This document shows, piece after piece, positions 1 through 55,128 of a stretch of 55,128 bases of DNA. Numbering within the stretch: the first letter of the stretch is position 1; each line of letters starts with the position of its first letter. The translations under genes and the position numbers were made by a program. Source of the stretch: Deltaproteobacteria bacterium (lineage in GTDB: Bacteria; Desulfobacterota; GWC2-55-46; DRQE01); NCBI GenBank assembly GCA_016219105.1, contig JACRCI010000115.1, forward strand, positions 1 through 55,128, given 5' to 3'. Under the pieces are notes generated by a model. It saw nothing but the letters and a program-made list of their open reading frames with translations. It was not told the origin of the DNA and did no database searches.

Positions 1-34
1 AGACAAAGGGTCTTTGTGTCTTTTCCTCGGCCTT

Positions 35-826
35 TTATGCCCCCAGACTTCGGGCAAGCCGGGCGAATTCCTCAACGTTGAGGGTTTCCCCCCTTCTTTG
101 GGGGTCTATGCCGCTCGCAACGAGGGATTCGTCTATCCGCGACTGCGGCATACGCAGGGTTTTAAGGGCATTGGCGAGCGTTTTCCTTCGCTGGCCGAAC
201 GCGGCGGTTACCACCAGCCTAAAAAACCCCGCTTCTTCCGGAGTGATTGCCGCGCGATCGAGCGGCGTTATCCTAACGACCATTGACGCCACCCTGGGAA
301 CGGGCCGGAACGAATTCGGGGACACGGAGAAGACGCGCCTTACGGCCGCGTAAGCCTGCACGCGCACGGTTATCGCGCCGTAGTCCTTTGTGCCGGGCCG
401 GGCGGCTATCCTTTCCGCCACCTCTTTCTGCAGCATCACAACGATGTCGGAAAGCGACTCTCTTTCCTCCATGAATTTTATGAGTACCGGCCCTGATATA
501 TTGTAGGGGAGGTTTGCGACGACCTTGAGCCTTCCCCGGCGGCCGAGAGCGAGTCCGGCAAAAGACACGTTAAGCGCGTCCGCGTTGATAATCTCAAGGG
601 CCTCCAGGCCGGCGAATCTCTCCCGAAGTCCGGCGCAGAGTTCCCGGTCAATCTCTATGGCGGCCACGCGCGCGCCGGCGTCCAAAAGCGCCCCGGTAAG
701 AGCGCCCTGCCCCGGCCCTATCTCAAGGACATCCTCCCCTTTCCGTATGCCGGCCGCTGAAACTATCTTCCTCAGTATGTTCCCGTCAACGAGAAAGTGC
801 TGGCCGTAGCGTTTCCTGGGATGCAT
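35..826 (-). CDS. rsmA: 16S rRNA (adenine-N6)-dimethyltransferase RsmA/KsgA
   Basis: 263-aa ORF with KRYGQHFL N-terminus and SAM-binding EIGPGQGALT motif typical of the KsgA family. Confidence 0.93.
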   Translation of the reverse strand: MHPRKRYGQHFLVDGNILRKIVSAAGIRKGEDVLEIGPGQGALTGALLDAGARVAAIEIDRELCAGLRERFAGLEALEIINADALNVSFAGLALGRRGRLKVVANLPYNISGPVLIKFMEERESLSDIVVMLQKEVAERIAARPGTKDYGAITVRVQAYAAVRRVFSVSPNSFRPVPRVASMVVRITPLDRAAITPEEAGFFRLVVTAAFGQRRKTLANALKTLRMPQSRIDESLVASGIDPQRRGETLNVEEFARLARSLGA

Positions 827-835
827 AAAAAGGCC

Positions 836-1864
836 TTATTCTTTCCATGAGGCAATGGCGTCCGTGGAAAGGCCGTCGGAAAAACCCTTCTTCAGGCTAT
901 GGTAGGCGCAGGCCGCGACCGTGGCGCCGTTGTCCGTGCAAAAATGCGCCGGGGGTATGAAGAGCTTTATGCCGCCTTTGGGCGCGGCGTCTCCAAGCCT
1001 CTCTCTGAGCCTCGAATTGCATGCGACCCCGCCGGCCAGGACGAGGCTGCCGACGCCCGTTGAGGCAACCGCCCGCATGGCCTTTTCAATTAGAACGTCC
1101 ACGACCGCCTCCTGGAAACTCGCGGCAACGTCCCTCACGGCCGCTGGAGAAAGCCCATGGTCCGCGGCCGTGTCCAATCCCCTTACGTGGTTAAGCACCG
1201 CTGTCTTAAGCCCGCTGAAACTGAACTCAAGGCTTCCCCTTTCCAGATAGGGCCGGGTGAAATTCACACGCCGGGGGTCGCCCTCCCTTGAAAGCCTGTC
1301 TATCTCAACCCCTCCCGGATAGCCCAGGCCGAGGAGTTTAGCCACCTTATCGAACGCCTCTCCGGCGGCGTCGTCACGGGTCTGTCCGAGCACGGTAAAC
1401 CGCGTGAACCCCTCGACTAAAAACAGCGCCGTGTGCCCTCCTGATACGACGAGGGAAACAAACGGGAACGCGGGCGTCTCCTTCTCCTCCCCTTTCTCCC
1501 TTAAAAAAGCGGCGAGCTGGTGCGCCTCGATGTGGTTTACCCCGACGAATGGTTTTCCCCTGGCGTAAGAAACCGCCTTCGCGAAGGTAAGCCCGATGAG
1601 GATAGACCCCACCAGGCCGGGCCCGCGGGTGGCGCCGTAGGCGTCTATCTCGTCAACCCCAACGCCGGCCCTTTCGAGGGCCTCCTCGACCACCGGGATT
1701 ATCACCTCGATGTGGCGGCGCGAGGCAAGCTCCGGCACTATTCCGCCCCATCTCGCGTGGAGGGAATCCTGCGAGGCGACGACGGTGGAGAGCACTTCAT
1801 TGCCGTCTTTTACGACCGCGGCCGCCGTATCGTCGCATGATGATTCTATACCGAGAACGAGCAT
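836..1864 (-). CDS. tsaD: tRNA N6-adenosine threonylcarbamoyltransferase TsaD (Kae1/Gcp family)
   Basis: MLVLGIESSCDDTAAAVV N-terminus, NHIEAH and GGVACN motifs. ATG at 1864 follows a GGTGAGAGG RBS; the ORF-track start at 1882 is an upstream alternative. Confidence 0.93.
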   Translation of the reverse strand: MLVLGIESSCDDTAAAVVKDGNEVLSTVVASQDSLHARWGGIVPELASRRHIEVIIPVVEEALERAGVGVDEIDAYGATRGPGLVGSILIGLTFAKAVSYARGKPFVGVNHIEAHQLAAFLREKGEEKETPAFPFVSLVVSGGHTALFLVEGFTRFTVLGQTRDDAAGEAFDKVAKLLGLGYPGGVEIDRLSREGDPRRVNFTRPYLERGSLEFSFSGLKTAVLNHVRGLDTAADHGLSPAAVRDVAASFQEAVVDVLIEKAMRAVASTGVGSLVLAGGVACNSRLRERLGDAAPKGGIKLFIPPAHFCTDNGATVAACAYHSLKKGFSDGLSTDAIASWKE

Positions 1865-1868
1865 CCTC

Positions 1869-2996
1869 TCACCCCTTCGCAATCTTCGATACGGCCTTCA
1901 AAAACGCACTGATGTCTTCGTGTGTGTTGAAATATCCGGGGCTTACCCTTATCGCTCCGTGGGGGTAAGTGCCGGCCGAGACGTGCGCGTCAGGGGCGCA
2001 GTGCGTGCCGCACCTGACCATTATCGAAAATTCACGGTCGAGCCTCACGCCGACGTCCACCGCGCTTTTGCCCTCCATGTTGAAAGATACGAGCGACACC
2101 CTCGATTCAGGCTCGGGCGGGCCGAGGATGACCGCGCCCCTTATACCGCCAAGCCCGTCCATAAGCTCTTTTATAAGGGCCTTCTCATGTTCCCTTATTT
2201 TAGAAACGCCCTCCTTCAGGATAAACTCGACTCCGACGGCAAGCCCGCCCACGCCCGGGGTGTTCATGGTGCCGGTCTCAAGCCTGTCTGGTATCTCGAG
2301 GACGTCATCGCCCTCGCCCGTGCCGCCGTCAATAAGCGCGGGCGGCTCCAGCCCCTCTTTGATATACAGAAATCCCGTGCCCTGGGGCCCGAAAAGCGAT
2401 TTATGGCCCGTTGCGGCGAGTATGCCTATATCCATCCCCTCCACGTCAACCGGTATGGAGCCGACGCTCTGCGCGCCGTCAACCATGAAGGGTATGCCCT
2501 TTTTCCTCAAAAGCGCCCCTATCTCGGAGACCGGCTCTATCGTCCCAAAGACGTTCGATGCGTGGACGATTGCGACGAGTCTTGTTTTCCCGGTCAGTGC
2601 CTTTTCGATATCCCGCGGCTCGATTAAATCGGGCCTGCGGCCCCGCACCTTCGTAACCTTAACCCCGCCTGCCTCAAGCCTCCTCAATGTCCTTACGACC
2701 GAGTTATGCTCAAACGCCGTGGTCACGACGTGGTCCCCTGGTCCAAGGAGTCCCTTTAAAGCGACGTTAATCGCCTCTGTCGCGTTCTTCGTGAATACGA
2801 CGCGCGACGAATCCCGGACATTGAGGAGTTTTGCCACGGACTCTCGCGCGCGGAATATGACGCGCGCGGCCTCTACCGAAAGCCTGTGCCCCGACCTTCC
2901 GGGATTGCCGCCGACCTTTCTCAACACATCCTCCACCCCGGCGTAGACGCATTCGGGCTTCGGATAGGAAGTCGCGGCATTGTCGAGGTATATCAT
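1869..2996 (-). CDS. class V aminotransferase / cysteine desulfurase family protein
   Basis: MIYLDNAATSYPKP N-terminus and PLP-lysine context ATGHKSLFGPQGTGFLY. Start placed at ATG 2996; the ORF-track start 3017 is TTG. Confidence 0.85.
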   Translation of the reverse strand: MIYLDNAATSYPKPECVYAGVEDVLRKVGGNPGRSGHRLSVEAARVIFRARESVAKLLNVRDSSRVVFTKNATEAINVALKGLLGPGDHVVTTAFEHNSVVRTLRRLEAGGVKVTKVRGRRPDLIEPRDIEKALTGKTRLVAIVHASNVFGTIEPVSEIGALLRKKGIPFMVDGAQSVGSIPVDVEGMDIGILAATGHKSLFGPQGTGFLYIKEGLEPPALIDGGTGEGDDVLEIPDRLETGTMNTPGVGGLAVGVEFILKEGVSKIREHEKALIKELMDGLGGIRGAVILGPPEPESRVSLVSFNMEGKSAVDVGVRLDREFSIMVRCGTHCAPDAHVSAGTYPHGAIRVSPGYFNTHEDISAFLKAVSKIAKG

Positions 2997-3051
2997 GCGG
3001 TTATGGTAACATCTCAAGGGGGATTATGCAAACGCCGGAATGACTCCGGCG

Positions 3052-5262
3052 TCAGGGCCGGGCGGCGCCGAGGAGTTTAATCAACTCGTTGGCCGGCACT
3101 CCGGCCTCGATGGTAACCGGCTCTTTGCAGGCGCCTTCGGCGCAAACATAGACCGCAGTCTTATTGTCAATGGATTTAAAGGCCTCGATGCCGCGCACGA
3201 TGCGCTTCAGAGAAGACAGACGAGGCCGGCTATCAGGTATATCTTTATCCTCGGGCTTCAAGACAACGGTCGTGTGCGGGATGAACTCCGCACGCAGCGC
3301 CGCGAGCACGCGGCGGGTGGAGTCCTTCGTCGAGTCCCCGGCGACCACCACGTGATAGGACGGGCCGAGCCGGAAATCAACGGCGCTCAGAAACCGGGTA
3401 TGCCCCGCGGGGTACCGGCATAGATTGCCGGAAAATATGCGCACCGCGGCTTCGGCCATCTGCGCGGGCACGCTGTCTCCGGTAATGGCCGAAAGGCGCA
3501 GACAGTTCATAACGGCGACCGAATTTCCCGAAGGGAGCGCGCCGTCCATGCTCTCCTTCTGACGGAACGGCAGCGCGCTTAAGCCTTCGGATTCGGCGGT
3601 AAAGAAAAACCCGCCTGGTCCGGCGTCCCAGAAGCGTTTTGTCATAACCCCGTTCAGCTCAAGCGCCCTCTCCAGATAGACCTCTTCAAACGTCGCCTCA
3701 TAGAGCTCGATGAGGCCGTGGATAAAAAAGGCGTAGTCGTTGAGGTTCCCTTCCACCGCGGCCTCGCCGGTCTGCCAACCGGCCTCGCCGGCCCGCCAGC
3801 AATGGAGGAGTCTGTTTTCAACAAGGAGATTTCTGAGGATAAAATCCGCCGCGCTTGAAGCCGCATCGAGGAAAAGCCCTTCCTCAAAGACAGCCCCCGC
3901 CTTTGCCAGCGAGGCTATCGTAAGCCCGTTCCAGTCGGTGAGTATCTTGTCGTCCCTGAACGGCCTTGCCCTCCCCTGCCTGTACGAAAAAAGTTTCCGC
4001 CTGATTGCCTCCAGCCTCCGTTCAAACTCTTCCGTGGACACGCCTGACTCCATCGCGAGCGAGGCCGGGGGTTTGGCGAGATAGAGGATGTTGTTGCCGC
4101 GCCTCGCCCCGCCTTCGGCCTCGCCGGCCAACCAGCCGACCTCGACGGAGAGGTTGCCCTCTCTGCGCACGTTGAACGCCTTTATTGCAAAATCGGCCAG
4201 GCCTCCGGCGGCCTCGATAATTTCTTTTTCGCCCCAGAGGTAAAAGCTGCCTTCCACGCCTTCGCTGTCGGCGTCCTCGGCCGAATAAAAACCTCCGCCG
4301 GGAGAGGTCATGTCCCTCAGCACGTACGACAGTATCTCGCGGGCGGTCCTGGCATAAAACTCCTTTCGGGTGGCCTGATACGCCTCGATATACGCATCCG
4401 CGAGGAGCGCCTGATCGTAGAGCATCTTTTCGAAATGCGGCACGCGCCACGCCCTGTCCGTGGAATAACGGTGGAAACCGAACCCCACGTGGTCGTATAT
4501 GCCGCCGAGGCGCATGGAGGTAAGGGTCGTCTCCGCCATCTTTAGCGCCGCGGAGTTCCCTGTGCGCATCCAGTAGCGCAGGAGGAACGTCACGTTGTGC
4601 GGGACAGGGAACTTCGGGGCCTGACCAAACCCGCCGTGGACCGCGTCGAAATTCTCCGTGAGTTCCCCGTACGCGGCGCTTATCGTGATAGCGCCGGGCA
4701 GCATTCCCGGCGAAAGGTCACCTGCCCCTTTCCTGAGCATGGAGGATACCTTATCGGCGGATTTAATGACGTCGCCCCTGCGCCGAATCCACAAATCCTT
4801 CATTCCGCGCAGGAGTTCGATGATGCCCGGCCTGCCGTAGAGGCTCTCCTTCGGGATGTAGGTCGCGGCGAAAAACGGCTTTTTATCCGGGGTCATAAGG
4901 ATGTTGAGCGGCCAGCCGGCGGTGCCTGTCAGCAGCTCGGAGGCCGCGACACAGATAGAGTCCACGTCCGGCCTTTCCTCCCTGTCCACCTTCACGGGGA
5001 TGAACGCCTCATTCAAGATGCCGGCGACCTCATGGTCGTTATAGGACTCCTCCTCCATCACATGGCACCAGTGGCAGGCCGAATACCCAGAGGAAATGAA
5101 TACGGGCTTGTCCTCCATCCTGGCCCTGTCGAAGGCCTCGTCGCTCCACGGGTGCCAGTCAACCGGGTTGCGGGCGTGCCGCAGGAGATAGGGGCTTTTT
5201 TCCATGATGAGCCTGTTTGTTTTTCCCCTGGTGCCGCTTCCATTCATTGCCGTTGCCTCCAT
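3052..5262 (-). CDS. thioredoxin-domain (DUF255) protein, YyaL-like
   Basis: 736-aa ORF. N-terminal [19 protein letters not shown] and SACHWCHVM motifs, followed by a long alpha-toroid-like region. Confidence 0.85.
3761..3800 (-). repeat. degenerate tandem pair related to the dispersed GGCTGGTTGG repeat (in the yyaL-like gene)
   Basis: GCCTCGCCGGTCTGCCAACCG / GCCTCGCCGGCCCGCCAGCA, encoding [12 protein letters not shown]. Confidence 0.5.
4126..4148 (-). repeat. dispersed 23-bp repeat copy (in the yyaL-like gene, sense orientation)
   Basis: Minus strand reads CCGTCGAGGTCGGCTGGTTGGCC, translated as VEVGWLA. Confidence 0.8.
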
Positions 5263-5376
5263 GCTCCTCCATATATTAATAGCGTAAGTTTTACGAAGGA
5301 CAAGGGAAAGGATATCGCGGGGGGAGAAAAAAAGGTTAACGGTTAAACCATTCTTTGACAGGGGCGAGCATTCCGT

Positions 5377-5631
5377 TCATCTATACTTTATTTTAAACGC
5401 GAGGATTATGGATATAAGGAGGAACGTGACCATGTTCGCGAGGATAATCGGCAGGGAATGCATCAATAACCCGTAGGCTATCCAGAAAAGGATGCCCGTC
5501 ATGAGCAGTATGAACATGCCGTATGAAAAATCCCCGGTAGACCGCGTCTTCCACGTCTTCACCACCTGGGGGAAAAAGGATACGGTCGTAAGCGTGCCGC
5601 CGATCAGGCCTATCATGGTTGTCGGGTCCAT
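5377..5631 (-). CDS. SemiSWEET / PQ-loop small membrane transporter
   Basis: 84 aa with three predicted TM helices and a PQ motif (FFPQVVKTWKTRST). Confidence 0.75.
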   Translation of the reverse strand: MDPTTMIGLIGGTLTTVSFFPQVVKTWKTRSTGDFSYGMFILLMTGILFWIAYGLLMHSLPIILANMVTFLLISIILAFKIKYR

Positions 5632-5634
5632 GCC

Positions 5635-7161
5635 TCACTCGACCGCCCTGTCAAGCGTCCTGTACTGCACGGCCTCGGCGATGTGCTGGGGTTCTATCGC
5701 GTCCTTCTCGTCGAGGTCCGCGATGGTCCGGGCCACCTTGAGTATCCGCGTATAGGCCCGCGCCGAGAGGCCGAGCTTTTCAATGGCGGCCTCAATGAGC
5801 CTCATGGATTCGTCGTCAACGCCGCAGTATTTTTTTACCTGCCTTGAGGTCATCCTCGAATTGGAAAATATATTCGTCCCCTTGAACCTCTCCCTCTGGA
5901 TCTTGCGCGCCTTATCCACCCGCGCCTTGATCTCGGAGGAGACCGCGCCGGACCTCTTTTCGCCGAGGTCGCTGAACCTGACCCTCGGCACCTCGCAGTG
6001 GATGTCTATGCGGTCGAGGAGCGGGCCGGAGAGCTTCCCCCTGTAGCGCCGCACCATGAGCGGCGTGCACAGGCATTCCCTGTCCGCATCCCCCATATAG
6101 CCGCAGGGACAGGGGTTCATGGCGGCCACGAGCATGAAATCCGACGGATCTGTTATGGATACCGCGGCCCTCCCTATGGTGACGAAACCGTCCTCGAGCG
6201 GCTGCCTCAAGACCTCGAGCACGTTCCTCCTGAACTCCGCCACCTCGTCGAGGAATAAGACCCCGTTATGCGCGAGGCTCACCTCCCCGGGCCGGGGGAT
6301 CTGGCCGCCGCCTATAAGCCCCGCGTCCGACACGGTATGGTGCGGCGCCCTGAAGGGCCTTCTTACCACAAGCGCCGGCCGGCCGGCAAGCACGCCGGCA
6401 ACGCTGTGTATCTTGGTCGTCTCAATGGCCTCGTCGAGGCTCAGGTCCGGGAGTATCGAGGGAAGCCTCCTCGCTATCATCGTCTTCCCGCTTCCGGGCG
6501 GGCCTATCATGATGACGTTGTGCATGCCCGCGGCGGCGACCTCGACCGCCCTCTTTACGTGCTCCTGCCCCCTCACCTCGCTTAAGTCCGCCGCTGCCTC
6601 GCCGCTTTCCTTGAAAAATGCCTCGATGTCCGCTGTCGCCGGCTCTATGGCCTTTGAGCCGTTCAGGAACTCCACGAGTTCATGAAGCGTCCTTACCCCG
6701 AAGACCTCCACGCCACAGACGAGCGCGGCCTCCGAGGCGTTTTCAACGGGCAGAAGCATCTTTTTCTTCAGTTCCCTCGCCAGAACGGCAACGGGCAGCG
6801 CCCCGCGCACCGCCTTTATCGCGCCGTCGAGGGAAAGCTCCCCGAGGATGAAAAAATCCGCGAGCGCGGCGTTTTTTACAATCCCGCCGGCCTTCAGTAT
6901 CCCGACCGCCACGGGCAGGTCGAAAACCGTGCCTTCTTTTTTAACGTCCGCCGGCGCCAGATTGACGGTGACCCTGCCCGTTGGGAAGGCGTAGCCTGAA
7001 TTCTTTACCGCGGATTTGACCCTTTCCCTGCTCTCCTTTACCGCGTTGTCAGGAAGGCCCACCGTGGAAAACGACGGAAGCCCCCTTGAGGAATCCACCT
7101 CGACCTCAACGGGGAAGGCGTCTATGCCCAGGATGGATGCGCTTAAGACCTTGGCGAGCAT
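5635..7161 (-). CDS. comM: YifB/ComM family Mg-chelatase-like AAA+ ATPase
   Basis: MLAKVLSASILGIDA N-terminus, Walker A GPPGSGKT and a ChlI-like core. ATG at 7161 follows a GGGGGAA RBS. Confidence 0.9.
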   Translation of the reverse strand: MLAKVLSASILGIDAFPVEVEVDSSRGLPSFSTVGLPDNAVKESRERVKSAVKNSGYAFPTGRVTVNLAPADVKKEGTVFDLPVAVGILKAGGIVKNAALADFFILGELSLDGAIKAVRGALPVAVLARELKKKMLLPVENASEAALVCGVEVFGVRTLHELVEFLNGSKAIEPATADIEAFFKESGEAAADLSEVRGQEHVKRAVEVAAAGMHNVIMIGPPGSGKTMIARRLPSILPDLSLDEAIETTKIHSVAGVLAGRPALVVRRPFRAPHHTVSDAGLIGGGQIPRPGEVSLAHNGVLFLDEVAEFRRNVLEVLRQPLEDGFVTIGRAAVSITDPSDFMLVAAMNPCPCGYMGDADRECLCTPLMVRRYRGKLSGPLLDRIDIHCEVPRVRFSDLGEKRSGAVSSEIKARVDKARKIQRERFKGTNIFSNSRMTSRQVKKYCGVDDESMRLIEAAIEKLGLSARAYTRILKVARTIADLDEKDAIEPQHIAEAVQYRTLDRAVE

Positions 7162-7202
7162 TATTTCCCCCCGGCTGAAACTGAGGCGTAACAACCCGCG
7201 CC

Positions 7203-7838
7203 TTAATAAACCTTCGTGGAGGCGAACTCCTGGTTCGGGCCGCCGTTGAGCATCTTTACGACGGAGGTGCCGTCACTGAAATAATCTATAAGGTTGAGGC
7301 ACCCGTAATCCTGCTCGACCTTGAAAAAATTCTCAAGCCCCAGACCCATGGCGTCGCACAGTATCACGCGGTTTACCCCTCCGTGGGCCACGATGCACAC
7401 GTGTTTGCCCATGTGGTCCCGCGTTACTGCGCGCACCGCCGGCAGCACCCTCGCGCCTAACTCGGTTATGCTCTCGCCGCCGGAAAGCCTCTTTTTCCCG
7501 ATGGTACTGAAACTGAAACCGGCGTCCTCGGGATATCTCTCGACGGCCTCCTCCCTGGTAAGCCCCTCCCACCTGCCGAGATGCAGTTCCCTCAGGGCCG
7601 GCAATTGTAAAGGCTTGAGCCGAAGCCCCTCTCCTATTATCGCCGCGCCTTCATACGCCCTTTTCAGGTCGCTCGAATAAACCGCCTTTATGTCCCTCAC
7701 GCTCAGGAAATCCGCGAGCCTGAGCATCTGGGCGCGGCCGAGGTCGGTTATGCCGACGTCGCTCTGCCCGTTATAGCGGAACTCGTGGTGGCCCACCACC
7801 TGCCCGTGGCGCGCCAGATACAGCCGTGTTGCGTCCAT
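7203..7838 (-). CDS. histidine phosphatase family protein (CobC / phosphoglycerate mutase-like)
   Basis: RLYLARHGQ catalytic RHG motif and a second His motif IVAHGG. Start placed at ATG 7838, which avoids overlap with cobO. Confidence 0.8.
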   Translation of the reverse strand: MDATRLYLARHGQVVGHHEFRYNGQSDVGITDLGRAQMLRLADFLSVRDIKAVYSSDLKRAYEGAAIIGEGLRLKPLQLPALRELHLGRWEGLTREEAVERYPEDAGFSFSTIGKKRLSGGESITELGARVLPAVRAVTRDHMGKHVCIVAHGGVNRVILCDAMGLGLENFFKVEQDYGCLNLIDYFSDGTSVVKMLNGGPNQEFASTKVY

Positions 7839-7869
7839 GTATGAACCTGCCCAAAGCCGAACCGCGGGC

Positions 7870-8415
7870 TTAAAATTCAATCCCCTTCCGAGCACCCGTC
7901 CCGCCCGCATAGGGGTGCTTTATGTCCAGAAACTCCGTTACGTAATCCGCCCTCTTTACAAGCTCGGCCGGGGCATTCCTTCCGGTAAGGACTACCTCAA
8001 GCCCCTCGGGGCGAGCGTCTATGAACCCGACCACATCCTCAAGCCCGATAAAACCGCCGTTTATCGCGCCCATTATCTCATCGAGCACGATGATATCAAA
8101 CCCCTCCCCAACGCGCATCCTGGCCAGTTCGAAGGCGTCCCTTACCGACCGCTTTATTGCCTCCATGTCAGCGGCCTTTCCCGTAAACATGGGGTGCCTC
8201 AGGTTTGAACGGACAAGCTCGATGGACGGTATATTTTTCCTGAAGATTTCCTTCTCTCCGGAGGGGTCGTCGTCGAGTTTGAAGAACTGGACAAAGATGA
8301 CCCTGAGGCCGCATCCAGCGGCCCTTACCGCAAGCCCCACGGCCGCGGTCGTCTTGCCCTTTCCGTCCCCGGTATAAACATGAACCATCCCCTTTTTCCA
8401 CCCTTTTTCCTTCAA
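7870..8415 (-). CDS. cobO: cob(I)yrinic acid a,c-diamide adenosyltransferase
   Basis: YTGDGKGKTTAAVGLA P-loop and the C-terminal IKHPY motif of the CobO/BtuR family. Confidence 0.88.
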   Translation of the reverse strand: MKEKGWKKGMVHVYTGDGKGKTTAAVGLAVRAAGCGLRVIFVQFFKLDDDPSGEKEIFRKNIPSIELVRSNLRHPMFTGKAADMEAIKRSVRDAFELARMRVGEGFDIIVLDEIMGAINGGFIGLEDVVGFIDARPEGLEVVLTGRNAPAELVKRADYVTEFLDIKHPYAGGTGARKGIEF

Positions 8416-8418
8416 GGG

Positions 8419-9960
8419 CTAATCCGACGAAAAGGTCTTCAATATCCTGCTCCTTGTGGGGTGGCGGAGTTTCTGCAGGGCGCTTGCCTCTATCTGCCGC
8501 ACCCTCTCGCGCGTCACCTTGAACATCTCGCCTACCTCTTCGAGCGTATAATCGGAGGACTCGCCTATGCCGAACCTCATCCTGAGCACCTTTTCCTCGC
8601 GGGGGGAGAGGGTCTTCAGTATCTGATCGAGCACCGTGACGAAATTTGAATTTATCATCTCGTCCAGGGGGGCCGCGCTTTTCCCGTCGGCTATCAGATC
8701 GCCGAGCTGCGTGCCGTCATCCTCTCCCACCGGGGCCTCCAGCGAGACCGGCTCGCGCGTGGTCTTCATGGCCTTTTTCACCTTCTCGACCGATATGCCC
8801 ATCTTTCCGGCTATCTCCTCGGGCGCGGGCTCCCTCCCCTTTTCCTGCACGAGTTCCTTCGTTACGCGCTGGAGCCTGTTGAGGGTCTCGCTCATGTGCA
8901 CGGGTATGCGGATTATCCGTGACTGGTCCGCTATGGCCCTTGATATGGACTGCCGTATCCACCACGTCGCGTAGGTTGAAAATTTATAGCCCTTCCGGTA
9001 TTCGAATTTTTCCACGGCCCGCATAAGCCCGATGTTGCCTTCCTGTATGAGGTCAAGGAAATGCATGCCGCGGTTGAGGTATCTTTTGGCTATACTCACG
9101 ACGAGCCTCAGATTCCCCTTTACGAGCTTCTCCTTTGCCGACTCGATATCCCTTTTGAGACCCTCGAGCCGTTTCGCGGTCCGCGCGAGTTCCGCCCCCT
9201 TAAGCCCGGTCGCGGCCTCCACGGCGCGTATCCGCCTGCGCAGTTCCCTGACTCTTTTCAGGGAATATTCAAACGCCTTCTTTTTTACATCAATCCCGGC
9301 CTTCTTTTCCTTTTCACGTCCTCTCCCGGCGGGCCTGGCCCTGCCTTCCAGCGCGGACACCTTTTTCCTTAATCCCTTAAGCTCCCCGGCGCTCTCGGCG
9401 AACCTCCGCATGATTCTTACGAACAGGTCCGACTTTTTCCCTATGTCAACGAGCAGTCCGACGAGCCTTTTCTCCCCGGCGTCGCGCGTTTTTCCTCCAC
9501 CGGATGCGTCGCGGAAACGGATGACCTGCCCTATCTCCGAAAGGAGTATCTCCGTCTCATAGTCCTCGCCCTCGTAACATTCCGTGGACTCCCCAACGGC
9601 CTCGGTCCGCCCATCTCTTCTCATGACGATGCCTTTTAAGCTGTCGAGCTCCTCGAAGAGTAACGGGGATGAGAGGAACTCCCTCGCCATCGCCTCCCGG
9701 CCGCCCTCTATCTCCCTTCCGACCGCGGCCTCGCCTTCCTTTGTAAGGAGGGGCGCCGAGCCCATCTCCTTGAAATAACTCCTCACAGAGTCGGCTGAGC
9801 CGGCGCCTTGAGACTCATCGCGGGTCGGGCCGTCCGGCGGCGAAGCGGCGTCCTCAAGCGAAAAATCCTTCGTATTCGCCTCGTTGTAATCGGTCTTCCG
9901 CTCTTGCGGCTCCGGCGGCGTAACGCCGCCGGAGGTGTCCGGATCCGAACGTTTAGCCAT
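8419..9960 (-). CDS. rpoD: RNA polymerase sigma factor RpoD (sigma-70)
   Basis: Regions 2-4 are recognisable ([55 protein letters not shown]). ATG 9960 has a GGAGAGGAG RBS; GTG 10053, overlapping the dnaG stop, is an alternative start. Confidence 0.92.
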
Positions 9961-10049
9961 TGCCCGCGCTCCTCTCCGTAATTCCGTCCTTACATCCTTT
10001 CGCCGCGGTCTTACCCGGGCCGCCTGCCGGACGACCCTGACGGAGCGGG

Positions 10050-11765
10050 TCACTGCTTCCCTATCCTGCTCAGAATCTTGCGGACGAGTTCCTCATTTCC
10101 GCTCTCTTTGAGCTTTTTAAGGAGTTCGGAAGTGCCCTCCCTGAGTTTACCCCTGCCGGAAATATTTTTCATGCAATCATCGAGCATCCTCTGCGGCGAT
10201 TCGATAAAGCCGCGGTCGTCTTTGAAAAGGGCCTCGGCCACAAAACTCCTTATATCCTCGTCGCCTATGCCATCGAGGAAACCGGACGACCCGGCCCCGC
10301 CGGCCTTAAAAAACCCTTTCACGCATGAGGCGACCTCTTTTAAAAAAGGGTCTTTGAAAGAGGCGAACGCCGCCTCGACTTTTTCTCCATACAGGCCGGG
10401 GTTCTTGAGCACGACCTTCAATAGCACCGTCTCGGCCGTCGCCGCCCCGGATTTCAACGCCGTTTTTTTCAAGGCCTCTGAAGGGAACTTCCCCCCTCCG
10501 GACGCCGCATTCATCGCCGAGTATACGGCCCTTGTGTCAATCCCGAGGTCCGCGGCCGCAACTGCCGCGTAATGCCCCTTTTCGGCGACGTTTGAGACTT
10601 TCACCAGATGCGGTATGGCCTCGTTAAGATACGACGCCTTGCCGCCGGCCGTGGAGATATCGAACCTCCTTTTAAGCTCTTTAAGGAAAAACTCCATGAC
10701 AGGCTCGGCGCGCTTTATGGCCTTTCCCATGCCAGAGGCGCCCTCTTTCCTTAAGAATTCGTCCGGGTCCTTGCCGGACGGCAGAAGCACCACCTTCGCG
10801 GGCATGTCCGCCTCGATGAAGATATCCAGCCCCCTGAGGGCCGCCTTTCTGCCGGCCTCATCCGAATCAAAGAGCGCGTATATTGAACCGGCGTACGGTT
10901 TAAGCCTCCTTATGTGCTCAGGCGTTACGGCCGTGCCCATGGTCGCGACGCTGTTCGTAAAGCCGTGGAGGTGCAGGGCCAGCAGGTCGAAATAGCCCTC
11001 AACCATGATAGCATAACCCTCTTTACTTATCGATTGTTTTGCCTGGTACAGGGCGTAGAGCGTTTCGGCCTTTCTGAACACCGGGGATTCAGGCGAATTG
11101 AGATATTTGGGCTCTCCGTCCCCAATAATCCTCCCGCCGAAGGCGACGACCCTGCCGGAAGGGTCGGTGATGGGGAACATTATCCTGCCCCTGAAACGGT
11201 CGTAATGGCGTTTTTCCTTTCTGCCCAGAAGGCCGGCCTTTTCCGCAAGCCCCATGTCAATCCCTTTTTTCTTGAGATAACCGGCAAGGCCTTCCCATCC
11301 CGCGGGCGCGTACCCGAGCCTGAACCTCGTGACTATCTCCCCCTCGTATCCCCTTTCCTTTAGATAACGCCGCGCCCCGGCGCCGGATGGGCCGCGGAGC
11401 TCTCCCGTGAAATAATCCGTTGCCGCGAGGTTTAACGAGATTATAATCTCCCGTTCGCTTTCGCCCTCTTTTTTCTCCTCGACTATCTTTACCCCGTACC
11501 TTCTGGCCAGCATCCTCGCCGCGTCCGGAAAACTCATGCCCTCGTGCTTGATGAGGAACGTTATGACGCTGCCGCCGGCGTGACAGCCGAAACAATAAAA
11601 TATCTTCTTTTCCCTGTTGACGCTGAAGGAAGGGGTTTTCTCGGAATGGAACGGGCACAGGCCGACGTAGTTTTTGCCCCTGTTTTTAAGGGGCACGTAT
11701 GAGGAAATAACCTCCACGATGTCGGCTCGCTCTCTTATCTCTTCTATCTTTGAAGACGGAATCAT
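10050..11765 (-). CDS. dnaG: DNA primase
   Basis: Zinc-finger motif [18 protein letters not shown] and TOPRIM motif EGYFD. ATG 11765 follows a GGGAGG RBS. Confidence 0.93.
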
Positions 11766-11781
11766 GCCTTGAAGAACCTCC

Positions 11782-14211
11782 CTAAAAAATATCAACGACC
11801 GTCACTCCGTTAGGACCGGCAAGCGTATCTCCGTCTTTAAACCCTTTGACAAGCGGGTTTGCCGCAAGGTGCTCGTGTATCGCCTTCCTGAGCCTTCCGG
11901 TGCCTATGCCGTGTACCAGCTCTATCCTCTCCACGCCCATGGAGTGCGCGTCGTCAATGACCCTTGAGACCCTCCTTATAGCCTCCTCGACCCTCATGCC
12001 GATGAGGTTCACCCTCCCCGCCCCTGAAACCGGCGTGGCCGGCTGGTTGGCCGTCGAGGACGGCTGGTGGGCCGGCGTGGCCACCACCGTTACTGACCCG
12101 CCAGTCGTCCTCGACGGCCCGCCCGTGGCTCCGGCCTTTTTAAGTTTATCCCACCTGACCCATACCTTGAGGTTCCCGGCGGCCATCTCGGCGTTCCTCC
12201 TCTCCCCGTCCACCCTCAACACGACCCCTCTTATGCGGCTTCCCTCCATCTCCACCGTGTCGCCGGCCGACGGCACGTAGATTTCCTTCCGGGGACTTAG
12301 AACTAACGACACCCGCTCTTTCACCTTTCCGAGATTGCGGATGCCGTCTCCCGCATCCGGCGCCTTTGGAGCGGCCTTCATATGCTCAACCAATCCTCTT
12401 ATCTCTGAAGCGGCCTTTTCCGCTATCGCGTCAAACCTCTTCCTCGCGCTCTCCCGCAGCCCTTTTCCCTCATCCCTCAGCCTTTCAAGGGCCTTTTGCC
12501 TTTTTTCCTCCATCTTTCCGAGCCTCTCGTTAAGGGCCTCGAGCCTTTTCCGCTCCTCATCAAGCCTGCGCATACCCTCCACGTATGGACCTTCCTCGAT
12601 GTCAAGCGTCCTGCGGGCCCTCTCTATGATGTCCGGCGGTATGCCGTATGTAGAGGCTATCGAGAGGGCGAGACTCGGCCCGGGCATACCGTAGCGGAGC
12701 GTGTAAAGCGGCCTCATGGTCTTATCGTCGAACACGACCGACGCGTTCTCGTAAGCCCGGTCTACCTGCGCGTGGGCCTTCAGGAGGTTCAGGTGTGTGG
12801 TTACCACGGCGCGCGCCCCCCGCTCCTTGAGCCCTTCGAGCATCGCCAGCGCGAGAGAACCTCCCTCGGAGGGGTCCGTTCCAACGCCGATTTCGTCTAT
12901 GAGGACGAGCGTATCGGAGTCGCTCTTTTCGAGGATCTCCGCCATCCTTTTAAGGTGGGCCGAAAACGTGCTCAGGCTTTCTCCTATGTTCTGCCTGTCC
13001 CCTATGTCGGCGAATATCGCGCCGAAAACCCGCGCCTCCGAGCCCTCTAAAGCCGGTATCGGAAGGCCGGATTGGGCCATGAGCGACAATAGCCCAAGCG
13101 TCTTAAGGGCGACGGTCTTTCCTCCGGCGTTGGCGCCCGATATGACGAGTACTTTTTTATCCTCTCCCATGAGGATGTCCACCGAAACGACCCTGGCTAC
13201 GCCGTTTGCCTCCTTGAAAGCTAATATCGGATGCCTCGCCCCCCTGATATTTATACCGCCCCCCATGATGCTCACGCCCCCGGCGGCCATAAGCGCCGGT
13301 ATGACGCCTTTTATGTGCCTCTTGAAAATGGCCTTCGCCTGGAGAAAATCAAGTTCCGCCGCTATCTCACCGTCGTTTAAAAGGACATCCCTCAGACCGA
13401 GGAGTATCGAGCAAACGCCTTTAAGTATCTCTATCTCCTCTTCCTTTTCATCCCTTTTGAGTATGGCTATGCGATTATTGATATCAACCGTCTCGAACGG
13501 CTCTATGAAATACGTCGAGCCGCTCCCGGACCTGCCGTGGACTATCCCCGGAAAATGAGAGTGAGGCCCGGCCTTTACGCAAAGAACCATGCGGTCGTCC
13601 CTCAGGGTGAAGACCTCATCCTGGAGCTCGTCGCCCAGGGATTTTTTCCTTATAAGTTCCTCTATCGCCTTCCTGCAGCGCTCCTTAAGCGCCGCGGCCT
13701 CGTTCCTTATGCCCCTGAGCCTCCCGGTGGCGCCGTCCTTTATATACCCGGCCTCATCGAGTATGTCGTCGAGGGCGAGATACAGAGAACGGGGGGTGGA
13801 GAGCGAATCCGCCTTTGCGGTTATAAGCGGAAAATGTCGTCCGGCCAGCCGGGTCAGGAAGGCCTTCAGTTCCAAAAGCCCCTCAACCGTGTGCTTCACC
13901 TCAAGGAGTTCGTCCGGCTGAATGTATCCGCCGGGCTTAAGCCTCTTTAGCGGCCCTTTCAGGTCGCCTATGCCGCCAAGCGGGAGTATCCCGGCACGGC
14001 CGGCTGGATGGCCGCCGGTTTGTCCAATGGAGTGATTGTTAAGCAGGGATACGGCTTCATTCAGAGATAGGCGGGACGCATCAATGGCGGAGATATCCGC
14101 CATCGGTCTTAAAGAGCGCACAAGCTCGCGGCCCGGCGGCGTTTGCGCGAAGCCTTCGAGTTCTTTCAATACAGCCGGGTATTCAAGGGCCTCAAGGGTT
14201 GTTTCATCCAT
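11782..14211 (-). CDS. mutS2: endonuclease MutS2 (MutS ATPase plus C-terminal Smr domain)
   Basis: Walker A GANAGGKT, DEIGVGTDP motif and C-terminal Smr motif LVHGIGTGRLR. Start placed at ATG 14211 (MDETTLEALEYP). Confidence 0.9.
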   Translation of the reverse strand: MDETTLEALEYPAVLKELEGFAQTPPGRELVRSLRPMADISAIDASRLSLNEAVSLLNNHSIGQTGGHPAGRAGILPLGGIGDLKGPLKRLKPGGYIQPDELLEVKHTVEGLLELKAFLTRLAGRHFPLITAKADSLSTPRSLYLALDDILDEAGYIKDGATGRLRGIRNEAAALKERCRKAIEELIRKKSLGDELQDEVFTLRDDRMVLCVKAGPHSHFPGIVHGRSGSGSTYFIEPFETVDINNRIAILKRDEKEEEIEILKGVCSILLGLRDVLLNDGEIAAELDFLQAKAIFKRHIKGVIPALMAAGGVSIMGGGINIRGARHPILAFKEANGVARVVSVDILMGEDKKVLVISGANAGGKTVALKTLGLLSLMAQSGLPIPALEGSEARVFGAIFADIGDRQNIGESLSTFSAHLKRMAEILEKSDSDTLVLIDEIGVGTDPSEGGSLALAMLEGLKERGARAVVTTHLNLLKAHAQVDRAYENASVVFDDKTMRPLYTLRYGMPGPSLALSIASTYGIPPDIIERARRTLDIEEGPYVEGMRRLDEERKRLEALNERLGKMEEKRQKALERLRDEGKGLRESARKRFDAIAEKAASEIRGLVEHMKAAPKAPDAGDGIRNLGKVKERVSLVLSPRKEIYVPSAGDTVEMEGSRIRGVVLRVDGERRNAEMAAGNLKVWVRWDKLKKAGATGGPSRTTGGSVTVVATPAHQPSSTANQPATPVSGAGRVNLIGMRVEEAIRRVSRVIDDAHSMGVERIELVHGIGTGRLRKAIHEHLAANPLVKGFKDGDTLAGPNGVTVVDIF
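12032..12082 (+). repeat. dispersed repeat, two tandem units (in mutS2, antisense orientation)
   Basis: GGCGTGGCC-GGCTGGTTGGCC-GTCGAGGAC-GGCTGGTGGGCC-GGCGTGGCC, translated on the minus strand as ATPAHQPSSTANQPATP. Confidence 0.8.
12095..12117 (-). repeat. dispersed repeat copy, inverted relative to 12051-12073 (in mutS2)
   Basis: Minus strand reads CCGTCGAGGACGACTGGCGGGTC (20/23 identical to the neighbouring plus-strand copy), translated as PSRTTGGS. Confidence 0.7.
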
Positions 14212-14282
14212 AACGCTTACGGGGCAACGGCTTTTGAAGGCGCACAATAGGCCCCATCATTACGTCATTACCGCTGTCCATA

Positions 14283-14309
14283 TAAAAGAGCGGGGGCGGC
14301 CTACCCCCG
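14283..14309 (-). terminator. candidate intrinsic terminator after the NIF3-like gene
   Basis: Stem CGGGGG/CCCCCG with a 7-nt loop overlaps the stop codon and is followed on the minus strand by CTCTTTTATA. The U-tract is short. Confidence 0.35.
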
Positions 14310-15263
14310 TTCCTTCCTTGTAATCCTCTTGAAACCGGAGCAGTTTATCACGTCCACGCCCGCATCCAACACGTCGTCCAGGAGGAGGTTCATCCCGAGG
14401 TTGTCGCTTGCGATATGCCCGGCTATGAGGACGTTTATGTGGTGTTTCTGGGCCTCCTTACGGTGGTCTTCGCTTATGTGCATGCCCACGATGGTCCCGA
14501 CCCCGGCCCTCGACAGCCCCTCGTAGACGTTCTTGCTCCCGCCGGTGCCGCCGGTCATGTCCACGAATATCCTGCCGGCCCTGCGCCCGGAGCCGCCCGT
14601 CACGATCTTCGGCCCCGCGGTCTCATTGGCCGCAAAGCGGTATTCCGGCATATCGCGCAGCATATCGAGGGCGTCCGATACGTAAAGCGGCTTTTTTTCG
14701 TCGAATATCCCCTGCAGGAAGTTCGCAACGGCGTTGTCAGAAGGCGTGTGCACGCACATAAACGGGATGCCGAGGAGCCTTGCGGCGTCAATGGCCCTTG
14801 TGTGGTTGGCGGGAAGGAGTTTTCTCTCGACCTCGTTTATCCTCTCCTCCATGACGCCCTCGGCGAAATGTATGGGCACGCCGTATTTCAAAAGCAGGGG
14901 CGCCTGCATGCCCATGACCTCATAGAGCGCGGCCATGGCCCTGCCTTCGGGATGGTGCGAGATGATGAGGTCAATCCTGCCGCCCCGCTCGCCTATCCTG
15001 TCGGCCAGGACGACCTCCCCGACCTCCATGTCAATGCCCACAATGACCCTTTTGACCTCGGTTTCAGGGTCGCCGGAGAGTATGCGGGTGTCGGAGTACG
15101 GGTTTTTAAGGCGCTCCCTGTCGAACCATTTCCTGTCCTTTTCCCTCAAGTCGGCGAGTTCCCTGTCGGCCCTCTTCAGGTCTTGCGCGACCTCGTCCGG
15201 GCCGCGCGGGTCGAGTTCCATGCCCCTTTTTACGGCCCTCTCGTAGATGTCCTTTATCGTCAT
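14301..15263 (-). CDS. Nif3-like dinuclear metal centre protein (GTP cyclohydrolase 1 type 2 family)
   Basis: 320 aa with the ISHHP and GHxxSD motif pattern of the NIF3/YbgI family. Confidence 0.8.
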   Translation of the reverse strand: MTIKDIYERAVKRGMELDPRGPDEVAQDLKRADRELADLREKDRKWFDRERLKNPYSDTRILSGDPETEVKRVIVGIDMEVGEVVLADRIGERGGRIDLIISHHPEGRAMAALYEVMGMQAPLLLKYGVPIHFAEGVMEERINEVERKLLPANHTRAIDAARLLGIPFMCVHTPSDNAVANFLQGIFDEKKPLYVSDALDMLRDMPEYRFAANETAGPKIVTGGSGRRAGRIFVDMTGGTGGSKNVYEGLSRAGVGTIVGMHISEDHRKEAQKHHINVLIAGHIASDNLGMNLLLDDVLDAGVDVINCSGFKRITRKERG

Positions 15264-15281
15264 AACTTCACCTCCGGGGTT

Positions 15282-15764
15282 TTATCCGGCAAGCATCCCC
15301 TTGACCATATCCTGCACGGTTTTTCCGTCCGCCTTGCCTTTCAGCTTTTCCATGACGGCCTTCATCAGCCTGCCGGTATCCTTCGCGGTTACGGCGTTTA
15401 TCTCAACGGCGACGGCCTTCACGATAACGGCTATCTCATCGGGGGACATCTGGGCCGGCAGGAAACCCTTTATTATCTCAAGTTCCTTCCCCTCCTGCTC
15501 CGCGAGGTCGGCCCTTCCACCCTTGCTGAACTGCTCTATGGACTCGCGCCTCTGCTTGGCGAGCGTGGAGGCCACCTGCCGGATCTCCTCGTCCGTGAGA
15601 GGTCTTCTCAGGTCTATCTCCTTATTCTTTACCGCGGCGAGCAAAAACCTTATGGTGGACAGTCTGAGCTTTTCCCCGGCCTTCGCGGCCTTCACCATCT
15701 CGCCCGTTATCGTCTCCTTCAAGCCCGTCGTTTCCTTCAAGCCCGTCGTTTCCTTCAAGCCCAC
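15282..15764 (-). CDS. GatB/YqeY domain protein
   Basis: KLRLSTIRFLLAAVKNKEID plus a GatB_Yqey-like C-terminus. The GTG start follows an AAGGAGG RBS. The N-terminus carries a GLKETT x3 repeat. Confidence 0.8.
   Translation of the reverse strand: MGLKETTGLKETTGLKETITGEMVKAAKAGEKLRLSTIRFLLAAVKNKEIDLRRPLTDEEIRQVASTLAKQRRESIEQFSKGGRADLAEQEGKELEIIKGFLPAQMSPDEIAVIVKAVAVEINAVTAKDTGRLMKAVMEKLKGKADGKTVQDMVKGMLAG
15714..15764 (-). repeat. 18-bp tandem repeat x3 at the 5' end of the yqeY-like CDS
   Basis: TTCCTTCAAGCCCGTCGT occurs three times head to tail, encoding GLKETT-GLKETT-GLKETI directly after the start codon. Confidence 0.9.
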
Positions 15765-15803
15765 TGGTCCCCCTCCTTTAACAGTTATGCGCCCTGGGCG
15801 CCC

Positions 15804-16391
15804 CTACGCCCCCTTCTTTATCTCCGCGAGCACGGACTTGACCACGCTTTTAAGCGTCTCGAAAACCCCTGTCCCCTGTAACGCCATGCCCTCGAAGTCA
15901 GGCACGCCGTCTACGTTTAATATCTTCTTCATCTCGGCCACAGGGACGCAGTTCAGTATGTCGCGCTTATTGTACTGGATCACATAGGGTATTTTCTTGA
16001 GGCTGTAGCCGTGGTCCTCAAGGTTATCCTTCATATTGTCGAAGCTTTCGATATTGGCGTCCATCCTCTCGACCTGGGAGTCCGCCACGAACACTATGCC
16101 GTCAACCCCCTTGAGTATGAGTTTCCTGGAGGCGTCGTAGAATATCTGCCCCGGCACCGTGTAGAGGTGGAAACGCGTCTTGAAGCCCTTTATCTCGCCG
16201 AGCGCGAGCGGCAGGAAATCGAAAAAAAGCGTCCTCTCGGTCTCGGTGGCCAGCGATATCATCTTGCCCCTGGACTCGGGCCTTGTTTTCCTGTAGATGA
16301 AGTTCAGGTTTGTCGTCTTGCCGCAGAGCCCCGGCCCGTAGTAGACGATCTTGCAGTTTATCTCTCTGGCGGAGTAGTTAATGAACGACAT
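15804..16391 (-). CDS. mglA: gliding-motility / polarity Ras-like GTPase MglA
   Basis: [29 protein letters not shown] and [33 protein letters not shown] are near-identical to my recollection of the Myxococcus MglA motifs. Confidence 0.92.
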
Positions 16392-16456
16392 GGGCAGTCT
16401 CTCGGGTCAAACGGGCTTACCCGGCGGGGACGTTCTGGCCGGCGTCCGGGTGGGGT

Positions 16457-16936
16457 CTAATGGAACAGGTTCTCTATGTCTTCGTCCGTGATCTCTTCGA
16501 GCAGGCTTTCCCTGGCCGTCGAGGACTCCATCCTCCTCAGTATCCGCTGGATGCAGCCGGAGATCTCCTCGCTCGCCCTGCGCACCCTGAGCCTCACGAG
16601 CCCCAGGCTCGACCTCTCGCCGAAAATCACCACCAGTATCATCCTCTGCCCCACTATCGAGATGTGTATGTTGTCCTTCTCCCCTTCGTGGAAGAGTATG
16701 GAAAATTCCTTCTCCCCGATGAGCTTCGCGAGCCCGCCCGTGGCGGCGATGTTCCCGGCGGTAAGCGACGCGAGCGAGGTCGAGTCTATGTCCTTCGTAT
16801 CCCCGCTTGAGGCTATCAACTGGCCGTCCTTGTCAACGAGATAAACGCTCTTCGCGTTCGAGTCCCTCAGGAGCCGTTCTATTACATGGGATATCTCCCT
16901 CAATTCCTCTTCGAACATCACGAGCGATTGTTCCAT
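16457..16936 (-). CDS. mglB: roadblock/LC7 domain protein, MglB-like GAP
   Basis: 159 aa immediately upstream of mglA with a Roadblock/LC7-like pattern (VYLVDKDGQLIASSG). Confidence 0.78.
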   Translation of the reverse strand: MEQSLVMFEEELREISHVIERLLRDSNAKSVYLVDKDGQLIASSGDTKDIDSTSLASLTAGNIAATGGLAKLIGEKEFSILFHEGEKDNIHISIVGQRMILVVIFGERSSLGLVRLRVRRASEEISGCIQRILRRMESSTARESLLEEITDEDIENLFH

Positions 16937-16997
16937 TGAATCCCCTTGGCCGAACCTCTTCCGCTCCCCACGTCAGGTAAAAAATCCGCGCGGCCCG

Positions 16998-17933
16998 TTA
17001 AAAGACGGCCTTGCCGTCCATATCAAGGAGCCTCTGCCACTCGGCGTCTATCCTCTTCTGCGTTTCGTCCAGAAGGTGACTGTTCTCGGGCTTGAAAAGG
17101 TGCTTGAACCTGCCCTGTATCTTGAACCAGTCGGCTATCGGCTTTTTCTCCTTCGGCCTGTAGGTGACACGCAGGATGCCGTTTTCCACCTCATAGAGCG
17201 GCCAGTAGCAGGTATCCACCGCGAGCCTTGCGGCGTTGATGCTGTCCTCGGGCTTGGAGTACCAGCCCAGCGGGCACGGAGAGATTATGTTCATGAACGC
17301 CGGGCCCGCGACATTGAACGCCTTCCGGGCCTTTCCTTCGAGGTCCCTCCAGTTATGCGGCGAGGCCTGGGCCGCATACGGGATGTTATGCGCAACGACC
17401 ACCCTCGTCAGATCTTTCCTCCACTCCTGCTTGCCGGGACGCTTTGCTCCCGCGGGCGAGGTGGTCGTCGCGGAACCCAGCGGTGTCGCGCTCGAGCGCT
17501 GGATGCCGGTGTTCATATAGGCGCCGTTATCGTAACAGACGTAGAGGAAGTTATGCCCCCTCTCCAGCGCCCCGGAAAGCGCCTGAAAGCCTATGTCATA
17601 CGTGCCGCCGTCGCCGCCGAGGGCGAGGAATTTTATTTCCTTGTCCGCCGGTATTCTCCCCTTTTTCTTAAAGGCCCTATACGCGCTCTCTATGCCGCTT
17701 ATCGTTGCCGCGGCGTTTTCAAAGGCCGAGTGTATCCACGGGATCCTCCACGCGGTATACGGGTATATGCTCGTGCCCACCTCAAGGCATCCGGTCGCGC
17801 TGGTGGCCACTACCGGAGAACCCGCGCTCCTTAAAAGAAGCCTCACTATCGGGGGGATGCCGCAGCCGGAACACAGGCGGTGCCCGCCGCTGAAAAGCTC
17901 GTCCTTTGCCGCAAGTTCTTTAAGCGTCGCCAT
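16998..17933 (-). CDS. porB: pyruvate:ferredoxin (2-oxoacid) oxidoreductase beta subunit, TPP-binding
   Basis: CSGCG near the N-terminus and GGDGGTYDIGFQ TPP motif; last gene of the por operon. Confidence 0.9.
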   Translation of the reverse strand: MATLKELAAKDELFSGGHRLCSGCGIPPIVRLLLRSAGSPVVATSATGCLEVGTSIYPYTAWRIPWIHSAFENAAATISGIESAYRAFKKKGRIPADKEIKFLALGGDGGTYDIGFQALSGALERGHNFLYVCYDNGAYMNTGIQRSSATPLGSATTTSPAGAKRPGKQEWRKDLTRVVVAHNIPYAAQASPHNWRDLEGKARKAFNVAGPAFMNIISPCPLGWYSKPEDSINAARLAVDTCYWPLYEVENGILRVTYRPKEKKPIADWFKIQGRFKHLFKPENSHLLDETQKRIDAEWQRLLDMDGKAVF

Positions 17934-17949
17934 CTCTCCCCCCGCCTTT

Positions 17950-19140
17950 CTATGACTTCAAATAGCCGGTAAGTTCTTCCATCCGCCCGGTCTCTATTAT
18001 CCTGTAAAGCCCCTCAAAGACAGCCGTTGAGTGCTCAACCGTATAGTCCCTTCCGCCGAGGCCGAATATCCTGCCCATGACCTTCGGGACGCTCGCCAGC
18101 CCGTAAAGGGCCGAACGGACCTCGCTGAACAAAGGCCCTCCGAATCCGTTCATGGAATCGGCCCTGTCCAGCACGCACACGGCCTTTACGTTCTTAAGCG
18201 CCGCGGCTATCTCCGCGTAAGGGAAGGGCCTGAAAAGCCTGGGCTTGAGAAGCCCGACCTTCTTGCCCTTTTTCCTCAATTCGTCAACCGCGACCTTGGT
18301 CGTGCCGGCCGCGGAGTTCAACACGACGATTGCCGCCTCCGCGTCCTCAAGCCTGTAACACTCCATAAGCCCGTAGTGTCTGCCGAACCTGCGGCCAAAA
18401 TCCGAACCCACCTCGACCACGACTTCCTTCGCGCCGGCTATGGCCATGGACTGCTCATGCTTGAAATCCATGTACACGTCCTGCAGCGTCATGGCGCCCA
18501 TGGTGATAGGGTTGTCGGTATCGAGAAGCGAGCGTCCCGGCTTGTAATCGCCGATAAAGCCCTTTACCTCGCCGTCGGCGAGAAGCGTAATGTTCTCTAC
18601 GGCATGGCTCGTTATGAAGCCGTCCATGCAGACCATCGCCGGCGTAAGTACCCTCGGGTCCTCGGCTATACGCACGGCCTGCAGGAGGTTATCATACGCC
18701 TCTTGAACCGTCTCGGAGTAAAGCTGTATCCAGCCGGAATCCCTCGCCCCCATCGAATCGGAATGGTCGCAGTGTATGTTTATAGGCGCGGAAAGCGCCC
18801 TGTTAACCACGGTCATAACCACCGGGAGCCTCATGCCGGACGCTATGTATAGCATCTCCCACATAAGGGCCAGCCCCTGAGAACTCGTCGCGGTCATAAC
18901 CCTCGCCCCGGCCGCCGAGGCGCCAACGCACGCGCTCATGGCCGAATGCTCGCTCTCCACCGTTATAAGCTCGGTTGAGACTTGACCGTCCGCGTAATAA
19001 CTCGAAAACTCCTCGATTATCCCCGTGGAAGGCGTTATCGGATAGGCCGCGCACACGTCCGGGTCTATCTGCCTCATCGCGTAGGCTATGGCCGAGTTTC
19101 CGGTAAGCCCAACCTGTTTTCCGGTAACAATCGCCATCAT
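17950..19140 (-). CDS. porA: pyruvate:ferredoxin oxidoreductase alpha subunit
   Basis: LTGNSAIAYAMRQIDPDVCAAYPITPST N-terminus. ATG 19140 overlaps the porD stop (ATGA) and follows GAGGAGGG. Confidence 0.9.
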   Translation of the reverse strand: MMAIVTGKQVGLTGNSAIAYAMRQIDPDVCAAYPITPSTGIIEEFSSYYADGQVSTELITVESEHSAMSACVGASAAGARVMTATSSQGLALMWEMLYIASGMRLPVVMTVVNRALSAPINIHCDHSDSMGARDSGWIQLYSETVQEAYDNLLQAVRIAEDPRVLTPAMVCMDGFITSHAVENITLLADGEVKGFIGDYKPGRSLLDTDNPITMGAMTLQDVYMDFKHEQSMAIAGAKEVVVEVGSDFGRRFGRHYGLMECYRLEDAEAAIVVLNSAAGTTKVAVDELRKKGKKVGLLKPRLFRPFPYAEIAAALKNVKAVCVLDRADSMNGFGGPLFSEVRSALYGLASVPKVMGRIFGLGGRDYTVEHSTAVFEGLYRIIETGRMEELTGYLKS

Positions 19141-19427
19141 CCCTCCTCTTCCATCTTTATGGCCTTGACCTTGTCCGGACACTCGGCCGCGCATATCCCG
19201 CAGCCCTTGCAGTGTTCGAGGTCAAAACCTATCATCTTGCCGTCCTTGACCACGACGGCCGAATCCGGACACATGACCCAGCATATAAGGCAGTTCGTGC
19301 ATTTTTCGCTGTCAACGACGGGTCTTAATTTACGCCACCCGCCCGTGGAATAGCCGTGGGCGCTTCCCGCCTCGCGTATCACCCCTCCCGGCGGCACGTC
19401 TCTTTCCCCTTCCTTTTCCTTCTTCAT
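19137..19427 (-). CDS. porD: pyruvate:ferredoxin oxidoreductase delta subunit (2x[4Fe-4S] ferredoxin)
   Basis: Two Cys clusters, CTNCLICWVMCP and CKGCGICAAECP. Confidence 0.9.
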   Translation of the reverse strand: MKKEKEGERDVPPGGVIREAGSAHGYSTGGWRKLRPVVDSEKCTNCLICWVMCPDSAVVVKDGKMIGFDLEHCKGCGICAAECPDKVKAIKMEEEG

Positions 19428-19428
19428 C

Positions 19429-20073
19429 TCACTCCCCTTTCACTTCTTCAAAACCCTTCCTTATCGCCTCGATGTTGCCCTCTATTACCTTCGCGTCGAA
19501 TTTTTTGGAGTAGTTCTCCCTGAAGTTGTCAATTATGGACTGCAGTTCCACCGTCCCGGCCACCTTTGAAAGGGCGCCGAGCATGGGGGTATTGGGCAGA
19601 TGACGCCCTATCTTTTCAATTGAAATCCTGGAGGCGTCCACCGTATAAACCTTGCCTTCGCCGTCTTTAATGCCCAATTCTTTCCTCATCTCCCCAGGCG
19701 GGCGCGGGGTATTGACGATGAACACCGTATCCTTAGAGGTGCCCTCGACGAGAGGGCTCGGCCCACCAGCCGTCTTCGACGGACCGCCGGAAGAAGTTTT
19801 TCCGCCCCCGCCTTTGCCCCCGCCTTTACCAATGAGCGTCGGGTCCACTATGATGACTATACCCGGGTTCTTCACCTGGCAGTGCATACGCACCGGCTCG
19901 GTGGAGAGCCTGTTAAAAGCCCTCACCGGCGCGCCCATCCTCTCAGGACCGAACTCCGGGAACGCCTGCACGTACTTGCCTTCCCTCAGGGCCGTCTCGC
20001 CGAGAAGTTTGGCCGCGGTAACGACACCCTGCTGCGCCCTTCCATGCCATCTAACCTCGGTATATTTCTCCAT
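19429..20073 (-). CDS. porG: pyruvate:ferredoxin oxidoreductase gamma subunit, with a Gly/Lys-rich insertion
   Basis: RWHGRAQQGVVTAAKLLGE and NTPMLGAL motifs. About 25 extra residues (GKGGGKGGGGKTSSGGPSKTAGGPS) are present relative to canonical gamma subunits. Confidence 0.88.
   Translation of the reverse strand: MEKYTEVRWHGRAQQGVVTAAKLLGETALREGKYVQAFPEFGPERMGAPVRAFNRLSTEPVRMHCQVKNPGIVIIVDPTLIGKGGGKGGGGKTSSGGPSKTAGGPSPLVEGTSKDTVFIVNTPRPPGEMRKELGIKDGEGKVYTVDASRISIEKIGRHLPNTPMLGALSKVAGTVELQSIIDNFRENYSKKFDAKVIEGNIEAIRKGFEEVKGE
19760..19782 (-). repeat. dispersed repeat copy (in the porG insertion)
   Basis: Minus strand reads CCGTCGAAGACGGCTGGTGGGCC, translated as PSKTAGGP. Confidence 0.75.
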
Positions 20074-20118
20074 CTCATCCGTCCTTGATGTTATTTGCGC
20101 TTCCAGTAAATGAGGCCG

Positions 20119-20718
20119 TCAGATTTCTCTTCTGCCTTCCATTGCCCTTCCGAGCGTGGAGGGGTCCATGTATTCGATATGACCGCCCACGGGCACGCCG
20201 GACGCGATGCGGGTGAGCCTCAAGTCAAACCGGTTCAAGGCCTTTTTAAGGTAATGGGCCGTGGCCTCGCCCTCCGCGTCAAAGGCCGTCGCGAGTATTA
20301 TCTCTTTTATCGCGCCGTCCGACCGTATCCTGCCTACAAGCTCCCCAAGCCTTATATCGTCCGGCCCTATGCCCTTTAGCGGCGAAAGCAGCCCGTGGAG
20401 TATATGGTACCTGCCCCTGTACGTGCCCGCGGCCTCCAGCGCTATCATGTCCCTGTAATCGCAGACAACGCAAACGACCGCCGCGTCCCTCGACGCATCG
20501 GCGCATATCCTGCACGGGTCTTTCTCGGAAAAACCCATGCACACCGAACAGCGCCTCACCCTGTCCCTTACGTCCTTTATGCTGCTTATAAGCTCTTCGG
20601 CGTAACCACCTTTCGCGTTGAGGATGAAAAGGGTCATCCGGGACGCCGTCTTCTCCCCTATCCCCGGAAGTGTGGATAGGGCCTTTATAAGCCTCAGAAT
20701 AGGTTCCGCGTATTGCAT
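20119..20718 (-). CDS. recR: recombination protein RecR
   Basis: HhH motif LPGIGEKTASR, C4 zinc finger CSVC..CRIC and a Toprim domain. Start placed at ATG 20718; the longer ORF-track N-terminus overlaps ybaB and is low-complexity. Confidence 0.92.
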   Translation of the reverse strand: MQYAEPILRLIKALSTLPGIGEKTASRMTLFILNAKGGYAEELISSIKDVRDRVRRCSVCMGFSEKDPCRICADASRDAAVVCVVCDYRDMIALEAAGTYRGRYHILHGLLSPLKGIGPDDIRLGELVGRIRSDGAIKEIILATAFDAEGEATAHYLKKALNRFDLRLTRIASGVPVGGHIEYMDPSTLGRAMEGRREI

Positions 20719-20741
20719 AATATGGCCGGGGCGATGGCTCT

Positions 20742-21062
20742 CTAAAACAATCCCGGGATGTTTATCCCCAGTCCCGCGGTTACCTTGCCCATCTCCTCGT
20801 TCATCATTTCCTGCGCCCTTTTGATTGTCTCGTTTACCGCGGCTACCACCAGGTCCTCGAGCATCTCTATGTCGCCCGGGTTTACAACGGCCGGGTCTAT
20901 CTTTATTGATACGAGCCTCATATCGCCGCTGACCGAGGCCGTGACCATGCCTCCGCCCGAAGACGCCTGACACGTCCTTGAGGCAAGACCCTTCTGTATC
21001 TCCGCCATCTTCTCCTGCATCTTCTGAGCCTGTTTCATTATGTTCCCGATGTTCCTGGACAT
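20742..21062 (-). CDS. ybaB: YbaB/EbfC nucleoid-associated protein
   Basis: 106 aa, MKQAQKMQEKM... pattern, conserved position between dnaX and recR. Confidence 0.9.
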   Translation of the reverse strand: MSRNIGNIMKQAQKMQEKMAEIQKGLASRTCQASSGGGMVTASVSGDMRLVSIKIDPAVVNPGDIEMLEDLVVAAVNETIKRAQEMMNEEMGKVTAGLGINIPGLF

Positions 21063-22807
21063 TACTCCCTCCTGCGTTCTTCTATGACCCTTCCCCCAAG
21101 CGTGCCGAGCGTCTCTTTCAAGAGCGGATCCGCGGCCTGCGGCTTGCCGGCCGAAGGGCCGGTTTGTTGAGCATTTACCCCCGCGTCTTTACTCTCCCCG
21201 CTCTTTATAATCTCAACCGTAACCCGGCCCTTGAGATAATCCCCGCACATGCCCTCAATGGCCTCTTTTTTCAGTATGAAAAAGCCGGCCCTGTCGGCAG
21301 TGACCGAAATATCAACCGCGATATCTGGGGATTTACCTTTAAGGGATATGGCCGCGGACTCAAGAGATTTATAAATGCGTTTGTCCTTTTCCTTTATGTA
21401 GTTTAAAAGCCCCTGCACAACCCCGGACATGGATGACGACCGGCACTCCGCCCCTGCTGACGGTGTTTCTTCGACGGTTAAGGGAATTGCCGTCGAGGCC
21501 GGCTGGTTGGCCGTTTTATACAACTCGGCCGAAACAGCCTTATGCTGACCGGCAGGGACAACTGGCCGGCCCGATGTCTCTTTCAACCCCTCAACCTTCG
21601 AGGCCGTCGAGGTCGTCTGGTTGGCCTGCGAGGCCCTCTGGTTGGCTGTCGAAGCCGGCGGGCGGGCCGCAGGCTTTGCGTCCTCCGGATGGCTTGCCCT
21701 TAAAAGCGCCATCTCAAACGAAAATCTGGGGGTGGAAGACTTTACTACTTCCTCATACCCCCGCGTCAAAATGCTGAAAAGCCTCTCGAGCCTCTCAAGC
21801 TCGCAGCCATCCGCAAGGGCCTTGAGACGCACGGCCTCGCTTTCCGGCAGGTCTACAAGGGACAGATCCCCCGAAACCTTTATGACCGCGATGTCCCTTA
21901 TATGCTCCAGAAGCTCGACAGTCGCCCTCTTTAAATCATAACCGAAATTATGCATCTTTTCAACCATATTCAGGCACTCTCCGGCGTCTTTTTTAAGCAC
22001 GGCGCTCGTAAGGTCATAGACGACCGACCTGTCCATCAGCCCGAGCGCGTCGCTTACGTCAGAGGCCTTAACCCCGGCGCCTCCTCCGGCGAAGCCGGCT
22101 GGTTGGCCGGCGAGGCTGGTCGGTTGGAATGACACGACCTGCTCAAGCAGGCTCTGCGCGTCCCTCAGGCTGCCCTCGGACTCCCTCGTTATAAGATACA
22201 GTGCCTCCTCCTCTATCTTGATCCCTTCCTTTTCGGCTATAAGGGAGAGATGGGCGTGTATCTTCTTTAAAGGTATGCGTCTGAAATCAAACCTCTGGCA
22301 CCGCGAGTGTATCGTGAGCGGGATTTTATGAGGCTCGGTTGTGGCGAATATGAATACGACGTGCGGCGGCGGTTCCTCGAGGGTCTTCAGGAGCGCGTTG
22401 AACGCGGAATCCGAAAGCATGTGGACTTCGTCTATGATGTAAACCTTGTAGCGGCAAAAACTCGGGGCGTATCTGACGCTCTCGCGCAGTTCCCTTATGT
22501 TGTCAACGCTGGTGTTCGAGGCGCCGTCTATCTCGAGGACGTCAACTGCCGAGCCGGCGGCGACCGAGGCGCACATCTCGCAACTGTTGCACGGGGCCGG
22601 GGTGGGGCCGGCCTTGCAATTGAGGCACTTGGCGAGTATCCTGGCCACGGTGGTCTTTCCCACCCCCCTCGGCCCCGAAAAAAGATAGGCGTGCCCTATC
22701 CTGCCGGATGCGACGGCGTTGGTAAGCGTCCTTACCACATGGTCCTGGCCAACGACCTCTTCAAAAAGGCCGGGCCTCCATTTTCTGGCTATTACCTGAT
22801 AAGACAT
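21062..22807 (-). CDS. dnaX: DNA polymerase III subunit gamma/tau
   Basis: YQVIARKWRP, GPRGVGKTT Walker A, zinc module CNSCEMC and SRCQRFDF sensor motif. The repeat-rich linker lies after domain III. Confidence 0.93.
   Translation of the reverse strand: MSYQVIARKWRPGLFEEVVGQDHVVRTLTNAVASGRIGHAYLFSGPRGVGKTTVARILAKCLNCKAGPTPAPCNSCEMCASVAAGSAVDVLEIDGASNTSVDNIRELRESVRYAPSFCRYKVYIIDEVHMLSDSAFNALLKTLEEPPPHVVFIFATTEPHKIPLTIHSRCQRFDFRRIPLKKIHAHLSLIAEKEGIKIEEEALYLITRESEGSLRDAQSLLEQVVSFQPTSLAGQPAGFAGGGAGVKASDVSDALGLMDRSVVYDLTSAVLKKDAGECLNMVEKMHNFGYDLKRATVELLEHIRDIAVIKVSGDLSLVDLPESEAVRLKALADGCELERLERLFSILTRGYEEVVKSSTPRFSFEMALLRASHPEDAKPAARPPASTANQRASQANQTTSTASKVEGLKETSGRPVVPAGQHKAVSAELYKTANQPASTAIPLTVEETPSAGAECRSSSMSGVVQGLLNYIKEKDKRIYKSLESAAISLKGKSPDIAVDISVTADRAGFFILKKEAIEGMCGDYLKGRVTVEIIKSGESKDAGVNAQQTGPSAGKPQAADPLLKETLGTLGGRVIEERRRE
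21490..21512 (+). repeat. dispersed repeat copy (dnaX linker)
   Basis: CCGTCGAGGCCGGCTGGTTGGCC, translated on the minus strand as ANQPASTA. Confidence 0.85.
21604..21668 (+). repeat. dispersed repeat, three 21-bp tandem units (dnaX linker)
   Basis: CGAGGTCGTCTGGTTGGCCTG / CGAGGCCCTCTGGTTGGCTGT / CGAAGCCGGCGGGCGGGCCGC, translated as PPASTANQRASQANQTTSTA. Confidence 0.8.
22090..22127 (+). repeat. dispersed repeat, two units (dnaX, between domains)
   Basis: CGAAGCCGGCTGGTTGGCCGG / CGAGGCTGGTCGGTTGG, translated in a different frame as SLAGQPAGFA. Confidence 0.75.
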
Positions 22808-22857
22808 AATCAAGGGGCCGGATTGTCGGCCGGTGAAGCCGGAGGACGGCTAACTGA

Positions 22858-22992
22858 CCGGCGATTACAGGCGCTGTTGATAGCCAGGCGCCCCCGCGGC
22901 ACATGGATAAAGACGCTTACCGCTGCTTCCTTCCGGACCTGACGGGGTTCGCATCCCTCCATTGCGCGGGACCCGGCTATCAACATCGCCGG
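22858..22992 (-). ncRNA. ffs: signal recognition particle RNA (4.5S/ffs-type)
   Basis: The minus strand contains GTCAGGTCCGGAAGGAAGCAGC (conserved domain IV motif). It is flanked by a long closing helix (GTTGATAGCC...GGCTATCAAC and CCGGCGAT...ATCGCCGG) and sits in the classic position upstream of dnaX. The ends are approximate. Confidence 0.8.
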
Positions 22993-23020
22993 CAATCCCT
23001 GCATGCCTTACAGTAAAATC

Positions 23021-23112
23021 TGGCGGAGAGAGAGGGATTCGAACCCTCGGTGCACTGTTACATGCACATATGCTTTCCAGGCATACCCCTTCGGCCACTC
23101 GGGCATCTCTCC
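23021..23112 (-). tRNA. tRNA-Ser (anticodon GGA)
   Basis: GGAGAGATGCCCGAGTGG...CTGGAAA anticodon loop, long variable arm, GGTTCGAATCC T-loop and encoded CCA. Confidence 0.9.
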
Positions 23113-23123
23113 GTGAAAAAACC

Positions 23124-23196
23124 GTGAATAGAGAATGGTGAATCGAGAATAGAAAAATGTAAAGACATTTTTCACAATTCACCATTCACTATTCAC
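23124..23196 (-). repeat. AT-rich ~35-bp imperfect hairpin built from four copies of a 14-mer (GTGAATNGNGAATN), followed by T6
   Basis: Left arm GTGAATAGAGAATGGTGAATCGAGAA pairs with right arm TTCACAATTCACCATTCACTATTCAC. There is an inner AAATGT/ACATTT stem. On the minus strand it is followed by GGTTTTTTCAC and then the tRNA 5' end. Confidence 0.7.
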
Positions 23197-23202
23197 TGTA
23201 TC

Positions 23203-23298
<96 letters not shown>

Positions 23299-23466
23299 GG
23301 GAATAAAAAAGACCGTGCCATCCGCCGCGAATGAAATCCTCGCGGCGCGCGGTCACGGATATCGGTCTTCCGTGCGTATGGCGCGACGCCGGACGCCACA
23401 AAAAATCCCGCCGTATAGCCATGCGGTTTTACGGCCGTAAAACCCCGGCTCACGCTGCAGGGCCGC

Positions 23467-24081
23467 CTACTTGCCAACGGGCGTAAGCAATGCCAGCGTG
23501 AACCTTTCGTTACTGTAAGAGTTGAATGTGGGGAACTTTTTGAAAACCCATCCCCTGGCCACGACCTTATCCCCCTTGGAAAGCTCCACGAGCACCGCCG
23601 GGTTATTGGGTTCAGCGCTCTTCGACTCGATGGCATTCTCCATCATCGTATAGTCCGGGACAAACGCCTCGACCTTGACCGCGTATCCCGTATCCTTAAG
23701 GGGGGTCTTTACGCCCACGCTGACCTTTACCACGTCCTTTGTCCTAGCGGTACTGTCGGCGACCTCGATGTCAACGACTTTCCATTTAGCCTTTATCGCC
23801 TCTGAAATCCTGACGGGTTTCTCGGCCTTGCCTTTAACGCCCTTGGGATGCTCGACCGGCATCTCCCTCTGCTGCGGCATATCGCCTATGGACGGATGCC
23901 CCTGTGGCAGCGCGCCGGCGCCTCCGGCCTGCATCTGCGGGGCCTGCTGCTGTGGCTCGACCATGGTCTGCTGGACCTCTTTTTTCTCCTCTACGGGCTT
24001 TTTGGCCTCTTCCTTTTTGCCGCATGCGCCCAAAAAGACCGCTGCTACGACCGCTAATATGAAAAGCCTCCTTGCGAGCAT
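23467..24081 (-). CDS. lipoprotein of unknown function
   Basis: Signal peptide with lipobox (VFLGAC), a Lys/Glu/Gln-rich linker, then a ~120-aa C-terminal domain. No family was recognised. Confidence 0.6.
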   Translation of the reverse strand: MLARRLFILAVVAAVFLGACGKKEEAKKPVEEKKEVQQTMVEPQQQAPQMQAGGAGALPQGHPSIGDMPQQREMPVEHPKGVKGKAEKPVRISEAIKAKWKVVDIEVADSTARTKDVVKVSVGVKTPLKDTGYAVKVEAFVPDYTMMENAIESKSAEPNNPAVLVELSKGDKVVARGWVFKKFPTFNSYSNERFTLALLTPVGK

Positions 24082-24118
24082 TTTATCCTTTTACCTCCAT
24101 GTATTTTTTGGTCGGAAT

Positions 24119-24146
24119 ATCATACCACCTGCAGCGGCCTTTTGAA
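24119..24146 (-). promoter_or_regulatory. candidate sigma-70 promoter for the lipoprotein gene
   Basis: Minus strand reads TTCAAA-N16-TATGAT with a TG extension (TGGTATGAT), about 35 nt upstream of a GGAGGT RBS and ATG 24081. Confidence 0.45.
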
Positions 24147-24153
24147 AGCATTT

Positions 24154-25743
24154 TTAAAGGGTTGCTGAAAAATGACCGGCCCCCTCTTGCCGTGCGCCTC
24201 TTAAAGGCGTCTGCCTCTCAACCGCCGATTGCGCGCGCTTTGCCGACTTGACCCACCCCTCCTCGAACTGGTCGTAGGAGAGGTATATTGAAGACGACAT
24301 GGCCCTGTCAATTGAATTCCCCTCCCCTATGGCCTGAAGCACCTTCTTTACCGAGAAAATGCCGAATTCCCGGATAAGGTATTCGGTCGCGGAGAGGCTC
24401 AGCGCATAGGCCGCCCCGGCCTCGGACGGGGTAAGCCCCATGAACGAGCCTTCGATGGCCTTAAGGGAGACGCCTCTAAAAATGGCGGTCTTTAAAACAT
24501 CCCTGTAGTCGTCGCCCTTTTTGCCCTCAAAGTACTGGGCGAGCCCCTCGTTGAGCCACACCGGCGCCATGCCCATCGAAAGCCTGTGCACGACCGCGTG
24601 CGTGTACTCATGGAGGATGACGTCCTCAAGCAGTTTCGTCCTTCCCGCCACGCCTCCGGCCGGTATCTTTATGCGGCCGTCATATATCGCGCCGGCCCAC
24701 GACGGGGTCCTGGTAACGTCCCTGAACCTCTCGTCAGAATAAAGGAGCGCGGTTATTTTGTCCCCGGGATAAAAACCCATCTCGGCGCCTATCCTGTAAT
24801 AGGCCTCTTCGAGAAGCAACCCCATGAGATGTCCGGTTACGGCGTTCTCGCCGCCCTCAAACTTGACTATGAAATGGCTCCCCCTTTTCTCCCTCATGCC
24901 GGCTTCTTCCCTGCCCTGCCTCCGGATGTCGCCGAGGGCCGCCTTTATGCCGGCATCGGACGGATCTATGGCGAGCGCCTTTTCAAAATACCCGGCGGCA
25001 AGCTCGCTTAAGCCCCGTTCCTTTTCTTCCTGACCGAGCCGCGCGTATATTCCTTTAAGCAATCCGGCAGCCTCCCTGTCGGATGCGGCCATGCCTTCGA
25101 GCGTTTTTGCCGCCGCGGCAAGCTCGTTGAGCTCGATTGCCGAATAGGCCGCGCCCTTTAGAAAAGCCGGGTCGTCTTTAAGCTCAAAGGCCTCCAGGAA
25201 AAGCCCCTTTGCCCTGTGAAAGGAACGGCTTTCAAACTCCTTCCACCCGAGTGCGAAAAGGCTCTGGGCGAGGTTGTTCTTAAACACGTCGTCTTCACGG
25301 CTATCCCGCCGGCCCTCCGGCGGACGCTCCTGAAGCGCCCTTCTGAAAAGAACCGCGGCCCTCTCGTAATCCCCTCCCATGAAAGCGTTATACCCCTCTT
25401 TAGCGGCCTGAGGGCCGGCCTCAACAACGGGCACAATTAAGCGCGGTTTATCCAACGGCCCGCCAGCCGTCCCTGACGGCCCACCAGCCGTCCCTGACGG
25501 TTGAATGACCTCTACTTTCTCGCCTCCGGACCCGGAGGGCGAAACAGGCCTATGGCGAAGGTAATAATAGACCGCGGCCGCTATAACGGCTATGGAGACG
25601 ACAACGATTATCGTGAGGAAGAATTTTCCGCGGTTTTTTTCCGGGGACCGGGCGGGCCTGGACTTCATCGTGGGGTTAGTGCCGCACCGCGGGCAATGCT
25701 CGGCCCAGTCTGAAATGCCCGCCCCGCAATTTTTGCAACGCAT
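24154..25743 (-). CDS. membrane-anchored Zn-ribbon / TPR / peptidase MA-like (HExxH) protein
   Basis: N-terminal CKNCG..CPRCG zinc ribbon, one TM helix, TPR-like repeats, and ILHEYTHAVVH plus WLNEGLAQYFE motifs of MA-clan zincins. Confidence 0.65.
   Translation of the reverse strand: MRCKNCGAGISDWAEHCPRCGTNPTMKSRPARSPEKNRGKFFLTIIVVVSIAVIAAAVYYYLRHRPVSPSGSGGEKVEVIQPSGTAGGPSGTAGGPLDKPRLIVPVVEAGPQAAKEGYNAFMGGDYERAAVLFRRALQERPPEGRRDSREDDVFKNNLAQSLFALGWKEFESRSFHRAKGLFLEAFELKDDPAFLKGAAYSAIELNELAAAAKTLEGMAASDREAAGLLKGIYARLGQEEKERGLSELAAGYFEKALAIDPSDAGIKAALGDIRRQGREEAGMREKRGSHFIVKFEGGENAVTGHLMGLLLEEAYYRIGAEMGFYPGDKITALLYSDERFRDVTRTPSWAGAIYDGRIKIPAGGVAGRTKLLEDVILHEYTHAVVHRLSMGMAPVWLNEGLAQYFEGKKGDDYRDVLKTAIFRGVSLKAIEGSFMGLTPSEAGAAYALSLSATEYLIREFGIFSVKKVLQAIGEGNSIDRAMSSSIYLSYDQFEEGWVKSAKRAQSAVERQTPLRGARQEGAGHFSATL
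25457..25500 (-). repeat. dispersed repeat, two 21-bp tandem units (in the Zn-ribbon peptidase gene)
   Basis: Plus strand reads GGCCCGCCAGCCGTCCCTGAC / GGCCCACCAGCCGTCCCTGACGG, translated as SGTAGGPSGTAGGP. Confidence 0.8.
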
Positions 25744-26456
25744 CAGGGCCTCTTACGCATCTTTACCGCGCCGAGTATTAGGTTGGCGACGACCGAGATG
25801 AAATATATCTCGTCTTCCTTGAACTCGCGCAAAACTATCGTCTGGGCGTTAAGCACCCCGAACGGCTCATCGCCGGAAAATATCGGGTAGGAATACATGG
25901 TCTTTATCCTGTACTGCTCTTCCTTGATTTCGGGAAAGAACCTGTACCTCGGGTCGCGAGAGATGTCCTGGACGAGTATTGGCTTGCGTGCGGCCACCGC
26001 TGAGCCGGTAACGCCCTCGCCCATCTTGAGTTTCGCCTTGCCGACGGCGCTCTGCGAAAGCCCGTATGTGGCCCTCAATATGAGATCCGCGCCGTCCCAG
26101 AGGTATATGGAACATATATCCACCCCGAGTCTCTTGGCCGTCCTCTCAACCACCGTCTTCAACACCTCGCATAGGTCGTAGTCGCTCGAGGCGAGCATGC
26201 TTATCTCCTCGAGCGTTATTATCTCCATCCTCTCGCGGTCCGCTCTCTGGAGTTCAAAGTAGAATTGCCCTGTGTTGTCGAATTTAAGCGGGGTGAGGCT
26301 TTCTCTTGAATAGTGGGGGTTGATAGCCTTACTCATCGCCGGGGCGGGCTTGTACTCGGAAAAACCGCACTTGCAGGTGAACTTTATCTTGTAATCGTCT
26401 ATGCGCACGGAACTCATCTTCTTTCCGCACTTCCTGCACCTTATCACAGGCTCCAT
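25743..26456 (-). CDS. Zn-ribbon plus GAF domain protein
   Basis: N-terminal CRKCGKK...CKCG ribbon and a C-terminal GAF-like fold pattern (ICSIYLWD..., GEGVTGSAV...). The stop overlaps the start of the downstream peptidase gene (TGATG). Confidence 0.62.
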   Translation of the reverse strand: MEPVIRCRKCGKKMSSVRIDDYKIKFTCKCGFSEYKPAPAMSKAINPHYSRESLTPLKFDNTGQFYFELQRADRERMEIITLEEISMLASSDYDLCEVLKTVVERTAKRLGVDICSIYLWDGADLILRATYGLSQSAVGKAKLKMGEGVTGSAVAARKPILVQDISRDPRYRFFPEIKEEQYRIKTMYSYPIFSGDEPFGVLNAQTIVLREFKEDEIYFISVVANLILGAVKMRKRP

Positions 26457-26459
26457 CTT

Positions 26460-26640
26460 TTACCTCGCAATGCTTTTGTCTTCCGCCGGGGACGGAGTGC
26501 CGGCCGTCGTGGACGGCTGGTTGGCCGCCGGGGACGGCAGCGTAATCCTCGCCACCTCTCCGACCTTTCCGACCGGGCCAACGCTCTGGCCGTTTAGCTT
26601 AAGCTCCACGGCGCCGGCGTTCCCTATGGTCAAAAAAAAA
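26460..26640 (-). pseudogene. rodZ: C-terminal (DUF4115-like) segment of RodZ in a shifted frame
   Basis: The translation FFLTIGNAGAVELKLNGQSVGPVGK continues the beta-rich RodZ C-domain that starts in the upstream ORF (LDIYAKGTTWIKAEIDG...ISWKAGEVFF). The two frames join only if the T9 run were T10. Confidence 0.6.
26504..26526 (+). repeat. dispersed repeat copy (rodZ 3' part)
   Basis: CCGTCGTGGACGGCTGGTTGGCC flanked by GCCGGGGACGG on both sides, translated as AANQPSTT. Confidence 0.8.
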
Positions 26641-27394
26641 CCTCGCCGGCCTTCCAGCTTATGCGGTCGCCCTTGCGCAATAAAACCTCGGTACGCTCTT
26701 TCCCGTCTATCTCGGCCTTTATCCATGTGGTGCCCTTTGCGTATATATCGAGCGAGAGTTTTTTTGCCGTCTTTTCCCCGGGCAGGCCCGGCAAGGTCTT
26801 TTCAAGGACCTTGCCGTCAAGGACGGCTGATTGGCCGGAGAGGGTTCTGTCAGCGGTCTTAAGAGGGGCATTGGAAGATGTGTCTTTACCTGTCTCTGTC
26901 CTCGGTTTTGCCGATTCGGACGGTATGGCCGGGGTAAGCCCGGCCGGCGAAACCGTTTCACGGGCCGTCCTCCCGGAAATGATGAAATACAGGGCTATTA
27001 TGAAAATCCCGGACAGGACAAGCGACAGGACTATCGCCTTATTGGGCCTCGTCCACATGGCCGGCTCATCCGCCTTCTCTATCAAAAGGGAGGACGGTTT
27101 TTTATCCCTTTCTTTTTCCTTATCCTTATCCCTATCCTTATCCTTATCCTTCTTCGCCTCTTCTTTAAGATACGCCTCGAACCTCAAGAGCGCGTCGTTC
27201 TCGTCCAGCCCGAGATACCCGCAATACGACCTTATAAAACCCCTCACGTAGGTAGGGTGGGGAAGCCGGCCATACGCGTCTTTCTCCAGCGCCTCGATGG
27301 TCTTCATCGAGAGTTTCAGCACGCCGCTTATCTCTTCGATGGACACCCCCCTGAGTTCGCGTTCCCTGCGCAGGTATTCGCCTGGATTCTCCAT
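26630..27394 (-). CDS. rodZ: RodZ-like cytoskeleton protein (HTH plus TM plus start of the periplasmic domain), ORF as read
   Basis: GEYLRRERELRGVSIEEISGVLKLSMKTIEALE HTH_25 motif, YVRGFIRSY motif and one TM helix. It ends at a TGA created inside a T9 run. Confidence 0.8.
   Translation of the reverse strand: MENPGEYLRRERELRGVSIEEISGVLKLSMKTIEALEKDAYGRLPHPTYVRGFIRSYCGYLGLDENDALLRFEAYLKEEAKKDKDKDRDKDKEKERDKKPSSLLIEKADEPAMWTRPNKAIVLSLVLSGIFIIALYFIISGRTARETVSPAGLTPAIPSESAKPRTETGKDTSSNAPLKTADRTLSGQSAVLDGKVLEKTLPGLPGEKTAKKLSLDIYAKGTTWIKAEIDGKERTEVLLRKGDRISWKAGEVFF
26814..26836 (+). repeat. dispersed repeat copy, diverged (rodZ periplasmic linker)
   Basis: CCGTCAAGGACGGCTGATTGGCC, translated as GQSAVLDG. 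Confidence 0.65.
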
Positions 27395-27409
27395 GCTTGA
27401 AAAATTACC

Positions 27410-28159
27410 CTATTTTAGGAGATCAACGTATTCCCTGGCGCTCTTCGCCTTATCGCTTTCCGGCGCCAGTTCGATTACCCTGGTAAAGGCCTTCAACGCC
27501 TCTTTCCTGTCCTTCTTGCGTATAAGAACGGTGCCGAGGTTGTAATACGCGTTTGTATAGAGAGGCTCTATTGAGACGGCCTTCCTGTAAGCCTCCACGG
27601 CCTCGTCCAGCCTGTTTATCCTGTCGTAGGACTGGCCGAGGTTATTGTATGCGGCCGCGTATTGAGGGTCTATCTCCACGGTCTTTTTAAAGCTCTCGGC
27701 GGCCCTGGCGAAATCCCCCTTGCCGTAGTACGCCGCGCCCAGGTTGTAATGCGCTATATCGGGTGTTCTGTAAAAGATATTGGCGAGCGCGGCGTTGAAA
27801 TGAAGTATGGCCGTATCCCAGTCCCTGAGCTCCAGATACACCACCCCGAGGTTTACGTGGGCCTCCGCGTAATCAGGTTTCAGCTCGACCGCCTTTTTAA
27901 GATGCGTTCCGGCCTCCGGCAGCATCCCCTTCGCGAAATACGTCATGCCCAGAAGATGCCGGGAGGCCGGGTCGTCAGGATATATCTCAACCGCCCTGGT
28001 AAGTTCGGCCAGCGCCGAGGAGTAGTTTCTCTCGGCGAAGAACACCTCTCCCATCCTGTAATGGATGGAGGCGTCCTCTTTTTTCCTCTCCGGCGCGGCC
28101 ACGCATGAGGTGAACGCGAAGAGAACCGCAACCACCATGGCGGCCCTGAGTATCCTCAT
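27410..28159 (-). CDS. TPR-repeat lipoprotein, PilW/PilF-like
   Basis: Signal peptide with lipobox (FAFTSC) and 5-6 TPR units. It occupies the pilW position of the conserved ndk-rlmN-pilW-rodZ neighbourhood. ATG 28159 follows a GGAGGG RBS. Confidence 0.6.
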   Translation of the reverse strand: MRILRAAMVVAVLFAFTSCVAAPERKKEDASIHYRMGEVFFAERNYSSALAELTRAVEIYPDDPASRHLLGMTYFAKGMLPEAGTHLKKAVELKPDYAEAHVNLGVVYLELRDWDTAILHFNAALANIFYRTPDIAHYNLGAAYYGKGDFARAAESFKKTVEIDPQYAAAYNNLGQSYDRINRLDEAVEAYRKAVSIEPLYTNAYYNLGTVLIRKKDRKEALKAFTRVIELAPESDKAKSAREYVDLLK

Positions 28160-28216
28160 TATCTTTAGGCCCTCCGTCACCGGTCTTTCAGATATGCCGA
28201 TTGCGGCCTTACTATA

Positions 28217-29125
<909 letters not shown>

Positions 29126-29157
29126 GGTTTAACCACCGGGTGCGCGCGCCGCGCCCT

Positions 29158-30054
29158 TTATGTATACCTTCCGATAAGCAGTTTTAAATCCTTCTTCGCC
29201 TTTGCCGGTATCGCCTTTTTATCGGTTATGACGGCGTACCTAAGCGCGCCGGCGCATTTGCATCCGCGTACGGCGGTCGTCCCGGTTATAAGGGGCACGG
29301 TCCTCCTTATTATCTCGCGGGCGGTCGAGACGTTCTTTTTGAGCGTTTCGATTATCATGTCCACCGTCACAGACTCCTCGGTTAAGTGCCAGCAGTCATA
29401 GTCCGTTGAAAGGGCCACGGTCGCGTAGCATATCTCGGCCTCCCTGGCGAGCTTGGCCTCCGGGATGTTGGTCATCCCTATGACGTCAACGCCCCATTTC
29501 CTGTATATGTTGGATTCCGCCCTCGTGGAGAACTGCGGGCCTTCTATGCAGAGATACGTCCCGCCTCTGTGCGTCCTGGCGCCCGCGGCAACCGAGGCCT
29601 TATAAAGGAACCCCGCGAGGTTCTGACACACGGGGTCGGCGAATTCCACGTGACCCGCCGCTCCATTGCCGAAAAACGTGCCGGCCCTTTTCGTCGTCCT
29701 GTCGAAGAACTGGTCCACTATGACCATGTCTCCGGGCGCGATATCCTCTCTCATGCTGCCAACGGCCGAAACGGAGATGAGCCACTCCACGCCGAGTTTT
29801 TTCATGCCGTAGATGTTGGCGCGGTAGTTTATCTCCGAGGGCAGCAGCCTGTGTCCCCTGCCGTGTCTCGGCAGGAACACCAGCCTTGCCTCCCCAAGCC
29901 TTCCGGTCACGAACTCATCGGACGGTTTCCCGAACGGGGTTGAAACGGCCACTGATTTAACGCCGGTCAAACCCTCCATGCCGTAAAGACCGCTTCCGCC
30001 TATGACGCCGATGACCTTTTCGGGTTTTACGCCTTTTCCGCCTTTTTTAACCAT
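29158..30054 (-). CDS. mtnP: S-methyl-5'-thioadenosine phosphorylase
   Basis: IGVIGGSGLY, FLPRHGRGH and GMT..PEAKLAREAE motifs of the MTAP/PNP family. Confidence 0.88.
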   Translation of the reverse strand: MVKKGGKGVKPEKVIGVIGGSGLYGMEGLTGVKSVAVSTPFGKPSDEFVTGRLGEARLVFLPRHGRGHRLLPSEINYRANIYGMKKLGVEWLISVSAVGSMREDIAPGDMVIVDQFFDRTTKRAGTFFGNGAAGHVEFADPVCQNLAGFLYKASVAAGARTHRGGTYLCIEGPQFSTRAESNIYRKWGVDVIGMTNIPEAKLAREAEICYATVALSTDYDCWHLTEESVTVDMIIETLKKNVSTAREIIRRTVPLITGTTAVRGCKCAGALRYAVITDKKAIPAKAKKDLKLLIGRYT

Positions 30055-30167
30055 ACCTGAAATTCTCCGGGCTGTTATTTAACGATATTTTGTAACATTA
30101 ACCAGGGAGCCAGGTCAATAAAAATGTTGGGGTTTTGGGGCCTGAGGCGGGCGGAAAAGCGGAAATC

Positions 30168-31229
30168 CTAAGAAGATTTCTCCCCCCTCAACTGCCCGCA
30201 CGCCGCGAGTATGTCGTTTCCCTTGCTTTCCCTCAGGAGCGCGGTATAGCCGGCGTTGAAAAGTATCTTCTGAAACGCCCCGATTGCGGACGTTTCCGGC
30301 CTTTTGAATTCAGACCCGGAAAAGGGGTTTAAGGGGATGAGGTTTATCTTGCACGGGACGCCTTTAAGCAGTTTCACAAGCCTCTCGGCGTCCCCGGTTG
30401 AATCGTTTACGCCCTTTATGAGCACGTATTCTATGGTGATGAGTCTGCGCGGAGGCAGCGGGTACGCCCTCAGGCTTCCAAGGAGCGTCTTTATCGGATA
30501 TTTTTTGTTGACCGGCATAATAAGCGTCCTTACCTCGTCGGTCGTCGCGTTTAAAGACACGGCGAGGTTTACCTTCGTATCCCTGCCGAGACCCTTTATC
30601 CCTGGAACGATCCCGGCTGTTGATACCGTCACCCTGCTTGAGGAAAAACCCATGCCTTCGGGGTCGGTAAGGACGCCAAGGAACCTTACGACGTTATCGT
30701 AATTCAAAAGCGGCTCGCCCATGCCCATGAGCACCACGTTCGTTATCCGTGTATGTTCTTTTACAAACCCGTTTTTTACGAGCAACGACGCGGCAAGGAC
30801 CTGGCCGATGAGTTCGGATGGTTTCAGGTTCCTTCCCGCCCCGGCCATGCCGGTAAGGCAAAAGCGGCACCCCAGGGCGCACCCTGCCTGCGTTGAAACG
30901 CAGAGCGTGAGCCTCTTTTCTCCCGGGATGAGGACGCTTTCGACCTTGACCCCGTCAGCAAGGGCGAGGAGCAGTTTTACGGTCCCATCGGCCGAGGTCT
31001 GAGTTCTCGCGACGTCCAAGGTCCCGACATGGTAGCCCGCCTCCTTAAGGGCCGAGCGGAACTCCTTCGAGATATCCGTCATCTCGTCTACGGAGCGCGC
31101 CCCTTTCTGGAAAAGCCACCTGTAAAGCTGCCCGGCCCTGTACGGCGTCTGGCCAAGGCCTTTTACGATGCCCTTCAGCTCTTCGAGGGTAAAGTCTCTG
31201 AGGTTCTTTCTGTCAGGACGGGAGGACAT
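30168..31229 (-). CDS. rlmN: 23S rRNA/tRNA (adenine-C2)-methyltransferase RlmN (radical SAM)
   Basis: YRAGQLYRWLF motif, CVSTQAGCALGCRFCLTG radical-SAM cluster and MGMGEPL motif. Start placed at ATG 31229, downstream of the preceding stop. Confidence 0.92.
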   Translation of the reverse strand: MSSRPDRKNLRDFTLEELKGIVKGLGQTPYRAGQLYRWLFQKGARSVDEMTDISKEFRSALKEAGYHVGTLDVARTQTSADGTVKLLLALADGVKVESVLIPGEKRLTLCVSTQAGCALGCRFCLTGMAGAGRNLKPSELIGQVLAASLLVKNGFVKEHTRITNVVLMGMGEPLLNYDNVVRFLGVLTDPEGMGFSSSRVTVSTAGIVPGIKGLGRDTKVNLAVSLNATTDEVRTLIMPVNKKYPIKTLLGSLRAYPLPPRRLITIEYVLIKGVNDSTGDAERLVKLLKGVPCKINLIPLNPFSGSEFKRPETSAIGAFQKILFNAGYTALLRESKGNDILAACGQLRGEKSS

Positions 31230-31251
31230 TTTCGGGCGCGCGGCTGGAATG

Positions 31252-32142
31252 TTACTTCTCCACCCTTGATATGAGCCAGTAGACACCGCCGAGCACCGCC
31301 ACCGCCGCTATGAGGGAGAGCTGAGCGCCAAGCGCCTCGTGCGCGAGGGAGGCCACGAGGATTTTCCTTATTACCGCCACGAGCGCCACGCTTATGAATA
31401 TCTTGACGGTGAACTTGCCGCCCTTGAGGTGTTCTATCTCGGTGTCCATAAGCTCTATGACCACCCAGAGCATGAGCAGGCTTCCGAGCGTGGAGAGGAG
31501 GCCCTTTTCCATCTCACCACCCTCGAACATGTGCGTGAGGTCGTATATGAAAAGTCCCATGACCATCACGCCCAGCACAACCAGCCCCAGGACCAACGTG
31601 AGGTTCAGCCCGTAGGAAAAACGCTTCGAGAAATGGATGAGGTAGGATTCGACCCTGTAGGAAATAAAACTTACCTTTTTCTCCTCCTCTATGTATGAGC
31701 TCGTAAAGACGTCCAGGTTTATGTCGAGTATCTTATCGACCGAGCCGGAAAGGTATAAGCACTCCTTGGGGTCCCGCACCTCCCTTTTAAGGACGTCCAT
31801 CATGTACATTTTCACGAAGTGCATGGAGGTGTTCACGTAATGCGCGCTCAGGTTTATGTCCACGTGCACCGTGCCGACGCGCTCCAGTTCCTGAAAATAC
31901 GTCGGCCCGTATTCGCCGGAAAAAAGACGCAGGAACCACGCGCCTATGGCCTCCTGATGCCTTTTTATGACCTCCGCGTCCTTGAGGAACTTCGATGTGT
32001 CCTCGAAATTTTTTATATGGCCGTAGAACGCCTCGACAAAGCCGTGCCGGTGGGCCTCCATAAGCGGCAGAAGGCTTTTAAGGTTCAACACGTCCTTTGC
32101 CGTGAAATTATAATGCGCCTTTATCCTCTCTATGTTATCCAC
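31252..32142 (-). CDS. sensor globin (protoglobin-like) fused to a PsiE-like 4-TM membrane domain
   Basis: The N-terminal ~150 aa show a globin-coupled-sensor pattern (FY.HI..F, ERVGTVHVDINL with a putative proximal His). The C-terminal ~130 aa resemble E. coli PsiE (LWVVIELMDTEI...ISVALVAVIRKILV). Confidence 0.6.
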   Translation of the reverse strand: MDNIERIKAHYNFTAKDVLNLKSLLPLMEAHRHGFVEAFYGHIKNFEDTSKFLKDAEVIKRHQEAIGAWFLRLFSGEYGPTYFQELERVGTVHVDINLSAHYVNTSMHFVKMYMMDVLKREVRDPKECLYLSGSVDKILDINLDVFTSSYIEEEKKVSFISYRVESYLIHFSKRFSYGLNLTLVLGLVVLGVMVMGLFIYDLTHMFEGGEMEKGLLSTLGSLLMLWVVIELMDTEIEHLKGGKFTVKIFISVALVAVIRKILVASLAHEALGAQLSLIAAVAVLGGVYWLISRVEK

Positions 32143-32147
32143 CGGGG

Positions 32148-32573
32148 CTAACCCCTGTCCTTTATCTCGAGCGAGTTGAAGAAATAAGCTATCTCGAACC
32201 GGGCCGTGTCCGAAGCGTCCGAGCCGTGCACGATGTTCGATTCTATGGAGTCGGCGAAGTCTTTGCGTATCGTGCCCGCCGCGGCGTCTTTGGGGTTTGT
32301 GGCGCCCATTATGTCCCTCACCTTTTTTACGGCCCCCTCTCCCTCAAGCGCCATGACCGCCACGGGCCCCGAACTCATGAAAGAGGTCAGGCTCTGAAAA
32401 AAAGGCCTTTCCCTGTGCACCGCGTAAAAGCCCTCGGCCTCCTTCTTCGTAATACTCAGCATCCTGAGGCCAACGACCCTGAGACCGGCCTTTTCAAACC
32501 TCCCGATGACCGCGCCCACGAGGTTTTTCCTCACTCCGTCGGGCTTTACTATGGAAAGGGTTCTCTCTGTCAT
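32148..32573 (-). CDS. ndk: nucleoside diphosphate kinase
   Basis: [12 protein letters not shown] motif and NIVHGSD active-site His motif. Confidence 0.95.
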
Positions 32574-32728
32574 TGAATTTTCTCCGGGTGTTTTTTGAAA
32601 AGTTAAAAAAACGGCGAACCGTCGCGCGAGGATTGATTACGCGGCCTGCCTCAAATTGCGCTATAAAAAAATGCCTTGTTTTTCGACCGGCAACCTGCCG
32701 TTCGTCCTGACGGCCATGCCGGCCCTCT

Positions 32729-32968
32729 TCAGACCCCTGATGTGCCGCCGAAACCGACCGTGATCTTCGTCCCTTTTTCCGTATATTCGACTATCACCGG
32801 GACGGTGCGCTCGCCGCTGAAGGCCAGCATCTTTTTCATGCCGTTGGGGTCGGCATTGACGTTTACGTACTCGACGGCGTAACCTCTCCTTGAGTAGTCC
32901 TCGCGGGCCGCCGTTGTATACGGGCAGGTGTCTTTACCGAATATCAATACCTTTTTTTCTCCGGCCAT
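32729..32968 (-). CDS. glutaredoxin-like protein (CPYT active site)
   Basis: 79 aa from ATG 32968 (MAGEKKVLIFGKDTCPYT). Thioredoxin-fold pattern with RTVPVI, and it ends in GFGGTSGV. Confidence 0.7.
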   Translation of the reverse strand: MAGEKKVLIFGKDTCPYTTAAREDYSRRGYAVEYVNVNADPNGMKKMLAFSGERTVPVIVEYTEKGTKITVGFGGTSGV

Positions 32969-33082
32969 GGCCGCCTCGGGTCTCGCTTTCCTGAGAATAT
33001 TATTAACACCAAAAGTCCTTATTGGCAAGTATTAATAGCCTTTCGGGGTTTAATTACACGCAGCTTGCCGCGCATGTCGTTT

Positions 33083-33243
33083 CCTCTCCCCTTGGGGGAG
33101 AGGACTAAGGTGAGGGGGAAAATGTCCGCGGGCTACGGCGCCCCCTCATCCCAGCCTTCTCCCCATGGGGAGAAGGGGCAAACCGCTTCTCCCATTTGGG
33201 GCGAGAGCCTGCCCCGAACTTGTTTCTGGGGTGACAAACCCCA
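33083..33243. repeat. cluster of REP-like palindromic hairpins in the nth to grx-like spacer
   Basis: CCTCTCCCC-TTG-GGGGAGAGG (33083-33103), TGAGGGGG...CCCCCTCA (33111-33148), CCTTCTCCCC..GGGGAGAAGG (33155-33176), a degenerate third copy near 33186-33208 and TGGGGT-GACAA-ACCCCA (33227-33243). Confidence 0.6.
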
Positions 33244-33280
33244 AAGCCACGCTCAGGGGAGGTTCATTGGCCCGGCGCGG

Positions 33281-33937
33281 CTACCTCGCCCTTTCCACCC
33301 CGGCCCTCGCGCAGAACCTGAAGAGCCTGCACCCTGAGCAAAAAGGCGAAATGGGCCTGCAGACGTTCTGTCCGAACGTCACAAGAAGGTCGTTCAGGAC
33401 GATCCAGTATCTCCTCAGGAGCTTTCTTCTGAGCGCGAACTCCGTTTCTTCGGGCGTTTTTGTCTTTACATACCCCCACCGGTTGGCAATCCTGTGCACG
33501 TGCGTGTCAACGCATATTCCGGGCTTATTGTAGCCCATGGTAAGGACGAGGTTCGCGGTCTTCCTTCCGACCCCCTTGAGGCTTAAAAGCCCCTCCATGG
33601 TATCCGGCACCCTGGAGTAGTGCCTGGATATGAGTTCATTCGCAATCTGCCTCAACCGGCGCGCCTTGACCCTGTAAAAACCGACCGGGTAGATGGCCTT
33701 TTCTATGACGCCAACGGCAAGCGAACTCAAGCCCGCCGGGGTTTTTGCCTTCTCGAAAAGCCTCGTTGACGCCGCCCTTGTCGTCGAATCCTTTGTCCTG
33801 AGGCTCAGCACGCAGGACACGAGCACCCTGAACGGGTCTTTCCCTTCCCCCGCGACCTCGGTTAAGTAGGGGGTTTCAAAACGAATGGACTCTTTTTTGA
33901 GTATCTTTATCGCGGCGGCCATGTCTGACTGACGCAT
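33281..33937 (-). CDS. nth: endonuclease III (HhH-GPD DNA glycosylase with 4Fe-4S loop)
   Basis: LKGVGRKTANLVL HhH motif, DTHVHRI motif and a C-terminal CX6CX2CX5C cluster (CRPISPFCSGCRLFRFC). Confidence 0.9.
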   Translation of the reverse strand: MRQSDMAAAIKILKKESIRFETPYLTEVAGEGKDPFRVLVSCVLSLRTKDSTTRAASTRLFEKAKTPAGLSSLAVGVIEKAIYPVGFYRVKARRLRQIANELISRHYSRVPDTMEGLLSLKGVGRKTANLVLTMGYNKPGICVDTHVHRIANRWGYVKTKTPEETEFALRRKLLRRYWIVLNDLLVTFGQNVCRPISPFCSGCRLFRFCARAGVERAR

Positions 33938-34012
33938 GAGACGACATCCTTCCCGGTCGCAATGCGGAGCTTTAAAATGCCTGCCCCCGTGAAAACAGAG
34001 GATGGAACGCGG

Positions 34013-34044
34013 ATAAAAAAGGGCGGCCGCTTTAGCGGCCGCCC
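34013..34044 (-). terminator. rho-independent terminator downstream of groEL
   Basis: Minus strand reads GGGCGGCCGC-TAAA-GCGGCCGCCC followed by TTTTTTAT. Confidence 0.85.
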
Positions 34045-34088
34045 CATATCAATTAACATCAAACCTGCGTTCGCATCAAACCTGTTGC

Positions 34089-35750
<1,662 letters not shown>

Positions 35751-35773
35751 TTAAAGTTTGAAATACGGAATGC

Positions 35774-36061
35774 CTACCCCTCTATCACGCCGAGTATGTC
35801 CTCTTCCCTCATTATGAGGTGCTCCTCTCCCTCTATCTTGACCTCAGAGCCGGCGTATTTGGAGAATAGGACCTTATCGCCCTTTTTGATGTCTACCGGG
35901 ACTAATACGCCTTTGTCGTCGCGCTTGCCGGGGCCCACGGCAATGACCTTGCCCTCGGCCGACGCCTCCTTGGCCGAGTCCGGGATGATAATCCCGCCCT
36001 TGGTCTTTTCCTCCTCGAGTCTCTTTACGATTACACGGTCATGCAACGGTCTGATCTTCAT
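35774..36061 (-). CDS. groS: co-chaperonin GroES
   Basis: [32 protein letters not shown]. Confidence 0.96.
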
Positions 36062-36201
36062 GCGAATTACCCTCCTTGGAATTTTAAATACTATTGCCTT
36101 ATGATTTTCAGAAACGACTCCCCCTGTGCGACGACGCCGGATGCCTTATTTGAGAGGTACGGCGAAATTTCCGGGAGGTATTCCAGTAAATCGTATACAT
36201 G

Positions 36202-36230
36202 AATATATGTACCTTGTCTGGTTTTGTCAA
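36202..36230 (-). promoter_or_regulatory. candidate sigma-70 promoter of groES-groEL
   Basis: Minus strand reads TTGACA-N17-TATATT, about 140 nt upstream of the groES ATG and immediately downstream of CIRCE. Confidence 0.45.
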
Positions 36231-36238
36231 GGGGTTTT

Positions 36239-36265
36239 TTAGCACTCTATGCCGGAGAGTGCTAA
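36239..36265. promoter_or_regulatory. CIRCE operator (HrcA binding site)
   Basis: Perfect TTAGCACTC-N9-GAGTGCTAA inverted repeat upstream of groES. Confidence 0.92.
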
Positions 36266-36273
36266 AAGCTTGC

Positions 36274-36300
36274 TTGCAAAACGGCATATTCTGGTATAAA
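36274..36300 (+). promoter_or_regulatory. candidate extended -10 promoter for the divergent hypothetical gene
   Basis: TTGCAA-N15-TATAAA with a TG extension (TGGTATAAA), about 55 nt upstream of ATG 36354. Confidence 0.4.
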
Positions 36301-36353
36301 ATATAACTAATACAACTGCAGTTAACGAAAATGCGGGGAAAAAGGGCAAAAAA

Positions 36354-36932
36354 ATGTTTACCGAAACGTCCCCTCTTGAATATTTCAGCGCACTCGTTTC
36401 AAAGGCCATGAAAGACCAGGGCATCGCGGCAAGCGATACGGCCGGGTTCTATATCTCAAGCCTGCTCGCGAGTTACGTCGCGAGCAGAAAACTTTCGGAC
36501 GAGGCGTTTGCCGCAAGGTTCTTGAAAGCGCTCGGGGCCGAGAGAGAGGTAAAAAATGTCCTCTTGAAGGAAATAGGAGACTCCTCGCTCTTTATGACCG
36601 GCTTTTTCCACGAGAGCTTCAAACGCAAGGTCGTGGACATAGACTACTACGTGGGCATGGGGATCATGTCATACGCAAGCCTTGCCGATTCCCTTCATGA
36701 AAAAAGCCGCCGCGCCACTGCCCTTGCCTCCATATACATGGAGCTTTCGGATAAGTTCGTAGAGTTCATGGACGTATTGAACGAGATAAGCGAGAGGAGC
36801 GGGATAAAGACCGCCCTCGACACGTTAAGGCTCTACGAAAGGTGGCTGAAGACCGGCAGCCCCCGCACAAAGGCCATACTGAAGGAACTCGGCATAGACC
36901 CGGTGAGGGTGCCGGTAAAACCGATGCAGTGA
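36354..36932 (+). CDS. hypothetical protein, 192 aa, predicted all-alpha
   Basis: Long ORF divergent from groES with a purine-rich stretch (GGGGAAAAAGGG) upstream. No family was recognised from the sequence. Confidence 0.5.
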   Translation: MFTETSPLEYFSALVSKAMKDQGIAASDTAGFYISSLLASYVASRKLSDEAFAARFLKALGAEREVKNVLLKEIGDSSLFMTGFFHESFKRKVVDIDYYVGMGIMSYASLADSLHEKSRRATALASIYMELSDKFVEFMDVLNEISERSGIKTALDTLRLYERWLKTGSPRTKAILKELGIDPVRVPVKPMQ

Positions 36933-37004
36933 CCTCCCCCCGCGCCGCAAAAACCTTGTCGGCAGACATGGCGCTGTGGTATGGTAACTTATGGAGGTGA
37001 TGAT

Positions 37005-37214
37005 ATGAGAATTGTTATTATTACCCCGGCCGAAGAAGGCGGTTTCGTCGCCGAGTGTCCTTCATTGCCGGGCTGTATGTCTGAGGGCGAAACACGCGAG
37101 GCGACGATCGAGAACATCAAGGAAGCAATGAGGGGATATATCGCCGCGCTCGAACAGGACGGGTTGCCAGTCCCCGGCGAAGTAGAATCCGAGGTGCTCG
37201 AACTCGCCGTATGA
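37005..37214 (+). CDS. hicB: HicB-family antitoxin (UPF0150)
   Basis: MRIVIITPAEEGGFVAECPSLPGCMSEGETREATIENIKEA is typical of small HicB proteins. GGAGGTG RBS lies upstream of ATG 37005, and the stop overlaps the hicA start (ATGA). Confidence 0.75.
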   Translation: MRIVIITPAEEGGFVAECPSLPGCMSEGETREATIENIKEAMRGYIAALEQDGLPVPGEVESEVLELAV

Positions 37215-37432
37215 CCAGGCTCCCCGGCGTCTCCGGCAAACAGTGCATCAGGGCGCTTGAACGCGCTGGTTTCAAGCTCGTGCGTACCGAAGGCTCACAT
37301 CACTACATGCGCCGGGTCCTTCCGTTTTGCCAGGTCTCCGTCCCGCTCCACCGCTCGCTCAAAAAAGGCCTGCTCCATGGGATACTCAGGTCTGCGGGCC
37401 TCTCCGTGGAAGACTTCCTCAAGCTCCTGTAA
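37211..37432 (+). CDS. hicA: HicA-family mRNA interferase toxin
   Basis: G..CIRALERAGFKLVRTEGSHH motif and a C-terminal L.GILRSAGLSVEDF motif of the YcfA/HicA family. Confidence 0.8.
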   Translation: MTRLPGVSGKQCIRALERAGFKLVRTEGSHHYMRRVLPFCQVSVPLHRSLKKGLLHGILRSAGLSVEDFLKLL

Positions 37433-37652
37433 GCCCTCCTGTTCTCAACCCTATGGATAAGTCGAATAGGGAGTGCGGCAGGCGCGGGCAACACGCATAA
37501 AACCCCTTTTAGCATTGAAATTACGCGCGCCTAAAGAGCGCTCAACGGTGAAGTCGTCCTGAAGATGGGTATCTTATATCTGGAAGAGAGGTTTTGAGGG
37601 TGATAGAGGAAAGGACGAGGCGGGGATGAGCTTCATTAATTTTATCTTTTAC

Positions 37653-38837
37653 TTACGATATTACGGCTTGATGGTGAATCGTTCCCCAAAGAAAGACAAA
37701 AGCAAAAAACAGAAGTATTACCGATGCGCCTACAAATGAAAAGGCAAGGCCAAAATAGGCGGCGATAAATCCCGAGATTAAAGGCCCCGTTGTATGGCCC
37801 ATATCCATTATTGAGCCGAGTGTCCCCATGGCTACTCCATGCGTCTCTTTTTTGCTGAGATCCGCAATCAATGCGGCGGTCGCTGAAGTCACGATGGAAA
37901 GGGATAGACCGAATGATACACTTAATACAAGCAGAGGTACAAAGGAAGTAAAGAACGAGAAAGCCCCGATGCAGACAGCGCCAATTATCGCACCAGCAAA
38001 TATCTGAGGTCTCCTTCCATGTTTATCAGAGAACCTCCCCATCACGGGCTTGGCAAGGGCAAGGGTTATGACTTGTGCGGAAAGGAATATGCCGACAATA
38101 TAGGCGCTAAGGCCTATCTTCAATGAATATAGAGGCAGGAAGGTCTCAAACGTTCCGTATGCAAACAGTATCGCCGCTTCAACTACGCTGGTAAAGAGTA
38201 TCTCCTTATTGGAGATTACCGTCTTGAAGGCCCTTAGAGTTTCCTTCCAGTTCTGATAATTCTTTGCGCCGCCGTTGGGGTCCGGTATCTTCAGCGCCAG
38301 CAATAGCACCAGTATGCCTGCCCCGCCGCATACAAGATATACAACCTTATACCCGATCTCAGGATTCAGCGCCATTGCGCCGATTATCGCCCCTCCGATC
38401 ACCGGCGCCATGAATCTTCCGAACAGCGTGGCCGTTGAAAACCAGCCCATCCTTTCTCCGCGCTCGCCGTGAAAAAGGCCGGCGATCAAGGCCATTGCCA
38501 CCGGCACGAATATGGCTGTTGCGAGGCCATGATAAAACCTGATTATAGCGAGCTGCCATATCTTTGTGACTAACAGATAGAGAAAAGGCGCCGAGGCAAA
38601 TATAATGGCGGATATGACAAGCAATCTTTTTCTACCCCATCTGTCTGCGAGTATGCCAGCCGGGATGCTCGCCACAATCCCCGTAAAGGCGGATACGGCG
38701 GCGACCATCCCGACCATTGACGGGTCTCCGCCGAGGTAAGATGTAAAAAGAGGGAGCGCAGGGCTTTTTGATATGGTGGAGCTGAATATGGCGAAGAGGC
38801 CTGTGGCGCAGAGCAGTATAAAAGGACTTGGCTTCAT
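37653..38837 (-). CDS. MFS transporter
   Basis: 394 aa with about 12 TM helices and the MFS signature GILADRWGRKR between TM2 and TM3. Confidence 0.85.
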   Translation of the reverse strand: MKPSPFILLCATGLFAIFSSTISKSPALPLFTSYLGGDPSMVGMVAAVSAFTGIVASIPAGILADRWGRKRLLVISAIIFASAPFLYLLVTKIWQLAIIRFYHGLATAIFVPVAMALIAGLFHGERGERMGWFSTATLFGRFMAPVIGGAIIGAMALNPEIGYKVVYLVCGGAGILVLLLALKIPDPNGGAKNYQNWKETLRAFKTVISNKEILFTSVVEAAILFAYGTFETFLPLYSLKIGLSAYIVGIFLSAQVITLALAKPVMGRFSDKHGRRPQIFAGAIIGAVCIGAFSFFTSFVPLLVLSVSFGLSLSIVTSATAALIADLSKKETHGVAMGTLGSIMDMGHTTGPLISGFIAAYFGLAFSFVGASVILLFFAFVFLWGTIHHQAVIS

Positions 38838-39385
38838 CCTCTGTTTATCAGTCCCTGTATCTCCTTATGATAAGAGAGATACCGGCCGAGGGTCTTTTCG
38901 TTCTTGCCGTATCGGAGATGGTTTTTCAGTATCTCGACAAAACCCGTTTCCGCATCCGATTCAGACCCGATCGCAACAATCCCGTCCATTACGATATCCA
39001 CAAGCCTGTCGGCATATATGATAATCTTTTCCTCAAGGGTCTTAAGAGAGTAATCCTTTACGGGCAACCCGAGTTCGAAAGCCTCGTCTTTCGTTAATCC
39101 GCCCCTGATGTGTTTCTCCATGATATCCGTTATTGCCTGTGGAAGGCCGAGTTTCTTCCCCATATCCGCCCCGATCATGCCGTGCTCGATATCATGCGTC
39201 ACCGCCTTGCCGAGGTCATGGAACAGGGCGCCCCTACCGATTGTCTCCATATCAAGACCGGCGTCTGTCCTTAAAGCAATCTCAAGCGCCTTTTCCGCCA
39301 CCTTCAAACAATGTTTTATGTCGTCTTCCGGCACCCCCGCCTTTCTGAGCAGATGCACGTCCGAGTCTTGAATCATGTAATCCAT
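38834..39385 (-). CDS. HD/HDIG domain phosphohydrolase (TIGR00295-like)
   Basis: ALFHDLGK (H..HD) motif and a YADRL motif. The stop overlaps the MFS start by 4 bp. Confidence 0.78.
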   Translation of the reverse strand: MDYMIQDSDVHLLRKAGVPEDDIKHCLKVAEKALEIALRTDAGLDMETIGRGALFHDLGKAVTHDIEHGMIGADMGKKLGLPQAITDIMEKHIRGGLTKDEAFELGLPVKDYSLKTLEEKIIIYADRLVDIVMDGIVAIGSESDAETGFVEILKNHLRYGKNEKTLGRYLSYHKEIQGLINRG

Positions 39386-39387
39386 GG

Positions 39388-39672
39388 CTATTTTACCCCG
39401 AAATACGAGAGCGCGTCGGTAACGGCCTTCTCTATGTCTTGCTGTATGTGATTGAACTTTGTCTTCACGTCATCATGGATGTGCCGGATATATTCTTCCC
39501 GAGCCTCCTTGCCATACTTTTCTTCCATCATCTTTCCATATTCATGAATCATGGTGATATCGTGCCTCTCCGCCTTTTTCGCAGGGTCGGCATCAAGCCA
39601 TTCATGCACCTCACGATAGTCCTTCCCTGTACTTTCCATGCTTATCTTCAAGTGGTCATTGATAGGCGGCAT
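39388..39672 (-). CDS. small hypothetical protein (94 aa, His/Glu/Lys-rich)
   Basis: ORF sits 2 bp upstream of the HD gene in the same orientation. No family was recognised. Confidence 0.5.
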   Translation of the reverse strand: MPPINDHLKISMESTGKDYREVHEWLDADPAKKAERHDITMIHEYGKMMEEKYGKEAREEYIRHIHDDVKTKFNHIQQDIEKAVTDALSYFGVK

Positions 39673-39849
39673 ATCGTATCCTCCTTATAATCCTCTCCTA
39701 AATTACCGGACATCCGTGCCTATGCAAATCTTTTAGCATACTGCAGACTGTAAATCAATCTTCGCTCCCCGGCAATCCATCCTCAAGTACGTCCGGGTTG
39801 CGCCAATATTCCTTCAACCCTCCTTCTATCAATCTTTCCTGAAATAGGT

Positions 39850-39855
39850 TATAAT
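39850..39855 (+). promoter_or_regulatory. candidate -10 box for uvrA
   Basis: Perfect TATAAT 47 nt upstream of ATG 39902 in an otherwise GC-rich genome. No good -35 element is present. Confidence 0.3.
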
Positions 39856-39901
39856 CCCAAATTACTTCCCATTTGAAAATGCAACCCCCAGAGGCATACC
39901 A

Positions 39902-42736
39902 ATGGCAAGAAGGCCGCATAAAGCCGTTGCATTCGATCCGTTACCGTCAGGGCCGGCAAACACGGCCGATAAAGGCGAACTCTCAATCGAGGGGCTCAGG
40001 CAGAATAACCTTAAGAACATAAGCCTGAGGATACCCCACGACCGGATTACCGCGATCGTGGGTCTGAGCGGAAGCGGCAAATCCTCGCTCGCCTTCGACA
40101 CCCTGTTCGCCGAAGGCCGCTGGAGGTTCATAGAATCCCTCTCGACCTACACGCGCCTTTTCCTCGAACGGATGGACAGACCGGACCTCGACAGGATAAC
40201 CAACATCCGGCCCGCGATAGCGATCGAGCAGAAAAACCCGGTCAGGGGAAGCCGCTCGACCGTCGGGACCGCGACCGAACTCAACGACTACCTGAGGGTC
40301 CTTTTCGCCAGGACGGGCTCCATCCACTGCCCGCAGTGCGGCAAGGCCGTTACCCCGTCGGACCCGGCCCTTGCGGCCGAAAAGCTCATAGCGCAATACC
40401 ACGGCGCCCCGGCCATCGTGGGCTTTATTGTCCCGGTCGAAAAGACCGGCGGCCAGGCCGGAGACGCCAAGGGGCTTATCGAGGGCCTGCTTAAAAAGGG
40501 GTTTGTAAGGATACGGCTCGAAAACGGCGTCTTTGACATAAGCAACGCGCCGTGGCCGCCGGCCGGGGCAAAGGCCCCGAATGAAATAGCGGTTATCGCC
40601 GACAGGCTCATCCTCAGGCCGGGAGAGAAGGCAAGGCTCGCGGAGGCGATCGAGGTATCCTTCAGGGAGGGCGCTGGGGACGCGTGGGTAGAGGTCTCGG
40701 GCCATGAGACCCGCCGTCTTACGAATCTTTTAAGGTGCGCCGGGTGCGCGATGGACCTCGAAAAACCCTCGCCCCTGCTTTTCTCGTTCAACCATCCGGT
40801 CGGCGCGTGCCCGGAATGCAAGGGCTTCGGCAACATACTCAAATACGACGAGTACAAAATAGTCCCGAGAAAAAACCTGACCCTGAGGGACGGCGCGATA
40901 GAGCCGTGGACAAAACCGGCGTATACGTGGTGGCAGGACGAGCTTGAAAAACGTGCCCCGCGCCACTCCATCAACCTCGACAGGAAATACTCCGAACTCA
41001 CGGCAAGGGAGAAAAAACTCGTGTTCGAGGGCGCGGACGGTTTCGAGGGCGTGCGGGGGTTTTTCGACTATCTCGAAACCAAGAAATACAAACTCCACGT
41101 AAGGGTCTTCCTGTCGAGGTACAAAGGGCATCTCGTCTGCCCGTCCTGCAACGGCGCGCGGCTCAAGAAAAAGGCCCTCGCGATAAAGATGGGGGGCATG
41201 AACATAGCGGAGTTGAGCGCCCTCACCATACTCAGGGCGCGCGAGTTCTTCTCCGGCCTCGAACTCCCGCCGTCGAAAAGGGAGATAGCGAAAGAGGCGC
41301 TGAGACAGATAAACTCGAAACTCGAATTCCTCGACCGCACCGGGCTGGGCTACCTGACGCTCGACAGGCTTTCGCGCACCCTCTCGGGCGGGGAGGCCCA
41401 GAGGGTGGCGCTGGCGAACCAGCTCGCCTCCATGCTCTCCGGCGTGCTCTACATACTCGACGAGCCCTCGGTGGGCCTTCACCCACGGGACATCGCCATG
41501 CTCGTGGGCGAGATAAAAACACTCGCCTCGAGGGGCAATACCGTAGTCGTCGTGGAGCACGACCCCTCGGCGATAAAATCCGCGGACTACATAGTCGAGC
41601 TCGGTCCGGGTTCCGGCGAGATGGGCGGAAGGGTCGTCTTCTCCGGCACGGCGAAGGATTTTATGGAGTCCTCCGCGTCCCTCACGGCGCTCTACCTGAC
41701 CGGCCGCAAACTCATAAACGTGCCGTGCTGGAGGAGGAAGGGGAGCGGAAGGTTCCTCGTCTTGAAAGGCGCCAGCGGGAATAACCTGAAGGGCGTGGAC
41801 GTTAAAATCCCGCTCCAAACGCTCACCTGCGTCACCGGGGTTTCCGGCTCTGGCAAAAGCACCCTCGTCACCGACACCCTGTACAACGCCCTCGCGCCCC
41901 GCTTCGGCATAAAGGCCGAAAGGCCCCTTCCCCACGCCTCTATAGAGGGCGCGGAGCACCTAACGGACCTAAGGCTCATAGACCAGGGGCCCATAGGCAA
42001 GACCCCGAGAAGCAACCCGGTGACCTACATCGGGGGGTTCGACGATATACGCCATTTCTTCTCGACGCTGCGCTCGGCCGCGGGCCTCAGGCCCGGCATG
42101 TTCTCCTTCAACGTCCCGGGCGGGAGGTGCGAGGCGTGCAGGGGAGAGGGCGTACAGAAACTTGAGATGTATTTCCTGCCGGACGTCTACATAACGTGCC
42201 CGGGCTGCAACGGCAAAAGGTACAGGCCCGAGGTGCTGGAGGTGCGGTATGACGGCAGGAACATCCACGACTCCCTGAACATGACCTTTTGCGAGGCCTC
42301 CCGGTTCTTTCAGGGGATGGCGAACCTCTCGAAGAAGATATCGCTCCTCAGGGAAGTGGGGCTTGGGTACTTGAGGCTCGGACAGTCCGCGACCACGCTT
42401 TCAGGCGGCGAGGCCCAGAGGCTCAAGATAGCGCGTGAACTCGCGAAGGGCGACGCAACGGGCATCCTCTACATACTCGACGAGCCGACTACCGGGCTTC
42501 ACCCCGACGACATAAAAAAACTCCTCTCCGTGCTCGGAAGGCTCGTGGACGCGGGCAACACCGTGATTATGATCGAACACAACCTCGACTGCATGAAGAC
42601 GGCCGACCATATCATTGACCTCGGCCCCGAAGGCGGCCCCGAAGGCGGAAGGATAATAGCCGAGGGCGCGCCTGAGAGGATAGCGAGGGTAAGGGAAAGC
42701 CATACGGGAAGATATCTGGGCGAGGCGCTGCGGTAA
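39902..42736 (+). CDS. uvrA: excinuclease ABC subunit A
   Basis: Two ABC modules (GLSGSGKSSLAFDT, GVSGSGKSTL, LSGGEAQR twice) and zinc modules (CPQC, CAGC..CPEC, CPSC, CEAC..CPGC). It is full length, with about 24 extra N-terminal residues. Confidence 0.93.
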   Translation: MARRPHKAVAFDPLPSGPANTADKGELSIEGLRQNNLKNISLRIPHDRITAIVGLSGSGKSSLAFDTLFAEGRWRFIESLSTYTRLFLERMDRPDLDRITNIRPAIAIEQKNPVRGSRSTVGTATELNDYLRVLFARTGSIHCPQCGKAVTPSDPALAAEKLIAQYHGAPAIVGFIVPVEKTGGQAGDAKGLIEGLLKKGFVRIRLENGVFDISNAPWPPAGAKAPNEIAVIADRLILRPGEKARLAEAIEVSFREGAGDAWVEVSGHETRRLTNLLRCAGCAMDLEKPSPLLFSFNHPVGACPECKGFGNILKYDEYKIVPRKNLTLRDGAIEPWTKPAYTWWQDELEKRAPRHSINLDRKYSELTAREKKLVFEGADGFEGVRGFFDYLETKKYKLHVRVFLSRYKGHLVCPSCNGARLKKKALAIKMGGMNIAELSALTILRAREFFSGLELPPSKREIAKEALRQINSKLEFLDRTGLGYLTLDRLSRTLSGGEAQRVALANQLASMLSGVLYILDEPSVGLHPRDIAMLVGEIKTLASRGNTVVVVEHDPSAIKSADYIVELGPGSGEMGGRVVFSGTAKDFMESSASLTALYLTGRKLINVPCWRRKGSGRFLVLKGASGNNLKGVDVKIPLQTLTCVTGVSGSGKSTLVTDTLYNALAPRFGIKAERPLPHASIEGAEHLTDLRLIDQGPIGKTPRSNPVTYIGGFDDIRHFFSTLRSAAGLRPGMFSFNVPGGRCEACRGEGVQKLEMYFLPDVYITCPGCNGKRYRPEVLEVRYDGRNIHDSLNMTFCEASRFFQGMANLSKKISLLREVGLGYLRLGQSATTLSGGEAQRLKIARELAKGDATGILYILDEPTTGLHPDDIKKLLSVLGRLVDAGNTVIMIEHNLDCMKTADHIIDLGPEGGPEGGRIIAEGAPERIARVRESHTGRYLGEALR

Positions 42737-42746
42737 GACTGGTCTT

Positions 42747-44201
42747 TCAGTCCTTGACGTCTTTCTTGCTTATCTTGAGATCCCTTATCTTTTTCCTGAG
42801 CGTATTGCGGTTTATGCCGAGGAGTTCAGAGGCCTTTATCTGGTTGAAGCGCGTCTTTTTGAGGACGAGCTTTATAAGCGGCCTTTCCATGAACGGCATC
42901 ACGGAATCATAAAGCTCCTGCCTCCCGCCCCCCCTTCCCGATGATGAAGGCCCGGACGAAAGCGCCTTTTCCAAAAACGGCTCGAGCCTTGCCGATATCA
43001 TATCCTCGATTGATTCTTTCCTGTAGTGCCTCTGCGGGAGCGCGATGTCCGCCGGCGTCAACACGGTATTGGGAGAAAGAAGCACGCCCCTCCTGAGGAC
43101 GTTTTCAAGCTCCCTTACGTTGCCGGGCCACGGGTAGGTCATCAGCTCCGTCGCGGCGTCTTTTGAAAGCCTCCGTGTCTCGATGCCCATCTCGCGCGCG
43201 AACTTATCGAAGAAATGCTCGGCGAGAAGCGGGATGTCGTCTTTCCTTTCCCTCAGAGGCGGGATCGTGACCGTCACGACGTTGAGCCTGTAATAGAGGT
43301 CTTCCCTGAACCTTTTTTCCTCGACCGCCTTTTCGAGGTCCTGGTTCGTGGCGGCGATTATCCGCACGTCAACCCTGACGGGCTCCTTGCCGCCGACCCT
43401 GTAAAATTCCCTCTCCTGCACCGCCCTCAGGAGTTTCGCCTGAAGCCCCGCGGCCATGTCCCCTATCTCGTCGAGGAAAAGCGTTCCGCCGCCGGCCAGC
43501 TCGAACTTGCCCCTGCCGGTTTCTGTCGCGCCGGTAAAGGCGCCTTTTTCGTGGCCGAAGAGTTCGCTCTCCATGAGTTCCCCCGGCACGGCCGCGGAAT
43601 TCACCGCGATAAACGGCCCCTCGCATCTGAGGCTGTTGGCGTGTATGAGCCTCGCCACAAGCTCCTTGCCCGTGCCGCTTTCGCCCTGCACAAGGACCGT
43701 CGCGTCCTTCGGGGCCACCTTGCCCACGGTCTTGAATATCCTCTCGACCACCTTTGTCCTGCCGACGAACACGGTCTCGCCGGCAAGCTTTTCCTTGAGC
43801 CTCTCCTTCAGGACCGAGACCTCGTTTCTCAGATGGAAGTCCTCCACGGCCCGTGCCGTTATCACGTCGAGCTCGTCGAGGTCAATGGGCTTTGTCACGT
43901 AGTCGAACGCCCCGCGTTTCATGGCCTCGATGGCGTTTTTCATGGTGCCCTCGGCGGTCATTATGATGACCGCGGTCTTAAACCCCTCCCATTTCTTCGC
44001 GTCCTTGAGTATGGTAAGCCCGTCCTTGCCCGGCATGTTTATGTCAACGAGGGCGAGCGGCACCGAGGCCTCCCTGAGGGCTTTTTCGGCGCTCGCGCCG
44101 TCGCGCGCCACGATGACCTCGAAGCCCTTTTCCCTGAAGAACTTATCGAGCACCCACGCGATGCCCGCGTCATCGTCCGCTATGAGGACCTTTTCCTTCA
44201 C
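42747..44201 (-). CDS. ntrC: sigma-54-dependent response regulator (NtrC family)
   Basis: Receiver domain (LIADDD..D..MPG), AAA+ domain with GESGTGKE and GAFTGA motifs, and a C-terminal Fis-type HTH. Confidence 0.9.
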   Translation of the reverse strand: MKEKVLIADDDAGIAWVLDKFFREKGFEVIVARDGASAEKALREASVPLALVDINMPGKDGLTILKDAKKWEGFKTAVIIMTAEGTMKNAIEAMKRGAFDYVTKPIDLDELDVITARAVEDFHLRNEVSVLKERLKEKLAGETVFVGRTKVVERIFKTVGKVAPKDATVLVQGESGTGKELVARLIHANSLRCEGPFIAVNSAAVPGELMESELFGHEKGAFTGATETGRGKFELAGGGTLFLDEIGDMAAGLQAKLLRAVQEREFYRVGGKEPVRVDVRIIAATNQDLEKAVEEKRFREDLYYRLNVVTVTIPPLRERKDDIPLLAEHFFDKFAREMGIETRRLSKDAATELMTYPWPGNVRELENVLRRGVLLSPNTVLTPADIALPQRHYRKESIEDMISARLEPFLEKALSSGPSSSGRGGGRQELYDSVMPFMERPLIKLVLKKTRFNQIKASELLGINRNTLRKKIRDLKISKKDVKD

Positions 44202-44202
44202 G

Positions 44203-45297
44203 CTAAAGCGCCTCCACCGGCAGAAGCACGCGCACGCGGGTCTTTTCCCCGGGGACCGAATCTATCTTCATGAACCCCGCGTGCTCCCTTACTATCCCGT
44301 ATGAAATCGAAAGACCCAGCCCGCTCCCGCCGCGTTTCGTCGTGAAAAACGGCGTGAATATCCTTTCCATGTTCTCCTCGGGTATGCCGCGGCCCGTGTC
44401 CATAATCTCTATCTCCGCGAACTTGGCCTCCCTCGAACCCTTCTCCTTCAGATGGAACTCGGTCACCATGCGGGTGGTCACCCTTACCTCGCCCCTGCCT
44501 TTTTCCACGGCCTCGCGCGCGTTCTTTATGAGGTTCATGAACACCTGCGTAAGGCGGTTCTCGTCGCCGTTTATCATCGGCAGGCTCGGGTCGTAGGCCT
44601 TGGCCACCCCCGGCCCTCCCGCGCCTTCTAAAAGCAATATCACCCTGTCGAGCACCCTGTGGATGTTGAGGTTTCTTTTTTTGAGCCTCATCGCGCCGGC
44701 GAAATCGAGCATCTCCCTGACCGTGTCGTTCAGCCGGTCGGCCTCTCTTATGATCACCTCCGCGTATTCCCTCGCGTCCTTGTCCTTGAGTTTCCTTGAG
44801 AGCAGCTGCGCCGCGCCCTTTATCCCGCCGAGCGGATTTTTCACCTCGTGCGCCAGATTGGCCGCGAACGTGCCGATGAGGGCGAGCCTCTCTTTCCTGA
44901 GCGCCTCGCTCTCTATGGATTTTATTCCGGAGAGGTCTTTTATGAGACAGGCAACCCCGCAGGATTTCCCGTCAGGGCCGCTCACCCCCACCGTGGATAT
45001 CCCGACCGGAAACGGCGGAGAGAACCTGCGGTGGAGCCTGCCCTCGCAGTCGGAAAAGAGCTTGCCCTCGTCGAGGGTCATGCGGACCGCGTCCACGAGC
45101 CAGCGGTCCCTTGAAAACACCGCGTCAAGCCCTTTTCCGAGCGCCTGCCCCCTCGAAAGCTCGGTCATCTTCTCGGCGGACTGGTTGAAGACCGTAACCT
45201 CCATAAAGGGGCTTACGCAGAGCACTCCCTCGAAGAGGCTTTCGATTATGTTCTCGTAAAGGAGGTTTCCTTCTCTGTTTTTTTCTATGGGCCGCAT
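44203..45297 (-). CDS. ntrB: PAS sensor histidine kinase (NtrB-like)
   Basis: PAS-like N-terminus, H-box FAANLAHEVKNPL and N/G boxes (NLIKNA, DTGRGI, GGSGLGL). It lies adjacent to ntrC. Confidence 0.85.
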   Translation of the reverse strand: MRPIEKNREGNLLYENIIESLFEGVLCVSPFMEVTVFNQSAEKMTELSRGQALGKGLDAVFSRDRWLVDAVRMTLDEGKLFSDCEGRLHRRFSPPFPVGISTVGVSGPDGKSCGVACLIKDLSGIKSIESEALRKERLALIGTFAANLAHEVKNPLGGIKGAAQLLSRKLKDKDAREYAEVIIREADRLNDTVREMLDFAGAMRLKKRNLNIHRVLDRVILLLEGAGGPGVAKAYDPSLPMINGDENRLTQVFMNLIKNAREAVEKGRGEVRVTTRMVTEFHLKEKGSREAKFAEIEIMDTGRGIPEENMERIFTPFFTTKRGGSGLGLSISYGIVREHAGFMKIDSVPGEKTRVRVLLPVEAL

Positions 45298-45416
45298 ACC
45301 TGCCTAAATATTAGGCATGATAGCAGACCTTGGCCGGGAAGGCAATAGGATTTGGAAGGAATTTCGCGGCGAGGATGAAGTCAAACCCGCCTTAGCCGCC
45401 CCGCGGGGTTCCCCAT

Positions 45417-46466
45417 CTATGGAAACAGTTTCTTGATATTCCTTCCATAAGGCGCACGCACAACGCCGCCTTCCGTTATTATGGCGGATACCAACCGTGC
45501 CGGGGTCACGTCGAAGGCCGGGTTTTTCGTCTTGACGCCGTCCGGGGCGATCCTCACGCCCCCAATGAAGGTTACCTCGTCGGCGGAGCGCTCCTCTATC
45601 GGGATAGAGTCGCCGCTTTTTATCCTTAAATCCATGGTGGATTTCGGCGCGGCCACGTAGAAGGGGATTTTGTGCGCCCTGGCCAGAACCGCGACCGAAT
45701 ACGTCCCTATCTTATTGGCCACGTCCCCGTTCGCCGCGATCCTGTCAGCGCCAACGACCACGCAGTCAATGAGCCCCTTTTTCATCATGTACCCGGCCAT
45801 GTTGTCGGTTATGAGGGTGCAGTCTATGCCGTCCCGCATAAGCTCCCAGGCCGTGAGCCTTGCGCCCTGCAGGACCGGACGCGTCTCGTCGGCGAACACC
45901 CTCACGTTTTTCCCGGCGTCCACGGCCCCCCTTACAACTCCGAGCGCGGTGCCGTATCCGGCGGTCGCCAGCGCCCCGGCGTTACAGTGGGTAAGGACGG
46001 TAGAGTTGTTCTTTATAAGCCTGCCCCCATAAGCGCCCATGCGCCTGTTGACTTTTATGTCCTCGTCATGGATATTTTTCGCCTCGGCGATAAGCCTCTT
46101 TTTAAGCCCCTCCACGCCGCCGCAATGCGAGTCAACCGCGCGGTTCATCCTCTCTATGGCCCAGAAGAGGTTTATCGCGGTGGGCCTTGTGGAGGCCATG
46201 AGCGCCGAGACCTTTTTGAATTCCCGCCTGAACTCCCCAAGCCCGGCCGCCTTTATCCCGAGCGCCCCAAGGGCGCAGCCCATCGCCGCAGCCACCCCTA
46301 TGGCCGGGGCGCCCCTTACAAGGAGTTTTTTAATCGCATCCGCGACCTGTCTGTAATCGCTGAACTTCCTGTAGACGACCTTTCCGGGCAGAAGCGTCTG
46401 GTCGAGCATCACGACGCTGTTGTTTTTCCATTCGACGGTCTTGAACATGGGTGTCGTCTGTTTCAA
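45417..46466 (-). CDS. mtnA: S-methyl-5-thioribose-1-phosphate isomerase
   Basis: [25 protein letters not shown] and [11 protein letters not shown] motifs of the MtnA/eIF-2B family. Confidence 0.9.
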
Positions 46467-46490
46467 GGGGTTTTTATAGCGGGAAGGTCT

Positions 46491-48065
46491 TTAATTCAGC
46501 CCTTTTGTATTCTCGGGCTTATCGAGCAGGGCCTCTTTAAGCAGGATAGTCTGTCCGGGCATGAGGAGGCGCTCGGCGGCGCCGAGGTCGTTAAGCTGAC
46601 GCAGCCGGTCGAGCCCTATGCCGAACCGCCTTGATATGAGCCACAACGAGTCGCCTTCCCTCACTGTGTAGGTCTCTTCCGGAGAGGGCGTGTATCTCGC
46701 CTTCACGACCTCATGCGCGTCAACGCCGTCTTTTGCCCTCACCGGCACGACTACCATCCTGCCGGCCCTTACGCCGCGGGTGCTTTTAATGTCGTTGAGG
46801 TACATAATCTGCTTTATGTCGGTCCCGTACAGGCGCGCGATCTGAGAAAGCGTCTCGCCTTTCCTCAGTTTGTGCTGGTGGAATCTGAGCCTCTCCTGCC
46901 TCGGAACCCGACTCATCCTCTCCTCGAATATCTCCTTTTTCCCGGCCGGTATGTTTATCTGGTAGTCGGGGTAGTCCGGCGGCGTGAACCAGCGCAGGAG
47001 TTCCGGGTTGAGCATGGTGATATCCTCGACGGTCGTCCCGGCGGCCCACGCTATGACCTTCAGGTCGGTCGGCCCAGGCACCGTGACCTTCTCGAAGGCA
47101 AGCGGCTCCATGTAGTTTATCTCCGTAAAGCCGTAGCTCTGCGGGTCCTTTGCTATAAGCATGGCCGCCATATATTTCGGTATGTAGTTCTTCGTCTCGC
47201 TCTTAAGCGACTTTTTATGCGACGCGAGCTCCCAAAAGTCTTCCGTATTATATTTTTTGATGGCCCGGCTTACTTTCCCCTCCCCGGCGTTATATCCCGC
47301 GGCGGCGAGGTACCAGGAATCGAACATCCCGTAAAGGTTTTTGAGGTAGTTCGCGGCCGCCAGGGTGGCCTTCTCCGGGTTGCGCCTCTCGTCCACCCAC
47401 CAGTTAACCCTCAGGCCGTACTTTTTGGCCGTCCCGGGTATGAACTGCCAGATGCCGACGGCCTTGGCGCGGGAGCGCGCGTAGGGGTTGTAACCGCTTT
47501 CGATAAGCCCGATATAGGCAAGGTCCTCGGGCAGGCCGGCGGCGGAGAGCGTTTCTTTTATCATCGAGAGGTACATCTCGCTCCTCTCGAGCCACTTAAG
47601 GAAGACCTTCCGTCCGCGCGTCTGGAAATACTCTATGTGGTTTTCAACCGCCGGGTTTATCACAACCGGCACGTCAAACGTAGGAACTTTTCTCTCCTCG
47701 CCCGTCGAGATCATCGAAGCCGCTATGTCACCCTGCCCCGGCTCGGCCGGAGCCATGTCAGCCGGGGCTGCCCCAGGTGTCGCCCGTTGAACCGTCAAGG
47801 ACGGCTGGATGGCCGTCAAGGACGGAGTGCCGGTCGTCGGGGTCATCGGAGACGCCATCTCACCCTGCCCCGGCTCGGCTGGAGCCATATCGGCTGGGAC
47901 TGCCCCAGGTGTCGGAGTGCCGTCCGCCTCCCGGGTTGACGGCGTCTGGAAAAAATAAGAATCCAGGGCCTGAGGGTCTTCCCCTTCGCAGGCGAACGCC
48001 TCGGCCCAGCCCGTGAAGGGCAGAAGGGCGCACAGGATTACGAATATGATGAACGTCCTTTTCAT
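46491..48065 (-). CDS. LysM-domain lytic transglycosylase (MltD-like)
   Basis: Signal peptide, repeat-rich Pro/Ala linker, SLT domain (GLIESGYNP...AVGIWQF...AAGYNAG) and two C-terminal LysM motifs. ATG 48065 lies just after the upstream stop. Confidence 0.85.
   Translation of the reverse strand: MKRTFIIFVILCALLPFTGWAEAFACEGEDPQALDSYFFQTPSTREADGTPTPGAVPADMAPAEPGQGEMASPMTPTTGTPSLTAIQPSLTVQRATPGAAPADMAPAEPGQGDIAASMISTGEERKVPTFDVPVVINPAVENHIEYFQTRGRKVFLKWLERSEMYLSMIKETLSAAGLPEDLAYIGLIESGYNPYARSRAKAVGIWQFIPGTAKKYGLRVNWWVDERRNPEKATLAAANYLKNLYGMFDSWYLAAAGYNAGEGKVSRAIKKYNTEDFWELASHKKSLKSETKNYIPKYMAAMLIAKDPQSYGFTEINYMEPLAFEKVTVPGPTDLKVIAWAAGTTVEDITMLNPELLRWFTPPDYPDYQINIPAGKKEIFEERMSRVPRQERLRFHQHKLRKGETLSQIARLYGTDIKQIMYLNDIKSTRGVRAGRMVVVPVRAKDGVDAHEVVKARYTPSPEETYTVREGDSLWLISRRFGIGLDRLRQLNDLGAAERLLMPGQTILLKEALLDKPENTKGLN
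47792..47842 (+). repeat. dispersed repeat, composite copy (mltD-like linker)
   Basis: CCGTCAAGGACGGCTGGATGGCC-GTCAAGGACGGAGTGCCGGTCGTCGGGG, translated as TPSLTAIQPSLT. It shares the GACGGAGTGCCGGNCGTCG block with the rodZ copy. Confidence 0.75.
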
Positions 48066-48066
48066 G

Positions 48067-49599
48067 CTATTTAGAAATGACCCGCGGATTAGGGTTGGGA
48101 CGGACAATCGAACCGGAAACTTCTATCCGCCCGAATTTTTCCTTTATGTCCTCGGCGGTCTTTTTGGCGGCCAGCTGCACGGCCCTGCCGGCGGTGGTCA
48201 ACGCCCTCGTATACTCGACGAAGTATCCGTTCCTCTTAAACCACGCCTTCGTCAGGCTGCGGCCATACGCCTTTATCGCCACGTTGAATATGTCCAGGCG
48301 CGCCGCCCTCTTCGCTATCTGCCAGATGGAGTAGAATTTCTTGGTGGCCTTCATGGTCTCGGACTGGAGTTCGTAGTAGCTCATCTTTTTGGGCTCGAAT
48401 ACGACGTGGTGCGCGTCGTAAAGGCTCCAGTCGCGCGACACTATGCGGCTGTTTTTCTCGAAATCATTGTAGAGCTTCGTGCCGGGCAGCGGCGTAAGTA
48501 TCAGGAACTGAATGGATTCGAGGTCCATCTTTTTCGCAAACCTGAGCGTCTCATGGATGGTGTCGGTTGTATCCTCGTCCGAGCCGAATACGAACATCCC
48601 GTGTATGCGTATGCCGTTTTCGTGCAGCCTCTTTATGCAGACCTCGATGTCCTCGACGGATTGCTTTTTGTTGTACGCCTTGAGGGTTTCCGGGTTTATG
48701 GATTCAAACCCTATGTAAACCGTATGGCAGCCGGACCTCTTCATCAGGTCCAGAAGCTCAGGGTCTTTCGCCACCTCCACCCTGACCTGCGCCGTCCAGT
48801 TGGGGGTGAGCCTGCGCTCTATCATCATGGTAAGGAGTTCCTTGGTCCTTTTCCTGTCGGCTATGAAGTTGTCGTCGTAGAAAAAGACCCATTTGGCGCC
48901 GGCGCCCATGTATGACTCAAGCTCCGCTATGGTCTTATCGTTGCTCCGGAACCTGTATTTGTGGCCGAACATCTGCGTCACGGAACAGAAACTGCAGTCA
49001 TAGGGGCATCCGCGCGAGGTCATTATCGGCGTTATCGGGACGTTTTTTATCCAATCCTTGCCGAGACCCTGCACTATGGAAAAATCCGGACTGGGGAGCG
49101 CGTTTACGTCCTTGCAGAAAGAAACGATCCTGTTGTGCGCAACCGTTCCGTCTTTTCCCCTGTACGAAAGACCCGGAATACCGTCGAAACCCGAGCCTTG
49201 CTCCAGCGCCTTTATAAAATCCACTATGTGGTCGTCGGCCTCACCCCTCATCACGTAGTCGCAGTAATCGAGCGCCTCGTCCACCATATAGGTAACGTGA
49301 GGGCCGCCCATGAAAACGGGTATCCCGGCCTTTCTGAGGTGTTTAGCGATTTCATAGGAGCGTGGAGACGTTGAGGTGATGGTTGAAATGCCCACGGCGT
49401 CGGCCGAGAGGACGTCCTCGATGTCCATTTCGCTTATGTCCTCGACGTAGCTTTTAACGTCGTAGCCGTGCTGTTTGAGGATTGTGCCGAGCAGGACGGT
49501 CCCAAGCCTGGGTATGGGAGACCTGGTGAAGACATGGATGTCCGGCGGGCGCGACTCTATAAAGACGATTTTTTTCATTTTTTGCGCCACCGTTACCAC
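48067..49599 (-). CDS. B12-binding domain radical SAM protein
   Basis: N-terminal cobalamin-binding-like domain followed by SRGCPYDCSFCS (CxxxCxxC). The start is ambiguous: GTG 49599 with a GAGGGG RBS, or ATG 49578. Confidence 0.85.
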   Translation of the reverse strand: MVTVAQKMKKIVFIESRPPDIHVFTRSPIPRLGTVLLGTILKQHGYDVKSYVEDISEMDIEDVLSADAVGISTITSTSPRSYEIAKHLRKAGIPVFMGGPHVTYMVDEALDYCDYVMRGEADDHIVDFIKALEQGSGFDGIPGLSYRGKDGTVAHNRIVSFCKDVNALPSPDFSIVQGLGKDWIKNVPITPIMTSRGCPYDCSFCSVTQMFGHKYRFRSNDKTIAELESYMGAGAKWVFFYDDNFIADRKRTKELLTMMIERRLTPNWTAQVRVEVAKDPELLDLMKRSGCHTVYIGFESINPETLKAYNKKQSVEDIEVCIKRLHENGIRIHGMFVFGSDEDTTDTIHETLRFAKKMDLESIQFLILTPLPGTKLYNDFEKNSRIVSRDWSLYDAHHVVFEPKKMSYYELQSETMKATKKFYSIWQIAKRAARLDIFNVAIKAYGRSLTKAWFKRNGYFVEYTRALTTAGRAVQLAAKKTAEDIKEKFGRIEVSGSIVRPNPNPRVISK

Positions 49600-49765
49600 C
49601 TTTTTCCCCTCTAAATTTTCGGAATTAATGATGCATTATGATAACCGCTCGATGGCATTATGTCAAGAAAGAATAAAAAATGAAACAATTTGTCATAAAC
49701 CTTCCGGCCTGATATATTATTATGGCCCGTCATCTACAATACGCCGTCTGAGCCCAGGAAAGACA

Positions 49766-50461
49766 ATGGCTGGAAAAATCCCCGCTCTGTATCCCATAAT
49801 AGACGCGTCCCTGGTAAAGCGCTCCACCCCCGGTGCGCTTGAGATGGCCGCGAGGGACGTCCTTGCAGGCCTCGCCGGCCAACCCGCCGGCATAATACAG
49901 CTCAGGGCAAAGGAAACGGGTTCAGCCGAGTTCCTTGGTCTGGCAAGGATTTTGAGGAGAATCTGCCGGAACGCGACATTCATAGTGAACGACAGGGTGG
50001 ACGTGGCGCTCCTCGCCGGCGCGGACGGGGTGCACCTCGGCCAGGAGGACATACCCGCTCAGGCGGCGAGGAGACTCCTCGGCAGGGGAAAAATAATCGG
50101 GCTTTCCACCCATAACATAGAGGAGGCCCGTGAGGCCGAAAAACTCGCCCGCAAAGGCTTGGTTGACTACATATCGTTCGGCCCGGTGTTCCGCACCGGG
50201 ACAAAAAAAGACGCCCGGCCGCCTGTCGGGATAGCCGGGCTTAAAAAGGCGCGTAAAATCGTAACCTTCCCGCTCGTAGCTATAGGCGGCATAAACCGGG
50301 ATAACATGCCGTGGGCAATCGGGGCAGGGGCTGACTCGGTCGCCATTATATCCGCGATACTTGGCGCAAAGGATATCCGCTCGGAGACAAAGACCCTTGT
50401 CGAAAGATTGTCGGGATTATCCCCTCACCCCGTGGGCGCCGCGTCGCGCCCTTCCCGGTAA
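49766..50461 (+). CDS. thiE: thiamine-phosphate synthase
   Basis: LYPIID..., IQLRAKE, NDRVDVAL..GADGVHLGQED and GGI motifs. ATG 49766 follows AGGAAAG; the longer ORF-track N-terminus is antisense to the radical SAM gene. Confidence 0.9.
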   Translation: MAGKIPALYPIIDASLVKRSTPGALEMAARDVLAGLAGQPAGIIQLRAKETGSAEFLGLARILRRICRNATFIVNDRVDVALLAGADGVHLGQEDIPAQAARRLLGRGKIIGLSTHNIEEAREAEKLARKGLVDYISFGPVFRTGTKKDARPPVGIAGLKKARKIVTFPLVAIGGINRDNMPWAIGAGADSVAIISAILGAKDIRSETKTLVERLSGLSPHPVGAASRPSR

Positions 50462-50465
50462 AACC

Positions 50466-50497
50466 AAAGGGCAGGGGGATGAATCCCCCTGCCCTTT
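50466..50497. terminator. bidirectional hairpin terminator between convergent thiE and amtB
   Basis: AAAGGGCAGGGGG-ATGAAT-CCCCCTGCCCTTT, a 13-bp perfect stem with short flanking A/T runs. Confidence 0.75.
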
Positions 50498-50541
50498 AAA
50501 CCACCAGCACATCATAATGCGGCCTCGCGGGAAGATGCGGC

Positions 50542-52119
50542 TTATAAACCCGAGGTCTTGTGTATGGTGAAGTCCGGATAGGCCGTGACCGCCACCTCGT
50601 GCTCGTCGAGGCCGTCTATCTCCATCTCCGGCTGAACCCTGAGCGGTATTATCTTGTCGAGTATCTTGAAAAATACGTACATGACGACGAAGACGAATAC
50701 GAGGTTGGTTATGACCCCGGCAATCTGCGCGGCAAACTGGGACGCATCGCCGTAAAATAACCCACTTACGGCTCCCGCGACCCCGTTAAGCCCGTCGCCG
50801 TACGTGCCGTCGGCGAAAAGCCCCAAAGACAGAAGCCCCCACGCCCCGTTCACCCCGTGCACGGATATCGCGCCGACCGGGTCGTCAACCTTGAGCGTGC
50901 GCTCCACGAAGAACACGCTCAGGCAGAGGATCACCCCGGCTATGCCGCCGATAATGACCGCGGACACGGAATTCACGAAGGCGCACGGCGCCGTTATGGC
51001 CACAAGCCCGGCCAGTAATCCGTTGGCGGCCATCGAGATATCGGGCTTGCCGTAGAATATCCACATGTAAAACATAGCGAAAAAGGCGCCGGCCGCCGAT
51101 GCGAGCATGGTGTTCGTCGCCACAACGCCTATCCTCAAGTCCCCGCCCGCAAGTGACGAGCCCGCGTTAAAACCGAACCAGCCGAAGGCGAGGATGAAAC
51201 AGCCGGTTAGCGCCATTGGTATATGATGGCCCGGAATGGCGCGGGGTTTACCGTCCTTTCCGTATTTGCCTATCCTGGGGCCGAGGATAATCGCGCCCGC
51301 CAGCGCGGCCACCCCTCCGGTCATGTGAACGACCGAGGAGCCCGCGAAATCAACCGTGCCGTGGCCGAGGCTGAAGTTCTTTCCGAGTTGAGAGAGCCAC
51401 CCCCCTCCCCACACCCAGTTGGCGTAAAGCGGGTACGTGAACATCGAGATGAAAAACGCATAGACGACGAAAGACTTGAACGTCCATCTCTCGGCCATGG
51501 ACCCGGTCGGTATCGTGGCGGTCGTGTCCATGAACACCATCTGGAAGAGGAAGACCGTGAAAATAATGGCGTCGTATGTCATGCCGGAGAGGAAAAACCC
51601 CTTTGTCCCGAAAAGCCCGAAGTCCCTGCCGAAGAGGTTTATTACGAATTCCCCGTTGAGCGCCCCCCCTCCTCCGAGGGTCGCAACGCCGCCGACCCCT
51701 CCCATCTGAAGGGCGAAACCGCATATCCAGTAGCCGAGCATGCCTATGCCGTAGACCATGAAGTTCATGGCCATGGTATGTCCCGCGTTTTTGGCTCGCG
51801 TAAAGCCAGTTTCCGCCAGCGCGAACCCCGCCTGCATGAACATTACCAGAAAGCCGCAAACGAGCGTCCATACCACGTTTATGGCGATCCTGTTGTGCCC
51901 CACAACGTCCGCGAGCTTCAGCGCGAGCGGCTCCTGCGGCCCCAGGTTCTTGAGATCGTCGGCTGACGGGGCGTTTGCCGACGCACCCACAACGTCCGCA
52001 GCCCCGCCCGTCCTGACGCCTGACGGGTCGTTTGCGGCGTCATCGGCCAGGGCCGCAACCGGCATCACAAGGCATGCCAGTAATAACATCGTTGTCAAAA
52101 CCCTTTTAAGCATCTCCAT
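50542..52119 (-). CDS. amtB: ammonium transporter
   Basis: About 11 TM helices with Amt signature motifs (FAGSSVVHMTGG, GFNAGS, HGVNGAWG). The N-terminal signal peptide is followed by an Ala/Asp-rich extension. Confidence 0.93.
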   Translation of the reverse strand: MEMLKRVLTTMLLLACLVMPVAALADDAANDPSGVRTGGAADVVGASANAPSADDLKNLGPQEPLALKLADVVGHNRIAINVVWTLVCGFLVMFMQAGFALAETGFTRAKNAGHTMAMNFMVYGIGMLGYWICGFALQMGGVGGVATLGGGGALNGEFVINLFGRDFGLFGTKGFFLSGMTYDAIIFTVFLFQMVFMDTTATIPTGSMAERWTFKSFVVYAFFISMFTYPLYANWVWGGGWLSQLGKNFSLGHGTVDFAGSSVVHMTGGVAALAGAIILGPRIGKYGKDGKPRAIPGHHIPMALTGCFILAFGWFGFNAGSSLAGGDLRIGVVATNTMLASAAGAFFAMFYMWIFYGKPDISMAANGLLAGLVAITAPCAFVNSVSAVIIGGIAGVILCLSVFFVERTLKVDDPVGAISVHGVNGAWGLLSLGLFADGTYGDGLNGVAGAVSGLFYGDASQFAAQIAGVITNLVFVFVVMYVFFKILDKIIPLRVQPEMEIDGLDEHEVAVTAYPDFTIHKTSGL

Positions 52120-52159
52120 CCTCCGTAAAAAAGCATTTTGCCGACGCGCCCGGTTTTCC

Positions 52160-53375
<1,216 letters not shown>

Positions 53376-53551
53376 CTCGCTTCCTCCTTCTCTTTTTATT
53401 TAAAACAAAAAACGCATGCTCTCCCTTAAATCCCGGTGCCGGTGAAACGGCGCCTTTGCCGTAATAAAAAAACCCGGGCCGCGTCTTTGCAACCCTTTTT
53501 CAAGTCCGACGACTATCGGCCTGAACAAATTACGGGGTTCCCCTCACCCTG

Positions 53552-54265
53552 CTAAAGCCTCAGAAACCTTGAAAAAACGCTCCCGCCGTAGCGCTGAAGC
53601 GTCCCGATGCCCGCTCCGGTTTCTTTTTTGACGGCCGCCGGGTTGACCGCGCCTTTAAGCCCCTTGATCTCATCATCGTTCACCGTAAGCCACTCGCCTA
53701 TCATTTTCTCCGTGACCTCGAGATGGAACTGGAACGCGTAAGCCCTTTTACCGACGCGGAAAAGCTGGTTGGGGTAAATATCGCTCGATGCGAGGAGCGC
53801 CGCCCCGGGCGGCAGATCGAACGTGTCGCCGTGCCACTGGAAAACCATGAATTCCGAAGGCAGCCCTAAAAAGAGCCTGTCCCTCGCCCCCTCGGCCGTC
53901 AACCTGAGGGTGTACCAGCCTATCTCCTTTTTCCCGCCGGGGTATACCCGCGCGCCCGCGGCCCTCGCCATAAGCTGCGAGCCGAGGCACACGCCGAGCG
54001 TTGGAACGCCGCTCTTTAACGCCGACCCTATAAGGCGAAGCTCGTCTTTCAAAAACGGGTATTTATCGTCCTCATACGCCCCCATCGGCCCGCCGAGCAC
54101 TATGAGGATGGAGTTCTCCGCGACATCGCGCGGCACCGCCTCCCCCCTGTATACCCTCACTCTCCGGACAATAAACCCATTCCTTTCGAGGAAGTCCCCG
54201 AGTATGCCCGGCCCCTCGTGCGCGACATGCTGGATTATGACCGCGTCTCTCTTTTCATCTCTCAT
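53552..54265 (-). CDS. type 1 glutamine amidotransferase (GMP synthase-like GATase1 domain protein)
   Basis: LIVLGGPM and GVCLGSQL (nucleophile Cys) motifs and a FQFHLE His-Glu motif. Confidence 0.8.
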   Translation of the reverse strand: MRDEKRDAVIIQHVAHEGPGILGDFLERNGFIVRRVRVYRGEAVPRDVAENSILIVLGGPMGAYEDDKYPFLKDELRLIGSALKSGVPTLGVCLGSQLMARAAGARVYPGGKKEIGWYTLRLTAEGARDRLFLGLPSEFMVFQWHGDTFDLPPGAALLASSDIYPNQLFRVGKRAYAFQFHLEVTEKMIGEWLTVNDDEIKGLKGAVNPAAVKKETGAGIGTLQRYGGSVFSRFLRL

Positions 54266-54846
54266 TACGATTGTCCGCCCTCTTTCAGCGAAGAAACTAT
54301 TATCTCCGAGACCTCTTTCATCGTCATGCGCCTGTCCATGCTTATCTTCCGTATCCTCGAATATGCCTCGGCCTCGGTTATCCTGTCTTTTTCCATCAAA
54401 AGCCCCTTGGCCTTCTCAACGAACTTCCTGGTCTCGATGGTGTTTTTGAGGTCAACGTTTTCCTTCCTTAGCTTCAGATACTCACCGTGCCTCGATATGG
54501 CAAGCTCTATGGCCGCGAAAAGCTCCTCCTCCCTTACGGGCTTTACGAGGTATGCCATGACCCCGGCCTCGGCCGCTCTCCTTACGGTGTCCTCGTCTTC
54601 CCTCCCGGTGATGAGCACCACGGGGACTGACGAGTGCCTGTTTATCTCGGTTGCCGCCTCAATCCCGTCTTTGCCCGGCATCTTAATGTCCATTATCACG
54701 ACGTCAGGGTTGTACGTTGAGCATATACCGAGCGCTTCGGAGCCGTCGGCCCCCTCGGATGCGACCGTGTAGCCCCGTTCATTAAGGAACCCTCTAAGGA
54801 CCTGCCTCGCGGAAGGGTCGTCGTCTATTATCGCCACCTTCCTCAT
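54265..54846 (-). CDS. ANTAR-domain response regulator (AmiR/NasR-type antiterminator)
   Basis: Receiver domain (KVAIIDDD...DVVIMDIKMPG) plus a C-terminal ANTAR helix pattern (KAKGLLMEK...EAEAYSRIRKISMD). Start placed at ATG 54846. Confidence 0.85.
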   Translation of the reverse strand: MRKVAIIDDDPSARQVLRGFLNERGYTVASEGADGSEALGICSTYNPDVVIMDIKMPGKDGIEAATEINRHSSVPVVLITGREDEDTVRRAAEAGVMAYLVKPVREEELFAAIELAISRHGEYLKLRKENVDLKNTIETRKFVEKAKGLLMEKDRITEAEAYSRIRKISMDRRMTMKEVSEIIVSSLKEGGQS

Positions 54847-54859
54847 GCGAGAAGATAAT

Positions 54860-54875
54860 AGCAAAAGCCGTGCCA
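54860..54875 (-). promoter_or_regulatory. sigma-54 (-24/-12) promoter
   Basis: Minus strand reads TGGCAC-GGCTT-TTGCT, an exact match to the TGGCAC-N5-TTGCW consensus. The -12 GC lies about 15 nt upstream of ATG 54846. Confidence 0.7.
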
Positions 54876-55000
54876 GCCCTTAAAATCGGGGTTTTTAACG
54901 GTATGAAGGGAAAAAATGATTTTTTTTAAGGCAGGGGTGAGTAAATTTTGTGCAATATGAAAGGGAAGGGATGCCGGGATTTTGCCCTTCTAAGGAAGGT

Positions 55001-55128
55001 CTGATTAATTCCCAGTCCCGTCATTGCGAGCGCAGCGAAGCAATCTCGTCCTATAGGCAAATCAGTGAGTTACGAGATTGCTTCGCCGCAAAAACGCGGC
55101 TCGCAATGACAAAAAGAGAATTAATCAG
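55001..55128. repeat. 128-bp nested palindromic (MITE/REP-like) element ending exactly at the window end
   Basis: Three nested inverted repeats: CTGATTAATTC/GAATTAATCAG (termini), GTCATTGCGAGC/GCTCGCAATGAC and GAAGCAATCTCGT/ACGAGATTGCTTC. Confidence 0.7.

Follow-up and report, generated by a model that had tools for sequence, protein, structure and literature searches.

The Rickettsia palindromic elements RPE-1 to RPE-8 were reportedly described by Ogata et al. in 2000 and by Claverie and Ogata in 2003. RPEs are ~100 to 150 bp long, with RPE-4 and RPE-6 being REP-sized, and many copies are intergenic. Palindromic repeats of Methanocaldococcus jannaschii, termed MJRE2, are said to have been described by Suyama, Lathe and Bork in 2005. 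The QMITEs of Coxiella are MITE-like repeats, a few of which reportedly lie within coding regions without destroying them (PMC5896051). Both REPs and RPEs are known to occur within genes, frequently ones that act in replication and repair (PMC3733652). REPs are mostly extragenic, have a GTAG or CGTC head that is left unpaired and form dimers that are mostly head-to-head; some of the GTAG/CGTC-tagged REPs of Di Nocera et al. (2013) lie within ORFs, adding 20 to 30 amino acids, and the CGTC families have stems of 8 to 9 bp, loops of 4 to 5 nt and no known transposase (PMC3733652).

The window, i.e., the whole 55,128-nucleotide stretch of DNA analyzed here, was scanned for a dispersed GC-rich 23-mer. 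With up to 3 mismatches allowed, CCGTCGAGGNCGGCTGGTTGGCC had 11 matches, compared with a mean of 0.01 (maximum, 1) in dinucleotide shuffles, and all 11 coincided with copies listed in the original prediction. A PWM trained on these 11 copies detected 17 units at a cutoff of ≥12 (0 to 1 in Markov controls) and 19 at a cutoff of ≥8; these 17 to 19 units make up ~14 sites in seven genes. Searched alone, the hairpin half (CCGKCNNNGMCGG) gave 18 matches against 0.9 expected and the spacer half (GGCTGGTKGGCC) gave 14 against 0.6, the two always being found side by side. Units occurred singly or in head-to-tail arrays of two to three, in either orientation, and copies in different genes were up to 94 to 96% identical across 24 to 32 nt. 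The presence of the repeat inside at least seven unrelated conserved genes was upheld, the host identities being backed by Pfam. A noncoding copy proposed at 22835-22861, between the SRP RNA gene and dnaX, found no support: without gaps, the highest PWM score there was negative. None of the 19 units was intergenic; intergenic DNA makes up 9.8% of the window, and on this one 55-kb contig the lack of intergenic copies among ~14 sites was not significant (P ~0.24). Approximately eight sites were on the plus strand and five to six on the minus strand, which carries nearly all of the genes and is the G-rich strand.

The unit has a period of 21 nt and consists of a GCCGKC arm, a 3-nt loop and a GMCGGC arm followed by a TGGTTG spacer. 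It is these arms that pair, rather than the GGCC/GGCC core originally suggested. TRF detected the expected 21-bp period at 3759-3798, 22086-22127, 25455-25500 and 47792-47838, but inserts were not always multiples of 21 as had been claimed, net sizes relative to orthologues being 21, 24, 39 and 42 nt and larger. Across the units, 83% of stem cells were paired. Stem pair 6-12 covaried, being G-C in nine units and T-A in nine, with a score reached by only 2 of 500 shuffles; covariation of this single pair could reflect two lineages of copies instead of selection on pairing. The fold of a single unit was −6.4 kcal/mol (z = −2.3), and at 10 or more sites the left boundary of the unit fell sharply at CCGKC. 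Since the arms alternate within arrays, hairpin, spacer and hairpin together form a 34-nt nested palindrome. An asymmetric spacer (CTGGTTGG/CTGGTGGG) was common to 12 sites in seven genes and always adjoined the hairpin, while a variant spacer, AGTGCCGG, was common to the units at 26483 in rodZ and 47813 in the mltD-like gene.

As the 21-nt unit spans seven codons and has no stop codon in any of the six frames, its insertion leaves the host gene unbroken. Four translations of one 21- to 23-mer, in both orientations, were confirmed: NQPSSTA was used at five sites, QPAxxxG at three, PSxTAGG at three and VExGWLA at two. The two Arg-rich frames were used at 0 of ~14 sites, for which the chance would be (4/6)^14 = 0.003 if the six frames were equally likely. 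The use of four frames in both orientations, together with the absence of the inserts from homologues, agreed with the proposal of a DNA-level repeat rather than a convergent peptide. Positioning of the in-frame copies at loops and linkers of unrelated genes was likewise consistent with the Pfam borders and with a low-pLDDT loop in PorG.

Two minus-strand sites are present in yyaL, each translated as an 11-residue stretch. Site 1 (4116-4148) contains a full unit, with the exact 23-mer at 4126-4148, and a terminal hairpin (CCGGCGAGGCCG) and is an 8-amino-acid insertion. Site 2 (3759-3802), a diverged copy additional to those first listed, contains two diverged 21-nt units (CCGGCGAGGCCGG TTGGCAGA / CCGGCGAGGCCG...; TRF period, 21 with 1.9 copies; PWM score, 13.6) and is a 7-amino-acid (21-nt) insertion. 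Both insertions were missing from 15 YyaL homologues. Site 2 also looks as if a segment coding for GEA had been duplicated locally. In mutS2, the linker between MSSS-SH3 and Smr contains two units and a terminal hairpin on the plus strand (12030-12082; gene-strand reading, PAHQPSSTANQPATP), where the protein exceeds its relatives in length, and a single minus-strand unit (12095-12117; reading, GPSRTTGG; PWM score, 21). The latter forms an inverted repeat with the copy at 12051-12073, with a stem of ~23 bp and a fold z score of −4.5 on both strands. A further plus-strand unit of the G-C stem subtype, also additional to the first list, lies in the N-terminal region of mutS2 (13991-14013; reading, GGHPAGRAG; PWM score, 25.7) within a 13-amino-acid insertion lacking in two relatives. 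The single minus-strand unit in the POR domain of porG (19760-19782; reading, PSKTAGGP) is an insertion unique among 21 PorG sequences, being missing from 20 homologues. Mapping onto an AlphaFold2 model placed it, as anticipated, in a loop with pLDDT of <50 (residues 84 to 103), between strands E72-75 and E117-121.

All dnaX copies are on the plus strand. The C-terminal linker contains a single unit with the exact 23-mer (21490-21512; reading, TANQPASTA), within a 35-amino-acid stretch lacking in the closest relative, and three tandem units of decaying identity (21604-21668; reading, PPASTANQRASQANQTTSTA). Two tandem units (22086-22127; 42 nt; reading, PTSLAGQPAGFAGG) separate the ATPase lid from domain III and form an exact 14-amino-acid insertion, flanked by Pfam domain borders at residues 229 and 248 and missing from four relatives. 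The Zn-ribbon/TPR/peptidase_MA gene has two tandem minus-strand units in a linker beside a membrane segment (25457-25500; reading, PSGTAGGPSGTAGGP; 96% matches by TRF), in a low-complexity region unconserved in relatives, where the alignment is ambiguous. In rodZ, the C-terminal tail contains a variant unit, a full unit and a terminal hairpin on the plus strand (26483-26537; reading, PSPAANQPSTTAGTPSP), in a tail extension missing from four relatives (L071, L075, L076 and L077). The copy at 26504 is coding, in the C-terminal part read in the −1 frame beyond a T9 run. A −1 frame change at this conserved slippery T9 run is required in five divergent genomes. A single plus-strand unit in the periplasmic linker of rodZ (26814-26836; reading, GQSAVLDG) lies within a 24-amino-acid insertion relative to L071. 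The mltD-like gene has two plus-strand units, the second with spacer AGTGCCGG (47792-47833; reading, TGTPSLTAIQPSLT), in an unalignable N-terminal low-complexity region preceding the SLT domain, whose first residue is 190. A doubtful member was detected on the minus strand at 49868-49891 within thiE, a plus-strand gene (GGCCTCGCCGGCCAACCCGCCGGC; reading, LAGLAGQPAG), and is identical to 4117-4138 of yyaL at 21 of 22 positions. As an insertion it was rejected, aligning with the ancestral 'LEGG-AT' of the solved ThiE structure 1xi3 with a 1-residue gap; the match is therefore attributed to chance or to conversion, which indicates that native Ala-Gly/Gln-Pro coding DNA can resemble the motif.

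Syntenic relatives with 59 to 75% amino-acid identity (87 kb in total) yielded one marginal PWM match, against 17 in the window; of this DNA, the ~29 kb belonging to the closest relative available contained no copy. Orthologue alignment, as proposed in the original prediction, revealed a lineage-specific insertion at every well-aligned site tested (DnaX, MutS2, PorG, YyaL and RodZ). Hairpin-like target sequences were sought in the closest relative, with no significant result. No strain above ~70% protein identity was found in the databases, and scans of metagenome and viral collections with the exact pattern gave 0 matches. The sole match to the tandem pattern, PANQPAPPANQPA, was an unrelated actinobacterial Pro-rich linker with 69% GC.

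The enrichment, the four frames on both strands and the homologues without inserts led us to read the repeat as a lineage-specific mini-palindrome of one uncultured deltaproteobacterium, acting at the DNA level. It is probably a REP/RPE-like family that was copied as DNA into coding sequence and kept where the copy was in frame and tolerated, and we infer that it is mobile. Selection would retain copies only where 7 to 14 extra flexible residues are tolerated, as in interdomain linkers, surface loops and protein tails, and would purge those in both Arg-rich frames. Rather than functional modules, the inserts are most likely passengers, neutral or selfish, whose effect is to lengthen linkers. 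Copying would depend on the hairpin, and the route that we tentatively favor is a transposase-free copy-paste. The self-complementary arm may prime template switching, slipped mispairing or ectopic conversion and could anneal either way round, giving rise to both orientations; local 21-nt slippage would then extend single units into arrays. Replication slippage appears to be active in this genome, given the 21-nt arrays and the presence in the window of unrelated in-frame tandem repeats of 6, 12 and 132 nt.

A less favored alternative is a genuine REP- or REPIN-type element, for which the genome would encode, at another locus, an HUH tyrosine transposase (RAYT or IS200/IS605-like) specific for hairpins. 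This enzyme would have moved single units or inverted pairs of them as single-stranded DNA, and the copies in coding sequence would be the tolerated survivors. The small GC-rich hairpin with its covarying stem pair, the sharp CCGKC left end in at least 10 sites and the REPIN-like inverted dimer of mutS2 are consistent with this, and the fact that dnaX and mutS2 are the genes with the most units parallels the occurrence of REPs in genes, notably those for replication and repair (PMC3733652). However, REPs are predominantly extragenic, whereas 0 of 19 units are intergenic here; there is no unpaired GTAG/CGTC head, with CGTC present only inside the stem; the 5- to 6-bp stem and 3-nt loop are smaller than those of the CGTC families; and spacerless head-to-tail arrays are atypical. 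A Pfam search of 38 window ORFs detected no transposase, a result that is uninformative about a gene located elsewhere. Independent local tandem duplications, produced by slippage on existing strings of GC-rich codons without any sequence passing from one locus to another, would attribute the likeness between genes to a shared codon bias and to the commonness of Gly/Ala/Pro/Ser/Thr peptides in linkers. The 21-nt arrays, the other in-frame tandem repeats, the GEA-coding segment at yyaL site 2, the native thiE match and the actinobacterial linker PANQPAPPANQPA are all compatible with such an origin. We nevertheless consider it improbable, as codon bias cannot produce copies in four frames and both orientations, the asymmetric spacer is common to 12 sites in seven genes and always adjoins the hairpin, between-gene identity is 94 to 96%, orthologous positions hold nothing similar, shuffles expect 0.01 matches, and the variant spacer AGTGCCGG in two genes adds partial evidence.

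A selected DNA or RNA motif, whether a protein-binding or recombination signal or an mRNA hairpin tuning translation or mRNA decay, is very improbable. The hairpin is conserved, and GCTGGTGG, the E. coli Chi octamer, occurs in three copies (12051, 19760 and 25478), the majority variant being GCTGGTTG. Yet a 21-nt insertion much exceeds the length of Chi, all known Chi sequences being, to our knowledge, far shorter; the sites exhibit no strand bias with respect to replication or transcription, the host genes are unrelated in function, and relatives have the same genes without the motif. Least probable is an artifact of assembly, binning or sequencing, such as adapter- or chimera-derived inserts, which might be suspected of a sequence known from one metagenome-assembled genome of one sample. 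Run SRR12113407, assembled independently by Logan, matched it at 100% identity across 1820 bp that include the porG copy, ruling out an artifact of MAG assembly; moreover, the copies are diverged from each other, every copy is in frame and identity decays along arrays, unlike in artifacts.

Among known systems, the predicted resemblance to RPEs was apt as an analogy. In both, palindromic DNA repeats lie in frame within unrelated functional housekeeping genes, in several frames and at surface or linker positions that tolerate them, and both kinds are lineage-specific. The sequences are unrelated, however, and the repeat described here has a 21-nt period rather than a length of ~100 to 150 bp, forms head-to-tail arrays without intergenic units, and is hosted by a free-living deltaproteobacterial MAG. 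MJRE2 repeats are also small palindromes whose few coding copies do not destroy coding regions, but they exceed the present unit in length and are found mainly between genes, with only a handful in coding sequence; the same reportedly applies to QMITEs. Slippage repeats share the in-frame head-to-tail units in linkers and the decay of identity along arrays but are private to one locus, while the present unit is found in seven genes, both orientations and four frames. REPs, too, are short hairpins rich in GC that are found singly, as dimers or in groups; they differ from the present repeat in its stem-embedded CGTC, short stem and loop, head-to-tail arrays and essentially coding-only placement in the window. 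In-gene palindromic repeats are thus already known from RPEs and intragenic REPs, and the version described here is very short and, in the window, almost purely intragenic.

A search of the 55,128-nt window with the 23-mer CCGTCGAGGNCGGCTGGTTGGCC detected 11 matches with up to 3 mismatches, located at the positions where the original prediction had placed copies of a dispersed, in-frame repeat. Dinucleotide-preserving shuffles contained a mean of 0.01 matches and a maximum of 1, confirming at the scale of the window that the repeat exceeds a shuffled expectation. A position-weight matrix (PWM) derived from the 23-mer copies detected 17 units at a score of ≥12, compared to 0 to 1 per first-order Markov replicate, and 19 units at a lower cutoff of ≥8. 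The units added by the PWM were situated in the N-terminal region of mutS2 (13991-14013), in mutS2 in an inverted orientation (12095-12117), in the dnaX array (21625 and 21646), in the array of a peptidase gene (25457) and in yyaL (3769). When searched for alone, the hairpin half of the motif, CCGKCNNNGMCGG, gave 18 matches (0.9 expected) and the spacer half, GGCTGGTKGGCC, gave 14 matches (0.6 expected), with the two halves adjoining in every case. At four repeat sites, Tandem Repeats Finder detected a periodicity of 21 nt. An independent Logan assembly of run SRR12113407 was identical to the window along 1820 nt that contain the porG copy, indicating that the inserts were not an artifact of MAG assembly.

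The contig is a core-genome region of an NCBI MAG. The window is ~89 to 90% coding, with a GC content of 57% (52% in intergenic DNA) and almost all genes on the minus strand. Approximately 14 sites were present in 7 of ~46 genes (~15% of the window genes), and Pfam matches confirmed the hosts as a YyaL/DUF255 thioredoxin-domain protein, MutS2, PorG (MBI5599614.1), DnaX (MBI5599617.1), a Zn-ribbon/TPR/peptidase_MA protein (termed here the peptidase), RodZ and an SLT+LysM (MltD-like) transglycosylase. No copies were found between 27 and 47 kb of the window. Intergenic DNA accounted for 5.4 kb (9.8%) of the window, and none of the 19 PWM hits fell within it. A possible noncoding copy proposed at 22835-22861, between the SRP RNA gene and dnaX, was rejected because its PWM score was negative. 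The copy at 26504, intergenic at first look, was found to be coding and to lie in the C-terminal end of rodZ, in the −1 frame after a T9 run.

Other features of the window were also noted. Rfam placed a small bacterial SRP RNA gene, with 80 bits, at 22879-22978 (minus strand), and ARAGORN detected two genes for tRNA-Ser (GGA and CGA); this region upstream of dnaX-ybaB-recR spans 22879-23298 on the minus strand. Heptamer repeats (GTGAATA/TTCACTA) between the two tRNA genes form a 29-nt inverted repeat (23121-23199). A stretch at 36000-40000, with a GC content of 0.50 to 0.51 versus 0.57 and with long intergenic gaps, contains an ORF with no Pfam match (36354-36932, plus strand), an MFS transporter gene and a gene for an HD-domain protein and may be acquired DNA.

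The copies conformed to a 21-nt register, with one to three head-to-tail units per site and an extra terminal hairpin at some sites. The unit consensus was CCGKC-NNN-GMCGG-CTGGTTGG or, with the neighboring bases, an arm of GCCGKC, a 3-nt loop, an arm of GMCGGC and a TGGTTG spacer. As the next unit reopens with the first arm, the segment running from the second arm through the spacer to the following arm is also palindromic and, hence, a hairpin-spacer-hairpin arrangement folds as a nested 34-nt structure (as at 47792 and 22086). When 24 units were aligned, pairing was observed in 83% of the stem cells. Stem pair 6-12 was G-C in nine of these units, T-A in nine and mismatched in six; its covariation score was reached by 2 of 500 column shuffles, and slid controls scored far lower. 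This single covarying pair is consistent with either a constraint on the hairpin or the presence of two lineages of copies. The loop was variable (GAG, GTG, GAA, AGG, AAG or ACG) and the spacer far more constant.

The left end was sharp: at 10 or more sites, similarity began with the initial C of CCGKC. The right end either directly followed ...GGCC(G) or followed a terminal hairpin. Single units are thus bordered by a 3- to 4-nt direct repeat, CCG(K), which could represent a target duplication, microhomology or merely the start of the next unit. The sole inverted arrangement was found in mutS2, where two plus-strand units are opposed by a minus-strand unit 25 nt away, forming a stem of ~23 bp (z = −4.5 on either strand); all other multiunit sites were head to tail. 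The spacers of three copies contain GCTGGTGG, the Chi octamer of Escherichia coli (12062-12069; 19763-19770 and 25481-25488, both on the minus strand), while the majority spacer variant at this position is GCTGGTTG. As the copies exhibited no strand polarity, this match is probably a coincidence.

Identity of the repeat at the DNA level and its translation in four frames, both of which were part of the original prediction, were upheld. Copies from different genes and in opposite orientations were 91 to 96% identical over 24 to 33 nt, and this one DNA word was read as four peptides: NQPSSTA in mutS2, dnaX (twice), the rodZ tail and the mltD-like gene; QPAxxxG in the N-terminal region of mutS2, dnaX and rodZ; PSxTAGG in mutS2, porG and the peptidase gene; and VExGWLA in yyaL (twice). 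Selection for a linker peptide combined with codon bias cannot explain four peptides arising from one word on both strands, and convergence of linker peptides was ruled out by the four frames, the two orientations and the absence of copies from relatives. In the consensus array, none of the six frames is interrupted by a stop codon. The two frames not used by the hosts encode PTSRPRR and RRGRLVG, an outcome with a probability of ~0.003 [(4/6)^14] under equal use. Purifying selection acting after insertion at the DNA level would produce such an avoidance of Arg-rich frames.

No strain with more than ~70% protein identity was found in a collection of 15 billion proteins; PorG and DnaX were each the only member of their 90% clusters, and the best homologues were 62 to 75% identical. 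Comparisons were made with five more-distant relatives at syntenic loci (L068, L074 and L076 from GCA_016219165.1; L071; L072; L073; and L075 and L077). The PWM detected one marginal match (score of 12.4) in 87 kb of DNA from these relatives, compared to 17 in the window, and no matches in 29 kb of syntenic DNA from the closest relative. Alignment of the host proteins with their orthologues demonstrated that the inserts were missing from homologues of PorG, DnaX, MutS2, YyaL and RodZ. The PorG insertion (residues 84 to 103) was absent from 20 homologues. In DnaX, an insertion of 14 amino acids (PTSLAGQPAGFAGG; 42 nt or two units), which separates the ATPase lid from domain III, was absent from four relatives, and the C-terminal copies fell within a 35-amino-acid stretch that is lacking in the closest relative. 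A 13-amino-acid insertion in MutS2, IGQTGGHPAGRAG, was absent from two relatives, and the SH3-Smr linker of this protein was 14 to 16 amino acids longer than in relatives. The two YyaL sites were clean insertions of 8 and 7 amino acids absent from 15 homologues, and both the periplasmic linker and the C-terminal tail of RodZ were longer than in relatives. The peptidase and mltD-like copies were located in low-complexity linkers that do not align. This site-by-site absence established, at the level of sequence comparison, that the direction of change in five genes was insertion in the window lineage. The inserts occupied either the intervals separating Pfam domains or a loop of low pLDDT. The latter was that of PorG, where an AlphaFold2 model placed the insert, as predicted, in a loop (pLDDT of <50) between two confident strands.

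A partial match was detected in thiE, a plus-strand gene (49868-49891), with 21 of 22 nt identical to the flank of a yyaL copy and 22 of 24 nt identical to a dnaX copy (encoding LAGQPAG). When compared with solved ThiE structures, this segment aligned to ancestral residues and required a gap of just one residue, which ruled out an inserted copy, and so the match was left out of the site count; it is either a chance match or a conversion tract over native sequence. In one relative (L071, 15944-18234), mutS2 was called as two ORFs of 255 and 508 amino acids, suggesting a frameshift or a contig assembly error.

The zero frame of rodZ stops immediately after G-T9 (GAG GTT TTT TTT TGA; 26625-26645, minus strand), giving two ORFs (26630..27394 and 26460..26726), and the end of the conserved DUF4115 domain (FLTIGNAGAVELKLNG...) continues in the −1 frame after the T9 run. 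The run, the frame offset and the adjacent zero-frame stop were also present in independent assemblies of four divergent genomes (L071, ~3850-3870; L075, ~1360-1375; L076, ~6640-6655; and L077, ~1045-1062). Among the closest RodZ homologues, approximately 19 database clusters terminate in ...VFF(C)(S) and have no Pfam match to DUF4115, while more-distant homologues read straight on (...GF.L.IGNAGGV...). This pattern points to a candidate conserved −1 programmed frameshift (U_UUU_UUU plus a stop) or to transcriptional slippage in this cell-shape gene. The top-ranked results of a literature search contained no report of RodZ together with slippage or frameshifting.

Searches of wider collections were also performed. 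The exact 23-mer had no matches in the JGI metagenome collection or in IMG/VR viral contigs. The tandem unit-junction pattern matched one contig, within an actinobacterial gene of 69% GC encoding a Pro-rich linker, PANQPAPPANQPA; this was rejected as an unrelated chance match, and, judging from its sequence, the NQPA frame looks like ordinary high-GC linkers. A degenerate pattern, CCGKCRNRGNCGGCTGGTKGGCC, gave at least 67 single chance matches in high-GC GTDB genomes, and among the matches listed no contig had more than one PWM match.

Tandem repeats of other kinds were observed in three of the host genes. In porG, a 12-nt unit is present twice next to the repeat copy (19804-19827) and encodes GKGGGKGGGG, and in rodZ a (TTATCC)×8.3 tract (27102-27151) encodes KDKDKDRDKDKEKERDKK; these simple repeats suggest that the genome is broadly prone to slippage expansion in linkers. 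The mltD-like gene contains an 80-nt direct repeat (47703-47914; 86% identity, spacing of 132 nt) on both sides of the motif array, encoding a duplicated ATPGA(A/V)PADMAPAEPGQG segment. The arrangement looks like an in-frame tandem duplication of 132 nt, which either contains the array or arose around it.

The window contains a lineage-specific 21-nt palindromic repeat, in frame and in both orientations, at places where relatives have nothing. These copies would derive from one another by copy-paste of DNA, with selection filtering them by reading frame and by place in the protein, and the inserts would be neutral or selfish extensions of linkers. As to the route of spread, template switching or slippage without a transposase was slightly preferred over transposition of the hairpin. 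Arrays with a 21-nt period exhibited decaying identity and had ragged, partial units at their ends, no copies were present in the lower-GC intergenic DNA of the window, and the additional in-frame repeat tracts of the window (the 12-nt unit of porG, (TTATCC)8 of rodZ and the 132-nt repeat of the mltD-like gene) are in keeping with such a process; the palindromic arm could, moreover, prime annealing in either orientation. Insertion at preexisting hairpin-like sequences was suggested by eye at the yyaL and dnaX sites, but a quantitative test of the orthologous targets in the closest relative was not significant, with a value of <0.05 at one of six sites, which counts against template switching. 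In favor of hairpin transposition are the presence of a hairpin, the sharply defined left end of the unit, the inverted pair in mutS2 and reports of REPs inside genes, notably in replication and repair genes (PMC3733652). Membership of the REP families is, however, opposed by the lack of an unpaired GTAG/CGTC head, the stem of 5 to 6 bp with its 3-nt loop, the head-to-tail arrays and the lack of intergenic units among the 19 in the window. Ligation of restriction fragments, whereby a 21-mer bounded by GG^CC would enter GGCC sites, was excluded, as none of the copies had GG on its left side.

Under template switching, the self-complementary arm would allow a nascent strand to switch templates in one orientation or the other, moving between existing arrays and strings of GC-rich codons, and each switch would add exactly seven codons. 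The fuller proposal, of a self-propagating palindrome that prefers coding DNA, has no dedicated transposase, spreads by such steps and remodels proteins genome-wide, is speculative, and we consider it rather unlikely to hold as a whole. A unit of seven codons occurs in ~15% of the genes in this core-genome window, whose host is a free-living, uncultured deltaproteobacterium, and here resides in coding DNA only. If the density in the window (~1 site per 4 kb and ~1 gene in 6) were to apply across the genome, the repeat would be a major lineage-specific source of linker and loop length, and selfish or mutational DNA processes could extend the linkers and loops of proteins for replication, repair, cell shape and central metabolism at scale. 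It would then also serve as a natural experiment to identify the sites in proteins where insertions are tolerated and as a clean system for comparing an HUH transposase with replication template switching in the spread of short hairpins. For annotators, the practical lesson would be that inserts of this type add to what is taken for low-complexity linker sequence and can lead alignments and homology-based domain boundaries astray in MAGs. To our knowledge, repeat-driven proteome remodelling of this type is undescribed for free-living bacteria.

Several known classes of repeat differ from that of the window. A locus-private slippage repeat has one locus and one orientation, whereas the unit found here is shared by 7 genes, occurs on both strands and is read in four frames, and this candidate was rejected. 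CRISPR arrays have unique spacers of ~25 to 50 nt at one locus and were ruled out by the anatomy of the repeat, whose units abut or stand singly inside genes over 44 kb. MITEs, being 70 to 300 bp with 15- to 30-bp terminal inverted repeats and target-site duplications, were likewise excluded by the 21-nt unit and by the flanks of single units, which have only the 3- to 4-nt CCG(K), a sequence that could equally be the beginning of a further unit. REPs and REPINs are imperfect palindromes of 20 to 40 bp that form a stem-loop. The window unit is 21 nt, with a 6-bp stem, a 3-nt loop and a nested palindrome of 34 nt; this stem is at the short end of the range for GTAG REPs (5 to 13 bp) and outside that for CGTC REPs (8 to 9 bp). 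The unpaired end of REPs is missing, with CGTC sitting within the stem (CCGTC/GACGG) and GTAG not present. REPs are mainly extragenic, usually just downstream of ORFs, whereas here 0 of 19 PWM hits were intergenic. Inverted dimers, head to head or tail to tail, are common among REPINs; one inverted pair, in mutS2, was found here among otherwise head-to-tail arrays. RAYTs, the HUH transposases associated with REPs, are flanked by the repeats; on this contig, none of the 38 ORFs tested had a Pfam match to a transposase family. In-frame palindromic repeats in essential genes are known mainly from Rickettsia, together with a minority of REP copies, and it is to these Rickettsia palindromic elements (RPEs) and intragenic REPs that the behavior of the window repeat is closest. 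Like RPEs, it is inserted in frame into functional ORFs at tolerated positions; unlike the RPE-1 type, an element of ~100 to 150 bp with a long palindrome, it has a 21-nt unit and arrays of 23 to 65 nt. RPEs have Rickettsiales as hosts; the host here is annotated as a Deltaproteobacteria bacterium. The repeat is new in being unusually short, at seven codons, and, within the window, exclusively intragenic.

Follow-up and report, generated by a model that had tools for sequence, protein, structure and literature searches.

The window analysed here is the whole stretch of 55,128 nucleotides, and its carrier is an uncultured, Thermodesulfobacteriota-like ('Deltaproteobacteria') lineage recovered from a metagenome. 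The mutS2 gene occupies positions 11782-14247 on the minus strand as an open reading frame in which Pfam recognised MutS_V, MSSS/SH3-like and Smr domains. A database MutS2 protein of 809 amino acids is 100% identical to its product, which implies a start near 14211. The linker between the MSSS and Smr domains holds an imperfect inverted repeat (12024-12144, assigned to neither strand). Its 23-nt core arms, 12051-12073 on the plus strand (CCGTCGAGGACGGCTGGTGGGCC) and 12095-12117 read as the reverse complement (CCGTCGAGGACGACTGGCGGGTC), are identical at 20 of 23 positions and are separated by a 21-nt spacer (12074-12094). This pair had been described in an earlier note; it was found again by reading the sequence directly, lies as a whole within the mutS2 reading frame, and the linker peptide reads as it was given there (...GATGGPSRTTGGSVTVVATPAHQPSSTANQPATP...). 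Around the core extends a weaker inverted repeat with 48-nt arms (12024-12071 and 12097-12144) of 71% complementarity.

Where that note counted two copies plus a fragment, about five units of a 21-nt repeat are found instead (12030, 12051, a partial unit at 12072, 12097 and a degenerate one at 12118-12136). The first, 12030-12050 on the plus strand, has a G-type palindrome (CCGGCGTGGCCGG followed by CTGGTTGG) and gives NQPATP on the gene strand; a tandem unit had indeed been noticed here, but its extent was placed too short, at 12037-12050, and the full unit is 81% identical to 12051-12071. The left arm (12051-12073, plus strand) is a unit with a T-type palindrome (CCGTCGAGGACGG and CTGGTGGG) which encodes AHQPSSTA, and alignment places a truncated third unit, CCGGCGTGGCC, at the start of the inter-arm spacer (12072-12082, plus strand). 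The right arm (12095-12117, minus strand) is a unit in the opposite orientation (CCGTCGAGGACGA and CTGGCGGG) encoding PSRTTGG, and it is probably extended by the degenerate unit (12118-12136, minus strand), which encodes AGATGG and contributes the outer stem in folds. In the linker, copies of a dispersed repeat thus lie in both orientations, and each orientation gives its own peptide (PSRTTGG as against AHQPSSTA and NQPATP), as had been proposed. An 8-nt palindrome, GTGGCCAC, at 12077-12084 was considered as the centre of the main inverted repeat and rejected, being off-centre by manual symmetry check of the spacer. The gene has a second site near its 5' end, where a unit (CCGGCACGGCCGGCTGGATGG, 13991-14011, plus strand) lies in a 12-residue loop insertion, HSIGQTGGHPAGRAG, absent from all 119 homologues compared.

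The unit consists of a 13-nt palindrome, CCGKC-NNN-GMCGG, with a 5-bp stem and a 3-nt loop, and of a tail of 8 nt behind it that is rich in G, CTGGTKGG. The 55 kb contain at least 24 units at no fewer than 13 loci, every one of them inside reading frames, although with a coding density of ~92% the absence of intergenic loci (0 of 13) is not significant by itself (P ~0.35). The density in the window is about one locus per 4 kb. The 23-mer, allowing up to three mismatches, matched 11 times in the window and never in 100 dinucleotide-preserving shuffles; a position weight matrix (PWM) scan returned at least 20 matches, and there are 25 occurrences of the 13-mer palindrome pattern where 3.6 would be expected. 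Distant loci share blocks of identity of 32-33 nt, such as 4117-4148 and 21604-21635 (94%). On alignment of the units the loops are variable and the stem and tail conserved. The stem is all G/C except at position 4, where the pair 4/10 is G-C in nine units, T-A in nine and unpaired in six; this covariation exceeded that of all 500 shuffles, but it concerns one stem position only and may reflect two subfamilies derived from a single event.

Head-to-tail tandem arrays with an exact 21-nt period predominate. The inverted pair occurs at one of the 13 loci, mutS2, and the other 12 are single units or head-to-tail arrays. Neighbours within an array can be nearly identical (25459 and 25480 differ by 1 nt; the palindromes at 47792 and 47813 are the same), and a partial palindrome terminates almost every array. 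About nine loci are oriented on the plus strand and five to six on the minus strand, with no clear replication-strand bias.

Outside mutS2 the units lie in unrelated genes, many of them housekeeping genes. The DsbH-like (DUF255) gene has them at 3750-3791 (minus strand), where its product contains seven inserted residues (AGEAGWQ) by comparison with the syntenic orthologue, and again at 4107-4148 (minus strand), where one unit and a partial unit correspond to an 8-residue insertion, VGWLAGEA. The gene for the POR gamma subunit carries a unit encoding PSKTAGG at 19762-19782 (minus strand), within a 17-residue insertion. In dnaX, the linker from domain III to the C-terminal region (21490-21666, plus strand) contains units at 21490, 21549 (weak), 21604, 21625 and 21646, encoding ANQPASTA, ANQTTSTA and similar peptides, and two tandem units at 22086-22127 (plus strand) make up a 14-residue (42-nt) insertion, QPTSLAGQPAGFAG, absent from nine of nine aligned homologues. 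Two near-identical tandem units, PSGTAGGPSGTAGG, are found in a TPR/Peptidase_MA gene (25459-25500, minus strand). Three units form the C-terminal tail, PSPAANQPSTTAGTPSPA, of a RodZ_C-like reading frame (26483-26545, plus strand), and one lies in the RodZ linker (GQSAVLDG; 26814-26834, plus strand). The N-terminal low-complexity part of an SLT/LysM gene includes two tandem units (47792-47833, plus strand), and an unannotated 110-aa ORF holds a probable relic copy, with tail and palindrome, CCGGCGAGGCC (49868-49891, minus strand).

All six frames of the unit are free of stop codons. Four of them are in use, giving small, polar or Gly/Pro-rich peptides of the forms PS[RKG]T[TA]GG, ANQP[AS][ST]TA or AHQPSSTA, GQPAGFAG, GQSAVLDG or GHPAGRAG, and VEVGWLA or AGEAGWQ. 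None of the 13 loci uses either of the two Arg-rich frames, for which (4/6)^13 gives a post hoc figure of 0.005. Because one DNA unit is translated in four of six frames, this is a DNA-level repeat and not a peptide repeat, and it has been copied at the DNA level between unrelated genes. As 21 is a multiple of three and no frame contains a stop, an inserted copy adds seven residues without wrecking the gene.

The two syntenic relatives (L125 and L132/L133, with 62-75% protein identity for one of them) have no copies of the unit; their palindrome counts are at background and they have no analogous repeat family. Compared with them, DnaX is longer by 14 amino acids (exactly two units), the DsbH-like protein by 8 and 7 and POR-gamma by 17. 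In these three proteins and in MutS2, insertions of 7 to 17 residues fall exactly at the unit positions and the ORFs are intact. The copies are insertions relative to the syntenic relatives, and they occupy loops, linkers and tails. At some sites a palindrome-like sequence is already present in the orthologue (DsbH site A, CCGACGAGGCGG; mutS2 of L133, CCGGCACGG), so that recombination or slippage fits there as well as transposition. No consistent target motif or target-site duplication was found at the array edges.

In MutS2 the linker comprises 48 residues against a median of 32 among 119 homologues, an excess of 16 that is nevertheless inside the natural range of MutS2 linkers, and the N-terminal loop has 15 residues against 3 in all 119. 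The closest relatives retrieved with MutS2 and DnaX are distant, the best matches being only 55-63% identical. Over a hand-counted stretch of the linker, the nearest available relatives have 25 residues and no copies, compared with 41 here. The earlier note had reasoned that insertion would be refuted by close relatives with a linker of equal length and sequence and no further motif copies in their genomes; the window abounds in copies, and the linkers of the nearest relatives available are shorter and repeat-free. Both MutS2 sites are loops predicted to be disordered, the AlphaFold2 model giving pLDDT below 50 and coil at residues 695-730 (linker) and 67-71 (N-terminal insertion).

Scans of public genome, metagenome and viral contigs recovered no second carrier of the repeat family. 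The pattern CCGKCNNNGMCGGCTGGTKGGCCG matched at least 89 loci in genome contigs, once each and none with a second PWM match, and is too permissive for G+C-rich genomes to be informative about absence. The stricter CCGTCNNGGACGGCTGGTKGGCCG gave 35 loci in metagenome contigs, again with one match each and no multi-copy locus, the window itself being outside that collection. Two single matches came from viral contigs, and when the peptides encoded by the repeat were joined into one synthetic query, a search of proteins returned two weak matches only. A Bacteroidota-like contig (L127) was considered as a family member since its five tandem 21-nt units, CGGTCGAAGAGGGGTGGTTGG, resemble the tail, but they have no palindrome and are not dispersed, and it was rejected.

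Taken together, these observations probably reflect a lineage-specific, non-autonomous repeat, similar to REPs or to RPEs, which selection has filtered to in-frame positions tolerated by the proteins, the mutS2 pair being a cluster of about five of its units. As to the way of spread, we infer that new copies could arise through a trans-acting activity recognising the hairpin and tail on single-stranded DNA, as RAYT or IS200-type HUH transposases do on REPs; alternatively, copying might be seeded by microhomology at palindrome-like sites. Tandem arrays would then expand through slippage, and copies that are out of frame, arginine-rich or structurally disruptive would be purged by selection. In mutS2, copies of both orientations probably accumulated in the disordered stretch that connects the SH3-like domain to the Smr nuclease domain. 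Among the window ORFs scanned (55 kb) no Pfam domain of a transposase, RAYT or IS200/IS605 gene was found; six ORFs have no Pfam match at all.

A bolder reading, which we put forward tentatively, is that the unit represents a class of mobile mini-elements not described before, neutral to the reading frame and living mainly in coding sequence, which would spread unlike RAYT-driven REPINs or IS-derived MITEs and would quite generally supply housekeeping proteins with new loops and linkers. It draws on the 21-nt unit with its six stop-free frames, the 5-bp hairpin with a G-rich tail and the head-to-tail growth of the arrays.

It is also conceivable, although we think it unlikely, that no transposition was involved. 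Short palindrome-like microhomologies would have seeded the copies through ectopic gene conversion or template switching, replication slippage would then have expanded them locally as a 21-nt minisatellite, and the mutS2 pair would be a fold-back copy of adjacent tandem units. The head-to-tail arrays with near-identical neighbours and terminal partial palindromes are what such a process would leave, the orthologous sites are palindrome-like at DsbH sites A and B and at the N-terminal site of mutS2, and neither a transposase among the window ORFs scanned nor target-site duplications were found. CGTC-type REPs have also been reported without a dedicated transposase (PMC3733652). Moreover, the minus-strand unit at 12097 is nearest in sequence to its plus-strand neighbour at 12051. 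The proposal of the earlier note that two copies inserted head to head is upheld as far as the opposite orientations go, whereas a local inverted duplication of neighbouring units by template switch explains them equally well. Against an origin without transposition, however, the 8-nt tail and the blocks of 32-33 nt are common to unrelated genes tens of kb apart with no flanking homology, an imperfect homology of 10-13 nt would be a very inefficient seed, and palindrome-like seeds in the relatives are at background level only.

That the unit is a selected functional DNA motif, accumulating through its use by the cell as a Chi-like recombination hotspot, as an uptake sequence for DNA or as a site to which a nucleoid- or gyrase-type protein binds, with the inverted pair as one paired site, seems improbable. 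The stem and tail are conserved while the loops vary, and the consensus tail contains the E. coli Chi octamer, GCTGGTGG, which occurs seven times in the window against 1.4 expected, three of the seven being in units. DUS/USS too can be found within genes and in inverted pairs, and genome-maintenance genes are enriched in them. However, the exact octamer is present in only three of about 24 units, most of which carry GCTGGTTG, GCTGGCGG or GCTGGATG, and the octamer compared is that of E. coli and may not be the one of this lineage. Judged against GC skew, no strand bias is seen, GCTGGTGG lying three times on the plus and four times on the minus strand of what is by GC skew a single replichore. 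In addition, the copies are insertions that change length, whereas uptake sequences arise mainly through substitution.

A role for the hairpin itself in mutS2 is very improbable, whether in the mRNA, by making ribosomes pause or by stabilising the message where the MutS2 core gives way to Smr, or in the DNA, as a cruciform through which expression is modulated or deletion variants arise. The folding that had been suggested does predict a strong hairpin, and it falls exactly on the domain boundary: the region 12020-12150 folds far better than its shuffles, with -39.3 kcal/mol as single-stranded DNA (z = -4.5; 1 of 200 shuffles equally good) and -72.7 kcal/mol as the mRNA strand (z = -5.0; 0 of 200). 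Nevertheless its building block is a repeat present in at least eight other genes, the inverted layout is confined to this one of the 13 loci, and 119 MutS2 homologues with unrelated linker sequences do without it. Cruciform extrusion is unfavourable with a loop of 21-25 nt. The scan for terminator or promoter consensus near the hairpin was negative, and no Rfam family matched there at the gathering threshold. No function of the hairpin is indicated, and on the best reading the potential 23-bp structure arose incidentally from copies in opposite orientations and is tolerated.

Protein-level convergence of Pro/Ser/Thr/Gly-rich flexible linkers combined with codon bias, or an assembly artefact, is scarcely credible, although the peptides have a typical linker composition and all copies are in variable regions. 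Translation of a single nucleotide string uses four frames and both strands, which peptide selection cannot yield (the frame analysis effectively refutes convergence). The shuffles gave zero matches, and every insertion leaves long conserved ORFs in frame, unlike random misassembly. An independent Logan assembly (run SRR12113407; L136, found via GroES) agrees with the window at 100% identity across 1,503 nt, though in a repeat-free part; exact-sequence look-ups with MutS2, MglA and ferredoxin gave no record.

If the density of the window holds genome-wide, a genome of a few megabases would contain several hundred, perhaps about a thousand, units. The repeat would then be among the clearest free-living cases of selfish DNA inside protein-coding genes, which is best known so far from the RPEs of Rickettsia and a minority of REPs. 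As a natural experiment it would show where in proteins, and in which reading frames, 7-residue insertions are tolerated; it would let linkers and loops of core machinery (MutS2, DnaX/tau, PFOR, RodZ) evolve rapidly, and it would be a test case for the spread of short palindromic repeats without GTAG tags. It is also a warning for annotation, as repeat insertions at the DNA level can underlie low-complexity PST- or G-rich segments of MAG proteins, and such repeats can also break up short-k-mer assemblies.

Several known systems share some of these traits. DUS/USS and Chi are short oriented motifs, abundant in genes and sometimes in inverted pairs, which are gained by substitution without added residues, Chi being strand-skewed; the copies described here are insertions, mostly lack the exact octamer and show no skew. 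The GC clusters and double-hairpin elements of yeast and Allomyces are small G+C-rich hairpins in mitochondrial genes. The coding palindromes of Nematomorpha mitochondria (PMC6649704) are inverted repeats in protein-coding sequence with both arms translated, as in mutS2. These organelle elements have much longer, perfect arms (up to 284 bp) or another structure, and no 21-nt periodicity. MITEs have IS-related terminal inverted repeats, target-site duplications and a length of ~50-500 bp, whereas the unit is 21 nt long and the array edges have neither feature. The mutS2 locus resembles a REPIN in its two inverted short palindromic repeats with a short spacer and the potential for a long hairpin (Bertels & Rainey 2011, PMC3116915, PMC3337134). 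In REPINs, however, the inverted doublet is the replicating unit, is extragenic and is accompanied by a single-copy RAYT gene, whereas here the doublet occurs at one of 13 loci, in a CDS, and no RAYT was found among the window ORFs scanned.

In a general sense the unit is REP-like, being a many-copy, dispersed, short (20-40 nt) imperfect palindrome with G-C and T-A variants at one stem position. Like the REPs of the GTAG and CGTC superfamilies it has a short G+C-rich stem-loop, a short tail, many copies and complementary stem variants. GTAG REPs carry an unpaired terminal GTAG at one end of the stem-loop, whereas the unit consensus, CCGTCGAGGnCGGCTGGTTGG, and its complement contain no GTAG. 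That superfamily also goes with RAYT genes, which encode IS200/IS605-like tyrosine transposases and are flanked by the repeats; among the ORFs scanned in these 55 kb no transposase domain was found. In CGTC REPs the terminal CGTC is unpaired, whereas here CGTC forms stem positions 2-5, is paired with GACG and is restricted to the T-type, the G-type having CGGC. Moreover, CGTC REPs have a stem of 8-9 bp starting with A-T pairs, a loop of 4-5 nt and a short CCA-like tail, as against 5 bp, 3 nt and an 8-nt tail. The complement of the unit tail starts with CCA or CCC. Known REPs lie for the most part outside genes, and their dimers are inverted, either head-head or tail-tail, tandem (head-to-tail) ones being negligible, whereas all copies seen here are intragenic and tandem arrangement is the rule. 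Intragenic REPs of the tagged superfamilies have been described in Thauera sp. MZ1T (GTAG-1, with 5-bp stems, clustered and encoding 43-82 aa) and Opitutus terrae (Di Nocera, De Gregorio & Rocco 2013, PMC3733652). Some REPs lie wholly inside ORFs, adding ~20-30 residues as dimers or groups, sometimes twice in the same ORF (PMC3733652).

Intragenic REPs and RPEs are both documented, often in DNA replication and repair genes (PMC3733652, PMC10969869). RPEs are palindromic selfish DNA inserted in frame in unrelated housekeeping genes (Ogata et al. 2000, 2002, cited in PMC10969869 and PMC3733652), and in the same way the units add an extra peptide segment through in-frame insertions of 7, 8, 12, 14 and 17 residues at sites compatible with fold and function. 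RPE-1 differs in its length of ~100-150 bp, in its single conserved peptide, which is read in one frame, and in its hosts, which are obligate intracellular alphaproteobacteria, whereas the present unit has 21 nt, uses four frames and forms tandem arrays. With these differences in scale, the repeat family can be regarded as a miniature counterpart of the selfish DNA inside the genes of Rickettsia.

The 21-nt unit consists of a 13-nt palindrome (5-bp stem, 3-nt loop) followed by an 8-nt tail, with the consensus CCGTCGAGGnCGG-CTGGTTGG in an alignment of 24 units, partial ones counted in, and the same period appears in TRF rows at four loci. Allowing three mismatches, the 23-mer has 11 matches in the window against none in 100 shuffles, a position-weight scan gave at least 20 units that score higher than the best of 20 shuffles or close to it, and the bare palindrome pattern CCGNCNNNGNCGG is present 25 times (3.6 expected). 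The stem and tail are conserved while the loop is free to vary. At stem position 4/10 nine units have G-C, nine have T-A and six have no pair; its covariation score is above that of all 500 shuffles, although it concerns this one position only and could reflect two subfamilies. The units have been copied at the DNA level between unrelated genes, and blocks of palindrome-tail-palindrome (32-33 nt) share 91-94% identity across loci 17 kb apart. The tail of the consensus unit also includes GCTGGTGG, the E. coli Chi octamer, found seven times in the window against 1.4 expected and with no strand bias (in units at 12063-12070, 19763-19770 and 25481-25488; outside units at 211, 17799, 46874 and 50501), which is probably a coincidence.

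All 13 loci are in reading frames and no extragenic copy was seen in the window. This absence is not significant alone (0/13 intergenic, P about 0.35) because the coding density is about 92%, but the unit is clearly not kept out of genes, unlike classical REPs. The carriers are a DsbH-like/DUF255 gene (two sites), mutS2 (at 13991 in the N-terminal part and as a cluster in the linker), the POR gamma subunit gene, dnaX (an insertion of two units, and several in a row in the linker after domain III), a TPR/Peptidase_MA gene, a rodZ-like gene (linker and C-terminal tail), an SLT/LysM gene and an unannotated ORF with a probable relic copy. The SLT/LysM gene also has, in its low-complexity N-terminal region, two copies of an 80-nt segment spaced 132 nt apart with 86% identity (47703-47914); the 21-nt units sit between them, carried along by this larger tandem duplication.

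The unit is translated as PS[RKG]T[TA]GG at three loci, ANQP[AS][ST]TA or AHQPSSTA at five, GQPAGFAG, GQSAVLDG or GHPAGRAG at three and VEVGWLA or AGEAGWQ at two. One nucleotide unit is therefore read in four ways, which rules out a repeat at the peptide level. Neither consensus type has a stop codon in any of the six frames. The arginine-rich frames RRGRLVG and PTSRPRR were found at none of the 13 loci, for which equal frame use gives (4/6)^13 = 0.005, a post hoc figure; such a pattern would be expected from random insertion followed by selection.

The mutS2 cluster lies within the minus-strand ORF 11782..14247, which has MutS_V, MSSS (MutS2/Smr-associated SH3) and C-terminal Smr domains and whose homologues are annotated as endonuclease MutS2. 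The inverted pair described in the earlier note was recovered by direct reading: 12051-12073 on the plus strand (CCGTCGAGGACGGCTGGTGGGCC) and the reverse complement of 12095-12117 (CCGTCGAGGACGACTGGCGGGTC) match at 20 of 23 positions, with 21 nt between them, and the linker peptide reads ...KKAGATGGPSRTTGGSVTVVATPAHQPSSTANQPATPVSGAGR... as given there. A tandem copy is indeed present next to the pair, although it is a full 21-nt unit (12030-12050) and not the 14 nt (12037-12050) first assigned to it. About five units occupy ~105 nt: full units at 12030 and 12051 and a truncated third (12072-12082) on the plus strand, then a good unit (12097-12117) and a probably degenerate one encoding AGATGG (12118-12136) on the minus strand. 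Further out the inverted symmetry is weaker (48-nt arms 12024-12071 and 12097-12144, 71%). Among the 13 loci the inverted arrangement is found in this linker alone, the others being single units or head-to-tail arrays. The pair may stem from separate insertions of two oppositely oriented copies or from a local fold-back duplication; both origins stand, since the unit at 12097 (minus) is, of all copies in the 24-unit alignment, nearest to its neighbour at 12051 (plus), from which it differs at 2 of 21 positions.

The potential hairpin proposed earlier is supported by folding of 12020-12150, both as single-stranded DNA (-39.3 kcal/mol, z = -4.5) and as mRNA (-72.7 kcal/mol, z = -5.0, equalled by 0 of 200 shuffles). 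No terminator- or promoter-like consensus was found near it by scanning, and in the whole window Rfam at gathering threshold matched only an SRP RNA and two tRNA-Ser, none at the hairpin. Most simply, the hairpin is a by-product. A third, degenerate copy may be present in mutS2 at 13265-13289, where the sequence shows 80% complementarity to the units in the RodZ tail (26522-26546); close by is a small insertion, MAAGGVSIM, not shared by other MutS2 proteins (alignment columns 346-360). Such decayed, older copies may be common.

Among 5.8 billion proteins searched, the nearest MutS2 and DnaX homologues are only 55-63% identical. Gene order is shared with two distant lineages, L125 (GCA_016219165.1; dnaX-ybaB-recR-POR-...-mutS2-dnaG-rpoD-...-dsbH) and L132/L133/L126 (PNP-pfkB-TPR-rodZ-GAF-...-dnaX-...-mutS2). 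The window has gained sequence relative to these relatives, and in protein alignments their gaps coincide exactly with its units. DnaX has 14 extra residues (42 nt, two units) absent from nine of nine aligned homologues, and its linker is 35 residues longer than in L125; POR gamma has 17 more than the relatives and the DsbH-like protein 8 and 7 more. The MutS2 loop that follows helix 40-58 is 15 residues long but only 3 in 119/119 other homologues. Linker lengths were compared as the earlier note suggested: the MSSS-Smr linker, at 48 residues, is longer than the median of 32 (119 homologues) and is equalled or exceeded in six of them by unrelated sequences. Both syntenic relatives contain zero PWM matches to the unit, have the palindrome at background frequency and carry no dispersed repeat of an analogous kind. 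An AlphaFold2 model of MutS2 built on a 20-sequence alignment (mean pLDDT 75.9) predicts no secondary structure, with pLDDT below 50, for the linker (695-730) and the N-terminal insertion (67-71). The units are in-frame, stop-free and placed in disordered or variable segments.

We infer that the unit is a non-autonomous, REP-like selfish repeat, and consider a spreading repeat of this type with an incidental hairpin a reasonably probable reading. A trans-acting enzyme could recognise the small hairpin and tail on single-stranded DNA and spread the unit, as modelled on the RAYT/IS200-IS605 HUH transposases; no transposase was found by Pfam among the window ORFs scanned. Alternatively, recombination seeded by microhomology could copy the unit at palindrome-like sites. 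At 3771, 4128 and 13991 the orthologous sequence in L125 or L133 already resembles the 13-nt palindrome (L125 dsbH, TCC GAC GAG GCG GCC; CCGACGAGGCGG at DsbH site A; L133 mutS2, ACC GGC CGG CAC GGG and CCGGCACGG), which could mean target preference or such copying. These sites, along with the lack of a Pfam transposase in the window, lend some support to the recombination route. By either route of spread of the REP-like repeat, slippage would lengthen arrays and purifying selection would leave only tolerated insertions. The family is known from one 55-kb fragment only, and no second carrier appeared among the matches listed in two large-collection DNA scans, one of them dominated by chance matches in G+C-rich genomes.

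A Bacteroidota-like Logan contig (L127, ERR14760506) has five tandem 21-nt units CGGTCGAAGAGGGGTGGTTGG at 1085-1189, within a 76-aa ORF adjoining an ECF sigma factor gene. Of these, the one at 1148 (CGGTCGTGAAGGGCTGGTTGG) scores best and matches window unit 26504 (CCGTCGTGGACGGCTGGTTGG) at 17 of 21 positions; these units have no palindrome and are confined to one locus. Logan contig SRR12113407_1258960 matches positions 35544-37046 of the window with 100% identity along 1,503 nt, therefore reads of the organism are present in public run SRR12113407; this segment belongs to a region of lower G+C (about 50% at 36-40 kb) with a 192-aa ORF lacking Pfam matches. The rodZ-like gene (HTH_25; 26457-27394, minus) has a stop directly after a T9 run (26633-26641, GAG GTT TTT TTT TGA), and its RodZ_C-like C-terminal part resumes in the -1 frame. 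L132 has the identical split at its T9 run (5203-5211), and this conservation in both lineages suggests that the break reflects transcriptional slippage or programmed -1 frameshifting and not a sequencing error. The gap between dnaX and its neighbour holds the SRP RNA (22879-22978) and the two tRNA-Ser genes (gga, cga), all within 22879-23298 (minus). Two long ORFs, 22865-23185 (minus) and 14415-15881 (plus), are almost certainly spurious; they overlap with these RNAs or with ORFs on the minus strand at 14301-15263 and 15282-15764 (by synteny, NIF3-like/YqeY).

In the literature, the unit is most closely matched by the palindromic repeats with GTAG or CGTC tags surveyed in PMC3733652. Intragenic REPs reported there, as dimers or groups, lengthen proteins by 20-30 residues and sometimes hit one ORF twice, often in genes for DNA synthesis and repair; a Thauera family with 5-bp stems was found via tandem-repeat searches, and the CGTC families, Rickettsia RPE-4/6 elements among them, have no dedicated transposase (PMC3733652). 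The classic case of selfish DNA inserted in frame is that of the RPE-1 elements (PMC10969869). However, GTAG is absent from the window unit, its CGTC is base-paired whereas the tag of the CGTC superfamily is free, and the stem and loop of those families are longer. Moreover, the head-to-tail arrangement is negligible in known tagged families and dominant here, the REPIN layout occurs at the mutS2 locus only, and the unit lacks the TIR and TSD of MITEs. The unit works like REPs and RPEs but without their defining features.

Follow-up and report, generated by a model that had tools for sequence, protein, structure and literature searches.

A predicted sigma-54 promoter adjoining the start codon of an ANTAR regulator gene in a putative nitrogen-control operon of an uncultured deltaproteobacterium

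The stretch of DNA analysed here (the window) comprises 55,128 nt and is the entire contig JACRCI010000115.1 of a Deltaproteobacteria bacterium. Its minus strand carries a putative operon with the gene order ANTAR response regulator, amidotransferase, outer-membrane protein, glnK and amtB, and, about 10 kb away, genes for a two-component system resembling NtrB and NtrC:

54265..54846, minus strand: GnfR-like response regulator with receiver and ANTAR domains (Pfam), 193 aa, starting at ATG 54846
53552..54265, minus strand: stand-alone class-I glutamine amidotransferase, 237 aa (Pfam GATase, 76 bits)
52545-53375, minus strand: gene for a 276-aa outer-membrane protein, likely target gene
52160-52498, minus strand: glnK (Pfam P-II), likely target gene
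50542-52119, minus strand: amtB (Pfam Ammonium_transp), likely target gene
44203-45297, minus strand: NtrB-like PAS histidine kinase (Pfam; NCBIfam NtrB score 195, cut-off 240)
42747-44201, minus strand: NtrC-like sigma-54 enhancer-binding response regulator (Pfam Sigma54_activat, 237 bits; HTH_8)

A preliminary description of this DNA, made from the sequence alone, had named most of these genes, and Pfam confirmed the receiver plus ANTAR, GATase1, P-II and Amt assignments. The regulator scores 108 bits for Response_reg (PF00072) and 68 bits for ANTAR (PF03861), its residues D9, D53, T80 and K102 are invariant in homologues, and the closest solved structures (1s8n and 6wsh) are both ANTAR regulators. 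Its gene shares a stop/start overlap with the amidotransferase gene (TAATG at 54265), as had been described. The amidotransferase contains the GVCLG and FHLE triad motifs, is closest in structure to TM1158 (1o1y) and reaches 235 bits against NCBIfam PRK07053 (cut-off 250). Its gene follows the regulator gene in 15/15 close-clade loci, whereas the loci of Geobacteraceae and Binatia do not have it. A tentative role for the co-transcribed enzyme is that of a regulator partner responsive to glutamine, replacing an adjacent kinase; a pairing of ANTAR proteins with amidotransferases was not reported in the literature searched (absence of a report being no proof). No cognate kinase of the regulator was seen in the window, where the NtrB-like protein is the only histidine kinase among the annotated open reading frames; this counts against the circuit proposed below. 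A MEDS-PAS hybrid kinase is encoded near the cluster in one relative (L169).

The other two gene assignments hold with qualifications. The 276-aa product had been described as a porin, and the gene at the matching position in L162-L164 encodes a porin-type protein (Pfam BBP2). The window protein shares 57-60% identity (no Pfam hit) with its counterparts in L161 and L165, which are encoded between the amidotransferase gene and amt, matches those in L166 and L167 more weakly, and has no match in L162-L164. The NtrBC pair is indeed present 10 kb away, but both proteins fall below the NCBIfam NtrC/NtrB equivalog cut-offs; the best NCBIfam hit of the NtrC-like protein, ntrC TIGR01818, gives 505.6 bits, below its cut-off of 558.6. 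In several relatives the NtrBC-like pair and the regulator gene lie on one contig.

Upstream of the regulator gene lies the promoter element:

54860..54875, minus strand: sigma-54 -24/-12 element TGGCACGGCTTTTGCT, with GG at 54874-54873 and GC at 54862-54861

Direct reading of the minus strand, which across the promoter-start region is cTGGCACGGCTTTTGCTattatcttctcgcATGAGGAAGGTG, bore out the exact TGGCAC-N5-TTGCW match claimed at 54875-54860. The sequence cTGGCACGGCTTTTGCT fits the extended consensus YTGGCACGrNNNTTGCW at all specified positions, and the GG and GC dinucleotides are exactly 10 nt apart. The exact motif occurs once in both strands of the 55-kb window, for which shuffling gave a chance expectation of 0.03; if up to two mismatches are allowed, the number of sigma-54-like matches is not above chance (10 in the window versus 15.5 expected). 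Note that 3/100 window shuffles contained one exact match each, so that a chance or non-functional match had to be weighed. However, the element is kept upstream of the orthologous receiver-ANTAR gene in 14/14 related loci and in at least 21 more homologue clusters, in fixed position and orientation, and this conservation effectively refutes a chance match, to which we assign next to no probability. The TGG-to-ATG distance ranges from 28 to 31 nt across loci; as this variation is not in multiples of 3, the conservation does not result from protein coding. Full-cluster loci (12 kb each) contain two exact sites each, before the regulator gene and in the porin leader, both co-oriented with the nitrogen genes, and no exact TGGCAC-N5-TTGCW was found on the opposite strand of these loci (~120 kb in total). 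The rpoN gene is absent from the window, in which rpoD is present; the presence of a sigma-54 activator gene implies rpoN in the genome. We thus consider it probable that TGGCACGGCTTTTGCT is a working sigma-54 (RpoN) promoter of the five-gene nitrogen operon, as part of the Gnf-type circuit set out below.

Two other features of this region were discarded: a terminator-like hairpin over the promoter (54882-54862, from the terminator scan), which the relatives do not have, and a sigma-54-like site with two mismatches at 54955-54940, which coincides with the upstream dyad described below and is no promoter. Rfam gave no match in or near the region, either at the gathering threshold or at E<=1.

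The C of the -12 GC and the A of ATG 54846 are 15 nt apart, which predicts the 5' end of the message:

54847..54850, minus strand: predicted transcription start zone (leader of ~1-4 nt by standard numbering; conventional +1 at 54849)

Standard numbering, as reportedly used by Barrios et al. in 1999, places this C at -12. On this basis the conventional +1 would be 54849 and the leader would consist of 3 nt (CGC), which reproduces the earlier calculation of a start near 54849, about 3 nt before the ATG; the label 'near-leaderless' rests on this conventional spacing, i.e. on an extrapolated +1. None of GGAG, GAGG and AGGA is found in the 20 nt 5' of ATG 54846. The described lack of a Shine-Dalgarno sequence is therefore real, and it is conserved in the close-promoter relatives.

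Judged by the alignment of homologues, ATG 54846 is the true start of the regulator. In agreement with the preliminary description, 82/120 homologue clusters begin with M[RK]x[IV]A[IV][IV]DD. The database entry for the contig has instead a 190-aa product starting MAIIDDD, i.e. from GTG 54837, and the exact-protein look-up of the 193-aa product found no match for this reason. Translation from this GTG, with the purine-rich AGGAAGG as Shine-Dalgarno sequence and a 12-nt leader, is very improbable: the purine run is only 0-2 nt away from the GTG, and the caller-chosen codon aligns with ATA (Ile) in most relatives, whereas the ATG three codons upstream is invariant. Furthermore, 21/120 homologue clusters bear spurious N-terminal extensions, in which the promoter element is translated in frame.

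The short distance between promoter and start codon is itself conserved. In 12/14 loci a distance of 14-17 nt separates the -12 C from the ATG, corresponding to predicted leaders of 2-5 nt without Shine-Dalgarno sequence; all loci with this close arrangement start with ATG, and none has GGAG, GAGG or AGGA in the -20 to -4 region. In the two exceptions the promoter is 57 and 74 nt upstream, and both of them carry AAGGAG. The more distant locus L004 and the Geobacteraceae loci have leaders of 14-19 nt with GGAGG. The sigma-54 promoter and the leaderless layout thus appear, from the loci compared, to be conserved together in dozens of uncultured Thermodesulfobacteriota/Deltaproteobacteria lineages. 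Of the scans for relatives, the one of the genome collection yielded 5 close loci amid Actinobacteria PdtaR-type matches and the one of metagenomes, with an N-terminal profile, 2 useful loci; both were swamped mostly by generic receiver/ANTAR matches. In most relatives glgA is located upstream on the same strand, so that read-through transcripts are possible.

The promoter could be real while the regulator is translated mainly from longer transcripts, originating from upstream read-through or another promoter. Initiation would then be independent of a Shine-Dalgarno sequence, e.g. by S1 on a pyrimidine/AU-rich stretch, and the closeness of promoter and ATG would merely reflect a compact intergenic region. 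The stretch between the -12 element and the ATG is indeed rich in U/pyrimidine, and in most relatives the end of glgA is 60-115 nt upstream. In addition, according to an E. coli study, a start codon near the 5' end strongly favours expression, and a leader of 2-4 nt is reportedly less favourable in this species than a 5'-terminal AUG. The 5' terminus may therefore have to coincide with the AUG, and translation might be inefficient with a leader of 2-4 nt, which counts against the near-leaderless reading. However, a Shine-Dalgarno sequence is present in exactly those relatives whose promoter is more distant, which argues that the close layout replaces it and is not neutral; the remaining genes of the operon are preceded by strong Shine-Dalgarno sequences, e.g. 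AGAAGGAGGAAG 5' of the porin gene; and the spacing is held at 14-17 nt despite sequence drift. We therefore regard translation from longer transcripts as unlikely and retain initiation on the near-leaderless sigma-54 transcript as the preferred reading. Folding of the predicted 5' end pointed in neither direction: it is no less structured than shuffled sequences (z = -0.03), and the AUG region is paired in the minimum-free-energy fold.

Sites at which an activator might bind were found upstream of both the regulator gene and the ntrB-like gene:

54938..54954, minus strand: candidate enhancer (UAS) dyad TGCACAA-AAT-TTACTCA, 17 bp, pattern TGCNNAA-N3-TTANNCA
54920..54936, minus strand: second conserved upstream block CCCTGCCTTAAAAAAAA, GCCTYAAAA in relatives (aligned by eye)
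45301..45317, minus strand: perfect palindrome TGCCTAA-TAT-TTAGGCA, right after the -10 of the ntrB-like promoter

The dyad begins 80 nt upstream of TGGCAC, is conserved in most relatives, and lies outside coding sequence in the window, L001 and L081; in L002 a perfect palindrome, TGCCTAAAGATTAGGCA, occupies its position. The adjoining block 54920-54936 could provide another half-site for an activator or represent an A-tract bend. The dyad pattern occurs at two places in the window (0.01 expected), and a weight matrix based solely on the regulator-upstream sites recovered the second place, at the ntrB-like promoter (TTGCCT 45345-45340, 17-nt spacer, TATCAT 45322-45317). This palindrome is a candidate autoregulatory operator, and the same arrangement of promoter and palindrome is found in four relatives (L168-L171).

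Bacteria of this type commonly encode many sigma-54 activators per genome, and the promoter might respond to another enhancer-binding protein encoded elsewhere, the shared dyad being the site of a different regulator. This appears unlikely. The link to the NtrC-like protein, itself under the NtrC equivalog cut-off, is one of motif similarity, the regulator-upstream site and the palindrome agreeing at 10/14 specified positions. On the other hand, the palindrome is at -10/+1 of the ntrB-like promoter in 5/5 loci, a classic position for autoregulation, the L002 site upstream of the regulator gene is perfectly palindromic, relatives show physical linkage of the NtrBC-like genes to the cluster, and exactly this role is played in Geobacter by GnfM, the enhancer-binding response regulator of the GnfL/GnfM pair. 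The product of 42747-44201 is thus the most likely candidate for the activator.

A search of nitrogen-gene leaders for the ANTAR dual-hexaloop target located a site between the amidotransferase gene and porin-glnK-amtB:

53476..53495, minus strand: ANTAR target hairpin P1, GGGTTGC-AAAGAC-GCGGCCC, hexaloop with A in first and G in fourth position
53447..53462, minus strand: ANTAR target hairpin P2, ACGGC-AAAGGC-GCCGT, containing GGCAAAGGCGCC, the GnfR recognition sequence
53466..53475, minus strand: GGG followed by T7 right after P1, flagged by the terminator scan
53435..53454, minus strand: alternative hairpin GGCGCCG-TTTCAC-CGGCACC, overlapping the 3' half of P2

Both P1 and P2 are retained in the minimum-free-energy fold of this intergenic region. 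The recognition sequence is acGGCAAAGGCGCC in the window and CAAGGCAAAGGCGCC in relatives, and both fit the published GnfR motif. Among the window and its relatives, P1-like hairpins with compensatory stem changes precede 18/25 P2 motifs, the instances counted having been selected for pairing. The terminator part is less regular. The alternative hairpin has one mismatch and no U-tract and looks like a degenerate terminator; at its position, relatives have AAGGCGCC...GGCGCCTTTTT. In the window and relatives, GGCGCCTTTT follows P2 in 15/25 sites, the mutual exclusion of P2 and terminator being clear in relatives, where GGCAAnGGCGCC and then an GGCGCCTTTT terminator precede porin, amt, glnK and nirB-like genes. 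The GGG-T7 after P1, which makes P1 terminator-like, is found in the window only and is absent from its closest relative, L001. Because of the degenerate terminator after P2 and the T7 after P1, the window fits simple antitermination poorly. The internal sigma-54 promoter present in relatives appears to have been lost here, leaving the target genes without a promoter of their own; cGGCACcgggaTTTA in the amidotransferase-porin spacer was considered and rejected as such a promoter, as it has no GC and is situated 3' of P2.

Taken together, the downstream ANTAR target and the dyad common to the regulator-upstream site and the ntrB-like promoter support the cascade from NtrC/sigma-54 to an ANTAR protein that the preliminary description had proposed. 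The sequence elements with their spacing and conservation, the domains and the gene order are observed; for the window we infer the transcription start, leaderless translation, a dyad-binding activator and antitermination as follows. Nitrogen limitation would lead to activation of the NtrC-like enhancer-binding protein, which would recognise the dyad ~80 nt ahead of the promoter and activate the sigma-54 RNA polymerase. Transcription would begin 1-4 nt 5' of ATG 54846, so that the mRNA translated into the regulator would be essentially leaderless and lack a Shine-Dalgarno sequence. The phosphorylated regulator would then bind the AxxGxx hexaloop hairpins P1 and P2 (53495-53447), favouring read-through into the genes for the outer-membrane protein, GlnK and AmtB. 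It is likely that this is the Geobacter GnfL/GnfM, sigma-54 and GnfR circuit in another lineage. A bolder version, which we put forward only tentatively, is that in this uncultured clade the promoter is fused to the start codon of the regulator such that only its own transcripts carry a 5'-proximal AUG, with the amidotransferase as a possible glutamine-responsive partner. If true, production of the regulator protein would be coupled rigidly to activator-dependent initiation, read-through transcripts would be silent, and leaderless mRNAs dependent on sigma-54 would be described for the first time as a class.

In general, sigma-54 promoters are treated only as tightly gated switches of transcription, and leaderless translation is associated with sigma-70-type -10 boxes; co-conservation of the two would show that sigma-54 gating and leaderless translation can be coupled. 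The layout offers a simple test case for the compatibility of a 2-4 nt 5' extension with leaderless initiation outside E. coli, and the uncharacterised amidotransferase is flagged as the constant partner of the antiterminator. The locus also illustrates that gene callers mis-start the regulator, either at the GTG, as in the window entry, or by translating the promoter, as in the 21/120 homologue clusters mentioned above. The cascade itself is not new, having already been shown in Geobacter. Apparently new are the conserved near-leaderless layout, the conserved amidotransferase partner and the loss of the internal promoter in the window, and the GnfM-to-GnfR nitrogen cascade would be extended to lineages other than Geobacter, in which ammonium uptake and nitrite assimilation are regulated.

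The closest known system is that of Geobacter sulfurreducens, in which the cascade was demonstrated with GnfL/GnfM, RpoN and GnfK/GnfR (Ueki & Lovley 2010, PMC2995071). There, too, a pair of a kinase and a sigma-54 activator controls RpoN-type promoters, including that of the ANTAR regulator gene, and the regulator acts on leader RNAs in which GGCAANGGCGCC overlaps a terminator; the GnfR-binding sequence was reported as CAGGCAANGGCGCC, and one of the target operons, 'hypothetical protein-glnK-amtB', has the gene order of the window (PMC2995071). The Geobacteraceae loci examined have TGGCAC-N5-ATGC before the ANTAR regulator gene. However, their leaders are 17-19 nt long and contain GGAGG, in contrast to the predicted 2-5 nt without Shine-Dalgarno sequence here, and protein identity is only 41-43%. 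The clade of the window has the amidotransferase gene in the operon and no GnfK-like kinase was seen nearby; no nif genes are in view, the relatives regulating amt, glnK and nirB-like genes instead, and the target genes of the window have no promoter of their own.

Enteric NtrB/NtrC (glnALG) also has a sigma-54 promoter with an upstream dyad enhancer of 7-N3-7 layout (a candidate enhancer in the window); its kinase gene has an operator that overlaps the sigma-70 promoter, as at glnLp (a candidate operator in the window), and PII and AmtB are downstream. The enteric NtrC consensus is TGCACCA-N3-TGGTGCA. The half-site here is TGCCTAA, the proteins are below the NCBIfam NtrC/NtrB cut-offs, and a putative RNA-level antiterminator is placed between the activator and the amtB-glnK genes.

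The ANTAR antiterminators EutV, NasR, AmiR and NasT share the architecture of receiver plus ANTAR, and their targets consist of two short hairpins with A1 and G4 in the hexaloop, the second one overlapping a terminator, whereas the terminator partner of P2 is degenerate in the window; ANTAR targets before P-II, ammonium transporter and nitrite reductase genes were catalogued in the same work (Ramesh et al. 2012, PMC3369931), which does not address whether the regulator gene is under sigma-54 control or yields a leaderless message.

Leaderless mRNAs are defined by a 5' UTR of 5 nt or less (PMC12754779). A sigma-54-driven leaderless mRNA was not reported in the literature searched, although this is no proof of absence. 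The regulator gene resembles described leaderless genes in its AUG start, in the lack of a Shine-Dalgarno sequence and in the promoter element adjoining the open reading frame. It differs from them in that they are linked to sigma-70-type (extended) -10 promoters, and in that the predicted 5' end lies here 2-4 nt ahead of the AUG rather than on it.

The sigma-54 element lies directly 5' of the gene for an ANTAR response regulator, at the head of a minus-strand nitrogen gene cluster.

Features of the window, with coordinates and strand
54955-54920: block conserved in relatives, TTGCACAAAATTTACTCAC then CCTGCCTTAAAAA, ~80 nt upstream of TGGCAC
54875-54860, minus strand: sigma-54 -24/-12 element (16-mer), read directly in the sequence
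Start ATG 54846, minus strand: ANTAR response regulator, 193 aa (receiver 108 bits, ANTAR 68 bits)
Start overlapping the regulator stop (TAATG), minus strand: class-I glutamine amidotransferase, 237 aa
179 nt, minus strand: spacer between the amidotransferase and 276-aa protein genes
53495-53476, in this amidotransferase/porin-like spacer: ANTAR hairpin P1, GGGTTGC-AAAGAC-GCGGCCC, AxxGxx hexaloop
53462-53447, same spacer: ANTAR hairpin P2, ACGGC-AAAGGC-GCCGT, AxxGxx hexaloop
Downstream of the amidotransferase, all minus strand: 276-aa protein, then P-II (glnK) and ammonium transporter
45297-42747: PAS histidine kinase and receiver/sigma-54-AAA+/HTH_8 activator (domain matches)
22879-23298, minus strand: bacterial small SRP RNA (80 bits), then two tRNA-Ser (anticodons GGA, CGA)

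The preliminary description had placed the regulator beside porin-glnK-amtB. The glnK and amtB genes are indeed there, but the 276-aa "porin" has no Pfam match. It is 57-60% identical to the products at the same position in two related loci (L161, L165), themselves without a Pfam match; a porin-type BBP2 domain is found in the gene at this position in loci L162-L164, to which the window protein has no tblastn match. At 134 aa, the longest glnK open reading frame (52160-52564) overlaps the porin-like gene at its 3' end; its P-II domain begins at residue 23, which makes ATG 52498 the likely start. The transporter domain of AmtB (50542-52119, 525 aa) is preceded by an N-terminal extension of ~80 aa, a longer one than most relatives have.

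The regulator start merits attention, as the database entry for this contig (P0001) begins at GTG 54837. Against this start speak the homologue N termini (M-[RK]-x-[IV]-A-[IV]-[IV]-D-D stands directly at the N terminus in 82 of 120 homologue clusters), the codon aligned with the GTG, which is ATA in most relatives, and the purine run AGGAAGG, which touches the GTG and leaves no usable spacing. ATG 54846, as originally proposed, is therefore retained. Gene callers also mis-start this family in the other direction: in 21 of the 120 clusters the protein has an N-terminal extension that is the promoter translated in frame, e.g., MALNLLSTIG- (from aTGGCACttaatTTGCtt), -WHRFC- or MLFYYG- (from the TTG of TTGC).

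At the promoter, the minus strand reads ...gggcTGGCACGGCTTTTGCTattatcttctcgcATGAGGAAGGTGGCGATAATAGACGACGAC. The 16-mer and its preceding C match all specified positions of YTGGCACGrNNNTTGCW, and exact TGGCAC-N5-TTGCW occurs once in 55,128 bases on both strands (0.03 expected from shuffles), so that the search for other exact sites proposed earlier returned none in the window. Relaxed matches are no commoner than chance (10 versus 15.5 expected), hence the window shows no general abundance of them. From the C of the -12 GC (54861) the distance to the A of ATG 54846 is 15 nt. In the usual sigma-54 numbering this C is reportedly position -12, which gives a predicted transcription start at 54849 and a leader of CGC, in agreement with the ~3 nt computed earlier. 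Also as described earlier, no Shine-Dalgarno-like tetramer occurs within 20 nt 5' of the ATG. On folding, the predicted 5' region shows no unusual lack of structure. Among the window genes, which are those of the entire contig, rpoD is found and rpoN is absent.

Fourteen related loci (53-65% identity; five species-representative genomes, two metagenome contigs and seven exact-protein look-ups) were compared, and all 14 have TGGCA[CT]-N5-TTGC on the coding strand 5' of the regulator gene. Twelve of the loci have the -12 C at 14-17 nt from the ATG (predicted leaders of 2-5 nt) and no Shine-Dalgarno-like sequence; in the other two, L164 and L167, the distance between promoter and ATG is 74 and 57 nt, respectively, and AAGGAG stands at normal distance. 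The more distant L004 has a predicted leader of 14 nt beginning with AGGAGG, and four Geobacteraceae loci (TGGCACGCCTCATGC) have leaders of 17-19 nt, with GGAGG in three. Judging from these sequences, a promoter-adjacent ATG and a Shine-Dalgarno sequence are mutually exclusive among the loci compared, and sigma-54 control would be widespread in this regulator family. Protein coding cannot explain the conservation, because the distance from TGG to ATG is 28, 29, 30 or 31 nt depending on the locus. The translated extensions, all of which put the element 29-30 nt ahead of the real ATG, confirm it independently. A close start could be assigned cleanly in 11 loci, and in eight of these the conventional +1 is a purine. 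In relatives glgA lies upstream, so read-through transcripts are possible. We regard a functional sigma-54 promoter at 54875-54860 as very likely, and consider it moderately probable that the translated regulator mRNA has a leader of at most 5 nt, its 5' end being a predicted one. In L004 (CBDUXY010000002.1, upstream of position 5995) the predicted start falls exactly on the AGGAGG; these sigma-54 promoters seem generally to have minimal leaders.

The window, being the entire contig, holds only ~250 nt upstream of the promoter. Within them lies the conserved block, which overlaps the last glgA codons in many relatives; in L001, L081 and the window it is non-coding. It fits a 7-N3-7 dyad, TGCNNAA-N3-TTANNCA, which is a perfect palindrome in L002 (TGCCTAAAGATTAGGCA). 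A weight matrix built from the upstream sites alone found one other strong match in the window. This is TGCCTAATATTTAGGCA (45301-45317), a perfect palindrome directly 3' of the -10 of a sigma-70-type promoter (TTGCCT, 17-nt spacer, TATCAT) before the ntrB-like gene. The dyad pattern occurs in just these two places (0.01 expected), a count that is not independent, since the pattern derives partly from the same sequences. The promoter-plus-palindrome arrangement recurs in all four relatives whose NtrBC-like operon was fetched, regardless of the start-codon distance. In the enteric glnLp/glnAp2 system, NtrC represses its own operon at a promoter operator and activates from weaker upstream sites. 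As the window's layout (a candidate operator at the ntrB-like promoter, an upstream dyad at the sigma-54 promoter) parallels it, the motif points to the NtrC-like protein as the most likely activator. The "NtrBC pair" described earlier does exist as a kinase and sigma-54 activator, but both score below the cut-offs of their NCBIfam matches (NtrC 505.6 bits against 558.6; NtrB 195 against 240), and the pair is NtrBC-like rather than certified equivalogs. A TMP-TENI (thiamine-phosphate-synthase-like) gene directly follows the NtrC-like gene in L169-L171; in the window such a gene (49475-50461, plus strand) adjoins amtB and is a conserved member of the nitrogen cluster.

The contig end coincides exactly with the outer repeat of a nested palindromic element (55001-55128; outer 11-nt inverted repeats CTGATTAATTC/GAATTAATCAG, inner arms GTCATTGCGAGC and GCAGCGAAGCAATCTCGT), present once in the window. 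L081 has a similar element at the same relative position, upstream of its regulator gene. The element resembles a small mobile or REP-type repeat and may have broken the assembly.

The ANTAR dual-hexaloop suggested earlier for nitrogen gene leaders was found as P1 and P2, both retained in the minimum-free-energy fold; they are the recognition motif in the definition of Ramesh et al. 2012 (PMC3369931), with regulator binding predicted. For many bacteria, that study also lists ANTAR sites 5' of genes for P-II, ammonium transporters and nitrite reductase. Relatives carry the P2 sequence GGCAAnGGCGCC in 1-4 copies per locus, before porin, amt, glnK and nirB-like genes, which would make a multi-attenuator nitrogen regulon. 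In 15 of 25 sites GGCGCC and a T-run follow P2, forming a terminator whose 5' arm overlaps it. P1 precedes P2 in 18 of 25; these instances were chosen for pairing, making their 100% pairing circular, which does not apply to the variety of stems that nevertheless pair. In the window the hairpin competing with P2, GGCGCCG/CGGCACC, is weak: it has a mismatch and lacks a U-run. GGG and T7 directly follow P1 (53466-53495), as not seen in the closest relative, and P1 with this tail resembles an intrinsic terminator; if it is one, regulator binding would stabilise rather than oppose termination.

Except for L001 and L005, the relatives scanned (all but L081 and L082) have a further sigma-54 promoter, TTGGCAC-N5-GTTGCA, in the porin leader itself. 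L161-L167, L002 and L003 hold this second exact promoter in the amidotransferase-porin spacer and have 2-4 GGCAAnGGCGCC attenuators per locus, before the amt, glnK and nirB-like genes. The window and L001, the closest relative, have lost the internal promoter. Most simply, the outer-membrane protein, glnK and amtB would be distal genes of the operon starting at 54875, gated by the internal attenuator.

For Geobacter sulfurreducens, Ueki & Lovley (2010, PMC2995071) showed that RpoN-dependent promoters of nitrogen genes are driven by GnfL, a kinase, together with GnfM, a sigma-54 activator. One of these promoters is that of gnfR, which encodes an ANTAR response regulator and whose transcription start was mapped in that study; once phosphorylated, GnfR binds CAGGCAANGGCGCC in terminators that lie in the leaders of nifH, nifEN and a 'hypothetical-glnK-amtB' operon. 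The window has the same logic, RNA motif and target gene order, so the cascade from activator to RNA antiterminator proposed in the preliminary description is correct but was already described. Its observation stands and its interpretation is supported by the 14 conserved promoters, P1/P2 and this parallel. A Gnf-like circuit is likely; the full explanation, from sigma-54 promoter through near-leaderless mRNA to this circuit, with start predicted and activator assigned by motif, is fairly probable. In the literature searched, leaderless genes are associated with sigma-70-type or extended -10 promoters, and neither a sigma-54-driven leaderless gene nor an ANTAR regulator-amidotransferase pairing was found; in E. 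coli, adding as little as a few 5' nucleotides reportedly lowers leaderless expression. The amidotransferase keeps its Cys-His-Glu motifs; its closest relatives of known structure (TM1158) are uncharacterised. Unlike Geobacter, the window has no kinase gene beside the regulator gene and has lost the internal promoter for the outer-membrane protein, glnK and amtB; its clade has the predicted near-leaderless junction of sigma-54 promoter and ATG, and the amidotransferase gene comes directly after that of the regulator in 15 of 15 close-clade loci, while the loci of Geobacteraceae and Binatia lack it. The circuit itself is known from Geobacter; the conserved near-leaderless sigma-54 junction and the amidotransferase partner are its apparently new parts.
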